Shown here piece by piece: positions 1 through 64,000 of a stretch of 64,000 nt of DNA (the stretch's first letter is position 1; every line of letters begins with the position of its first letter). Origin of the DNA: Chiloscyllium plagiosum (lineage: Eukaryota); NCBI RefSeq assembly GCF_004010195.1, contig NC_057755.1, positions 2,873,498 through 2,937,497 of the forward strand, in the 5' to 3' direction. A program made the position numbers and the translations under genes. A model generated the notes under the pieces. It did not search any database, had not been told where the DNA came from, and was given only the letters and a program-made list of their open reading frames with translations.

Positions 1-540
1 AAAGTCTATCCGCCATCCACAAGGCACAAGTCAGGAGTGTGATGGTATAGTCTCCACTTGCCTGGATTTGTGCAGCTCCAACAGTACTCAAGAAGCTTGA
101 CACCATCCAGGACAAAGCAACCCTCTTGATTGGCACCAGGTCTACAAATATTCAAACCCTCCACGACCAAGCAGCAGTGTGAACTATCTACAAGATGCAC
201 AGCAGGATATCACCAAAGATCCTCAGGCAGGACATTCCATAAACTATGAACACTTCTACTTCAGAGGACAAGCGTTGCAAGTACATGGGAACACCAGCCC
301 CTGCAATATCCCCTTCAAGACACTCGCCATTCTGATTGGAAACATGTCACAGTTCCTTCTTTTCCGCTCAGCGAAAGTCCTGGAATTCCCTCCCTAACAA
401 CAATGTGTTTCTGTGGAGAGGACATGCAATGCATTGTTTGAAGAAAGCAGCTCACCACCACCTTATCAAGGGCAACTAAGGTGAGTAATAAATGGTGACA
501 CAGTCAATGATACCCATGTCCCACTAGTGAATAAGGAAAA
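1..540 (+). mobile_element. 3' end of a non-LTR retrotransposon (CR1/L2 group), degraded
   Basis: Translates to a post-RT segment (IHKAQVRSVMV*SPLAWICAAPTVLKKLDTIQDKA) followed by an A-rich tail; related pieces at ~15020-15155 and ~29900-30580. Confidence 0.75.
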
Positions 541-594
541 GCATTTCATGGTCTGGAAATCATAGCACCATCCTGTGGGGTTCACTGAGGAGTT

Positions 595-1496
595 TCATTT
601 ATTCATAACACGAGGAAATCGTGCAATCTTGTATTTTACTGGATTACTGATCTTTGCTCTGAACCCAGATAATGTTGCTGCATAAATAAATGTATTTGTG
701 CAACAACTTAAGTTCTGCAGCATGTAACCAACGCTATTAAAGTGAAATAGGAAAGGTGGGTATGTGGCAGTATTGATTCCTTGAATGACATAATATAAGA
801 AATCTATAACAACTATTAACCACAGGAGGATGAAGCTCCCAGACACAGTGAAGGGTAAAATCACAGATTTCCTTCTGCTCTCCATCTCTGGGTCTCTGTG
901 ATTCTCTCCTTTGCTCTCACTCTTCAGCCTCTTCCGGACTCGACTGGTCACTAAAATGTGTCGCACAGTCAGAGCATTGAGCAATGGAATTAAAACGAAT
1001 GGCAGTAAAGGGGTCAAAACTGTATCAAGCCAATCTAATGGCACCCACCAAGTCTCAGTATGGTAGCTTAATTTTGTATCATAGTAGAATGGCACATTGT
1101 TGATGATCGTCCAAGGTTCATATTGAAAATAGAAGGGGATATTTTTCAAACAGAATAGGGTGCAGGTTGTTGCTAGAACCATAGTCGCAGTTTTCTCAGT
1201 GCAATATTTTGCTTTCAGCTTTTGACAACAAATGGTCACAAACCGGTCAAAGGAGAAAGTGTCGGTGAACCAGACAGAGCAGTCCCTCGCAACACGTAGC
1301 AGGACTCCAGTAACACTACACACAGGAGTGATATCCAGGAAAGACCGTGGGTAATAATAATAGGGAAATCTGTCCAGTATAACATCAGTGATAATGACCA
1401 TCAGATCGGCAGCTGCCATAACCAACAGGTAACGAGTAGTACAGGAGTAAATACCGCACTTTCCCCGGGGAAGAGTAACAACCACCAGCAAATTAA
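595..1496 (-). CDS. Exon 2 (TM1 end to C-terminus) of an intact class A GPCR, GPR139/GPR142-like
   Basis: Open frame with 7TM motifs MAAADL (TM2), PVC...SVWF...FDRF (TM3), PLLPF (TM5), SGSFILLW (TM6), SCCTNTFIY (TM7). Polypyrimidine tract plus AG acceptor (tttctctttcacag|TTAAT) at 1497/1496. Confidence 0.9.
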
Positions 1497-1630
1497 CTGT
1501 GAAAGAGAAATGGGAAAAGACATGGTCAATTACTGACAGAAATGTCACCTGTCTGTTCCAGAGGGCAAAAATAAGATTTTACCACCAAAACCTGACACAC
1601 TGTGGTTGGGGTTGAGTGAGTTTGAATTTT

Positions 1631-1927
1631 AAGATTAGATTAGATTACAGTGTGAAAACAGGCCCTTCGGCCCAACAAGTCCACACCGACCCACCGAAGC
1701 ACAAACCACCCTACATTTACCCCTTCCCTAACACTACAGGCAACTTAGCATGGCCAATTCACCTGGCCTGCACATCTTTGGACTGTGGGAGGAAACTGGA
1801 GCACCAAGAGGAAACCCACGCAGACACGGGGAGAACGTGCAAACTCCACACAGTCAGTCACCTGAGGCGGGAATTGAACCCGGGTCTCTGAGGCAGCAGT
1901 GCTAGCCACTGTGCCACCGTGCCACCC
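1631..1927 (-). mobile_element. tRNA-derived SINE (HE1-like) in the GPCR intron
   Basis: On the minus strand: A box TGGCACAGTGG, B box GGTTCAATTCC, tail (tctaa)n; several copies elsewhere in the window. Confidence 0.85.
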
Positions 1928-3283
1928 AAGATGTTCAATCCACCTCCGATTGTCCTCCAGCCCAATCATTCCTGTGATTACGGAGATGGCACAGAGATTG
2001 CAGTCACTGCTCCTCCTAGGAGAGCAGAAGGAATTCTATGCTTTGGTTTGGTTCCAAAGTTACTCGTTGAATAATTGTAATGGATTCTTACAGTTCATAG
2101 CGTTATCTCTGGCAGGTGTAGAACCCGATTAGAAACCTGGCTCCCCACTCAGTCATCAGAGTGACGATTTCACTGTCAATAAACCAAACTCTCCCCTGCT
2201 CCTTGGATCAGGTCTTTCCCCAATCTTAGCATTGGACCAAATCCTGATCGGAGCCACAAGAGGAGCAGGAAACAGATCATCAGACCTGCACAAGATTTCA
2301 AATAAGACTACTGCATGCCTCTTACAAAAGTACAGCTGTACAGAACATGCAGGGCTCTCTCAGTGACAACATGTGAGCGTTAGGACTGTTGTGATGTTGA
2401 CACTGTACATCTCAAACATTTCATTGTGCAGGGATCAGGAGGGTAATCTGTAAGAATTTGAATTCTCTTACCAGAGACGGTGAGAAGGAGAGAATCTCCA
2501 GAAGGGATGGTAGTTAGACGAACTTTTACAAATCAAAGTAGGGAATATATCCTTCAAATCCTTTGCTTAATCAAATCAATCTATGTCAGATTTAAAATTC
2601 ATAACTGATCCAGCATCCCCGGCTATTTGTGGAACAGATTTCCCAGCCTCTCCCATCCGTTGGGTGGAGAAATGCTTCCTAACATGGCCTCTGAATGGTC
2701 TGGCCCAAATTCTCAAACTGTGTCGCCTCACCTTGGGACCCCACACCTAGTGGATGCAGTTCATCATCTTTTCCTGTTAATACCTTGTAGGACTTCGCTC
2801 AGATCCACCGCTAAACCTTCCAAATTCTCGAGGAAATAGGAGCAAAAACAAATTTCTCACCAGGTCTGGCAGCATCTGTCTTAGAGAGAGTAAGCAGAGT
2901 TAACCGTTCATGTCCAGACCCTTCAGAACTAAATTGCCTGATCTCTCCTCACACCTTCAGATCGTCTGATACCAGAACAGATGACAGATCACTGAGATCG
3001 GAAAATACAGCAGCAGCGATATTGGGAGTCTTTGTTAGTGGAGAATTGTACCGAAAATGCTGCTCGGTGAATTGCTATCACTGGTCTGGTCTTGATGAAG
3101 CGTTAAGCCTGAAACTTTGACTCTCTTGCTCCTCAGATGCTGCCTGACATGCTTTTCCCATTGCCATGGTTCCAGTATCTGGATAAGGATGACCAGTCAG
3201 TGAGCTGGAGACATTATTCCTCAAAAGATAAATCTAGAGATCAGCAGTAGATTAAAACATGTTTAAAAGTAATTATCCCATAC

Positions 3284-3350
3284 CAGGAACACCAATAAAA
3301 ACAATGATGGTATAGAACACCTTCTCCACTTGTTGAATTGGTAGATGCAT
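3284..3350 (-). CDS. Exon 1 of the same GPCR (MHLPIQQVEKVFYTIIVFIGVP, phase-1 intron)
   Basis: ATG at 3350, 67 nt, ending CCTG|gtatgg. Splicing to 1496 restores TM1 ...IGVP-V-NLL and gives 969 nt (322 aa plus stop). Confidence 0.85.
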
Positions 3351-3710
3351 TTTTCCATGAGTGGTGATCTGTCCCTTTCAGAAGCTGAGCTGATGCATTT
3401 CCAGAGACGCTGCCTTATACTGTGTGGAAGGTCCTTGGGGAGGTCAAGGTTACAGCATTACTCAGCTTTGTTGCTTTTAAAATTTCTGTCAATGAACAAA
3501 CTCATTACAATAACAAGTTTAATCCCAACTATGAACAACTGCTGCTGTTCATACATCAAAATGAAATAAATAAACAGAATCTGGAATTTTCCAGCAGTAA
3601 CACTATGCACCTAAATACCATGAACCTCATCCCCAGAACGCAAATTATTTCAACTGATGCTGTTATTGCTAAGTTGTTGTCTGCAAAATGGTAAAATGGG
3701 AAAAGCATGG

Positions 3711-4506
3711 TGTGCTCCCTTTAAAGATGCTTTTTGGTGCTTAGAGTTAAAATGAATGTCCGAACAGCCGTCTTAACATGCAGGTACTCAGAGAGCGCCC
3801 AAATTGTAACATTTTGTATCGAATGGTCAAGCAGTGTTTTTACCGAGACAACAGCCTTTTTGATTTTAGCCAATCAGTTTAAACCAAGCACGTAGCTTCC
3901 AAAATTCGATTAAATTTAAATCTGATGGTTAGACGACCCAGGACCAATCCAATTGTAAATGGGTAAGTTTTCAAACCGACTGAACTGCCATCTGGAAACA
4001 GATATCAGCTCTTAGAGAAAGCACCATCTATTTACTACTGTACCACGGCACACCATCCAAATTCCTGACAGAAGAAAATATACAGTAAGCATTCCTGACA
4101 GAAGGATCAGAGGAGAAGACACAGGAAGTTCCAGAAGACGTGTAACATGGCTCTGATTTCAGTAGACTAAATTTTATTGTTTGTTGTTTAAGTGGAATTT
4201 GCATTTATTGGAATACCATATCGTTAGAATCCTGTTTTATTTGGCAATAGTTAGTAGTTAGAGGGGAATTGTTCGATCTTTTAATAGCTTAGTTATTCTG
4301 CTCACTCTTAGAGTTAGCGAAATAAATTGTTCCTTTTTGATTGTAAAAATGAGTGCTGGGATTTATTTTACTTAACCACTAGAAGTTGCTAAAAAGTAGA
4401 TGACACCCCTTCTCACACTCCTCTTAGCAGATTATAAGGTGATTCACTCCCCTTTGGGTCATTCCGTTTTAGCTTTCACAGATACCTCTACCTCCGCTTT
4501 CGAACA
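3711..4506 (+). mobile_element. Probable 5' LTR of a Gypsy element
   Basis: Begins TG, ends CA, directly followed by a PBS; 4091-4506 has a diverged homologue at 9131-9547. Left boundary uncertain. Confidence 0.6.
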
Positions 4507-5615
4507 GATTGGGGGCTCGTCTAGGATCTGGACAGAGCAGGTCTGAGATGTGGATACATCTGGAATGACTTGGATACATTTATACAGATCTGACTAGATT
4601 TAATGAACAAAAGGTCCCAGCAGATTTTAACAGACTTGGGGACTAGTATTCTGTGTCTTTAAATAAAACGTAATTGAAAAGTGAAAAATCTGTTGAATTT
4701 TGTTTGCTTGTTTTCGGTTAAACCAAAAGTTGGGAAATATCTCTTAACATTGCTAAATGGGTGCTGCTGGTCGAAGACGGTTCCCAAATTTGCCAAGAAA
4801 GTTTAAAAAGACCGAAAACGGCGAGGCTTATAGAAATGGAAAACTGACTAAAATTGAGTTTAACTAGGGATAATAATAAAGCTGAAATTGTGATGGATTT
4901 CGCCAAATATTTAGGTATGCCAGAGAAACAGACAAGTGCAGTGCAGTTAGAAAACAATAGATTGCAAATGAGACAACTGGAATCGGAGAATGAAAGGAAG
5001 GCGAGAGAGTTTGCATTTCAGTGAAAAGCAAAACAGGTAATTCCGTTTTAGCTTTCACAGATACCTCTACCTCCGCTTTTGAACAGATTGGAGGCTGGTC
5101 TAGGATCTGGACAGAGCGGTTCTGAGATGTGGATACATCTGGAATGACTTGGATACATTTATACAGATCTGAACAGATTTAATGAACAAAAGGTCCCAGC
5201 AGATTTTAACAGACTTGGGGACTAGTATTCTGTGTCTTTAAATAAAACGTAATTGAAAAGTGAAAAATCTGTTGAATTTTGTTTGCTTGTTTTCGGTTAA
5301 ACCAAAAGTTGGGAAATATATCTTAACATTGCTAAATGGGTGCTGCTGGTCGAAGACGGTTCCCAAATTTGCCAAGAAAGTTCAAAAAGACCGAAAACGG
5401 CGAGGCTTATAGAAATAGAAAACTGACTAAAATTGAGTTTAACTAGGGATAATAATAAAGCTGAAATTGTGATGGATTTATCCAAATATTTAGGTATGCC
5501 AGAGAAACAGACAAGTGCAGTGCAGTTAGAAAACAATAGATTGCAAGTGAGACAACTGGAATCGGAGAATGAAAGGAAGGCGAGAGAGTTTGCATTTCAG
5601 TGAAAAGCAAAACAG
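4462..5615. repeat. 579-bp direct tandem duplication (LTR end, PBS, gag start)
   Basis: 4462-5036 recurs at 5041-5615 with few substitutions; near-identical ORFs at 4718 and 5297. Confidence 0.95.
4510..4527 (+). promoter_or_regulatory. Primer binding site, tRNA-Pro type
   Basis: TGGGGGCTCGTCTAGGAT, 16/18 match to the tRNA-Pro PBS TGGGGGCTCGTCCGGGAT, 3 nt after the LTR end. Confidence 0.75.
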
Positions 5616-8385
5616 AAGGAAAGGGGAAGAAGAATTATAGCAGAAGAGAAAGAAAAAGTGAGAGTTTGAAATTCAGAAGATGACAATTAAACAGGGAAGT
5701 CGGCGTAAGAAGAAGATGGGGAAGGTATAAGGTAGGCTTAGTGAGGAGCCGAGAGTGTGATGCTGGAAAGGCACAGTAGGTCAGGTCGTATCTGAGAAGT
5801 AGGAGGGTCAACATTTCGAGCATAAGCCCTTCGTCATGAATGACGCTTGTGAACCAATGGGGCTGACAGATAAATGGGAGGTGATGGAGCTGGGGCGAAG
5901 GTAACTGGGAATGTGATAGGTAGATGAATGTAGGAGGAAAGGTGATAGATCAGAGAGGAGGTTGGAGTGGATAGATGGGAAGGAAGATGGACAGATCAAG
6001 AATGCAGTGCCGAGTTGCCTGGGGTATGTTGAGAGGAGGCGAAATGAGGAAACTGGTAAAATCCACATTAATTCAGTGTGGTTGCAGGGTCACAAAGTGG
6101 TAGATGAGGTGTTCTTTCTCCAGGCGTCTGGATGTTAGTGTTTGGAAATCGAGGAGGCCCAGGACTTGCATGGCCTTGTGGAGTGGGAGAAGGAGTTAAA
6201 GTGTTCAGCAACAGGGTGGTGGGGATGGTTCGTGCATGTGTCCCAGAGATATTCTCTGAAAAGATCCGGAAGTTTGTGTCCTGTCTCCTCAATGTGGAGG
6301 AGATCACATTGGGTGCAACGCATACAGTAGATGATGTGTTAGTGAGGAGCATAGTAACGATGAACAAACCCATCGTAGCTAAAGGCCTGGTAGAGATATA
6401 TACAAGTAAATCAAAACATTACCAAAATTTAATGAAAAGAATATAGAAGCATTTTTTACTTCCTTTTAGAAACAGATGAATTGCCTCATGAACAGAAAAA
6501 CTGCTCAGAGACTGTGTGGGTAAAGTAAATTCAGACCAAGTTGGTATACAGGGATAGTGAGCTGTTTGCAGTGTTATCAGAGATGCCTACAGCAGAATAT
6601 GAAGAAGTAATACAGACTGTTTTGAGAGCCTATGAATTGGTAGCAGAAACATATGGACAACAGTTCGGAAATATAAGGAAGGAACCAAGTCAAACTTATA
6701 TTGAGATTGAAGAATTCAAAAGATACATGGATGAAAGTACTAAAGATAGACAATATTTTGTTCTGCTTAAGAAATTTAAAAGCTCACTTCCATAATTGAT
6801 AAGAACTCATGTTGTGCAGCAGAAAATTCACGCAGTGTGAAGAGCTGCAGAGATGGTGGATGAATATGCGTTCGTGGATAAATCAAAATCTAGCTTATGA
6901 CAGCAATTTCATTCCGTGAGGGATACAAAATTGGGAAGACGGAGATCCTTCAATTCAATACAAAAGGTGGATCACACTGGGGCCAGTTTACCACATATGA
7001 AGAAAAGGTGTCTTCACTGCAATAAGGTGGGACACAAAGTCACAGTGCTGGTGGTTTACGAAAGGCACTGGGAAAAAGCATGAAATAGAAGAGGATAAAC
7101 CAATGGGATCAGTGAAGGCAATGGAGGAAATTCTGAGAGAAATCGAGGGACTGAAGGAGAGTGTGCCGCCGAGACACGGGCTGAATAGTAACGTAGAACA
7201 CCATCCTTTCAAATGCTTCACCTGTGTGGGTAAGATTTACTGAGGTAGAACGGGGGAATAAGTAAAGAAATTTAAATATTGAGAGATACAGGATAGAGTC
7301 TGTCACTAATGGTAAGAGATGAAAATATCTGTACTCTTTCTGAAATATTGCCTAACAGAGTGGTAATCTGTGGAATAAATGGATAGAGGAGTAGTGTTCC
7401 CCTGTGACAGATAAGGCTAGAAAGTCTAATCAATACCGTGGAAGGGATAGTGGAGTGCTGGAAAGTTGGTTATTCAGGAATCCAATTTATTCCTGGAAAC
7501 AATACAACTGGATCAGAGCTGAGAGTGATATCTGTTGTAATGGAAAAGCCAAAAGAAAACCAGAGAACTGAGGAGTTAAAACAAAAATACCCTGGATTTT
7601 TTTACGGATTATGGGTGCCAAAATCCAACAGCCATAAGGTAAAACAAGACGGTAAAACAAAAAAGAAAGATGACGGAGTTGAGCTGACACTCTATTTGAT
7701 GAACTGGTAAAGGAAAATCCTAAGCATAGGGAGAATCTGACAGAGGTGTTTAGTTCTGAAAGGTTACTGGAATAAAAAGATGAAACAAAAAAGATTTATA
7801 TCATAAGGCCTCTCAGAAAAGGCATCGGAAAGTATTCCGGAATGCTGTTACCTTAAGGATGAAAGTTTAAGGCAGACATGGAAACTTTGGCAGGTTAGTG
7901 CAGATGAGAATGGGGAAAGATATACCCGGTTGTGTTGCCAATTTGATACCGACAGGTCGTTTTGCAGGTAGGGCACAAATTATCTGTAGGCCATCAGGCT
8001 GACATGAATATGCATTTTTATTGGCCTGGAATACATAAAGATGGAGTTGGATTTTGCTGCACGTGTCACACATGTCGGATAATAGGGAAGCTGATCGCTG
8101 TGATAAAACCAGTGCCTTTGATGCCAATTCCCACATTTAATGAACTGTTTACATGGGTTGTGATTGATTGCGGAGGTCCCCTCTTTAAAACCAAAACTGG
8201 GAATCAGTGTTTACTAACCATAATGGACATGCCTTCCAGATTTCCACAGATAATTTCATTGTGGAATGTGAAGGCAAAAACAGTTGTAGAGGAGTTGCTT
8301 GATGTGTTTACCCATTGTGGATTATCCAGGGAGATCCAGTCAGACAAAAAGTTCAGTTTTACTGCCAAATTATTTACGCGGATCA
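4528..8385 (+). mobile_element. Degraded Gypsy (Gmr1-like) internal region: gag, protease, integrase
   Basis: Gag segment VLRAYELVAETY, knuckle CLHCNKVGH (~7008), protease ILRDTG (~7280), integrase FYWPG..CHTC and VIDCGGPL..TIMD..SRFP..IQSD; many stops and frameshifts. Confidence 0.85.
5751..6330 (-). mobile_element. Penelope-like element 3' fragment nested in the Gypsy gag
   Basis: GIY-YIG remnant (CTQCDLLHIEETG...FREYL...HPVAEHFNS) plus a terminal repeat with a decayed hammerhead motif. Confidence 0.85.
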
Positions 8386-9120
8386 TAGATACTGATTTTT
8401 CATTTCAAAGGACATTACTTTAAATTGATATAGCCTATTTGGGGTCAAAAAACACAAAATTCGCCAGTAACAGCGAAATATGACCAACTTCATGATGTAA
8501 GTATCTTGTCCTACTTCTTCCAAATAGTCCACCAGCTTCGGAATTGGGTATGAGTTAGATTTTGTCATAATATTGACCTTCCAATAATGCAAGCGGAATT
8601 GTTGAGTACCATCAAGCTTCAGAACCAACATGATTGGCGAACCCTACTTGCTTTAACACATTTGAATGATGTCTTCTTGGAGCATCGCTTCCACTTCCTT
8701 CTGAACCTGTGCTGCTTTGAGAGAATTAAGCCTGATGGAGTTTGTCTTGTCGGAACAACATTCCTTTCATCAAAGTTAGTCCTCTCCATTCTATTTCTAT
8801 ACAGGTCCACATAGCACAGGTACAGGTCTATCTGGAGACAAATTCCTTGCTATTCCTTGAGGACTTCTTTAGTCAATTTATTCTGAGGATTCAAAACTAA
8901 ATCTTCTGTATTGGAATCCTCACTCTGACAGGCAGTAACTAATCGCTTTTTCTCCAGTTCCCTTTCCTTGTCATAATACTGTTTCAATATGTTCACATGA
9001 CATGCTTGATAAACATTCTTCCTATCTGATCTTATTAGATAGCTCTCCTGACTTATCTTCTTCTATGACAGGGACTACTAAACCTTGCTTTGAAGGAATC
9101 TCCTATCACTGGTAACAGCA
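8386..9120 (-). mobile_element. Inverted segment of Gypsy pol (integrase C-terminus to start of RT)
   Basis: Minus strand reads LLPVIGDSFKARF... then YWKVNIMTKSNSYPIP...YQFKVMSF; same order as 58300-59100 on the plus strand. Confidence 0.75.
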
Positions 9121-9130
9121 GCGATATTAT

Positions 9131-9547
9131 ATTCCTGACAGAACGATCAATGGAAAAGACACAGAATGTTTTGGAAGGCACGTAACGTGGCTGTAATTTT
9201 GAAAGACTAAATTCTATTGTTTTGTTATACGGTGGGATTTGTATTTATTGGAACAGCATATAATTAAAATCTTGTGCTTTTTGGGAATAATTAGCAGTTA
9301 GAGAGCATTTATTCAGTCTATTAATACTTTCATTAATTTGTTCAGTGTTAGAGTTAGATTAAAAGGTATGTTATTTGTCGATTGTAAAAGGAGCCTCAAT
9401 GATTTATTTCACTTAATCATTAGAAGTTGCTGAAAGCAGGTTACATCAGTTTTCACACTTTTTGTTTACAGATTATGGGGATAAGCTGCTCCTTTTTGCT
9501 AAGGTTTTAGTTTTTGGGAAGGAGGTGGTCAACATCCGCTTTGTAAT
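9131..9547 (+). mobile_element. Partial 3' LTR homologous to 4091-4506
   Basis: Colinear similarity starting attcctgacagaa..., visibly diverged. Confidence 0.7.
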
Positions 9548-9754
9548 ATAATACACCAGCCTCTCATGAAATGGATCACTCGGACGACCGTGGACACAAA
9601 TACAGTGGGGAAAAACTCTATTCATGTGTATAATGTCAGAATTATTGCTCAAAGACAAATCATTTCCACATTCCTGAGGGACCACAACAGTGCTCCGTTG
9701 CATGCGTTTCACAATGAGGAACCTCAGTCCAATTGCAATCCGTGAGAGAGCAGG

Positions 9755-9764
9755 TGTTTGTGTG

Positions 9765-9802
<38 letters not shown>

Positions 9803-9952
9803 CATGTGTGTCTGTGCATGTGTGAGTCTGCGTATGTGTGTGTGTCTGTATGTGTGTGTGTTAGCATGTGTGTGTGAGAGTATGTGTGTGTGTACGTGCG
9901 TGTGTGTGTCTGGGCCTGTGCGTGTGTTTGAGAGTGTGTGTGTCTGTGTGTT
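9755..9952. repeat. Degenerate (GT)n microsatellite
   Basis: About 200 bp of interrupted GT dinucleotides. Confidence 0.95.
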
Positions 9953-10245
9953 GATGGTGCTGTCAGTATGGATGGTGCTGTGAGCTCCTGCACTTCCTCT
10001 CTCCCTCTTTGACTGAGTCCTTGAGGTTTTGCGATCTCCACCGCCCTGTGTGAAGTGGTGTGGGGAGGCCAGCAGATGGGCATTGTATCAATTTCACCAC
10101 AAGGGATCTTCATTGCACTGTTTTTACTCTTCACTCGATGGCAGGAGATTTCTGATTCGACTGCATTTGAGTATGAACAGATTGGAATTGGTAAGCTTGA
10201 TGCTGAAAAATAGGGAGCTCAGCAATTTGTTATCTGATGTAAGTT

Positions 10246-10508
10246 TTATTTATTCAGAACACAAGGAATTTGTGTAATCAAATACTGACCCGTATCACTG
10301 ATCTTCGCTCTGAATTCAGACAATGTTGCTTCACAAATAAATGTTTGTGCAACAACTGAGGAGCTGCAGCTTGTGACCAACTTTCCTGAAGTGATACAGA
10401 AAACCCAAGTCATCATCAGGATTGATTCCTTGAATGGCATAATATAAGAATCTCAAAACATTGACTAACCACAGGAGGATGAAGCTCCCAGAGATGGTGA
10501 ACAGCAGT
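10246..10508 (-). pseudogene. GPCR paralogue fragment (TM6, TM7, C-tail only)
   Basis: LLFTISGSFILLWLVNVLRFLYYAIQGIN...LSCCTN, then a 2-nt deletion and ATLSEFRAKIS...VLNK*; colinear with 595-860. Confidence 0.9.
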
Positions 10509-10742
10509 CTCCTGACACCCCCTCCCAGTCCAGGGAAGACTGTAATGTTAAGCCTCCAGTCTCCTGACACCTCCTCTCGGTCCAGAAGAGAATGTAATGT
10601 CAATCCTACAGTCCAGTCCAGCGGTTACTGTAATGTCAATCCTCCAGTCTTCTGACACCCTCTCCCATTCCAGAGGAGACTGTAATGTTAATCCTCCAGT
10701 GTCCTGACACCTCCTGCCAGTCCAGGGGATACTGTAATGTTG
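10505..10742. repeat. ~52-bp minisatellite, ~4.5 copies
   Basis: tgtaatgt core at about 10541, 10593, 10629, 10681, 10733 with ctccagtctcctgacacc between. Confidence 0.85.
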
Positions 10743-10880
10743 AGGTCAGTGTCCCCAAAGTTTATTCTCTCACTTCACTCAGAATTCCTCGGTTGTGTTT
10801 CATCCTGTCCCGCTAATCCCGAGTGCTAACACCATTTGGACAGTTACATGGAAACGACAGGTTTCCTCCTCAGTATGTGC

Positions 10881-12425
10881 AAAAGTGAGGACTGCAGATG
10901 CTGGAGGTCAGGGTCTAGATTAAAGTGGTGCTGGAAAAGCACAGCAGGTCAGGCAGCATCCGAGCAGCAGGGAAATCGACGTTTTGGACAAAAGCCCTTC
11001 ATCAGGAATGAAGGCAGGGAGTCTCCGGGGTGGAGTGATCAATGGGTGGTGGTGGGGAGAAGGTAACTAAAAGTACAATAGGTGGATGGGGGTGTGGATG
11101 AAGGTGAAAGGTCAGAGAGGAGGGTGGAGCGGACAGGTGAGAAGGAAGATTGGCAGTTAGGACAGGTCACGGAGGGAACTATCTTTGCAGAAAGTGTAAG
11201 GGGTGGGGAGGGAATTATATCCATGGTGGTGGGGTCCCTTTGGAGGTGACGGAAATGTCGGTGGATGATGCAGTTTTGCAAAGGATGGTAGGGTGGAAAG
11301 TGACGACCGGTGGGTTTTGTCCTTGTTGCGGTTGGCGGGGGGTGGGGTTTGAGAGCGGAGGCGCGGTATGTGTATGAGGGCATGTTCAACCACATGGGAA
11401 AGGAAATTGCGATCTCTAAAGAAGGTGTGTTCTGTGGTGGAACTAGTCCTCCTGGGAGCAGATACAGTGGAGACGAAGGAATTGGGAATACAGGATGGCA
11501 TTTTGCAGGGGGTAGGGTGGGAAGAGGTGTCATCTAGGTAGCTGTGAGAGTCGATAGGTTTGTAAAAAATGTCAGTGTCAAGTCGGTCATCATTAATGGT
11601 AATGGAGAGGTCCAGGAAGGAGAGGGAGGTGTCAGAGATGGTCCAGGTGAATTTAAAGTTGGGGTGGAATATGTTGCTCAGAACCTGGTCAGCTCCACGC
11701 CCTCCAACAACCCATCCTTCCCTCATGGCCCCTTCCCCTGCCACCGCAGGAATTGCAAAACTTGCGCCAACGTATCCCCCCTCACTTCCATCCATGGCCA
11801 CAAAGGAGCCTTCCATATCCATCAAAATTTTACCTGCACATCCAACAATGTCATTCATTGTATTGGTTGCTTCCAATCCGGCCTCCTCTACATTGGGGAG
11901 ACTGGACACCTTCTTGCATAGCGCTTCAGGGAATATCTCCAATCAACCCCACCGCCCCATGGCCAACATTTCAACTCCCTCTCCCACTCTGCCAAGGACA
12001 TGCAGGTCCTGGGCCTCCTCCACCACCGCTCCCTCACCACACAACACCTGGAGGAAGAACGCCTCATCTTCTGCCTCTGAACCCTCCAACCCCAGGGCAT
12101 CAATGGGGACTTCACCAGTTTCCTCATTTCCCCTCCCCCCACCGTATCCCAGTTCCAACTGCGAGCTCAGCACCATCCTCATGAGCTGGCCTACTTGCCA
12201 ATCTTCCTTCCCACTTATCCGCTCCACCCTCCTCTCTGATCTGTCCTCTCCATCCCTACCTCCATCCCCCTACTGTACTCTTGGCTACCTTCTCCCCAAC
12301 GTCACCACCCTTCCATTTAGCTCTCCACCCGAGAGGCTCCCTGCATCATTTTGCCCAAAAGTCGAATTTCCTGCTTCTGAGGTGCTTTCTGACCTGCTGT
12401 GCTTTTCCAGCACTACTCTAATGTT
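10881..12425. mobile_element. Penelope-like element with inverted structure (minus arm to ~11665, plus arm after)
   Basis: Minus arm: RT C-terminus (FTWTISDTSLSFLDL..DTDIFYKP). Plus arm: GIY-YIG (NVIHCIGC..GLLYIGETG). Terminal repeats at both ends in opposite orientation. Confidence 0.85.
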
Positions 12426-12429
12426 GATT

Positions 12430-13032
12430 CAGAAATGGGATACCAGCGTTACCAAGCATCCATATAAAGCACATTGCTGCAGGCAATCAATATCAGAAAT
12501 GGGATACCAGCATGGTCAAGCAGCTATATAAACGACAGTGCTGCAGGCACTCAATATCACAAAGGGGACATCAGCGTGATCAAGCAGCTGTGTAAAGCAC
12601 AGTGCTGCAGCCCTCAATGTCAGAAATGGAATACCAGTATGGTCAAGCAGCTATATAAACGACAGTGCTGCAGGCACTCAATATCAGAAATGGAATATTC
12701 GCGTGATCAAGCAGCTATATAAAGAACAGTACTGCAGGCCCTCAATATCAGAAATGGGATACCAGAGTGTCTAAGCAACTACATAAAGGACAGTGCTGCA
12801 GGCCCTCAATATCAGAAATGGGATACCAGCATGACCAAGTAGCTATATAAAGCACAGTACTGCAGGCACTCAATATCAGAAATGGGATACCAGCATGACC
12901 AAGCAGCTATATAAAGCACAATGCTGCACCCCCCAATATCAAAAATGGGATACCAGCATGACCAAGCAGCTATACAAACGACAGTGCTGCAGGCCCTCAA
13001 TATCAGAAATGGATACCAGCGTGACCAAACAG
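12430..13032. repeat. 64-bp tandem repeat, ~9.5 copies
   Basis: Unit cagaaatgggataccagcatgaccaagcagctatataaagcacagtgctgcaggcactcaatat, starting at 12430, 12494, 12558, 12621, 12685, 12749... Confidence 0.95.
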
Positions 13033-13127
13033 CCCCTCATGGTTTTGTAAACCTCTATAAACCTCCATTATAAATGAATTTCAAATTATGTTTGAGGTTG
13101 AGCAAATTGGGTCTCAAACCAATGTGT

Positions 13128-13220
13128 TAAGAGTGTGATGCTGGAAAAGCACAGCAGGTCAGGCAGCATACCAGGAACAGGAGAATCAACGTTTCGTGAA
13201 TAAGCCCTTCATCAGGAATC
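13128..13220 (-). mobile_element. Solo Penelope terminal repeat with hammerhead-like core
   Basis: Reverse complement reads attcCTGATGAagggcttattcacGAAACGTTgattc. Confidence 0.75.
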
Positions 13221-13639
13221 AGAGTTGCCCTCAACTTTAACAAAAGCAATGAAAAGAGGAAGCACGATAAGAGCTGTCTAAAGCATGCTGGGATAGCAGG
13301 AAGAGGGAAGGCGGTGGATCAGCACTGGTAGACATTTTTGGAAATATTTCATAGCCCTCAGTAAATCTTGATTTCAGTCAAAAAGGAAAACTCAATGACA
13401 AGGATGAACCTCCTGTGGTTAATGAAATAATATCCAATCCCAAACAAAATTTCATAATGCCAATAAAACTCATGATTAGTAAGGAATTGGGATTTTCTTT
13501 TTTTTTAAATAAAGGAACCATTACTGCATGGCTGAAATGCTGATAACGAAGAAAAAAATAAATAATGAACATAATTTGGCACAAACATATTACCACAGCT
13601 TCTCCCAGTTTTTTTTAAGGTATAGTAACTCAGGAATTG

Positions 13640-15010
13640 TGGGCTGATTGAAGGATCAAAGTGAGGAATTAATAACGAGAGTCAGGGAAATGACAAATAA
13701 CAAATTTATACTTTGCATCAGTCTTCACCCTAGAGGAAGCTATAAACCTACCAAGGAGAGTGGTTAAAAATGCTTGCTTTTGTTGTTCAGTCCTCTGAGT
13801 TGGGAAGTCATGTTGAGGTTGTACAGGACATTGGTGAGGACACTTCTGGAGTCCTGTGTCCAATTCTCATCGCATTGCTACGGGAAGGATATTATCAAGT
13901 CAGAGAGGGTTCACAAGTGATTTATCAGGATGTTGCAGGGTATGAACGTTTTGAGTTATAAAGACTGGATACGTGGAGATTTTTTTCGCTGGAGTGTAGG
14001 CGATCGATAGGTGACTTTATGGAGTCATGATGGGTACAGATAAATAACTGGTAAGTGTCATTTTCCAATGATGTGCAATTTCAAGACTTGGGACATACTT
14101 TGAAGATGAAAGATTTAAAAATTATTTAAGGCCAATTCTTTTTCCCACAGAGGGAGCTGTGTCTGTGGAATGAACTTCCTGAGGAGGTGGAGGATGCAGA
14201 CACAGTTATAAATGTTTAAAGGACACTTAGACCAACACATGACTAGGAAAGGTTTGGAGGGATGTGAGCCAGGAGCTGGACGATGGGACTCGTTTAGTTT
14301 GGGATGATGTTCAGCATGGACTGGTTGGACAAAAGGATCTGTTTCCATGCTGTATGACGCGATGTCTCTATTATAGTTAGGAATGTGCAAAGGAGAGGAA
14401 AGATCTAATAAGTCCCTATTACAAGGGACAAAGTATTTGATCAACTAATCCGACTAAAGACAGACATCTCGCCAGGATCTGATCGTCTGTATCGAAGGGA
14501 TTAAAAACAAGTGGCTGCAGAGACAGATTGGCTTAAATATTCCTGAATTGACTAGATTCCAGAAGGGTTCCAGCAGATAGGAAAACTGCTGATGTGACGG
14601 CCAGGTTCAAGATGGACGAGAGACAGGAAACAGAAAACTGTAGGCCAGTTCTCATAAATCTGTTGCTGATGCGGGAATCCATTCTTAAGGAAGGCGGAGC
14701 TGGACATTTTGAAAAAATTAACATAATCAAAAATTTGTTTTTGGGAAAAGGAAATCATGCTTGACAAATTTGCTTTAGCTCTTTGAGGATATAACAAACC
14801 GAGTTGATAAAGGGGAATGGGAAATGTTGGGTAATTAGATTTTCAGAAGGCATTCAATAGCATATGTTATTAAAAGTTATTCCAGAAGATAGTAGTTCAC
14901 AATTTTGGTGTTCATTTGTGAGCATGAATTGATTATTAGTTCATGCATGGAAGACAGAATTAGGATTGTTGGTTTTATTTCAGATTGCACAGATATAATT
15001 AGTAGAGTGT
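13640..15010 (+). mobile_element. Old CR1 LINE fragments (3' end ~13790-14365; RT piece ~14430-15010)
   Basis: LYRTLVR..LE.CVQF segment and CR1 tail; LDFQKAF-like motif near 14835; heavily decayed. Confidence 0.75.
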
Positions 15011-15789
15011 CCTTCCCTTCCATCACTGTCGGTGTACCTGCACCAAATGGATAGCAGCATTTCAGGAAGGCAGCTCACGAACGCTTCTCTGGATCAACTA
15101 TATATGAGCAACAAATACTGCCCAACAAGAAATACCACAAACTCATGAATGAATGGCATCACCCGTTTCCCTATTTGGTGCCAGGCTTGCTGTTGCCGGT
15201 TCAAATTCTCAGGGATCAGAAAATGGAGAAGTGATCTGATTGAAATATATCAGATTGTGAAGGAGAGAGGCTTGATCCAGTAGATGCTGAGAAATTCTTC
15301 CCGTGGTCTGAGAATCTAAAACATAAGGACACAATCTCAGGATAAGGAGCAGCTTCTGTGGGACTGAAATGTAGTGAAGGCACTTTTTTCAAAGTGTCTC
15401 CAAGTCACTGATATTTTCTATCCCTGCGGATTGTGGATGCTGCCTCACTGAGTACATTTCAGATTGGAATACACAGATTGCTGGTGTCTCAGGGAATCAC
15501 AGAGTATGGTGAGGGGGCAGGATTTGAAGTTTAAAATCAGCATCTACCATACGACTGGTTAAAAAGACTGAACGGGTAGGTCTCCTCCTGCTCCAATTTT
15601 CTGGGTCCTTGTGTTCATTAATGAACCAATTACTAATCCATTAGGATTTGTTTCCAAGAAACCTTTTGTCATTTCATCTCTACAGCCGCCATCTCTCACA
15701 GACTATCCAATTCTTTCTTCAGCACTTGATGGAGCAATACAAATTTTTCTAACTACTGTCAGTGCTGCTGAAGACCCATACCTTTTTGG

Positions 15790-16105
15790 GTTGTACGGTG
15801 ACTCAGTGGTTAGCATTGCTGCCTCACAGCACCAGGATCCCAGGTTCGATTCCAGACTGGGCAACTGTCTGTGTGGAGTTTGCACATTCTCCCTGTGTCT
15901 GCGTGGGTTTCCTCCCGGTGCTCCGTTTACCTCCCACATTCCAAAGATGTGCAGGTTAGGTGAATTGGCCATGCTAAATTGCCCGTAGTTGTAGGCGCAT
16001 TAGACAGAGGGGACTAGGTCTGGGTGGGCTAACCTTTGGAGGGTTGGTATGGACTTGTTGGGCTGAAGTGTTCTGTTTACACACTGGAGGGGATTTAATT
16101 AAAAA
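15790..16105 (+). mobile_element. tRNA-derived SINE
   Basis: A/B boxes (ggtgactcagtgg, ggttcgattcc) and body matching 1631-1927. Confidence 0.85.
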
Positions 16106-16677
16106 ACCCAAACTCTCCCCTGCTCACTCCCAACGCACTGTTCCCTTCTCTCTCTGGAAGTTGTCAAATCTTGTCAGTTTCTCAACATGATCTGTTTTAC
16201 TTCCGAGGCAAGAGTCTCCCTTTCCATCTTTCTGTGACAAGATACATTTTCCAGTCCAACTCATTGATATTCTTTTCAATCATAGATAAAAGTTGTACCA
16301 CAAAGGGACATCAGAGACTTTCTGACCTTATACAATACATCAGATCGGACATGTGTACAGACAATGAAATTCCATCCTCAGTTACAAACAATGCTAAACA
16401 TTCTTGAGGAGGATGCATGGTTAATTCACCTACTATGGTAATTTCAGGCTGGTCACTCCACCTAATCTGCACATCTTTGAACAGACCCTGATCACTTCAA
16501 GTGATCCCTTGGGTTAGAGATAAGAGAGGAACTAGGGTTCCAGCTCCTGATCACTGTCCAGAGACTCCTGTGTCCAAGACAGTGTGGAAATCAGTCAGCA
16601 CTCCTGATCACTGTTCATTGATTCTCTGGGATGCAGGTAGGAGATGAATCAGGATTCCCGCTCCTGATAAAAAAGGA

Positions 16678-18656
16678 CAAAGTGAGGACTGCAGATGCTG
16701 GAGGTCAGAGCTGAAAAATGTGTTGCTGGAAAATCACAGCCGGCCAGGCAGCATCCAAGGAGCAGGAGAATCGACGTTTCGGGCATAAGCCCTTCTTCAG
16801 GAATGTGGAGGGTGTGCCGAGCAGGCTAAGATAAACGGTAGAGAGGAGGAACTTCGGGGAGGGCCGTTGGGAATGTGATAGGTGGAAGGAGGTTAAGATG
16901 AGGGTGATAGACCGGAGAGGGGGTGGGGGCAGAGAGGTCGGGAAGAAGATTGCAGGTCAAGAAGGCGGTGCTGATTCCGAGGGTTGGGACTGAGATAAGG
17001 TGGGGGGGAGGGGAAATGAGAAAGCTGGAGAAATCTGTATTCATCCCTTGTGGTTGGAGGGTTTCTAGGCGGAAGGTGAGGCGCTCTTCCTCCAGGCATC
17101 GTGTTGCCATGGTCTGGCGAATGACCTGCATGTCCTTTGGCGGAGTGGGAGGGGGAGTTAAAGTGTTCAGCCACGGGGCAGTTGGGTTGTTTGGTGTCCC
17201 AGAGGTGTTCTCTGAAACGTTCCGCAAGTAGGCGGCCTGTCTCCCCAATGTAGAGGAGGCCACATCGGGTGCAGCGGATGCAGTATACAATGTGTGTGGA
17301 GGTGCAGGTGAATTTCTGACGGATATGGAAAGATACCTTGGGGCCTTGGAGGGAAGTGATGGGGGAGGTGTGGGCGCAAGTTTTGCATTTCTTGAGGTTG
17401 CAGGGGAAGGTGCCGGGAGTGGACGCAGGGTTGTTGGAGGGTGTGGACCTGACGATGGAGTCGCGGAGGGAGTGGTCATACCGGAACGCTGATAGGGGAG
17501 GGGAGGGAAATATATCCTTGGTGGTGAGGTCTGTTTGGAGGTGGTGAAAATGACGAAGGATGATATTATGTATCTGGAGGTTGGTGGGGTGGTAGGTGAG
17601 GACCAGTGGGGTTCTGTCCTGGTGGCGATTGGAGGGGCAGGGTTCAAGCGCGGAGGAGCAGGAAGAGGAGGAGATGCGGTGGAGAGCATCGTCAACCACG
17701 TCTGAGGGGAAATTGCGGTATTTGAAGAAGGAGGCCATCTGGGTTGTTAGGTGTTGGAATTGGTCCTCCTGGGAGCAGATGCGGCGGAAGCGAAGGAATT
17801 GGGTATATAGGATGGCGTTTTTACAGGGGGCGGGGGGGGAGGATGTGTAATCTAGGTAGCTGTGGAAGTCAGTCGGTTATTGTAAACGTCCGTGTTGAGT
17901 CGGTTGCCTGAGATAGAAATGGAGAGGTCTAGGATAGGGAGGGAGGAGTCTGAGACGGTCCAGGTAAATTTGGGGTCGGGGTGGAAGGTGTTAGTAAAGT
18001 GGATGAACTGTTCAACCTCCTCATGGGAGCACGAGGTAGCGCCGATACAGTCATCGATGTAGCGGAAGAAAAGGTGGGGGGTGGTACCAGTGTAGCTGCA
18101 GAAGATGGACTGCTCCACATATCCGATGAAGAGTTAGGCATAGATGGGGCCCATGCGGGTGCCCATGGCTACTCCTTTGGTTTCCACGATGTGGGAGGAT
18201 TGGAAAGAGAAGAGTGAGGACCAGTTCAGTCAGTCAAAGGAGGGTGTCAGTGGAAGGATACTGTTTGGTTCGGCGGGAAAGTAAGAAGCAGAGGGCTTTG
18301 AGGCCTTCGTGATGGGGGATGGAGGTGTGTAGGGACTGGATGTCCATGGTGAAGTTAAGGCGTTGGGTGCCGGGGAAGCGAAAATCATGGAGGAGGTGGA
18401 GGGTGTGGGTGGTGTCCCGAACGTAGGTGGGGAGTTCTTGGACTAAGGGGGACAGGACCATGTCGTGGTATGCAGAGATGAGTTCGGTGGGGCAGGAGCA
18501 GGCTGAGACAATGGGTCGCCCGGGGCAGTCAGATTTGTGGATTTTCGGCAGGAGGTAGAAACGGGTGGTGCGGGGTTGTGGGACTATGAGGTTGGAGGCG
18601 GTGGATGGGAGATCCCCTGAGGTGATGAGGTTATGGATGGTCTGGGAGATGATGGT
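16678..18656 (-). mobile_element. Penelope-like retroelement, 5'-truncated (RT, GIY-YIG endonuclease, terminal repeat)
   Basis: FYLLPKIHK..PGRPIVS, TMDIQSLHT, FFRYIDDCIG, IVYCIRCTRCGLLYIGETGRLLAERFREH; frameshifted. Confidence 0.92.
16768..16804 (-). ncRNA. Minimal type I hammerhead ribozyme motif (family A)
   Basis: attc-CTGAAGA-a-gggc/ttat/gccc-GAA-ACGT-C-gatt; complete core, stem I imperfect. Confidence 0.7.
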
Positions 18657-18836
18657 CCACCCACGCCCTCTACCTCCTCCATGATTTTTGCTTCCCTTCT
18701 CCAAAGAAATCAGGGCAGACAGCATGATTAAAATCACAGTGACAGTTCTCACCGTGCAGTTGTTTGATTTAAACTTTCACAAAGTTTCAGAAAGAGTTAG
18801 AAAACATGAGGGAATTTCCTAATTCTTCATGAAAGA

Positions 18837-20260
18837 ATGGTAACAATTCTACATATAAAGAACATTTGCCATGCTGTTATTGCAGCCTTTGGTGTTCTTG
18901 GTAAGACAATGTCATTTTTCTTCATGGAGAGTGAATATTATGGTGTTCATGTCAGGTTTCAGAAATAGTCCTCATTGCAGAATCGCTTATCCATCAGATG
19001 GAACTGGGGAAGACAGACTCGGTAATGCACATTTACTGAACAGCTCCTCCAGGATGAGTATCAGCAAAGAAAATCAACTCTTGGATGTTAATGCAATGTT
19101 TGTGTCCAAATGGAATGATTTGTTGGAATCAAGGAATGTTTCGCAATTATCTGGAAATGATTTAGACATAGCCATCAATGAAATATCAAGTTTGTTGGAA
19201 GAGCATAGAAATTAAATCTTCAATATTGTTTTGTCCTCAATTAAATTGTCAGTGCCATTGGTCTACATTATAAAAACAAATCCTTGGAAAACTTGATGTA
19301 AGGTCGCCTCTGACTATAACCCAAACATTTACTGTTCATTTCTTTATGGAATTCCACTTCTAATCTCTTCTCTCTTCCTCTTACAGCAAACTTACTGACC
19401 ATCATCATTCTCTCCGGTGGAAATTGTGGACTTTCTAAACTTATCTTGGCTTACATGATTGCCATGGCAACTGCAGATTTCCTGGTGATATTTTTCAATG
19501 TCATTGTGTATCACTTTTTGAGTTATCACTTTCCACATTCATTTCTATCCTACACTGCTGTTTGTAAGTTCAGTCTGTGCATTAATCCTGCCACATTGAA
19601 TATGTCTGTGTGGTTCACTGTCTTCTTTACAATTGACCAGTTTGTAGTGATCAGTTGTCAGACGTTTAAATCAAACAACTGCATGGTGAGAACTGTCACT
19701 GTGATTTTAACCACACTGTCTGCCCTGATTTCTTTGGAGAACATACCCTTTCGATTTGCCTATGAGCCAGCTGAATAATTTCCAGCATTGCCTGGGGTTG
19801 TCGCTCCAATATGGCCTTTTATACATCGCCTGCAGGTGAGACCTATTTTAGTTGCATAGCTGCCTTTTTGTTTGATATTACTGTTTAACTCTTTGACGTT
19901 CCAGCGTATTTTAGTGATCAGCAAAGTCCGCAGTGCACTGTGGCGTGTAAGCAACAAGAATAGCACTGACCCAGAGATGAAAAACAGAAGGATATCCATT
20001 CTGTTACTGTATCAGGCAGTTTTGTCCTATTGTGGCTAACAGCAATCGTTAACTTTTTAACCAGCAAACTCACAACAACAGCGTATTACCGAGAGGATCA
20101 CACAGCTCCAACATATTTTGCCACTGAATCTGGGTACATCCTTATGTATGTGAGTTCCTGTACAAACCCATATATTTATGTAGCTACACAAACCAAATTC
20201 AGGAAGGAGATGAAGAAGATGATGAAATCTCATTTCCTTTTGAGCTTGACTTTGGTTTAA
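18837..20260 (+). pseudogene. Two-exon GPCR pseudogene (exon 1 18837-18900; exon 2 19387-20260), divergent subfamily
   Basis: Exon 1 MVTILHIKNICHAVIAAFGVL G|gtaaga; acceptor cttacag|CAAAC; AMATADFL, SVWFTV..DQF, DPEM..RRISI, SSCTNPYIY; frameshifts near 19775, ~19850 and ~20010. Confidence 0.9.
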
Positions 20261-21596
20261 AAAGAGTTAAGCCAAAACTTTCTTCCTAAACTAAGTAATT
20301 ATCAATCTGTGTTCTCACTCAGAATCGACTATTATGATGTGGCTGAGGATTACACTTGTGAAAATTAAACGTTCTCAAAATACATATTTTCATGCTGTAC
20401 GCCTGCTCATTTTTCTGGGTGAAATAGTCGTCATGTTGTTTACCCTGCGTCCAGTCAAATCATTGTCACTATTCTACCTGCCAGGGCTAATATCACAACA
20501 ACCTCTTTTCATTCAGCAGCATCGCTGTTTTAATCCAGAACAGTAGTTTACCCTCTGAATTGCACAGCCTCACATCCATTTCCCAGATGGACGGTTCTGC
20601 CAGTTTCTGACCTGAACCTTCTGTGAGAGGGTTGGTTAGCTGGTCAGCTGGTTTATGATACACAGTGGTGTCAACAGTATGGGTTCAATCCCTGTCACTG
20701 ACTGAGGTTTAATCCCTCTCACTGACTGAGATTACCACAAAGGAGTCTTCTCCTCAACGCAGGGATGGGAACCAGAATCAGGAAATAATGTCTGTGTCAG
20801 TCTCACCGTTATAGTTGAGGAAAACATTGCTACACTGCCTTTTTTAAGGAGGTTGGTGTAAGATATTTCGAAATGAAGTAAAGCCAGCAGTGTTTTATGA
20901 AAAGCCAAACATGATGACCAATTAGATAATAACCTATGAGGATAAATCAAGCCGGATGGATAAAGGGTGGCCTGCACATGGGGCGTATTTGAATTTCTAA
21001 AGGACATTTATAATGTTACAGCCCGTTCTCAAAGCACATGATGATGGGTTAATATGCTCGTTTAGAGCGAGAATTGAGCCATGATGAGGAACAGATTGAG
21101 GAAAAATGGGTCATTTGCAGATCCTTAAAATGTAACGAGAGATCAATGTTGGTACATTCATAATCACAAACTGTACTCACACTGATACAGAGTCAAGAAG
21201 GAAATTGGTGAGTTGAACAATAAGAGTCTCCATCAGGAACATTTAGTTAAGGTAAGTCAACAAAAAATAGCAGATGGAGTATAATATTAAGCATTGCCCA
21301 TCTCGTATTCAGCATGGACAAGCAAAATATTCATTAACTAAAGATGACCGGAGAACGTTGAGATAAAGAGTAGTCTGGGTGGGCACAGAAATAAAAAAAA
21401 ATAATAATTATTGGACAAGTACATCAAACAATTATGAAGGATAAATATCGTGGGAAGCAGTCAATGAAGTGCTCTGAAATACAATCAGCAACAATGGTTG
21501 ACACAGTATTTCAGCTGGTACAATACAAACAAATAGCCACAAGATGGCCTACTCGCACTTTCCTTGGATAACATGGGGTCTTGCCAAAAATATGTA

Positions 21597-21825
21597 GAAT
21601 CATAGTCATACATGTTTAGCACGGAAACAGATCCTTTGGTCCAACTCGGCAATACTGACCACATATCCCAACCCAATCTAGTCCCACCTGCCAGCACCTG
21701 GCCAATATCCCTCCAAACCCTTCCTATTTATATCCCCACCAAGATGCCTTTTAAATGTTGCAATTGCACAAGCCTCAACCACATCCTGTGGCAGCTTATT
21801 CCATACACGTACCACCCTCTGTGTG
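21597..21825 (-). mobile_element. CR1 LINE 3' end
   Basis: Tail matches other CR1 3' ends in the window (41126-41400, 38515-38760). Confidence 0.8.
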
Positions 21826-22266
21826 GGTTAAAACATCTATTGATTCAGGCTTATGCAATTAATATGTAGTTACATTGCTGATTTAATGATATTCTATAAA
21901 TAAAATGTTTTATGATTTATGCAGAAAAGTTAATTTTCAATAGTGCTTGCTTTCTTATGGGTATAATCTTAATCTCTTTATTTCCAAGGTTGGGTCAGAC
22001 AGTCATACATAATAATTGTCACTCTGTTAATTATAAATTGCTCTAAGTAATGATTTTGTAGCCAACTACCGCTTTTGCTGTTTGAATTCATGTATCGTTT
22101 GACATCAGGTATGCGTCCAGGGAAACTTAACAAACAGTGAAATTCATAACTGATCTTGGAGGAATCTGTATGGGAGAGGTTACAGCACAGGAACTGATAA
22201 GTGAATAGTTTTAATTATAGCCTTACTGTAAAACTATAACAAGAGTATAGTGGGTTTTTTCCTGCT

Positions 22267-22424
22267 TAGCTACATAAATATATGGGTTTGTACAGGAACT
22301 CACATACATAAGGATGTACCCAGATTCAGTGGCAAAATATGTTGGAGCTGTGTGATCCTCTCGGTAATACGCTGTTGTTGTGAGTTTGCTGGTTAAAAAG
22401 TTAACGATTGCTGTTAGCCACAAT
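22267..22424 (-). repeat. 158-bp inverted copy of GPCR pseudogene 20029-20186
   Basis: Reverse complement matches; same peptide WLTAIVNF...NPYIYVA in the ORF track. Confidence 0.95.
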
Positions 22425-22619
22425 CAAGTTTTATTGAGATCTGTCTCTTGATAAAGCCTTTAAAATAAAAGCCACAAGTATGACGTTAGCCTGGAGCAGT
22501 GTTCTGTAGAACAATAAGATGGTGCTATTTTCTGGGCCTGTAAATGTGGGCATTTCAAGAGATTCTATGTGTTACTGAGGATTAAATCTGCAATAAATGT
22601 CTTTGGTTTTGAATCATAT

Positions 22620-25410
22620 CAGATCGAATAGATAGGTCAGAGCGACAGTTAAATGCAATGAGGCATTTACAAGAGCAAGGGGGTGTGATGGATGGAAATT
22701 AAAGGAAGGGAGAAAAGCCACATATACAGTCAGATAGATGGGTTAATTTCAGGAAAGGTAAGAGAGGTAGGCAGGAAGTGTAGGAGCCTTTTGTGGTTCT
22801 TCCCCATCTCAAACAAGAATGCTGCTTTGGAAAACGTTGGGAGGGATAGATTCTCAGGGGAATGTTCCACGACTCAGTTTCTGGTATTGAGACTAGCTCT
22901 AATATAATGAGGAGTACGTCAGGTGCCCTAACACATGCGATCGATTGTGTTTAGGGATTCTCGAGGAAGAGGCATCGACAGATGTTTCTGTGGTAAGCAG
23001 CGAAAAATCAGAATAGGGTGTTGTCTCCCTGGTGCCAGTGTCAAGGATATCTCAGAGAGCGTGCAGAATGTTCTCAAAGGGGAGAGGGATTATCAGGAGG
23101 TCATTGTACACATTGGAACCAAGGACATAGGATGGGGAAATGATGAGATTCTGAAGGGGGAATATCAAAAGTTAGGTGGAAATTTAAAAAGGAGGTCCTT
23201 GAGGCTAGTAATATCTGGATTACTCCCGTGTTCAAAACTAGTTAAGGGTAGGAATAGGAGGATAGATTAGATGAATGCATGGCTGAGGATCTGGTGTATG
23301 GGAGACAGATTCACATTTTTAAATCGTTGGAATCTCTTCTGGGGTAGAAGTGACCTATACAAGAAGGACGGATTGCACCTGATCTGGAAGGGGACTAATA
23401 CACTGGCAGGGAGATTCGCAAGAGCTGCTCGGGAGGATTTAAACTGGTGAGGTGGATGGATGGGACCCAGGGAGATAATGAGGAAAGAGATCAATCTAAG
23501 ACTGGCAATGTTGAGAAAAGAAGTGAGTCAAACAGTCAGGGACAAAGCAGAGAACAACGTAGGATTGATAACTTAAACTGTATTTATTTCAGTGCAAGAG
23601 GCCAAACAGGGAAGGCAGATGGACTCAGAGCATGGTTAGAATCATGAGACTGGGAAATCATAGCAATTACAGAAACATGGCGCTGGGATGGACCGGGATG
23701 GCAGCTTAATGTTCCAAGATACAAAGGTTATAGGAAGGGTAGATTAGATTAGATTACTTACAGTGTGGAAACAGGCCCTTCGGCCCAACAAGTCGACACC
23801 GAAGCACAACCCACCCAGTACCCTACATTTATCCCTTTACCTAACACTACAGGCAATTTAGCATGGCCAATTCCCCTGACCAGCACATCTTTGGACTGTG
23901 GGAGGAAACCGGACCACCCGGAGGAAACCCACGCAGACACGGGGAGAATGTTCAAACTCCACGCAGTTAGTCGCCTGAGTCGGGTATTGAACCCGGGTCT
24001 CTGGCGCTGTGCGGCAGCAGTGCTAACCACTGTGCCACCGTGCCGCCCACAAATAGACAGAAAGGGAGATAAGAGAGGAGGGGGGATGATGTTTTTGATA
24101 AGGGATTGTGTTACAGTGGTGCTGAGGGAGGATATTCCTGGAAATATATACAGACATATTGCTTGGGTGGAACTGAAAAATAAGAAAGGTAAGATCACCT
24201 TATTGGGATTGTATTATAGACCCCCCTATTAGTCAGTGGGAAATTGAGAAACAAATTTAGAAGGAGATTTCAGTTATCTGTAAGAATAATAGGGTGGTTA
24301 TGGGATAGTGGATTTTAACTTTCCAAACATAGACTGTAAGTGCCATCGTGTTAAGGGTTTAGATGAAGGAGAGGAATTTGTTAAGTATGCACAAGAACAT
24401 TTTCTGATTCAATATGCGGATATACCTACGAGAGACGGTGCAAAACCTGACTTACTCTTGGGAAGTAAGGCAGGGCAGGTGACTGTGGTGTCAGTTGGGG
24501 AGCACATTGGAGTCAGCGACAAACATTCTATTTATAATTGTCTAGAAAACAATAGTTTGATTGGGAATAGCCAACAAGTAAGTTTTGTGAAGAACTTACT
24601 GAGTTCTTTGAGAAGGTGACCAAACAGATGCATGGGGTAAAGTGGTTGATGTGGTGTATATGCATTTCAATAATGCTTTTGATAATATTCCCCACGGTAA
24701 GTTATTGTAGAACATACAGAGATATGAAATTGAGGGCGATTTAGCGGTTTGAATCAGAAACTGGCTAACTGAAAGAAGACGGAATGGTGATTGATGGGAA
24801 ATGTTCATCCTGGAGTTCAGTTACTAGTGGTGTACCGCATGGATCTGTTTTGCGGCCACTACTTTTTGTCATTTTTATAAATGACCTGGATGAGGGCGCA
24901 TAAGGATAGGCTAGTAAATTTGTGGATGACACTCAAGTTGGTAGAATTGTGGATAGTGCTAAAGAATGTTGCAGGTTACAGAGGGACAACGATAACCTGC
25001 AGAGCTGGGCTGAGACGTAGTAAATGGGGTTTAATGCAGAAAAGTGTGAGGTGATTGACTTTGGAAGCAGTAACAGGAATGCAGAGTACTGGTTAATGGT
25101 AAGATTATTGGTAGTGTGGATGAGCAGAGAGATCTCAGTGTTAATGTATATAGATCCCTGAAAGTTGCCACCCAAGATGATTGGGTTGTGAAGAAGGCAT
25201 CCAGTGTGTTAGCTTTTATTTGTGGAGGGACTGAGTTTCAGAGCCATGAGGTCATGTTGCAGCTGTACAAAACTCTGATGCAGATGCACTTTGAGTATTG
25301 CGCATTATAGGATGTATGTGGAAGCGTTGGAAAGGGTGAAGAGTAGATTTACCAGGATGGTGCCTGGTATGGATGGAAGGTCTTATGAGGAAAGGCTGAG
25401 GCACTTGAGG
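22620..25410 (+). mobile_element. CR1 LINE (ORF1 esterase, endonuclease, internally deleted RT), runs into a gap
   Basis: CCLPGASVKDI..VIVHIGTKDIG (ORF1); LLGLYYRPP, DFNFPNID (APE); FVDDTQ-type RT motif near 24920. Confidence 0.9.
23740..24050 (-). mobile_element. tRNA-derived SINE nested in CR1 endonuclease
   Basis: Same family as 1631-1927; the LINE resumes at ...tagacagaaagggag. Confidence 0.88.
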
Positions 25411-26022
25411 NNNNNNNNNNNNNNNNNNNNNNNNNNNNNNNNNNNNNNNNNNNNNNNNNNNNNNNNNNNNNNNNNNNNNNNNNNNNNNNNNNNNNNNNNN
25501 NNNNNNNNNNNNNNNNNNNNNNNNNNNNNNNNNNNNNNNNNNNNNNNNNNNNNNNNNNNNNNNNNNNNNNNNNNNNNNNNNNNNNNNNNNNNNNNNNNNN
25601 NNNNNNNNNNNNNNNNNNNNNNNNNNNNNNNNNNNNNNNNNNNNNNNNNNNNNNNNNNNNNNNNNNNNNNNNNNNNNNNNNNNNNNNNNNNNNNNNNNNN
25701 NNNNNNNNNNNNNNNNNNNNNNNNNNNNNNNNNNNNNNNNNNNNNNNNNNNNNNNNNNNNNNNNNNNNNNNNNNNNNNNNNNNNNNNNNNNNNNNNNNNN
25801 NNNNNNNNNNNNNNNNNNNNNNNNNNNNNNNNNNNNNNNNNNNNNNNNNNNNNNNNNNNNNNNNNNNNNNNNNNNNNNNNNNNNNNNNNNNNNNNNNNNN
25901 NNNNNNNNNNNNNNNNNNNNNNNNNNNNNNNNNNNNNNNNNNNNNNNNNNNNNNNNNNNNNNNNNNNNNNNNNNNNNNNNNNNNNNNNNNNNNNNNNNNN
26001 NNCGGAGCACCCAGAGGAAACG
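25411..26022. other. Assembly gap
   Basis: Run of N. Confidence 1.
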
Positions 26023-26023
26023 C

Positions 26024-26135
26024 ACACAGGCACTGGGAGAATGTCCGAACTCCACACAAACAGTTGCCCAAAGCTGGAATCGACCAAGGGTCCTTGGCGC
26101 TGTGAGGCAGCAGTGCTAACCACTGAGGCACCACG
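26024..26135 (-). mobile_element. tRNA-derived SINE head
   Basis: Matches the 5' part of the SINE family. Confidence 0.75.
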
Positions 26136-28718
26136 GTTCCTTAAAGGGCCTATACTGCGCTGTAATGTTCAATGTTGCATGAGTGTAACTTTCATTATTA
26201 GCCGAGTGGTTCCGTAAAGGGTCTGTACTGTGCTATAATGTTCTATGTTCTATCGTCTGACGTCCTTTATTAGCCCAGCTGTTCCATAAACGGCCTGTAC
26301 TGTGTTGTAACGTCCTTTGTTCTATGTGCTCAGTCTCATTTATTAGCCGAGTGGTTCCGTAAAGGGTCTGTACTGTGCTATAATGTTCTATGTTCTATCG
26401 TCTGACGTCCTTTATTAGCCCAGCTGTTCCATAAACGGCCTGTACTGTGTTGTAACGTCCTTTGTTGCATGGGTGTAACTTTCATTATTAGCCGAGTGGT
26501 TCCGTAAAGGGTCTGTACTGTGCTATAATGTTCTATGTTCTATCGTCTGACGTCCTTTATTAGCCCAGCTGTTCCATAAACGGCCTGTACTGTGTTGTAA
26601 CGTCCTTTGTTCTATGTGCTCAGTCTCATTTATTAGCCGAGTGGTTCCGTAAAGGGCCGTAGTGCGCTGTAATGTTCTATTTTCAAAGAGTTCAGCCTCA
26701 TTTATTAGCCGAGCTGTTCCATAAAGGGCCTGTAGTGCGCTGTAATGTCCTATTTTCAATGAGTTCAGCCTCATTTATTAGCCAAGCAGTTCCATAAAGG
26801 GCCTGTAGTGCGCTGTCGTGTTCTATGTTCTATGAGTCTAACTTCCATTTTTTTGCCAAGCTGTTCCATAAGCGGCCGTACAGCGCTGTCGTGTTCCTTG
26901 TTCAATGAGTCGAACTTCGTTTCTTAGCCGAGCGGTTCCATAATGGGACATTAATGCCCTGTGATGTTTTATGTTCTATTAGTCTAACTTGCTTTGTTAG
27001 CTGAGCGGTTGCATAAAGGGCCTGTACTGCGCTGTCATGTCCTTAATGTTCTATGTGTGTAACTTCCTTTATTATCTGAGCAGTTACATAAAGCTCATGT
27101 ACTGCACTGTCATGTTCTATGTTCTGTGAGTCTAACTTTCTTTAGGAGCCGAGGCGTTCCATACAGTTCCTGTACTGCGCTGTAATGCTTTATTTTCTAT
27201 GAGTCTAACTTCCTTTATTAGCCTAGCGGTTTTATAAAGTGCCAGTACTACACTGTGATGTCACATTCGATGTTCTATGAGTGTTATGTGTCTAACTTCC
27301 TTCATCGGCCGAGCGGTTCCATAAAGGGCTTGTACTGCATTATCATAGTCCAGGTTGTATCAGTCTAATGTCCTCTATGAGCCTAGCGGTTACATACAGA
27401 GCCTGTAATGCGCTGTAATGTTTGATGTTCTATGAGTCTCTTCCATTATTAGCCGAGCAGTTCCATAAAGGGCCTGTACTGCGCTGTAATGTTCTATGTT
27501 CTATGAGTCTAACTTCCTTTATTAGCCGAGCCGTTCCATAAAGGGCCTGTACATAATGGGCTCTACATTTTTGTCTAACTTCCGTTATTAGCTGAGCGGT
27601 CCATAAAGCTCTGTACCATACTGTAATGTTCTATGTTCTATGAGTCTAACTTCGTTTATATGCCGAGCACTTCCATAAGCGGCCTGTAGTGCGCTGTCCT
27701 GTTCCATGTTCTATGAGTCTAACTTCCTTTATTAGTCGAGCGGTTCCATAAAGGGCGTGTACTGCACTGTAATGTTCTATGTTCTATGAGTCTAACGTGC
27801 GTTATTAGTCAAGCGGTCCCATAAAGGGCCTGTACTGCACTGTGATGTGCGATGTTCTTTGAGTCTAACTTCCTTTTGTAGCCCAGGGTTTCCATAAAGG
27901 GCCTATACTGCGCTGTCATGTTGTATGTTGTATTATTCAGACTTCCAGTAGTTGCCGAGCGGTTCCATAAAGGGCCTGTACTGCTCTGTAATGTTCTATG
28001 TTCTGAGTCTAACTTCAGTTAATAGCCGAGCAGTTCCTTAGAAAGGGCCTGTACTGCGCTGTAATGTTCTATGTTGTATTAGTCTAACGTCCGTTATTAG
28101 CTGAGAATTTCCATTGAGGGCCTGTACTGTGCAGTAATGTGTTTTGCTCTATGAGTCAAACTTCCTTTATAATCCGAGGGGTTCCATAAACCTGTATGGC
28201 GCTGTAATATTATGTGTTGTACTAGTCTGACTACCCCTACTAGCAGAGGGATTCCATAATGGGCGTGTGCTGTGCTGTAAATTTCTATGTTCTCTGAATC
28301 TAACTCTCATTATTAGGCGTTCCATAAAGGGCCTGTACTGCGCTTTATTGTTCTATGTTCTGTCAGTGTAACTTTAATTATAATCGAAGGGGTTCTATAA
28401 AGGGCCTGTACTGCGCTGTAATGTTCTTTGTTTGATGCGTCTAACTTCCTTTATAGCCGAGCTGTTCCATAAAGGGCTTGTACTGCACTATCATATTCTA
28501 TGTTCTAAGTGTCTAATTGCTGATATTAGCCAAGCGATTCAATGAAACACTGTAATGCTCCATGTTGTATTTGTCTAACTTTTATTAGCTGATCGGTTCC
28601 ATAAAAGGCCTGTACTACACTGTAATGTTCAAGGTTCTATGTGTGTAACCTCCTTTATTAGCTGAGCAGTTCCATAAATGGTCTGTACAGCGCTGTCATA
28701 TTCTATGATCTTTGAATC
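26135..28718. repeat. ~73-bp satellite array (~35 monomers), truncated by a gap
   Basis: Consensus aagggcctgtactgcgctgtaatgttctatgttctatgagtctaacttcctttattagccgagcggttccata; ggcctgt at 27471 and 27544. Confidence 0.95.
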
Positions 28719-29218
28719 NNNNNNNNNNNNNNNNNNNNNNNNNNNNNNNNNNNNNNNNNNNNNNNNNNNNNNNNNNNNNNNNNNNNNNNNNNNNNNNNNN
28801 NNNNNNNNNNNNNNNNNNNNNNNNNNNNNNNNNNNNNNNNNNNNNNNNNNNNNNNNNNNNNNNNNNNNNNNNNNNNNNNNNNNNNNNNNNNNNNNNNNNN
28901 NNNNNNNNNNNNNNNNNNNNNNNNNNNNNNNNNNNNNNNNNNNNNNNNNNNNNNNNNNNNNNNNNNNNNNNNNNNNNNNNNNNNNNNNNNNNNNNNNNNN
29001 NNNNNNNNNNNNNNNNNNNNNNNNNNNNNNNNNNNNNNNNNNNNNNNNNNNNNNNNNNNNNNNNNNNNNNNNNNNNNNNNNNNNNNNNNNNNNNNNNNNN
29101 NNNNNNNNNNNNNNNNNNNNNNNNNNNNNNNNNNNNNNNNNNNNNNNNNNNNNNNNNNNNNNNNNNNNNNNNNNNNNNNNNNNNNNNNNNNNNNNNNNNN
29201 NNNNNNNNNNNNNNNNNN
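28719..29218. other. Assembly gap
   Basis: Run of N. Confidence 1.
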
Positions 29219-29899
29219 GGTGGGTTAGCCAGGGTAAATGTGGGGTGACTGGGATTTGGTCTGGGTAGGATGCTCTTCGGAAGGTCAATGTGGACTTGAT
29301 GGTCCAATGGGCCTCTTTATGCACTCAGAGGGAGTCTTTGATTAGTATGTCTGCATATCCATTTTCGAGGGACTAAGATTGACAAAATTAATATTTCACT
29401 AAACGATAAATAACAATTCTTAAAACTTAAAACTAATTCGGACAGAATTTTCAAATCACATTATTAATCAGTGGGAAATCAGCCATCAAATCAGTTCTTG
29501 TTAAGATACTTCAGAAGAATTATCGTGGACCGATGTCAAATCCTAACATGACAGATAACAACATTTCAATTTCATAAATATATGCAATTATAACACTAAT
29601 GCTGACCATGGAACCATTGTCAATTATTATAAAAACCCTTCTGGTTCACTAATGCCCTTTGGGGATAGCAAACTGCCAGCCTTATCTGATCTGGGCCACA
29701 TGTGACACCAGATCCACACTAATGTTTCTGGTTGCTGAAGGTCAGTAAGCTAACCTCCAGGATTTTACTGCTGGCGTTCGTCAAGGTCATGTATGAGGCC
29801 TAACTATCATCAGTAACTGTATAAATGATCTTCCCTCAACGATAATGTTACAGGTCAGAGTGTTCTGTAATAATTATATAATGTTCAGCAGCATTCTTA

Positions 29900-30580
29900 A
29901 CTCCTCAGATTCTGAAATGCTCCATGACACAGTGCAGCAAGATCCAGTAACATCTGGGCCTGGGCTGACAATTGCAATTAAAATTCACACCACACAAATG
30001 CCAAGCAATTTCCAACTCCAATAAGAGATCACCTAAATAACTCTTCTTGACATTCAATGGCTTTGCTGATGCTGAATCCCCTGCGATCAACAGCCTGGGA
30101 GTTACTATTGAGCTGAAAATGAACTGAACTCACCATGTAAATACAATGGCTGCAAGAGCAGGTCAGAAGAAAAGAATACTGCAGTGAGTAACGCATCTCG
30201 TGACTCAGAAAGGCTCTCCACCATCCAGAAAGCTAACCTCAGGAGTGTGATGGAATAGTGCTCACTTGCCTGGACAAATGTGTCTCCAACAGCTCTCAAC
30301 AAGCACAATGTTGGGGACACTCAAAATCTGAAATGAAAGCATAAAGTATTGGAGAAATTCAGCAAACCTTGCAGTGTCTTGGAGCAAAATACAGAGTTAA
30401 CCTTTTGAATCCAATATAAGGCTTCTTCAGAAGAGTTTAAAAAGGAGTCATTTGGATCAGAAAGATGAATTCTCTTTCCTTCTTCATAGTTGCACCGGGC
30501 CTGCTGAGTTTCTCCAGCATTTTCTCTTTTACAACAAAGTAGTCAGTTTAAGTGGCACTGCATCTTCAAAAAGCAGTGAA
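29900..30580 (+). mobile_element. Degraded LINE fragment (family of 1-540) interrupted by a palindromic insert at ~30330-30530
   Basis: ...ctccaccatccagaaagctaacctcaggagtgtgatggaatag... parallels 1-110. Confidence 0.65.
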
Positions 30581-30590
30581 TCAGCCACTG

Positions 30591-33500
30591 ATAGAACATA
30601 GAACATAGAACAGTACAGCACATAACAGGCCCCTCAGCCCACGATGTTGTGCCGACCATAGATCCTCATGTAAGGTAAAAGGAATATACGAACCCTCAAA
30701 TTTCTGTGACCATATGCATGTCCAGCAGTCTCTTAAATATCCCCAATGTCCTCGCTTCCACAGCTGCTTCTGGCAACGCATCCCATGCTCTCACAACTCT
30801 GCATAAAGAACGCGCCTCTGACATCCCTCTATATTTTCCGCCAAACAGCTTAACACTATGACCCCTCGTGTTAACAATTTATGCCCTTGGGAAAAAGTCT
30901 CTGGTTATCAACTCTATCTATGCCTCTCATTACCTCGTACACCTCAATTAGGTCCCCCTTCTGTCTTCTTTTTTCCAATGAAAAAAGTCCGAGCTCAGTC
31001 AACCTCTCTTCGTAAGATAAGCCCTCCATTCCAGGCAGCATCCTGGTAAACCTCCTCTGAACCCTCTCCAAAGCATCCACATCTTTCCTATAATAGGACG
31101 ACCAGAACTGGACACAGTATTCCAAGTGCGGTCTAACCAAAGTTTTATAGAGCTGCAACAAGATCTCGTGGCTCTTAAACTCAATCCCCCTGTTAATGAA
31201 AGCCAAAACACCATGTACTTTCTTAACAGCCCTGGGTCCACTTGGATGGCAATTTTAAGGGATCTATGTACCTGCACACCAAGATCCCGCTGTTCCTCCA
31301 CACTGCCAACAATCCTGTCTTTAATCATGTACTCAACTTTCAAGTTCGACCTTCCAAAATGCATCACTTCGCATTTTATCCAGGTTGAACTCCATCTGCC
31401 ACCTCTCCGCCCATCTCTGCATCCTGTCAATGTCACGCTACAAACTACAATAATCCTCTATACTGTCAACGACACCTCCAACCTTTGCGTCGTCTGCAAA
31501 CTTGCTAACCCATCCTTCAATCTCTTCATCCAAGTCATTCATAAAAATTACAAAGAGTAGAGGCCCAAGAACAGAGCCCTGTGGAACCACTCACCACTGA
31601 CGTCCAGACAGAATACTTTCGTTCCACTACCACTCGCTGTCTTCTGTCGACCAGCCAATTCTGTATCCAGACAGCTAAATTTCCCTGCATTCCATTCCTC
31701 CTGACCTTCTGAACGAGCCTACGATGAGGAACGTTATCAAATGCCTTACCGAAGCCCATATACACCACATGCACCGCTCGACCCTCATCTACTTGTCTAG
31801 TAACATCCGCAAATAACTCAATACGATTTGTGAGGCATGACCTGTTCCTCACAAAGCCGTGTTGCCTGCATTTAATCAAGCCATGCTCTTCCAGATGATC
31901 ATAAATCCTATCCCTCAGAATCCCTTCTAACACCTTGCAGACTACAGACGTGAGACTTACATGTCTGTAATTGCCGGGGATTTCCCTATTTCCTTTCTTG
32001 AAGAGAGGAATTACATTTGCCTCCCTTCAGTCCTCAGGTATGACTCCGATGGACAGCGAGAATGCAAAGATCTTCGCACGTGGCGAAGCAATCACATGCT
32101 CGCTTCCCAAGGCAGCCAAGCACAAATCTGGTCTGGCCCTGGAGACTTGTCAATCTTAATGTTTGTTAAAATTTTCAGCATGTCAGCGTCCTCAATCTCT
32201 ATCTGTTCTGGAATGCTTACCTGCTCCTCAATGGTTTCATTCACTACAAGGTCCTTTTCTTTCGTAAAGACAGAAGCGAAAATCTCATTTAGGGCTTCCT
32301 CAACCTCCTCAGAGTCTGTACACAAGTTCTCTATGCTATCCCTGATCGGCCCTACTCTTTCTTTGATCATTCTCATATTCTTCACATACGTGTAAAATGC
32401 CTTTGGATTCTTCCTAATCCTTCCTGCTAAGCCTTTTTCATGCTCCTTTCTGGCTCTCCTCAGACCATTTTTCAGCTCCATCCTCGCCTGCCTGTAACCC
32501 TCTAGAGCAGAGCAAGATCCTTGCTTCCTCCACCTTACGTAAGCTGCCTTCTTCCTTTTGACGAGAAGCTCCTCCACTCTCGCCATCCAAGGTTCCTTTA
32601 TCTTACCCTTTCTTGCCTGTCTCAGTGGAACACATTTACGCATCACTCGCAACAACTGTTCCTTAAACAATCTCCACATGTCTATAATGCCTTTTCCATG
32701 GAACTATTGCTCCCAGTCCATGCTTCCACTTCATGTCTGATGGGATCATAGTTTCCTTTTACCCAATTAAATATCGTCCCATTGTGCCTGAGTCGCTTCT
32801 TCTCCATAGCTATGTAGAACGTGAGGCAGTTGTCGTTACGATAATCAAAATGCTCTCCCACCGCGAGATCTGACACCTGCCCCGGCTCATTGCCGAGCGC
32901 CAAATCCAAAATGGCCTCTCCCCTCGTCGGCCTGTCAACATACTGAGTTAGGAAACTCTCCTGAACACACATTACAATACAGCTCCTTCCAAACCATCTG
33001 CTCGAAGGAGGTTCCAATCAATATTGGGAAAGTTAAAGTCACTCATTACAACAAACCTACTACATTCACACTTATCCACAATCTGCAGCTGTATGGTTTC
33101 TTCAATCTCCCTGCTGCTATTGGGGGGCCTGTAGTAAACCCCTAATAAGGTGACTGCTCCATGGCTGCTCCTAATTTCCACGCATACTGACACAGTAGGC
33201 AGACCCTCCTCGACAATGGTAACTTCTGCAGCTGTGATACCCTCTCTGATTAGCAGTGCTACACCCCTCCTCTTCCCCCCGCCATTGTTTTTAAATGCTC
33301 TAAACCCTGGAATATACAGCAGCCATTAGTGCCCCTGAAAAACCTACGTCTCTGTTATGGCCACAACACTATAGCACCAGGTACTGATCCATGCTCTAAG
33401 CTCGTCACTTTTATTCCTGATACTCCTTGCATTAAAGCAAACACGCTTTAACCGATCCCTTGGTTATTTCCCAGGAAATTCCTTCCCACTGGCTGTGCTA

Positions 33501-34565
33501 CCTCTTGCTATTGCCTCATCTCCATCAACTCTCACGACCAGTATATAGCTCAGGTTCCCACCCCCCTGCCATGCTAGTTTAAACCCTCCTGAACCACTCG
33601 AGCAAATTTTCCACCCAGGACATTGGACCCTTCCAGTTCAGGTGCGATCCGTCCTTCTTGTGCAGGTCCCACCTTCTCCAGAAGGCAGTCCAATTATCTG
33701 CATATCTGAAGCCATCCCTCCTACACCAGCTGCGCAACCATGTGTTAAACTGCACCCCTCCCTGCTCCTCACCTCGCTATTTCGTGGCACCGGTAGTAAA
33801 CCCATGAACACTACTCTGTTCGTCCCGGTCTGCAGCTTCCACCCTAACTGCCTGAAATCTTTTTTTATATCCTCGATCCTTTTCCTGCTTGTATCATTGG
33901 TGCCAACATGTAACACGATTCCTGGCTGTTCGCCCTCACCTTTCAGAATCTTTTACAAACGATCGGACACGTCCCGGACCCTGGCACCAGGGAGGCAACA
34001 TACCTTCCGGGAATCCCGATCCTGACCACAAAATCTCCTGTCAATTCTCCTAACAATCGAGCCTCCTACAACTAGCGCTTTTCTATTCTGCCCCCTTAAC
34101 TTCTGGGCCACAGTGTCAGGCTCAGTGCCAGAGAACTGACTAATTTGGCTTTCCTCTGGTAGGTCATCCCCCCAGCAGTATCCAAAACGATATACTTATT
34201 GCTGAGGAGAATGTCCACTGGGGATCTATGCACTGTCTGTCTGTCTCCTTTCCTCTCCCTGACTGTAACCCATCTATCCTTATCCTGAGCCTCAGGAATG
34301 ACCAACTGCCGAAAACTTCTCTCAATTAATCCCTCAGCCTCTCGAATGATCCGCAGTTCATCCAGCAGCCTTGCTATTATATATGATCACTTAATTTCCT
34401 TCCCGGCAGCCCCTCTGGTTCGCGTGACATCCGCCGCTGCTCCCGCTCCTACTGTGGAGGAAAAACACCGCTGTCCACTACCGGTAAGTAATTTTTAAAA
34501 ATCTCCCTTACCTTAGCTTTCGGCTTCCTGGTTCGCCTTACCTCCGCTGCTTCTCCCACTCAAAA
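30591..34565 (-). mobile_element. Near full-length CR1 LINE (5'UTR, ORF1 esterase, ORF2 APE+RT, (ttcta)n-type tail), inactivated
   Basis: LHVGTNDT (ORF1); GVYYRPP, DFNFPNIDW, QHGFVRNRSCLTN, FADD (~31490), LYKTLVRPHLEYCVQFW; 5'UTR similar to 59870-60250. Confidence 0.92.
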
Positions 34566-35032
34566 AGGTTGGTGTTGGTGATCCCTACTGCAGAAAACTG
34601 TGATGAATCAAATGAAGGATCTCTTATCTTCAAAAGTGGATCGGTTTGGGGAGTTGCATATTTGTGACAATCAACTTAGAGTCGGAATATTAATTTCAAT
34701 GGGATGCTGTAAAAAGGGGAGGAGTTGTCTCTTCTGGAGAGTGAGGTATGTGTGGCGAACTCCATTTCCTGTTATTTATTCAATGGATGTGGGTGTCACT
34801 GCCTCAGACAGTAATTACCGCCCATCCATAATTGCCCAGAGGGCACGTAAGAGTCATCAGGTTATCAAGTGCTTGGAGTCACATGTAGGTCAGGCCATGT
34901 TTGAATGAAAAATTATCTTCTCTAAGGGACGTTTGTAAAGGAGATGCATTTTGTTGTCATGACAATTGAAAAGCGTTTAATGGTCACCATTAGACTGTCA
35001 AGTTCAGATTTTGATTGAACTCAGATTTCATT

Positions 35033-35190
35033 GTCGATAGTGTTGTGCTGGAATAGCACAGCAGGTCGGGCAGTATCCGAGGAGCAGGAGAATCGACGTT
35101 TCAGGCATCAGCCCTTCATCAGTAATTCTGTAAATTTCTACCACCACACTCTCGACTCTCATCTTCTGCATTTGCAGTCCTCACTTTCTT
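35033..35190. mobile_element. Miniature Penelope terminal-repeat insertion, inverted partial arms
   Basis: Minus arm with CTGATGAagggctgatgcctGAAACGTC; plus arm ...cacactctcgactct...gcagtcctcacttt. Confidence 0.7.
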
Positions 35191-35975
35191 CTCTCATCTC
35201 CCTGAATGCTTGGCATTGGACTGAATCCATAAGAACAGTCTCTGATACAAAGCAATCATACAATGTATGGGTCTCCCAGAACAAACTGGGGTACAATTCC
35301 GGTGGACCCCATGGAGAGTACTGCTTACACTAAGGAGATCCCCAGCCCCAGGTTTTGCTCCGAATCTGGGAGGAGGATATCCGTTGACAAGGAGAACTGC
35401 AGGAGCCTGGACATCAGGCATGAAGCTTTGCTTCATCTCATGATTTCCAAACCGGAAATTTGCAATGACCAAAACTGCATCCATTCATATTTTACTTGAG
35501 TGGCGGCTATGGTGTACAATCATTAAAATTGCGGGGGGAGTCTATATCAAGTATTAACATTCTTCTGATTGCAGTGGGTATCCAACCTGGGAAATAGTGG
35601 TTGGATTCCCTGCTGAAAACTTCCATGTTTCAGATTGTCATTACGTTCAATCCTGTATAAGTGGGGGTGTGGGGGTGGAGTATAACTGAGAGGGGTGGCA
35701 GTTTGATGACCAAACATTTTTTCATTCACGTTGCAGAGGGCATCCATTCCTGGACACTGGAGGATTCACTGCCCTCTACCATAGTCATACAGTGTGGATG
35801 TGAAATTCTGGAAGCAATCTGAGGCTGCGGAGACTCCACACAAAGTGCAGGAGGTTTGTATTCAATGTGCGTGCTCCGTGTCTCCCATTGATCCTGGGTG
35901 GTTTTGTTTGGACGTTGTGGTCTTATGAGCAACTCCAGCCAGTCAGAGTAACCTGCAAATCAGAAGAAATTAATT

Positions 35976-36104
35976 GTTTAGATCAGAATAGTGCTGGAAA
36001 AGCTCAGTAGATCAGGAAGCATCTGAGGTGCAGGAAAATCAATGTTTCTGGCAAAAGTCCTTCATCAGGAATAGAGGCAGGGAGCCTCTGGAGCCTTTTG
36101 CCTC
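35976..36104 (-). mobile_element. Solo Penelope terminal repeat with 13-bp target-site duplication
   Basis: gaagaaattaatt at 35963-35975 and 36105-36117 flanks the insert. Confidence 0.8.
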
Positions 36105-36139
36105 GAAGAAATTAATTACTACTCCAAAAATATTGAGTG

Positions 36140-36713
36140 TGTATTATGTTCCTGGGAGTTTTTTGATCCTCATGTCATTCCCTGACTGTCTTCACAGTTG
36201 ATTGTTCTGTCTGGTTCACTGGTGAATTTTCTTTTGATCAATTTGTCGCCATTTGTTTTCATCAGATAAAATCTCAGTATTGCACAGAGAAAGCTACGGA
36301 TTACTTCAATGAACATTTGTGGATGAGTTATAGATATATTGAATTATTTATAAAACCACTTCTTCCATTGGTTTTGATTCTCTTTCTCAAAGTTCTGACA
36401 GTCAGACACATCTTCGAGACCATTAAGGCACGTAAGGGACTGAGAGGTCAGACAAAAACAGAGAATGATCTAGAGATAGAGTGCAGAAAGAAATCTATGA
36501 CTTTACTGTTTGCTGCTCTGGATGGTGTGTGTGTGTGTATATGGTTTTGCTTATTACGTGGATGATTTTTATCTCTTTGAACAAATTGCATATATGCTGT
36601 GGAACCTCAGTTGCTGCTCCAATGCAGTGATTTATGTGGTGATACAGAAAAGTTTCAGAGACCAGTTAAAGTATGCAGTGAAATATCCAGTGAGAAAAAA
36701 AATCATTTGGTGA
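36140..36713 (+). pseudogene. Heavily deleted GPCR pseudogene (exon 2 remnant)
   Basis: YYVPGSFL; CSVWFT..FSFDQFVAICF..YCTEK; KPLLPLVLIL..LTVRHI..RKKSMTLLF; MLWNLSCCSNAVIY..VKYP. Confidence 0.88.
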
Positions 36714-37489
36714 ATAAATCCAAGTAACTGAGAGCCAACATGAGCTGCAGCAGATACTGGAATGAGGAGTCTACGTGAGGATTGGTCCGAAAGGCGAAGG
36801 AGGAGCAGCAACATGATGACACTCATTTTCAAATGGGCAAGGACTGACTCCGTCTGAGGAAAAACATGAAAAAGACTGCAGGAGGAATGCCAGAGTAAAG
36901 GAGCAACCGTTACCAAGAAGCAACAGTCAGTAGAAAGCTGAACAACAAAAGCATAACCAAAAATTATCTGTGGCCCCCAAAAAAGTGATCCCTTGCAATC
37001 AGTTTACAGCAAGTGACCCGGATACACTAAAAAGACCTGGAGGAAAGTATCAGCGTTCACTGCAGGGTGAACACCAATGACAGGCTCCTGTCGACTCTTC
37101 CTCATGGAAATCTCTGGTCCACAGATCTGGATAAAAGTTAAAAAAAAAGAGAAGTTTGAACTCCATCTGGTGTTCCATTCAGCTCCCCCCCGGCTTGATG
37201 CTGATATCACTCCCTTTCTTTATTTTTTTTCCAACAATCAGCTGCTGTGTTGATGTGGAATCCAAAGTCCAATCAGAGGGCTCGGGGGTAGTTGGGCTCT
37301 GAAGTTCGGGAATGGGATGTGGGAGATGAGCCGATATCCTCCGTGCTTCTCTGGAAAGGTTGTGTGGCTCTCACTGACTGCACCGAGTTCAGTGGGACCT
37401 GACTCTGGATGAAACCTGTTTGCTTGTGGCTTCATAAGGAAGCTTAAGATCAGTTCAATCCACATCACTACCAAGATGTCTGTTTCCAT

Positions 37490-37750
37490 CGGTAAACCAG
37501 CTCCTAAAACGTTGCTTTCCTCACAGCTCATCATCGGGGAAACAGTCATTCATTCCATTGTTTCCATCTGTAACACAGCTCCTAAATCCACCCCCCTGTC
37601 TCACAGCTCATCATCGGGGAAACAGTCATTCAGTCCATTGTTTCCATCTGTAAACCAGCTCCTAAACTCATCCATCTGCCTCACAGCTCATCATCGGGAA
37701 AACTGTCATTCATTCCATTGTTTCCACCTGTAAAACAGATCCTAAACCAA
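37490..37750. repeat. ~80-bp tandem repeat, ~3 copies
   Basis: cagctcatcatcggg at 37524, 37603, 37684. Confidence 0.85.
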
Positions 37751-37769
37751 TTCCTCTGCCAACTCAGGT

Positions 37770-38295
37770 CTCCTTTCTATCGGAAAGATGTTGTGAAACT
37801 TGGAAGGGTTCAGAAAATATTTACAAAGATGTTGCCTGGGTTAGAGGATTTGAGTTATAGGGAGTGGCTGAACAGGCTGGGGCTGTAATCCCTGAAGTGC
37901 CGGAGGCTGAGGGGTGACCTTACAGATGTTTACAAAACCATGAGGGGCATGGATAGGATAAATAGACAGAGTCTTTCCCCTGGTGTGGAGTAGTCCAGAA
38001 CTAGAGGGCATAGGTTTAAGGTGAGAGGGGCAAGATATAAAAGAGACCAAGGGGCAACATTTTCATACAGAGGGTAGTATGTGTATGGAATGAGCTGCCA
38101 AAGGAAGTGGTGGAGGCGAGTACAATTACAACATTTAAGAGGCATTTGGATGTGTATATGAATGGGAAGGGTTTGGAGGGATTAGGGCCAGGTGCTGGCA
38201 TTTGGGACGAGATTGGTTTGGGATATCTGGTCAGCATGGACGGGTTGGACCGAACAGTCTGTTGCCATGCTGTACATCTCTATGACTCTATGATC
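37770..38295 (+). mobile_element. CR1 LINE 3' end
   Basis: Matches 47040-47530. Confidence 0.85.
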
Positions 38296-38514
38296 ATACA
38301 CTGACTACAGTGACCTTTACAGGCATGTTGTCCTCCATATTCTCAATTTTACTTTCTCACTCATCTATTCAAAATGTTCCAAAGTCATCCATTGATTTAT
38401 TTTGCTTTCTTGGACTGGTGTACATTATGTTTTGTAAAATCTCTATGAAAGTGTAAAATATTCTGCTGGAGTGTAATAGTCAAAGATATGACAGATTTCA
38501 TAGAATTTAGGCAT

Positions 38515-41125
38515 CGAGTCATACAGTCACAGAGATGTACACCACGGAAACAAACCCTTTGGTCCAACCCGCCCATGCGGACCAGATATCCTAACCTAAT
38601 ATCCTCCCATTTGCCAGCATTTGTCTCATATCCCTCTAAATCATTCCTGTTCACATACCCATCCAGGTGTCTTTCGAATGTTGGAATTGTTTTACCTTCA
38701 ACCACTTCCTCTGGCAGCTCATTCAATACACACACCACCCTCTGTGTGAAAATGTTGCCCTGTTGGTACCTTTTAAGTTTTTCCCCTTACCTTAAACCTA
38801 TGTCCTCGAGTTCTGGTCTTCCTCCACCCCAGAGAAAATACCTTGTCTATTCACCCTACCTCTGCCCCTCATGATTTTATAAACCTCCATATATCACCCC
38901 TCAGCCTCTGACATTCCAGGAAAAACAGCCCAAGCCTATTCAGCCTCTCCTTATTGCTCAAATATTTCAACCATGGCAACATCCTTGCAAGTCTTTTCCG
39001 AACCCTTTCAAGTTTCACAATACCCTTCTGATAGCAAGGAGATTAGAATTGCACGCAATATCCCCAAAATGCCCTAACCAATGTCCTGTACAGACGCAAC
39101 ATGACCTCCCAACTCCTGTGCTCTGACCAATAAAGGAAAACATACCAAATGTCTTCTTCACTGTCCTATTTACCTGCAACCCCACTTTCTAGGAACCGTG
39201 AACCTGCACTCCAAGGTCTCTTTGTTTTGCAACACTCCCTCGGACCTCACTATTAAGTGTATAAGTACTGCTTTGATTTGCTTTTGTAAAATGCAGCACC
39301 ACGCATTTATCGAAATTAAACTGCACTCCTCAGTCTATTGGCCCACCTGATTAAGATTCCATTGTATTCTGAGGTAACCTTCTTTGCTGTCCACTACACC
39401 TCTAATTTAGGCGTCATCTGCAAACTTACTAACTGCAGCTCCAAAGTTCAGGCTTATTCCTGATGAAGGGTTTTTTCACAAAACGTCGATTCTCCAGCTC
39501 CTTGGATGCTGCCTGACCTGATGTGTTTTACAGCATCACACTCTCAACTCCTATGTTCACATCCAAATCATGCAAGGCCATAATGAAATGGTAGGGGCGA
39601 ATGCCAGAAACAACACTAACTCTGACAATCCCTCTACCAATGAGACTGCTTCGGACATCTGTCCTATATCTTTGACCCCTCAATTTAAAGCTATGGCCTC
39701 TTGTGCTAGCCATCACTATTCAAGGAAAAAGGCTCTCACTGTCCGCCCGATCGAATCCTCCAGATCACCTTATATATGTCTATTAAGTCACCTCTGAAGC
39801 TTCTTCTTTTGAATTAAAACTGCCTCAAGTCCCTCAGCCTGTCCCCATGAAACCTTGCTTCCATACCAGACAACATCTTGGTAAATCTCCTCTGTACCGT
39901 TTCCAAGGCTGCTGTGTGCGTCCTATAATACAGCGACCAGAACTGTATGCAATACTCCAAGTGCGTCTGCACCAGAGCTTTGTACAGCTGCAACATGACC
40001 TCATGGCTCTGAAACACAATCCCTCTACCAATAAAAGCTAACACACTGTATGCCTTCTTCACAACCATATCAACCTGGGTGGCAACTTTCAGGGATCTAT
40101 GAACACGGACACAGTGATCTCTCTGCTCATCCACATTACCAAGAATCTTACCATTAGCCCAGGACTCTGCATTCCCCTTATTGCTTCCAAAGTCAATCAC
40201 CTCATTCTTTTCTGCATTAAACTCCATTTGCCACTTCTCACCCCAGCTCTGCGCCTTATTTATGTCCCGTCGTAACCTGCAACATCCTTCAGCACTATGC
40301 ACAATCCACCGACCTTAGTGTCATCTGCAAATTTACTAAGCCATTCTTCTACGGCTTTTTGTAAATATTACAAACGGCACAGGCCTCAAAACGGATCCTT
40401 GTGCAACATCATTAGTAACTGAACTCCAGGATGAATATTTCCCATCAACCACCACTTTCTATCTTCTTTCAACTACCTAATTTCTGACCTAAAGTTGCTA
40501 AATCACCTTCAATCCCATTACTCCGTATTTCCTGCGATAGCCTACCGTGGGGAACCTGTTCAAATGCTTTACTGAAATCCATACACACAACATCAACCGC
40601 TTTACCCTCATTAACCTGTCGGTCCCCTTCTCAAAAAACTCAATAAGGTTTGTGAGGTCCAACCTACACTTCACAAAACCGTGTTGACTATCCCTAATTA
40701 ATCTATCCCTTTATCGATGATTACAAATCGTATCTCTTATAAGGCTTTCTCACACTCTACCCACTCTACCTACTCAAGTCAGCCTTTAACAACCAGGGTT
40801 GGGTCTACTCCCCTTTTTGAACAAGGGAACAACATTTGCTATCCATTAGTCTTCAGGAACTATTCCTGTATACAATGACGACATAAAGATCAAAGACAAA
40901 GGCTCCACAATCTCCTCCCTGGCTTTCTAAAGAATCCGAGGATACATTCCATCCATCCCAGAGGACTTACCTATTCCTACGCTTTCTCGAATTGATATCA
41001 CCTCCTTCTTGCGAAACTAAATCCCGCCTAGTCTCGTAGCTTGTATCTTAGTATTACCCTCGACAAAATTCTTTTTTTCCAGTGTGAGTACTGACGAAAA
41101 ATATTCATTTAGCACCTGGCCCATT
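38515..41125 (-). mobile_element. Two CR1 LINE 3' fragments (38515-39440; 39545-41125) with a Penelope terminal repeat between them (39450-39545, +)
   Basis: KFADDA/KFADDT RT motifs; WQMEFNAEK..LYKALVQTHLEYCIQFW; attcctgatgaaggg...aaaacgtcgattc. Confidence 0.82.
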
Positions 41126-43745
41126 TAGAGTCATAGAGTCATAGAGATGTACAGAATGGAAACCGACCCTTCGGTCCAACGTGTCCACGCCAAAAAGATA
41201 TCCCAACCCAATCTAGTCACACCTGCCAGCACACGGTCCACATCCCTCCAACCTTTCCTATTCATATACCCATCCAAATGCCTCTTAAATGTTGCAATTG
41301 TACCAGACTCCACCACATCCTCTGGCAGCTCATTCCGTACACATACCACCCTCTGTGTGAAAAAGTTGCCCCTTAGTTCTCTTTTATATCTTTCCCCCTC
41401 ACCTTAAACATATGCGCCCTGGTTGTGGAATCCCCGATCCCTGGGAAAAGACTTTGTCTATTTATCCCCTTATAATTTTATTAACCCTTATAAGGTTACC
41501 CCTCAGCATTCGATTATCCATGGAAAATGTCCTCAGCCTGTTCAGCCTCTCTCTATAGCTCAAATCTTCCAACCCTGGCAACATCCTTGTAAATCTTTTC
41601 TGAACGCTTTCGAGTTTCGCAACATCTTTCCGATAGGAAGGAGACTAGAATTGCACGCAATATTCCAACAATGGCCAAGCCAATGTCCTGTACAGCCGCA
41701 ACATAACGTCTAAACTCCTGTACTCAATACTCTGACCAATAAAGGAAAGCATGCCACACGCCTTCTTCACTATTCTATCTACCTGCGACTCCACTTTCAA
41801 AGAGCTATGAACCTGCACTCCAAGGTCTCTTTGTTCAGAAACACTCCCAGGACCTTAACATTAAGTGTACACGTCCTGCTAAGATTTGCTTTCACAAAAT
41901 GCAGCACCTCGCATTTATTTGAATTAATCTACATCTACCACTTCTCAGCCTATTGGCCCATCTGGTCCAGATCCTGTTGTAATCTTCGGTAACCCTCTTC
42001 GCTGTCCACAACACCTCCAATTTTGGTGTCATCTGCAAACTTACTAACTGTATCTTTAATGCTCGCATCCAAATCATTTATGAAAATGACAAAAAGTAGA
42101 GGGCCAAGCACCGATCCTTGTGGAACTCCACTGGTCACAGGCCTCCAGTGGGAAAAACAACCTTCCACCACCACCCTCTGTCTTCTACCTTTGAGCCAGT
42201 TTTGTATCCAAATGGCTAGTTCTCCCTATATTCCATGAGATCAAACCTTGCTAATCAGTCTCCCATGGGGAACTTTCTCAAACGCCTTACTGAAGTCCAT
42301 ATAGATCACATCTACTGCTCTGCCCTCATCAATCTTCTTTGTTACTTCTTCCAAAAACTGAATCAAGTTTATGAGACATGATTTCCCATGTACAAAGCCA
42401 TGTTGACTATCCCAAATCAGTCCTTGCCTTTCCAAGTACATTTACATCCTGTCCCTCAGGATTCCCTCCACCAACTTGCCCGCCACTGAGATCAGGCTCA
42501 ACGGTCTATAGTTCCCTGGCTTGTCTTTACAGCCCTTCTTAAACAGTGGCACCACGTTTGCCAACCTGAAGTCTTCCAGCACCTCACCTGTGACTATCAA
42601 TGATACAAATATCTCAGCAAGAGTCCAACAATCACTTCTCTAGCTTCCCACAGAGTTCTCGGGTACACCTGATCAGGTCCTGGGGATTTATCCACCTTAA
42701 CCGTTTCAAGACATCCAGCACGTCCTCCTCTGCAATCTGGACATTTTTCAAGATGTTACCATCTATTTCCCTACAGTCTATATCACCCATGTTCTTTCCC
42801 ACAGTAAATACTGATGCAAAATATTCATTTAGTATCTCCCCATTTTCTGTGGCTCCACACAGATGCCGACTTGCTGATCTTTGAGGGGTCCTATTCACTT
42901 CCGAGTTAACTTTTTGTCCTTAATATATTTGCAAAAACTCTTTGGATTCCCCTTAATTCTATTTGCCAACACTATCTAATATTGCCTTGTTGCCCTCCTG
43001 ACTTCCCTGTTAAGTATACTCTTACTTTCTTTATACTCTTCTAAGGATTCACTCGATCTATCTTGTATATACCTGAGATGTGTTTCCTTCTTTTTCTTAA
43101 GCAAACCCTCAATTTCTTTAGTCATCCAACATTCCCTATACCTACCAGACTTCCCTTTCACCCTGACAGGAATGTACTTTCTCTGAATTCTTGTTATGTT
43201 ATTTCTGAAGGCTTCCCATTTTCCAGCTGTTCCTTTAACTGCGAATATCTACCTCCAATCAGCTTTCGAAAGTTCTTGCCTAATTCCGTCAAAATTGGCC
43301 TCTCTCCAATTTAGAACTTCAACTTTTCGAACTGGTCTATCCTTTTCCATCACGATTTTAAAACGAATAGAATTATGGTCGCTGGTTCCAAAGTGCTCCC
43401 CCACTGGCACCTCAGTCACCTTCCCTGCCTTATTTCCCAAGAGTAGGTCAAGTTTTGCACCATCTCTAGTAGGTACATCCACATACTGAATCAAAAAATT
43501 GTCTTGTACACGCTTAAGAAATTCCTCTCCATCTAAACCTTTAACACTATGGCAGTCCCAGTCGATGTTTGAAAAGTTAAAATCCCCGACCATAACTACC
43601 CTATTATTCTTACCGACAGCTGAAATCTCCTTACAAGTTTGTTTCTCAATTTCTCTCTGACTATTAGGCGGTCTATAATACAATCCCAATAAGGTGATCA
43701 TTCATTTCTTATTTCTCAGTTCCACCTAAATAACTACCCTGGAAT
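41126..43745 (-). mobile_element. CR1 LINE ORF2 (APE C-half, RT, tail)
   Basis: [48 protein letters not shown]; (tctatgac)n tail. Confidence 0.92.
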
Positions 43746-43759
43746 CCCTCAGACTCCAC

Positions 43760-45090
43760 ATACAACTTCCCACTACTGTCCTTGATTGGCTCTCATCTTA
43801 CTCCAGTCATTCTTTTATTCCTGATAGACCTACAAAAAGCGTCAGGGTTTTCCTTGATCATACCTGCTAATGACTTCTCATGTCCCCTCCTGGCTCTTCT
43901 TAACACTTTCTTTTGGTCTTTCCTGGCTTGCTTCTAATTCTCAAGAGCCCTAACTGAGCCTTCACATCTCATCCTAACATAAGCCTTCTTCTTCCTTTTA
44001 ACAAGAGATTTACTTTTTTTAGTAAACCATGGCTCCCTCGCTCAACCACTTCCTCTCTGCCCGACAGCTACATACTTATCAAGATTTGGAGATGCCGGTG
44101 TTGGACTGGGGTGTNNNNNNNNNNNNNNNNNNNNNNNNNNNNNNNNNNCGACAATCACCTGATGAAGGAGCGGCGCTCCGAAAGCTAGTGTGCTTCCCAT
44201 TAAACCTTTTTGACTATAACCTGGTGTCTGTGATTTTTAACTTTATACTTATCATGGAAATGCATAAGCTCTTCCTTGATGAATACGCTCAATTCAATTG
44301 TGCCCATCCCTGCAGTTTTCTTCACGTTTTTATGCATTCTACATCTTGTCTAATCACATCATAATTGCCTTTTCCCCAGCTATGACTCTTGCCCCGTGGT
44401 GTATACTGTTCCCTTTCCATCACTAAAGTTAACATAATCAAATTATGGTCGCTATCAGCCAAAATGCTCACCTACCATCAAATCTAACACCTGGTCAGGT
44501 TCATTGCCCAATACTTATGCCTCACGTCTTCTTGGCCTATCGATATACTGTGTCAGGAAACCATCCTCCACAAATTGGACAAAAACTGATCCATCTAAAG
44601 TACTCGACCTATAACATTTCCAGTCAATATTTGGAAACTTATACACACCTTCCCTGTTACTCTCGATCCTATCCAGAGTCATCTTTGCAATCCTTTCCTC
44701 TACAACTCTGGATCGTTCAGAGGTCTATAGAAAACTCCCTACAGGGTGACCTCTCCTTTCCTGTTTCTAATATAAGCCAATTCTACCTCAGTAGATGAGT
44801 CATCAAACATAATATGGTCTTTGACTGACAATGCTCCACTTCCCCGCTTTCACCACCTTCACTTTTCTTACTGAAACATGTATACCCCGGAGCCTGCAAC
44901 AATTATTTCTGGACCTGTTCTGTCCATGCCTCCGAAATGGTCATAACATTGAAGTCCAAGTTACCAATCCATGCTACAAGTTCACGCACTATATTGCAGA
45001 TGCACCTGGTGTTGAAGTAGACGTACTTCACATCACCTTCCTCCCTGCCAGTACCTTATTTCTGACCTCACTCCTCTCAACCTCCTAGAA
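43760..45090 (-). mobile_element. Older CR1 ORF2 fragments, interrupted by a small gapped insert at 44095-44245
   Basis: Reverse complement resembles 61480-62560. Confidence 0.7.
44156..44190 (+). ncRNA. Minimal type I hammerhead ribozyme motif (family B)
   Basis: cac-CTGATGA-a-ggagc/ggc/gctcc-GAA-AGCT-A-gtg; perfect stems I and II. Confidence 0.75.
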
Positions 45091-45639
45091 ACTTTTGAAC
45101 AAAGAGAAAGGCACTGAGAACACAGAATCCTATTTACCTAATCTCTTCAGCACACACTAGTCCATGACAGGGACGGCAGTTCTTGATTTAATCTTCTGAA
45201 ATGATGCTGGGCTTGTAGATGAATTGGCAGGGATGGTTTGTTTTTGGGACAGTGACATTAACACGTTTACATTGAATGTAAACACAAAACAAGACAAAGA
45301 CAACAAGGGTCAAACCTCGATTTTTGTTGCACCCAAATATGATGAACCTGAGAGATTAGCTGGTGTATTTGAGCTGGATCTTGAAGAGAAGATAAGGACT
45401 AATCAGTCGGAGGATTTCAAAAGTGAGGTTCTGGAGACACAGTATAGACATGACACAACAACAGAAATCGTCATATATCCAGATCTCAAACCCCAGGGCA
45501 AGATGGACCAGTCAAAGAAAGATCCTTACCATAACAAAAAAACAGAAAATTATAGGCAGCCATACAGAAAATCTAAACGAAATATAAATTCGGAAAGGTC
45601 AAGGAAGCAGAGGAAAATTACTGGCGGGTAAGATAGACA

Positions 45640-47532
45640 AAAAAAAACAACAAGTTTCACCATATAACGGAAGTGGGAGTATACATAAGAGGGAAAACGG
45701 GGGGCAGAAAGGGAACTTGAGGTAGATTTGGCAAAGAGAATTAAGGAGAATCCAAAGGGTTTTTACAAATACATTAAGGACAAAAAGATAACTAGGAAGA
45801 GAGTAGTGCCCCTCAAAGATCAGCAAGGCAGCCTTTGGGTGGAGCCGCAGAAAATGGGGAAGTTAATAAATGAGTATTTTGCATCAGTATATATTGTGGA
45901 AAAGGATATGGAAGATATAGACTGGAGGGAAGTGGATGGTGACATCTTGCAAAATGTCCAGATTGCAGAGGAGGACGTGCTGGATGTCTTGAAACGGGTA
46001 AAGATGGATAAATCCGAGAACCTGATCATGTATACCCGAGAACTCTGTGGGAAGCTAAAGAATGGATTGCTGGGCCTCATGCTGCGATATTTGTATCATT
46101 GACAGTCACAGGTGAGGAACCGGAAGACTAGAGGTTGGCAACCGTGGTGCCACTGTTTAAGAAGGGCGTTAAGAAAATGCCAGGGAACTATAGACTTGTG
46201 AGCCTGACCTGAGGGCAAGTTGTTGGAGGGAATCCTGAGGGGCAGGATGTATAGGTATTTGCAAAGGCAAGGGCTGATTAGGGATAGTCGACATGGCTTT
46301 GTGCTTGGGCAATCATGTCTCACAAACTTGATTGAGTGTTTTGAGGAAGTAACAAAGAGGACTGATGAGGACAGAGCAGTAGATGGACTTCAGTAAGGCA
46401 TTCGACACGGTTCCCCATGGGAGACTGATTAGCAAGGTTAGATTTCATGGAATGCAGGGAGAACTAGCCATTTGGATATAGAACTGGCTCAAAGGTAGAA
46501 GACAGAGGTCGGTGGTGGGAGGGTTGTTTTTCGGACTGGTGGCCTGTGGCCAGTGGTGTGCCACAAGGATCGGTGCTGGGTCCTCTACGTTTTGTCATTT
46601 TCATAAATGATTTGGATGCGAGCATAAGAGGTACAGTTAGTAAGTTTGCAGATGACACCAAAATTAGACGTGTAGTGGACAGCGAAGAGAGTTACCTCAG
46701 ATCACAACAGGACCTTGACCAAATGGGCAAATGGGCTGAGAAGTGGCAGATGGAATTTATTTCAGATAAATGCGAGGTGCTGCATTTTGGGAAAGCAAAT
46801 ATTAGCAGGACTTATATACTTAATGGTAAAGTCGTAGGGAGTGTTGCTGAACAGAGACCTTGTTGTGCAGATTCATAGCTCCTTGAAAGTGGAGTCGCAG
46901 GTAGACAGGATAGTGAAGTATGTGTTTGGTATGCTTTCTTTTATTGGTCAGAGTATTGAGTACAGGAGTTGGGATGTCATGTTGCGGCTGTACAGGACAT
47001 TGATTAGGCCACTGTTGGAATATTGCGTGAAATGCTGGTCTCCTTCCTATCGGAAAGATGTTGTGAAACTTGAAAGGTTTCAGAAAAGATTTACAAAGAT
47101 GTTGCCGGAGTTGAAGGATTTGAGCTACAGGGAGAGGCTGAACAGGCTGGGGCTGTTTTCCCTGGAGCGTCAGACGCTGAGTGGTGGTCTTAAAGAGGTT
47201 TACAAAATTATGAGGGACATTGATCGGATAAATAGGGAAAGTATTTTCCCTGGGGTCGGGGAGTCCAGAACGAGAGGGCATAGGTGTAGGGTGAAAGGGG
47301 AAAGATATAAAAGAGACCTAAGGGGCAACGTTTTCACACAGAGCGTGGTATGGTTATGGAATGAGCTGCCAGAGGAAGTGATGGAGTCTGGTACATTTGC
47401 AATATTTAAGAGGCATTTGAATGGATATATGAATAGGTGGGGCTCGATTGGGTTGGAATATCTGGTCGGCATGGACGGGTTGCACCGACTGGTCTGTTTC
47501 CATGGTGTACATCTCTATGACTCTATAACTTT
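45640..47532 (+). mobile_element. CR1 LINE ORF2 3' half with tail
   Basis: [31 protein letters not shown]; same subfamily as 41126-43745. Confidence 0.92.
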
Positions 47533-48169
47533 ATAACGTTAGAAAATTATACAGCTGTCAAAGAATCACACATGATGACTGGTATAAGCCAATGTACATT
47601 CGTACACTGACACCCATGCACAAACGTTGGTTAATCAATGCCTTAGTTATTACTTTATTATTCCAATACTTTGAAACATGTGACTGTTTGTGATTTATTT
47701 CCTATTGTGGCCGGACGGCCCACTCAATGTAATGAATTTATGATGGAAAATAATGAGCTTATGGAATTACAAAAGCTGGACAATGATTAAAGCATGCCGG
47801 GAAATGGGAACCAGTCTTGAACCGAGTGACTGCGCTGATCAACATGCTGCAGAATGCAGACAGGCTGCATCTACCAACAGGAGAAAGTGAGGACGGTAGA
47901 TGCCGGAGGGTCAGAGTCAAAATGTGTAGCACTGAAAGCACAGCAGTTCAGGCAATACCCGAGGAGCAGGAGAATAAGCCCTTCATCATACTTTGCACTT
48001 GCTGACACTGCAGCTACTCGCAGACAGTCTGCCAACAACCTGGTAGCTGCAGATCCTACAGTATCCGCACGGATTAGGGTTTGAATGTGACAATAGAATG
48101 TCATCCCCAGGACAATCAGAAACATCAAGGTGTGCACCAGACATGGAAGCACATCACCGCACATTAGAG

Positions 48170-48295
48170 GAGGTGCAGACACAGGGAGAATGTACAACCT
48201 TCACACAGATGTCACCCGAGGCTGGAATTGAACCCAGTTCCTTAGCGCTGTGAGGCAACAGTGCTAATCACTGAGCCACCTTGCCACCGTGTCGA
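48170..48295 (-). mobile_element. tRNA-derived SINE head
   Basis: A/B boxes on the minus strand. Confidence 0.75.
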
Positions 48296-48297
48296 CC

Positions 48298-48650
48298 AGC
48301 AATCGAAGGTGAGGTCGGAGGCTATCCTGCAGAATTTCTTTGGGATACTGGAAGTTCCTGCAAAACTCTGAATGCCTCTTGGTTTACTAATTTACCTTGG
48401 CAAGCCACAGGGGCTACTGTTTCAAGTGGGTTTACTGACCACGTAATCGAGGGGTATGTGACAGAACTGATAGACTTTAAACTGGGTGACATTACATGCC
48501 AGCACTCTACTATTCCAGTCAAATTTCCCCCAGGCACAGACCACATTCTTGGGATCGATTATATGACTGTGCAATCTTCATTTCGACCCAGTAAATGCTT
48601 GCATTTGGCAATTATCGCCAGTTCTGCATGCCCCATCCATCATCTGAATG
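48298..48650 (+). mobile_element. Retroviral-type aspartic protease relic
   Basis: IEGEVGGYPAEFLWDTGSS...SGFTDH...HILGIDYM: catalytic DTG, flap region and ILG-D helix. Confidence 0.75.
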
Positions 48651-48681
48651 GGTCATTATGCTAATTGGGTCATCACGATAG

Positions 48682-48895
48682 GGAATGCACGGTGGCACAG
48701 TGGTTAGTACTGCTGCCTTATGGTGCCACGGTCCTGGTTTCGATTCCAGCCTCAACCCACTGTCTGTGTGGAGTTTGCGCAATCTCCCTGTGTCTGTGTG
48801 GGTGTCCTTCCACAATCCAAAGATGTGCAAGTTGCATGAATTGGCGGTTCTAAATCACCCATAGTGTCAGGGATATGTAAATTAGGTACATTAGC
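48682..48895 (+). mobile_element. tRNA-derived SINE
   Basis: gcacggtggcacagtggttag...ggtttcgattcc and family body. Confidence 0.8.
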
Positions 48896-49735
48896 CCGTA
48901 TTCCCTCAAGATATAACACCACAAGACGTCTAGTACGGACTAAACACACGAGCTCAGACTCCCAGACAGTCATTCCATTGCTCACCAGTGGAGGGAAAGA
49001 TTAGATACAAACATGGGAACCGAGACGATTCAACATGGCCACGCCCATGGATACAGAGCGTTTAGAACCTCTGTTGGCTGCCTACTTAGCAAGCCCACTC
49101 AGTCACTAATCCTGGAGATGTAACAGATCCTGGCAGCCACCAAAGACAGAGTCCTACTGTTTCTGATTGTCCAAGCTCACACGGAACTCACCTGTCTTCC
49201 AACTCATCTTCTTGTGTACACAGATAGTATTAACCAGGTTACTGTTCTTTGGTATCCCTCATTTCTTTCATTTATATGTAAACCACTGGCCTCTTGACAC
49301 CGTTCACATTGGTACTTAACGTTAAATTGATGATCATACTTAACGGTCCCTTCAGCAGACTGTCTTCATCGTCACTTGTCTTTGAAAACACATCATGGTC
49401 GGGTCATTGAAAGTCCTTACCCCCACCACTGGAAAATAAAGTTAGAGCAGACCTGCCTCTGAAAACCAGCTGAACCGTCCACCTGTGGTCCACATTAGAA
49501 GTTTTCGGGTTGTTATTGATTTTAAAAAAAAAAATTGGGAGAGGGTGAGTATGCAGACGATAGAGTACTGTGTCGAAACTCGTCAGCTACAAAACAATGA
49601 TTACAACAGAATCAACCTTAATCTCTCCTGTGATAGCCATAACTGCACGAAATACAATCATGATGTACCTCATCAGGATCATTATCATAATTGGGAACCA
49701 GGTGCAGGAGACATCAACCAAACCTGGGGATACGT

Positions 49736-50105
49736 CCCCAGGCTATTTATGGTTTGGTCCACTGGATGTCTCCAGGATATTTATGGTTTCGCTCACTGGA
49801 TGTCCCCAGGCTATTTATGGTTTGGTCCACTGGATGTCTCCAGGATATTTATGGTTTGGCTCACTGGATGTCCCCTGGATATTTATGGTTTGGTCCAGTT
49901 GATGTTCCCAGGATATTTATGGTTTGGCTCACTGGATGTCCCAGGAAATTTATGGTTGACCCACTGGATGTCTCCAGGATATTTATGGTTGCCCCACTGG
50001 GTGTCCCCAGGATATGTAGGGTTTGGCCCAATGGATTTTCCCTGGATATTTATGGTTTGGCCCACTGGATGTCCTCTGGATATTTATGGTTTGGCCCATT
50101 GGATG
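49736..50105. repeat. 34-bp minisatellite, ~11 copies
   Basis: Unit ggatatttatggtttggtccactggatgtctcca at 49741, 49775, 49809... Confidence 0.95.
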
Positions 50106-50626
50106 CCTGCGAATGTGAGGATGGTGCATTATGGGTACACCCAAATAGGAGTATAATGTTTGGATGCACCAATCATCGGTAGTATATAAAAACACAAATA
50201 GTAGCTCAGATGATTGTTACCTGAGCGTAGGAATAACGTGTGATGGACTATTGCTGTTGTGGGTATGTTGGCTGAGCTGGGAAGTTGTTTTGCAAACGTT
50301 TAAAATTACAATAAACTACTGGAATCAGCAACCAGAAGCAGTAGGAATGGAACCAAATAAACTCCACAAGGCACAGTACAGCAGCGCTTCACAGGAGGCT
50401 CCAAACCACAGTGGATTTCACCTAGACATGGGACGAAGCATCTACACACCAACTTCCCTGCTCTACCAACATACCCACAACTATAACAACCAACAGCCGA
50501 GATACAAACCTTCATGGAAACCCTGAACTAGTGGGGATTCTCAAGCAATGGGTGCCCTGAGATAGAACAACAGAACCAGGTCCTATGCAGCATATCCGGA
50601 CAATGGATGAGTCAACAGTTGAGGGA

Positions 50627-51322
50627 AATGTTGTGGTTCTGTTCGCCGAGCTGGAAATCTTTGTTGCAAACGTTTCGTCCCCTGTCTAGGTGACATCCTC
50701 AGTGCTTGGGAGCCTCCTGTGAAGCGCTTCTGTGGTGTTTCGTCCGGCATTTATAGTGGCCTGTCCCTGCCGCTTCCGGTTGTCAGTTTCAGCTGTCCGC
50801 TGTAGTGGCCGGTATATTGGGTCCAGGTCGATGTGTTTGTTGATGGAGTTTGTGGATGAGTGCCATGCTTCTAGGAATTCCCTGGCTGTTTTTTGTTTGA
50901 CTTGCCCTATAATGGTAGTGTTGTCCCAGTCGAATTCATGTTGCTTGTCCTCTGCGCGTGTAGCTACTAAGGATAGCTGGTCGTGGGGTTTCGTGGCTAG
51001 TTGATGTTCATGGATGCGGATCGTTAGCTGTCTTCCTGTTTGTCCTATATAGTGTTTTGTGCAGTTCTTGCATGGGATTTTGTACACTACATTAGTTTTG
51101 CTCATGCTGGGTATCGGATCCTTCGTTCTGGTGAGTTGTTGTCTGAGGGTGGCTGTTGGTTTGTGTGCTGTTATAAGTCCTAGTGGTCGCAGTAGTCTGG
51201 CTGTCAGTAGTCTGGCAATTTCATCAACAGATGCCTAACAGAAAGACAATGGAACGAGGACATGCCGCAACCCAAAGGACTAGCCACGCTACCATACATC
51301 AGGAGCATTTCAGAAATGACAG
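50627..51322 (-). mobile_element. Penelope-like element 3' end (second family) with a short inverted 5' piece; older relic at ~50250-50525
   Basis: NVVYKIPCKNCTKHYIGQTGRQLTIRIHEH...REFLEAWHS (GIY-YIG). Confidence 0.9.
50666..50705 (-). ncRNA. Minimal hammerhead ribozyme motif (family C)
   Basis: gca-CTGAGGA-t-gtcacct/agac/aggggac-GAA-ACGT-T-tgc. Confidence 0.7.
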
Positions 51323-52560
51323 TATCGCCTATTTAGGGGAACTGTTTATGGAAGGGATCCTGATATCTTTTGAACAGCTGCATCAAAAATTTGGATTACC
51401 TAATGATGATCTCTTTCGATAATTCCAAATTCAAGATTACATACAGCAGAAGACTACACTATTAGATAGTCCTTCTAAATCAGAACAGAGAACGTAGAGT
51501 GTTATGACCAGTAGGGGTGCCTTCAGTCAGTACTCTTTATCATTTATTACATGATGAAGTATCGGAAGATATGGACAATCTAGTTAAAACATGGGATCAG
51601 GATTTGGGGCTGGAAATCTCCATAGAAATGTGGAATGACATTTGGGACACTGCCAGAAAAATCTCCATCTGCAACAGAATCCAGGTGATTCAGTTGAAGA
51701 TACTTCACAGGGCCCATATAGCACCAGACCAATTGGCAAATTTTAAGGCAGGAACATCTTCAGTGTGACCCAAATGTAAAACAGAGGTGGGCATTCTTGT
51801 ACACTGCTTATGGACTTGTCATAAGACCGGAAAAATTGGACTAAAGTAGCAAATGCACTGATAGAAATCTTGTGAACGGAAATTAGAGTGGATCCAGTAT
51901 CTCTCCTTTTGGGCTTTTCGAGCTTGCCTTCCCTGGGTGTGCACAGGAAGATATTATTTTCCATTTTCTCTTCCAGTGCAAGGAAAATTACTTTAGTAGA
52001 CTGGGTGGCTGAGGGCTCTCCTGGACTCTCGAATTGGCATAGAATGATCATGGAATATATTCCCCTTGACTTCCTTACAAACATGGTGCACCAAAAAACC
52101 GAATTATTCTCTAATATATGGCAGCTCTTCTTGAATTACGCAGATACAAATATTTCGGCATTTCCACCAAGGGCTTTTATCTAATCGCGACAATGACCCT
52201 GGCTGGGCCAGAGCCCCTTGGGGGAGGAATCTGCATGAATACGGGTTTTGTTACGAGCTGATGTTAACACATTCCTAGCATATACTTTACTACTCAATTT
52301 CTGTGTTATCCATCATTTTTTTCTTTTAATGTATAATGTAAGAAATTTAATCATGCACTCTGGTTAGTTGTAGATTAGATTAGTAGTTATTTGAGTTTTG
52401 TCTTTTTTTTCTTGTCAGTATCTCTCCTTTTGTTTGATAGATTTTGGTTATTATTTATTTAAGATGTAATTGTATATCAATGTTTATATTTGGGTTTTCT
52501 TTTATTTATAAACTTGTAAAACCATGTTATGTTTTCAATAAAAATAACTATTAAAGAAAA
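51322..52560 (+). mobile_element. L1/Tx1-clade LINE 3' end
   Basis: QLKILHRAH...PKC....LVHCLWTC..W C-terminal zinc-binding motif; T-rich 3'UTR with AATAAA and an A-rich end. Confidence 0.8.
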
Positions 52561-52561
52561 G

Positions 52562-53007
52562 ACTATTGCCAGGTATGGAGAAAAGGTCTTATGAGGAAAG
52601 GCTGAGGTACTTGAGGCAGGTTTTGTTAGACAGACGATGGTTGAGAGGTGACTTCATAGAGACGTGCAAGATGATCAGAAGATTAGTTAGGATGGACAGT
52701 GACAGCCTTTTTCCTTAGATGGTGATGGGTAGGATGAGGGAACATAGCTTTAAGTTGAAGTGTGATAGACACAGTACAGGTATCAGAGATAGTTTCTTTA
52801 CTCAGAGAGTAATAAGAGCGTGGGACACACTGACTGCAACTGTAGTAGACTCGCCAAAATTAAGAGCATTTAAATGGTCAGTGGATAAACATATGGATGA
52901 TAACTAAATAGTGTAGATTTGGATGGGCTTCAGACTGGTTTCACAGATCAGCACAACATCAAGGGTTGAAAGGCCTGTACTATGCTTTAATGTTCAATGT
53001 TTTATGT
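52562..53007 (+). mobile_element. CR1 LINE 3' end
   Basis: FFTQRVIRAW..L..; tail ...aaggcctgtactatgctttaatgttcaatg. Confidence 0.82.
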
Positions 53008-53890
53008 CTGTGAGATTTCCTCCATTTGTAATTCATAGATTTTATGCTCTGTTATTTCGCTTGCAGTTAATTTACTCGCAATTGTGATCGTGTTCCAAGG
53101 AAACTGCGGCATCCCAACCTGCACCAGTCGCTATCTTGTGGCCATGGCGACTGCAGATCTATTCGTTATAATCATTGAAGTCATACTATGGCAGATTAAA
53201 TATTATTATTTCCCATTGTCTTTCATGCTGACAATATTTTGATTCTTTCAGCCACAAACCGCTCGGTCTGGTTCACAGTCATATTCTTCTTTGATTGATT
53301 TGTTGCCATCTGTTTTCAGAACCTGAAAACGAAATATTGCACTCAGAAAAATGCAGCTCTTGTCCTCTCAATAACCTGTATTCTGCTCTGTTTTACAAAT
53401 ATCCCCTTCTGCTTTATATATGACCCGATAGGTCATTGCCAAACTTTCATGGTTCTGCTATTAAAAGGAAAATTATTTTACTGAGCCTGGATGGATTGGG
53501 TTTTACTGTTTTGATTTTAACGCCATTACTTCCGTATGGTTTAATTCTGTTACTCAATGCTCTGAGAGTGAGACACATTTTAGTGACCAGTCAGATCTGT
53601 CAGGGACTGAAGAGTCAGTGAAAAAGTGAGAATTCAAGTGACCCAGAGGTGGAGAGCAGAAGAAAGTCTGTGATTTTACTTTTGACCATATCTGGCACCT
53701 TCATAATTCTGTGGTCAATTCATGTTACAGAATTCTTTTATTATAATATTTGAGGAATGTATCTGAGAAATTACAATAGTTCAGAACTTATATTTGCAAT
53801 GGCTGGCGTTTCACTGGAAAATTTAAATTGCTGCACAAGCACATTTGTTTATGGGGTGTAGGTTTGCTGGCTGAACTGTAGGTTTGATAC

Positions 53891-53930
53891 CCAGACGTTT
53901 CATTACCTGGCTAGGTAACATCATCAGTGG
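53891..53930 (-). ncRNA. Minimal hammerhead ribozyme motif (family C)
   Basis: cca-CTGATGA-t-gttacct/agcc/aggtaat-GAA-ACGT-C-tgg. Confidence 0.75.
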
Positions 53931-55075
53931 CGACCTCCAAGTGAAGCGAAGCTGGTGTCTCCTGCTTTTTATTTATATCTTTCTCCTGGATGGGGTTCCT
54001 GGGGTTTTGTGGCGATGTCATTTCCGGTTCGTTTTCTGAGGGGTTGATAGATGGCATCTAGATCTATATGTTTGGTTATGGCGCTGTGGTTGGAGTGCCA
54101 GGCCTCTAGGAATCCTCTGGCTTGTCTTTGCTTAGCCTGACCCAGGATACATGTGTTGTCCCAGTCGAAATGGTGGTTGTTTTCATCCGTGTGTAGGGCT
54201 ACGAAGGAGAGAGAGTCGTGTGTGGTGGCTCGTTGGAATAGTGTTCTGACACAGCTTTGTTCGCGTGTGTTGGGATGGTTGCTGGTGTAGTTAAGTATTT
54301 GGCCACTGTTTGTCGGTTTTCTGTATACGCAGGTTTGTAGTTCTTCGTTGTCCTTTCTATCGACTGTGATGTCGAACGAGCCACCACACACTGCAGCACA
54401 GATGTACTTCGGAAAACAGAGGAGAACCATCTATACAACGTATTCAAGAAGAACGGATACCCAAAAAATACAGTGCACAGATTCCTCAAGAACAAACCAC
54501 GACAAGCAGACCAAACACAGCCAGAAACCCTAACCACCTTACCATACATCAAAGAAGTTTCAGAAATGACAGCCAGACTACTAAGACCCCTCGGAATCCT
54601 ACTAGCACACAAACCTACCAACACTCTCAAACAAAATCTAACAAACTTAAAAGACCCAGTACAACCCATGGACAAAACCAACGTCATCTACAAAATTCCA
54701 TGCAAGGACTGCCACAATCACTGCGTAGGATAAACAGGAAGAAAGTTAGCCACCAGGATACATGAACACCAGCTAGCCACAAAAAGACACGACTCTCTCT
54801 CCCTCGTAGCCCTACACACAGTTGCAAAAAAACACCGTTTCGACTGGGACAACACATCTATTGGGTCAGGCTAAGTAAAGACAAGCCAGATAATTCCTAA
54901 AAGCCTGGCACTCCAACCACAACGCCATAAACAAACACAAAGATCTAGATGACATCTATCAACGCCTCAGAAAACGAACAGGAAATGACATCACCACAAA
55001 ACCCCAGGAACGCCATCCAGGAGAAAGATATAAATAGAAAGCAGGAGACAACAGCTTCGCTTCACTTGGAGGTCG

Positions 55076-55115
55076 CCACTGATGATGTTACCTAGTCAAG
55101 TAATGAAACGTCTGG
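55076..55115 (+). ncRNA. Minimal hammerhead ribozyme motif (family C)
   Basis: cca-CTGATGA-t-gttac/ctagtcaa/gtaat-GAA-ACGT-C-tgg. Confidence 0.75.
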
Positions 55116-56289
55116 ATATCGAACCTACAGCTCAGCGAGCAAACCGACACCCTAAACCTCAACCTGAGTACAAACCTTCACAAACCATGCACATTTGTTT
55201 ATATGGCAATTCAACTGAAGTTCAGAGAGCAACTCAGGGAGATGATGAAACATCCTCTCACATTAATTATTCAATTAGTACTTAAACAAAAGATCTGACA
55301 GTAGTCTCGAGGCATGTCCCTTAGTTTTATATGTATGAATGTTAAACTGATCGCCAAAATAAAACATAACACAGTATGCTGGTTGTGGAGTAGCCCGCAT
55401 TCAGGCTCTTGTACCCGGACCTCATCCACACTGTCTTCTTTTCTTTGTTTTTCCTTTTCTCCTTCTTTTCTTGCCTTGTACTTATCTTTTCGGATGAGCT
55501 TGGTCATGGTGCCAACAGTAACAAGTTGTAGGCGAAAGCCAGTGAGCATGGAGGAGGCACCTGGCAAAGTGGCGAGCATGGGACCAGGCTGTTACATCAG
55601 TGGAGGCGCCATCGGCGAGATAGGCCCAGCAGTGAAAGATGTCACTTGAGTATTGGGAACTTCGAGGCTGGTGGCAGCAAGAAAGTTAAGGAGTCTCTTT
55701 AAGCTATACCTTAAATTGTTTAAATGATGCCAGAAAATGTGTATTATGTGTAAAATAAAAAAATGACAATCAAATCAAATCAATCATTCAAAATCCCAAT
55801 AGATACAAGACAAAGAGCTTTATGTGATCGAGTGGGATGTGTGGAAACATAGATAGTAGACATGAGCGTAGGACATTGGTTCATCAATTCTGCTTCACAA
55901 TTAACTTGATCATAGCTGATCCTCTATCCAATATACCTGTTCTCCCCCAATTCCTCATGAGGCTTTTTTTATCTCTAGAAATCTGCCCATTTATTTTATC
56001 AAAATATGCATGATTTGTCTTCCATAGACTTCTGTGGTAGAGAATTTCATGTGATCATCACCGCCCACCCCCAAAAACTGGAAAGATATGCTCCAATCTC
56101 AGTCCGAAATGGCCCATCCCATATCCTGAGATTGTACCTGCTTTTCCCCGTGCTCCCCCATTAAAGGGAAGTACTAACAAAGCATCCGGCTTGCCCATTC
56201 ATCAGAAGGTCAGACATTTCAATTAGATCATGTCTCATTCCTCCAAATTTCTGTGACAGCACCTGGAATCAATCCAGTATCATCTTTGG

Positions 56290-56700
56290 ATAATACAAGG
56301 GAGATGGGATATTCCAGGAAACTACAGACAGCCGAGTCTCACATTTGTGGTTGGATAGTCGTAGAAGAGAATTGTTAAGTGTGGATTTACACACATTTTG
56401 GAAGGCTGGTCCTAATTGAAGACGGTCAGCATGGCTTTGAGTGAGACAGGACGTTTTACTAACTTGATCGAAGTTTTCAAGGAAGTGACAATGATGACCG
56501 ACAAAAATCGAGCAGTTGGTGTTGTCTACGTGGATTTTAGTCGGACGTTTGACAACATTCCTCATGATTAGTTCATCCAGAGGAAAAAAAAATACCTGGC
56601 ATTCATGGTGGCTTAGCCGTATGGCTTCAGAATTGGTTTGCCTGAAGAAGATAAAGGGCAGTGGAGGAAGAGTGTTTTTCAGGCTGGACGCCTACTGTTT
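56290..56700 (+). mobile_element. Degraded CR1 RT fragment
   Basis: PGNYR.., QHGF, VVYVDFS..FDNIPH motifs. Confidence 0.7.
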
Positions 56701-56989
56701 GTGCTAAGGTATGTATATATTGAGAGTGTTGCAAATATTTTCGGTATAGCATCATTAATTCGGTTTGGATAGGAGACGTTATCCAGTATTCTGCTTTCTG
56801 TTCTTAGAATTTAATTCCATAATTTTATAAAGATATTTTATTTGTTTAAAACACCGCAAACAACCCTGCTAATTGACTCCGGGAATATCCACTATACACA
56901 TAGCTAAACAAATAGCAAATTTACGGTCTGGACTACCTGCTTAAAAATGTTTTGATGTGTCTGGCCTAATCCTCAACAGATTGAGGCTC

Positions 56990-59605
56990 TTTGTGTGCGT
57001 TAAACAACACGCGGTAGGTGTTTGTGTCTTTCATTTTGGTTGTTAATTTGGTTAGTTTAAACAACACTCAGATAGCAAAGGTTCTTTCAGGCAGCAAGAA
57101 GTTTCTGGAGGTGGAAATAGTGACCTTGGGTTTTTTTTTCAAAAGGCAAATACGAGCAAGCTGCAGGAATTAATAGACAAGCTGGCGTTGTATTTACCTC
57201 CTATTGTGAGGAAAGATGAGATGATTACAGCAGTGGCTCAGCACTTACTTTTGTTCGAAACACCATCCGGATCTGTCGAGATGGCAAGAACTCAGTTGCA
57301 AATGAAGCAGCTTGAGTTAGACGTGAAAGACAAGGAAAGGGCAGCAGAAATGAAACCGTTTTAGTTCCGATTAAAATCAGGAAGAAAACAAACGAAGGGT
57401 TTTAGCAGAAGTGAAAGAAAGAGAACGAAGGGCTTCAGCATGAGAGAGAAAAAGAGAGAGTGTTTGAACTTGAGAAATTGACTATTAAAATGAAGGTTTG
57501 CTTAAAAGGCTGGACTGGACTGCACATGGAGGTAGTTGAATTTTGCCAGACCTGTCATACATGTCAGGTAATTGGGAAAACACATGCAGTAATAAAATTT
57601 GCACATTCAATACCTATTCCAGCATTTGAGAAGCATTTTACAAGAGTTTAATTGATTGCGTAGGTCCCCTATCCCGATCAAGAAGTGGGAATCAGTATTC
57701 GTCAAAAATAACAGATGTTCAGCTAAATTATCAGAGGCCATTCCATTATGCAATATCACAGCTAAAAGGATTGTAGAGGAACTACTGAATTTGTTTTACT
57801 AGATATGGACTACCAATGGCGATATAGTCAGATCAAGGGTCAAATTCACACCGAAGTTATTCAAGGAAGTTATGGACAGCTTAGGCATGAAACAATTCAA
57901 ATCTACTGTGTACCACCCATAATCACAGAGAGCGCTAGAAAGATGACATCAAACATGAAAGACCATGTTGAGGGCTTACAGTCAAGACTATCCAGATGGT
58001 TAGGATAAGGGAATTCCATTTGAGCTTTATGTGATCAGAGACTCACCAAATGAATGGGCCAAATTCAATCCATTTGAATTGGTGTTTGGCCATGAAGTGA
58101 GAGGACCATTAAATTAATTTAGGAGAAATTAGGAAGTCAGAATTCAGAGATCACACATTTAGCTTATGTGTCAAATTTTAGAGAACAATTTAATCGAGAA
58201 TAGGGAGTTGGCTAGACAACACTTAAAATTATCACAGCATGCAATGAAACAGGAAAAATACATGAAATCAAAAATACACAATTTTACAATTGGGGATAAG
58301 GTATTAGTATTGCTTCCAGTAATAGGTTGGCCTTTAAAAGCAAGGTTTAGAGGACCTTATCAAGTCAAAAGGAAATTGAGTGAGGTGAACTACTTGATAC
58401 GGGGTCCAGACAGGAAGGAATCACACATAGTGTGTCATGTGAATATGCTTAAAAGATATTTTGATAAGGAAGGGAAGCAAGAGGAGAAGGTGTTTGTGAT
58501 AACAGCACAGAAGGAAGAACCAAGCTCAGACGATTCTGAACTGGACATTCCTCAAATTAAATTGGACAATTGGGAAGTTGTCAAAAATTGGGATAAATTA
58601 TTGAGTTTCATTCCTGAGAAAAATCACAATCACCTAAAAGAGTTATTTCTATCACATGGGGAGATATGCGGAAATAAACTGGGAATTACTAGCCTAATTG
58701 TGCATGATATAGTGATAGGAAATGCTGTTCAAATTAATCAAATCATTATAGGCATAACCCCCTAAATTTGGCACAGGTTCAGAAAGAGATAGAGTGCAGA
58801 ATCCAAGATTACATTATCAAAGTGAGGTGCAGTGACTGAAGCTCACTCATAGTCATGGTGCCAAAGCCATATGGTACCCAACGGTTATGTGTGGGCGATC
58901 GCAAAGTCAATCCCATTAAAAGACAGATGCATATCGAATTCTATGATTGGAGGACTGTATCGAAAAGGTAGGAGAAGCAATTTATGTTTCTAAGTTGAAC
59001 TTGCTCAGAGGCTACTGGAAAAGACTTCCGCCTTTTGTCATGCCAAATGGGCTGTAGCAGTTTAAAGTCATGTCATTTGATATAAGAAAAGCTCTGACCA
59101 CATTTCAGAGACTAACTAATAAGGTCTTTACCGGATTAACCAACTGTGTTGTGTAAATTGATGGCCTGGTGACTTTTAGTCATCTACAACGTTTATCGGA
59201 CTTGGTCAATCGACTTCGGAAGGCAGGCTTGGCGGTAAATCTAGCTAAAGTGAATTTTCCAAAACCTAAGTCACCTTCCTGAGCCATGTTATTGGATATA
59301 GACAAATGGCCCCACGTGATGCAAAAATGAAAGTAATTGGGGAATTTTACACATCGTTGACAAAAGGAACAGTACTACTGTTCTTGGGATTGAATGGATT
59401 TTACAGTAAGTTTGTGCCAAAGTTTAGCAGTGTGGCTGCTCCACTCACTGAATTGTTAACAAAGGGCAAGAGTTTCAGTGGACAGCAGACTCAAAAGGCA
59501 TTGGACAGCCTGAAACTTGTGTTAACCACTGCCCTAGTATGAGCCACACCGGATTACATGAAGCCTTTCAAGGTGGCTATTAAATGCCAGTGATGTGGAA
59601 TTCAT
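56990..59605 (+). mobile_element. Second Gmr1-like Gypsy element, internally deleted (gag start, integrase, then RT/RNase H start)
   Basis: FCQTCHTCQVIGK, LIDCVGPL, SDQG, PFELVFGHEVRGPL, VLVLLPV..PLKARFRGPY..CHVNMLK, followed by RT (IVMVPKP..RLC, LLRGYW, FLGLNGFY, PFKVA). Confidence 0.87.
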
Positions 59606-59865
59606 GGGGAGCTGATAAATTGAATTCATAATTGGCTTGATACTAGGAAGCAGAGAGTAATAGTGAAATGATGCTTGTCGAACTGGAGGTCTCTCACTAG
59701 TGGTGTACCTCAGGGGTCACTGTTGGGCCGATGGCTGTTTGTTATTTACATCAACAATTTAGATGAGAATGTAGAAGGTATGATTAGTAAGTTTGCAGAT
59801 GCCATTAATTTAGGCGGTTCCGTGGACAATGAGGAAGATTATCAAAAATTGCAGCAGATCTGCAG
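59605..59865 (+). mobile_element. CR1 RT fragment
   Basis: SGVPQGSLLG...SKFADA. Confidence 0.8.
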
Positions 59866-62800
59866 CATTTGAGTGCGAGCAGCAGCTGAGTTTAAACGAA
59901 CCCGGAAGGCGACAGCTAAAGTGAGGCAGTTTGTTTTAAAATTACTTACCGGTAGCGTGCAGCGGTGTTTTTTTTTCTCTTCACCGAAACAGCGGGAGTC
60001 GCAGGGAGAAGTGACGACGACTAGAGGGGCAGCCGGGAAGGAAAGCAGTGAGTATAAATACACACCCTTCGACGCCAACGGTCATTTTGAGTGCGAGCAG
60101 CAGCTGAGTTTAAACGAACCCTGAAGGCTACAGCTAAGGTAAGACAGTTTGTTTTAAAATTACTCACCGGTGGCGGTGTTTTTTTTCTCTTCACAGAAAG
60201 AGCGGGAGTCGCCAGGGGACAGTGACGACGACCAGAGGGGCAGTCGGAAGCTGGTGTAGCGCAAGCTTACCTGGGTAGGCGAGGAACCCGAGGCACTCCA
60301 GAGGTAGTGCCTCCCACCCGCCCTCCTCCTCTCACCTAATAATAAGACCTGTTGTGTTAAGTAGGTAAGTGCTGCATTTTGCTTGTTCTATTCTTTAGAC
60401 CGAGTTTTTTTTAAAGGTTACTTTTAGAGAGATGGCAGTGAAGGCAGTGCAATGTTCCTCTTGCAACATGTTTGAGGTGAGGGATGCCATGGCCGTCCCT
60501 GCTGATTACACTTGCAGGAAGTGCACCCATCTCCAGCTCCTCCAAGACCGTGTTAGGGAGCTGGAGTTGGATGAACTTAGGATCATTCGGGAGGCAGAGG
60601 GGGTCATACATCGGAGCTTTAGGGAAGTAGTAACTCCAAAGATTGCAGACAGATGGGTGACAGTGAGGGGGACTGGGAGGAAGCAGCCAGTGCAGGGACC
60701 CCCTGCGGCCGTTCCCCTCAAGAACAAGTATACCGTTTTGGATACTTGTGGGGGGGATGACTTACCATGGGTAAGCAATGGGGTTCAGGCCTCTGGCACG
60801 GAGCCTGTCCCCGTTGCTCAGAAAGGAAGGGTGGAGAAAAGCAGAGCAATAGTTATTGGGGACTCGATAGTTCGGGGCACAGATAGGCGGTTCTGTGGGG
60901 CCGAGAGAGACTCACGTTTGGTATGTTGCCTCCCAGGTGCAAGGGTACGTGACGTCTCTGATCGTGTTTTCCGGGTCCTTAAGGGGGAGGGGGATCAGCC
61001 CGAAGTCTTGGTCCACATTGTCACCAACGACATAGGTAGGAGGAAGGCTGAGGATGTTAGGCAGGCTTTCAGGGAGCTAGGCTAGAAGCTCAGAGTTAGA
61101 ACGAACAGAGTTGTTGTCTCTGGTTTGTTACCCGTGCCACGTGATAAAGATTCGAGGAATAGGGAAAGAGAACACTTAAATGCGTGGCTACAGGGATGGT
61201 GCAGGAGGGAGGGATTCCGGTATCTGGATAACTGGGGTTCTTTCTGGGGAAGGTGGGACCTCTATAAACAGGATGGTCTACACCTGAACCTGAGGGGCAC
61301 CAGTACCCTTGGTGGGAGGTTTGCTAGTGCTCGTGGGAGATGGGTGGGGGGGGTTTTGTTCTTGGGGGGGATTTAAACTAACTCTGCAGGGGCATGGGAA
61401 TCTAGACTGTAGCTTTAGGGTGCAGGACCTGGAGTGTAGGGAGGTTTGGAACATGGCATCAATCTCAAAGGAGGGTGCCTGTAAACAGGAAAGTGGCTTG
61501 AAGTGTGTATACTTCAATGCAAGAAGTATACGAAATAAGGTAGGTGAAATTGCAGCGTTGGTTGGCACCTGGGATTTCGATATTGTGGCTATTACAGAGA
61601 CATGGGTAGAACAGGGACAGGATTGGCTGTTGCAGGTTCCAGGGTTTAAATGTTTTAGTAGGGTCAGAGGTGGGGATAAAAGAGAGGGAGGTGTGGCATT
61701 GCGGTGGAAAGGACGATGGATGACGACTCGACATCTGAGGTAGTTTGGGCTGAGGTTAGGAATAGGAAAGGTGAGGTCACCCTACAGGCCTCCTAATAGT
61801 CCTAGAGACGTAGAAGAAAGGATTGCGAGGATGATTCAGGAGAAGAGTTAAAGTAATAGGGTGGTTGTTATGGGGGACTTTAACTTTCCAGATATTGACT
61901 GGGAGAGCTATAGCTCGAGTTCGTTAGATAGCCCGGTGTTTGTCCAATGTGTGCAGGAGGGTTTCTGACACAATATATAGACAGGCCAACAAGAGGTGAG
62001 GCCATACTGGATTTGGTTCTGGGTAACGAACCAGGCCAGGTGTTAGAATTGGAGGTAGGTGAGCACTTTGGGGACAGTGACCACAATTCGGTGACTTTTA
62101 CTCTAGTGATGGAGAGGGATAAGTGTGCACTACAGGGCAAGAGTTATAGCTGGGAGCAGGGAAATTATGATGCGGTGAGGCACGTCGTCGGATGCGTGGC
62201 TTGGAAAAGTAGGCTTCAAGGCATTTGCACAATTGATATGTGGAGCTTGTTCAAGGAGCAACTATTGAGTGTCATTGATAAGTATGTACCTGTCAGGCAG
62301 GGTGGAATGGGTCGTGTGAGGGAGCCGTGGTTTAATAAGGAATTGGAATCCCTTGTTAAATGGAAGAGGGCGGCCTATGTAAAGATGAGGCGTGAAGGTT
62401 CAACTGGGGCGATTGAGAGTAATAAGGTAGCCAGGAAGGATCTGAAGAGAGAACTAAGAGCAGCAAGGAGGGGGACATGAAAAGTCCTTAGTTGGTAGGA
62501 TTCGGGAAAACCCAAACGCTTCCTATAGGTATGTCAGGAATAAAAGAATGACGAGGGTAGGAATCGGTCCAGTCAAGGATAGTAGTGGGAAGTTGCGTGT
62601 GGAGGCTGAAGAGATTGGGGAGACACTGAATGAATACTTTTCGTCAGTATTCACTCAGGAACAGGACATTGTTGCCGATGTGAATATTGAGTCACAATTA
62701 ATTAGAATGGACGGCTTTGAGGTATGTAGGGAAGAGGTGTTGGAAATTCTGGAAAGGGTGAAAATAGATAAGTCCCCTGGGCCTGATAGCATTTATCCTA

Positions 62801-62872
62801 GGATTCTCTGGGAAGCAGGGGAGGAGATTGCAAAGCCATTGGCCTTGATTGTTATGTCCTCGTTGTCTACAG
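59866..62872 (+). mobile_element. CR1 LINE with complete 5' end: tandem-monomer 5'UTR, ORF1 (zinc finger + SGNH esterase, from 60432), ORF2 APE; truncated by ERV sequence
   Basis: CSSCNM..CRKC; IVIGDSIVRG..CCLPGARV..VHIVTNDIG..DGLHLN; YFNARSI..ITETW, SDHN, KSPGPD; premature stops. Confidence 0.92.
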
Positions 62873-64000
62873 GTGCCAAGGAGTATGGAATTCCAACGAA
62901 ATTTCTAGTCCTGCTATTACCCCTTGAAAGATCTTAGAAATAAAATGGGAACCTTGGTCTGAATCTATAGTTTCCACTATTCCATATGGTGGGATGATAT
63001 GTTCAAGGATTGTTTTCACTACTCCTTTTGAGGTAGCTGAAGACATTGGGAAAGCTTCCACTCACCCGGTTAAGTGGTCTACTATGACTAATACGTACTT
63101 TTGTTTCCCTACCAGGGGTAATTCTGTATAGTCGGCCTGTATGTTCTGAAGATGTCTTACCCTGGGATTCCTTCCAACTTTTTTGCCCTCCTCTTGTTAC
63201 CTTTTCATTAATCTTTTGGCAAATCGGGCATCCTGAGCATACCTGCTTGGCTAATGTGCATATCCCTTTCCATCCGTACTTCCTTAACACTGTGTCACAC
63301 ATAGTTTGAGACCCCCAATGACTGCCTTGGTGCAGGGTATTTAGAATGTTTCTCATGACTGGTTTACTCAACATTTCCCTCCCATCCGGGAGTATCTATC
63401 TTCCTTCACTTGTCTTAGTGGCTCCTATCTCCTGGAATTCTTTTTCCTCTTCCTTCGTATACACGAGCTTCACGGAAGGAGACTCCACTAGGGGTGTGAG
63501 AACCCGTATTTTTGTTACTGTAAGGTTCATAGCTGCCTCTTTGGATGCTTCGTCTGCGAGTCTATTTCCTCTTGCTTCTAGAGTGTTCCCTTTTGGTGCC
63601 CCGGTACATGAACTATTGCTATTTCTCGTGGTAATTCCGAACTTTTCAACACTTGTCCTATTAACTGTTCGTGTACTAATTCCTTCCCCCGGCTATTGAT
63701 TAGTCCACTTTAATGCCATATTTTTCAGAAGGTATGGAGCACCCCATCGGCATACTTAGAGTCGGTTTAAATTGTCCCATCCTGATTTTTTAGTTGTTTT
63801 AAAGCTTGGTTTAATACATACAACTCACAAGTTTGGGCCGAATATGTGCTAGGCAACCGGTCAGCCTCAACTGTTTGGTCCTTGTTACCATCTACTACTG
63901 CATATCCATTGTGTCTTTTTCCTTGTACGACTCTTGATGACCCGTCTATAAACAGTCTGCCCCCATCATGCAAGGGAATATCTTTTAGATCTGGTCTAAC
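62873..64000 (-). mobile_element. Endogenous retrovirus pol fragment (RNase H + integrase), gamma/epsilon-like, degraded; continues beyond the window
   Basis: LFIDGSS..GYAVV..SAQTCEL..ALK..TDSKYA (RNase H); HQGSHWG..CPICQK (HHCC); WVEAFP, IIPPYGI..IDSDQGSHF..HTPWH (integrase core). Confidence 0.88.

Follow-up and report, generated by a model that had tools for sequence, protein, structure and literature searches.

The window, which is the whole 64,000-nucleotide stretch of Chiloscyllium plagiosum DNA analyzed here, carries five paralogous receptor loci and is read here as a decaying stretch of a gene cluster that belongs to a large class A GPCR family in cartilaginous fishes. Judging from the sequence variation of the binding pocket, which would correspond to different ligands, the family is very probably a ligand-diversified receptor repertoire. 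As multiplication with a varied pocket is also seen in smell and taste receptors, the family may be an overlooked way for sharks, rays and chimaeras to sense chemicals.

Receptor loci in the window

The earlier note had described five paralogous loci on both strands (Table 1). This was confirmed by tblastn, in which exon 2 of locus A retrieved loci B (8e-22), C (5e-44), D (2e-18) and E (4e-56), and 120 homologues used as queries returned the identical five loci. The copies show pairwise identities of 32-62% and are spread over different subfamilies, C belonging to a distant one with 40% identity to A. On account of these identities, we rejected the idea that a single gene had recently been amplified in tandem here.

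Table 1. Receptor loci and associated features in the window.
Feature	Position	Strand	Description
Locus A exon 1	3284..3350	-	67 nt (22 codons and a further base) with a GT donor in phase 1
Locus A intron	1497..3283	-	1787 nt, phase 1, GT-AG, within TM1
Locus A exon 2	595..1496	-	Second half of TM1 to helix 8; frame open
Locus B	10246..10507	-	Remnant of TM6-TM7-helix 8 with frameshift; 5' part missing; subclade of A
52-bp tandem repeat	10505..10741	.	Adjoins B in place of the expected upstream coding sequence
Locus C exon 1	18837..18900	+	64 nt, phase-1 GT donor
Locus C exon 2	19387..20260	+	Pseudogene: two stops, ECL2 damaged, TM6 frameshift
Locus D	36100..36730	+	Pseudogene: without 5' end, 39-residue deletion across TM4-ECL2, TM6 frameshift
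Locus E exon 2, main part	53067..53852	+	Pseudogene: several stops, frameshifts; acceptor phase as in A
Insertion interrupting E in TM7	53853..55202	.	Inverted ends and target-site duplication
Locus E 3' end	55203..55298	+	Helix 8 and stop

The first exon of locus A was recovered by a profile scan (score 40.7, E 5e-12) and, once joined to the second, gives a 322-aa product. A match to 7tm_1 scored 57.2 bits against a cut-off of 30.5. A SINE-like repeat lies inside the intron, with further copies in other parts of the window, which is rich in repeats. The earlier reading of one intact and four decayed loci stood as regards the four pseudogenes and the open frame of A, but the integrity of A was called into question by five substitutions (S10P, V79D, C139Y, L171P and L215P in exon-2 numbering), whose residues occur in 0/120 homologues at these columns. 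The changes entail the loss of the ECL2 cysteine, an Asp in TM3 and the gain of three prolines. Four radical changes in locus A fall at columns with a conservation of at least 93%, and one of the 120 other homologues reaches this number. Since the five substitutions are absent from 120 relatives, locus A is probably decaying like the other loci despite its open frame, and is likely to be non-functional. A structure model of its exon-2 product was poor (pLDDT 59.7, pTM 0.46) and was set aside, the low score being no sign of damage because the modeled product is devoid of half of TM1 and the alignment was shallow.

A common architecture had also been proposed. The short first exon and the phase-1 intron were found in A and C (2/5), the 486-nt intron of C being in phase 1 at a position identical to that of A, and E retained only a matching acceptor, whereas exon 1 of B, D and E was not found by profile scan of the window, nor that of D and E by pattern scan. 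Likewise, the strict form of the supposedly shared ICL3 motif, DPE(M/V)ExR(R/K)KS, was present in A and E (2/5) and in 96/120 homologues, while C carries DPEMKNRRIS, D carries DLEIECRKKS and B is without the region. One stop codon of locus E falls in the DRF motif. The insertion in this locus has inverted ends with 91% identity (53847-54221 vs 55157-54787) and a 14-bp target-site duplication (53839-53852 and 55189-55202), and from the resemblance of its ORFs we take it to be Penelope-like.

Extent of the family and relationship to GPR139

A protein database search returned 1776 proteins at E<=1e-5 out of 2567 candidates. The best 120 of these 1776 matches were all from sharks and 65 of them from horn shark, where the listed members lie on 19 contigs, 25 on a single one, and no pair is more than 95% identical in the core. 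The family size is a lower bound, horn shark alone contributing 65 or more distinct paralogues, and the database members are gene predictions among which decaying genes may occur. The copies are thus many and not the few genome-wide that the earlier note had weighed against its own proposal, and the lineage-specific birth-and-death repertoire that it put forward is supported both by this number and by the non-GPR139 identity of the genes. The expansion is lineage-restricted as proposed, but the lineage comprises all cartilaginous fishes and not one species, members being found in sharks, rays, skates and chimaera.

The members are class A (rhodopsin-like) GPCRs. The Pfam model 7tm_1 was matched by 36/36 aligned members, DRF occupies the DRY-like position, and the model of the whale shark paralogue P0004 (pLDDT 87.7) showed seven helices with an ECL2 hairpin. 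The TM3-ECL2 cysteines are retained in 119/120 and 118/120 homologues. None of the OR, TAAR, V1R, V2R and T2R family models of Pfam fitted the 36 members scanned, which gave single weak matches to Srx and TAS2R (1/36 each, E 0.002-0.005).

In trees constructed without human GPR139 and GPR142, the family was sister to a bony-vertebrate single-copy gene with 100/100 support; the chimaera protein was nested at 99/96 and the cartilaginous-fish set was monophyletic at 94/82, below the starred threshold. The sister gene is represented by 20 amphibian clusters, all from different species, together with sturgeon and reedfish. A link with electroreception was rejected, as frogs keep the sister gene although they have no ampullary organs.

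The human class A orphans GPR139 and GPR142 are activated by L-Trp/L-Phe. Profiles of the sharks, the sister gene and the outgroup all gave GPR139 as top human match (55.6, 64.7 and 141.6 bits), the next human receptor scoring 39.5 bits with the shark profile, and a fold search with the P0004 model returned GPR139 (E 9e-10) barely apart from the neurotensin and opioid receptors (1e-9). In a PDB search, locus A alone fell short of E 0.001 for GPR139. The best human match and a two-exon layout, as described for the GPR139 gene (PMC7318219), would suit the reading to which the database name points, namely plain extra GPR139 copies sensing L-Trp/L-Phe in brain or gut. This explanation is extremely improbable, since the same shark profile gave 171 and 167 bits for salamander and coelacanth orphans, and the identity of P0004 to GPR139 in fold alignments is 21-22%, against the 70-96% to human described for GPR139 orthologues (PMC7318219). 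Moreover, the GPR139 ligand anchors are rare or missing, with R6.51 in 1/120 homologues, N at 7.38 or 7.39 in 0/120, and E3.32 and D2.61 outside the 12 commonest residues, locus A itself having D at 2.61. The plain-GPR139 reading is largely refuted, and aromatic amino-acid sensing is not transferable from GPR139 to receptors that do not retain its anchors.

On sequence comparison, the family genes are not GPR139 orthologues, their database name being a best-hit label, and they probably belong to the GPR139/142/210 group in the wide sense, with GPR139 as the nearest human receptor. The nearest kin is not GPR139/142, as had been assumed from the window, but an unstudied gene that is present in one copy in amphibians, sturgeon and reedfish. 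A literature search found no published work on the family: 'GPR139' has 0 occurrences in the whale shark paper, and the main texts of two other shark genome papers do not mention GPCRs. The white shark genome paper reportedly mentions many 'GPR139' copies in passing.

Pocket variation and candidate ligands

The pocket was defined by 35 positions of a class A list, set by motif anchors and not from a structure, with a 4-residue register difference in TM6 between the family and the amphibian gene. Among the 65 horn shark paralogues (mean identity 0.75), entropy was 1.28 at these 35 positions vs 0.51 at 146 TM positions outside the pocket (p 1e-5), whereas the sign was reversed in 19 amphibian and sturgeon orthologues (identity 0.73; 0.18 vs 0.59, p 3e-6). 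Pocket positions accounted for 15/20 of the most variable TM positions in horn shark vs 1/20 in the orthologues, and for 11, 10 and 16 of the top 20 in three other shark sets; against a stricter control, consisting of non-pocket positions in the extracellular half, the shark excess was weak (p 0.03-0.04). Loop entropies in sharks were 0.32 for ICL2, 0.45 for ICL3, 1.11 for ECL2 and 1.66 for ECL3, bearing out across the family the ECL2/ECL3 divergence noticed in the window, and the corresponding values in the orthologues were 0.78, 1.17, 0.67 and 0.35. Eight-position pocket fingerprints were of 64 different kinds in the 65 horn shark paralogues. At matched overall divergence, shark paralogues vary in the pocket and conserve the G-protein face while single-copy orthologues do the opposite, which is very probably the signature of a ligand-diversified repertoire.

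A neutral bloom, in which duplication in repeat-rich regions left mostly non-functional copies with a pocket under relaxed constraint, would account for the 4/5 broken loci and the apparently damaged fifth, for the repeats filling the window, and for the radical changes, one or more each, in 6/9 of the closest paralogues from whale shark, zebra shark and bamboo shark. It is nevertheless very improbable, as drift would not be expected to alter the pocket and leave the intracellular face untouched, and 78/120 homologues have zero radical changes at conserved columns. Furthermore, the tree contains subfamilies common to sharks and rays, horn shark and sawshark vary at the same positions (Spearman 0.64), and dN/dS inside the window is below 1 (0.49 for A-B and 0.33 for A-E).

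Our preferred explanation, an expanded and pocket-varied receptor family whose cluster is in decay here, might as a whole equally well prove right or wrong. The source gene would be a single orphan receptor of ancestral jawed vertebrates, from the GPR139/GPR210/FMRFamide-receptor-like group. It would have remained in one copy, its pocket fixed for one conserved ligand, in amphibians, sturgeon and reedfish, and would have multiplied in cartilaginous fishes, starting before the chimaera split. The copies have a signalling face in common (DRF, ICL2, the ICL3 DPEMESRRKS segment and helix 8) and differ in the pocket (2.61, 3.29, 3.32, 3.33, 6.51, 7.35, 7.39, 7.43, ECL2 and ECL3), which would result in one G-protein output and many ligands. 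Because of the peptide-receptor layout, with the TM3-ECL2 cysteine pair and the ECL2 hairpin, these ligands are somewhat more likely than not to be peptides or amino-acid derivatives.

The family is large and clustered, with pseudogenes and lineage-specific blooms, as in chemosensory repertoires. Our leading guess, which falls a little short of an even bet, is that the sequences encode receptors reading external cues in nose, taste buds, skin or gut. Catshark olfactory neurons, described as all microvillous and V2R-expressing (PMC10116579), count against this, since they require no further receptor family. Immune sensing comes next, as an FPR/MRGPR-like immune or barrier-surveillance repertoire by which leukocytes, skin or gut cells would read microbial or parasite peptides. 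The sequence signature fits this possibility as it fits external sensing, the peptide-receptor layout agrees with it, and fast turnover with pseudogenes is also typical of immune receptor clusters; we consider it unlikely, as by inspection no immune gene adjoins the loci in the window and the fixed pocket of the single-copy sister gene fits an internal ligand as origin.

Receptors for neuro-endocrine or reproductive peptide signals from the same animal or its conspecifics, diversified alongside a peptide family, are quite improbable. Although FMRFamide-receptor-like clusters are the named invertebrate sequences most similar to the family, and GPR139 itself has been placed with MIP/sex-peptide and FMRFamide receptors (PMC12208981), endogenous peptide receptors are described as stable one-to-one orthologues (PMC2576165), an expectation that 64 pockets among 65 paralogues misfit, as do the four to five dead copies out of five in the window.

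Cartilaginous fishes have large olfactory organs. Their olfactory receptor sets are described as the smallest among vertebrates (mean 43.8, range 20-62 complete genes, 10 species; PMC10869828), and surveys are confined to six known families. A very probably ligand-diversified GPCR family at least as big as the olfactory set is present in the same genomes, misleadingly auto-named. If chemosensory, the at least 65 horn shark members of one subfamily would exceed the olfactory repertoire of any cartilaginous fish in that survey (PMC10869828), and the view of sharks smelling with very few receptors would be overturned; if immune instead, it would amount to an array of innate sensors, so far undescribed, in the most ancient lineage that has adaptive immunity. 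The ancestral ligand could readily be approached through the single-copy gene of amphibians.

Comparison with known receptor systems

OR, TAAR, V1R, V2R, T1R, T2R and FPR/MRGPR receptors form clusters subject to birth and death and combine a variable pocket with a conserved signalling face, features found in the shark family too. The family differs from the vertebrate chemoreceptors in its separate ancestry, indicated by 7tm_1 in all 36 members with no olfactory or vomeronasal family. Besides the profile and fold matches and the two exons, it shares with GPR139/GPR142 a non-canonical TM7 motif (NTFIY vs NFFLY), but those receptors are single-copy; the family has many copies, a TM3-ECL2 cysteine pair that is not in the GPR139 alignment and no proline at 6.50 (0/120), and does not retain the ligand anchors.

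The single-copy orphan of the Pleurodeles XP_069092602.1 type, the sister lineage, has a short N-terminus like the family and a relaxed form of its ICL3 motif in 19/19, and unlike it shows one cluster per species, a conserved pocket and P6.50. The GPR139/142-related orphans GPR210A/B, along with a third set from gar and coelacanth, are reported as single genes by Rinne et al. 2019 in a paper that includes no sharks ('shark' has 0 occurrences; PMC6504862). They share a non-mammalian branch with the family, and our tree also contains three bony-vertebrate lineages.

Nematode srw (Pfam 7TM_GPCR_Srw) is described as a high-turnover expansion from the FMRFamide/myosuppressin-receptor-like group, with speculation that its members detect peptides in the environment (PMC2576165). 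Srw was matched in 17-87% of the members of the family's Atlas neighbours and in 0/36 aligned family members at E<=0.01. The srw expansion is independent of that in sharks, but shows the same turnover and offers a precedent. In parallel to it, we tentatively propose that a peptide-receptor-like orphan could have given rise to an unrecognised vertebrate chemoreceptor family, with a repertoire only in cartilaginous fishes.

Five receptor loci and the state of locus A

With the exon-2 product of locus A as query, tblastn against the window recovered loci B-E (E values from 8e-22 to 4e-56), and a comparison with 120 database homologues returned A-E again, together with a detached 3' end of E. The pairwise identity among the loci is 32-62%, A and B falling in one subclade and C far off, while dN/dS for pairs within the window was 0.49 and 0.33. 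The common two-exon architecture described in the earlier note was confirmed for A and C, exon 1 having been located for only these two of the five loci, and the strict form of its shared ICL3 motif was found in two loci and was missing from the other three. Locus B is a 3' remnant adjoining a 52-bp tandem repeat, C carries two stops and a broken frame, D is devoid of its 5' end and of 39 residues, and E contains several stops, with a 1.35-kb insertion interrupting its TM7; the ends of this insertion are inverted, and it is bordered by a target-site duplication of 14 bp.

Features of the receptor loci and of the surrounding sequence
Feature	Position	Strand	Description
Locus A exon 1	3350-3284	-	67 nt
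Locus A intron	between exons 3350-3284 and 1496-595	-	1787 nt, GT-AG, phase 1, inside TM1
Locus A exon 2	1496-595	-	two-exon gene product of 322 aa
Locus C		+	layout as in A; 64-nt exon 1, 486-nt intron
Inverted copy of locus C TM6-TM7 region	22267-22424	-	158 bp, 100% identity
Inverted copy of locus C TM4 region	about 18699-18776	-	about 78 bp, few changes, just upstream of C exon 1
Tandem duplication	4457-5615		580 bp, 97.6% identity
Satellite-like array	26134-28715		73-bp unit, between two assembly gaps
Satellite-like array	12429-13033		64-bp unit
Satellite-like array	49734-50105		34-bp unit
Satellite-like array	37481-37760		80-bp unit
ORFs	7947-8423, 57056-58765, 63003-63395		decayed fragments, LTR-retrotransposon-like integrase and gag-like by resemblance

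Locus C is thus flanked on either side by a short inverted copy of part of itself; these copies could have arisen through an inversion or a duplication at the locus, or through an error of assembly. The remainder of the window consists mainly of LINE-like and Penelope-like pieces.

Locus A, previously regarded as the one intact copy, indeed has an open reading frame, but carries five substitutions (exon-2 numbering: S10P, V79D in mid TM3, C139Y, L171P in TM5, L215P in TM6) whose replacement residues occur in none of the 120 homologues at the matching columns. Position 139 is that of the ECL2 cysteine, which 118 of the 120 have. Four of the five changes are radical and fall at columns at least 93% conserved; the homologues show no such change in 78 cases, one in 30, two in 10, three in 1 and four in 1. 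Against decay stand the absence of stops and frameshifts, a branch that is not long in the trees (0.13-0.2) and the occurrence of at least one such radical change in six of the nine nearest database relatives. Judged from its sequence, locus A is probably non-functional, and the window may thus be without any working gene.

Extent and phylogenetic position of the family

The homologue search returned 1776 proteins with E≤1e-5 out of 2567 candidates. The best 120 of these come from sharks throughout (11 species) and are almost all automatically named 'probable GPR139', the closest among the matches listed being whale, zebra and bamboo shark proteins (76-78% identity), which points to a carpet shark as the most likely source of the window. 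Horn shark accounts for 65 of the 120, distributed on 19 contigs with 25 on a single one, and no pair exceeds 95% core identity; assuming one assembly, this species has at least that many members of a single subfamily. With at least 65 distinct paralogues in horn shark the family is not restricted to a few copies genome-wide, and the lineage-specific birth-and-death repertoire proposed earlier is supported, its size and age exceeding what the window reveals. Name-based counts are too low, since some members carry the labels 'vasopressin V2 receptor-like' or 'capa receptor-like'. The N-termini of several annotated members (database proteins P0003, P0027, P0072, P0077 and P0104) match LINE-like repeats of the window, the short exon 1 having therefore been missed by gene predictions.

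Among representatives at 50% identity, 131 matched the family profile with E≤1e-30, and species were looked up for 30 of the 150 representatives listed. The 20 from the upper range belong to cartilaginous fishes only, including skates, rays and one chimaera protein, while the 10 from the lower range comprise salamander, coelacanth, two teleosts, lancelet, one UniRef protein without organism and four without a useful name.

The family name would favour GPR139-like copies, and GPR139 is the top human match to the family profile, yet a weak one: 55.6 bits, compared with 171 for a salamander orphan, 167 for a coelacanth orphan and roughly 98 for outgroup proteins without a name. A family member aligned to GPR139 shows 21-22% identity, whereas orthologues share 70-96% according to the available sections of PMC7318219, and the agonist anchor residues named in the accessible text of PMC12775434 are not retained. 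GPR139 orthology was rejected on these counts, and the reading as GPR139-like copies is scarcely credible.

A mixture-model tree was calculated on 45 proteins, hand-picked from a 78-row quick tree plus two added, rooted on three unnamed proteins and including neither human GPR139 nor GPR142; the labels 'frog' (a UniRef protein) and 'invertebrate' or 'lancelet-like' (unnamed proteins) are assumed. The 29 cartilaginous-fish rows group at 94/82 and the five bony-vertebrate rows at 100/100, both together forming one clade (100/100). Several subfamilies contain sharks and rays alike. Because the chimaera protein sits within a clade of 19 rows (99/96), the radiation would have started before the chimaera split.

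Word-seeded searches for the sister gene returned 20 amphibian clusters, every one from another species, one sturgeon and one reedfish protein; a close amniote or teleost counterpart was not among the matches listed, which does not prove its loss. Related coelacanth and fish orphans were named GPR210A/B by Rinne et al. in a study that, in its available sections, is without sharks (PMC6504862).

Pocket diversification and proposed function

Variability was evaluated at 35 class A pocket positions, a list set beforehand. Among the 65 paralogues of horn shark, which have a mean identity of 0.75, entropy was 1.28 in the pocket versus 0.51 across the remaining 146 TM positions (p 1e-5), and 1.13 versus 0.44 after reduction to 19 rows. 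The 19 orthologues from amphibians and sturgeon (identity 0.73) showed the opposite direction, 0.18 versus 0.59 (p 3e-6). Of the 20 TM positions that vary most, 15 belong to the pocket in horn shark, 11, 10 and 16 in three other shark sets, and 1 in the orthologues. In sharks ICL1-3 are conserved and ECL2-3 variable, the orthologues behaving in the opposite way. Under a stricter control confined to the extracellular half, the shark pocket excess is just p 0.03-0.04.

The sister receptor (P0233, P0296-P0315, P0326) carries N instead of D at 2.50 and, in amphibians, S instead of N at 1.50. Its pocket is fixed and basic (R2.61, K6.51, K6.55, R6.59, R7.35), hinting at a single acidic ligand. The whale shark paralogue P0004 was modelled with confidence as a 7TM bundle whose ECL2 forms a hairpin. 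Neighbours in the Atlas are chordate clusters that bear the name GPR139 and clusters of FMRFamide-receptor-like proteins.

Very probably, a one-ligand receptor became an array with many ligands and one output under constant gain and loss: the ancestral receptor would have bound one ligand, its copies would bind many while sharing a single output, and copies would be continually gained and lost. Ligand class and tissue are inferred: the array may sense outside chemicals, for which the chances are nearly balanced, while immune or barrier sensing is rather unlikely, receptors for the animal's own peptides are improbable and a neutral bloom of copies is quite improbable.

A few dozen 'GPR139' copies reportedly receive brief mention in the white shark genome paper of Marra (2019), and the bare expansion has perhaps been published already. 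No work on this family was found in the literature searched, papers pairing 'GPR139' and 'shark' concerning other subjects in their available text. Likewise, the accessible portions of a catshark sensory paper, a whale shark paper, a GPR139 review and a chemoreceptor review do not mention it, nor do those of two further genome papers in a term search. The separate lineage, the single-copy sister and the pocket-diversification signature are found nowhere in that literature. The family would work like the OR, V2R, FPR and MRGPR clusters, yet is a member of none, and it likewise resembles nematode srw, as described in the available part of PMC2576165, without belonging to it.
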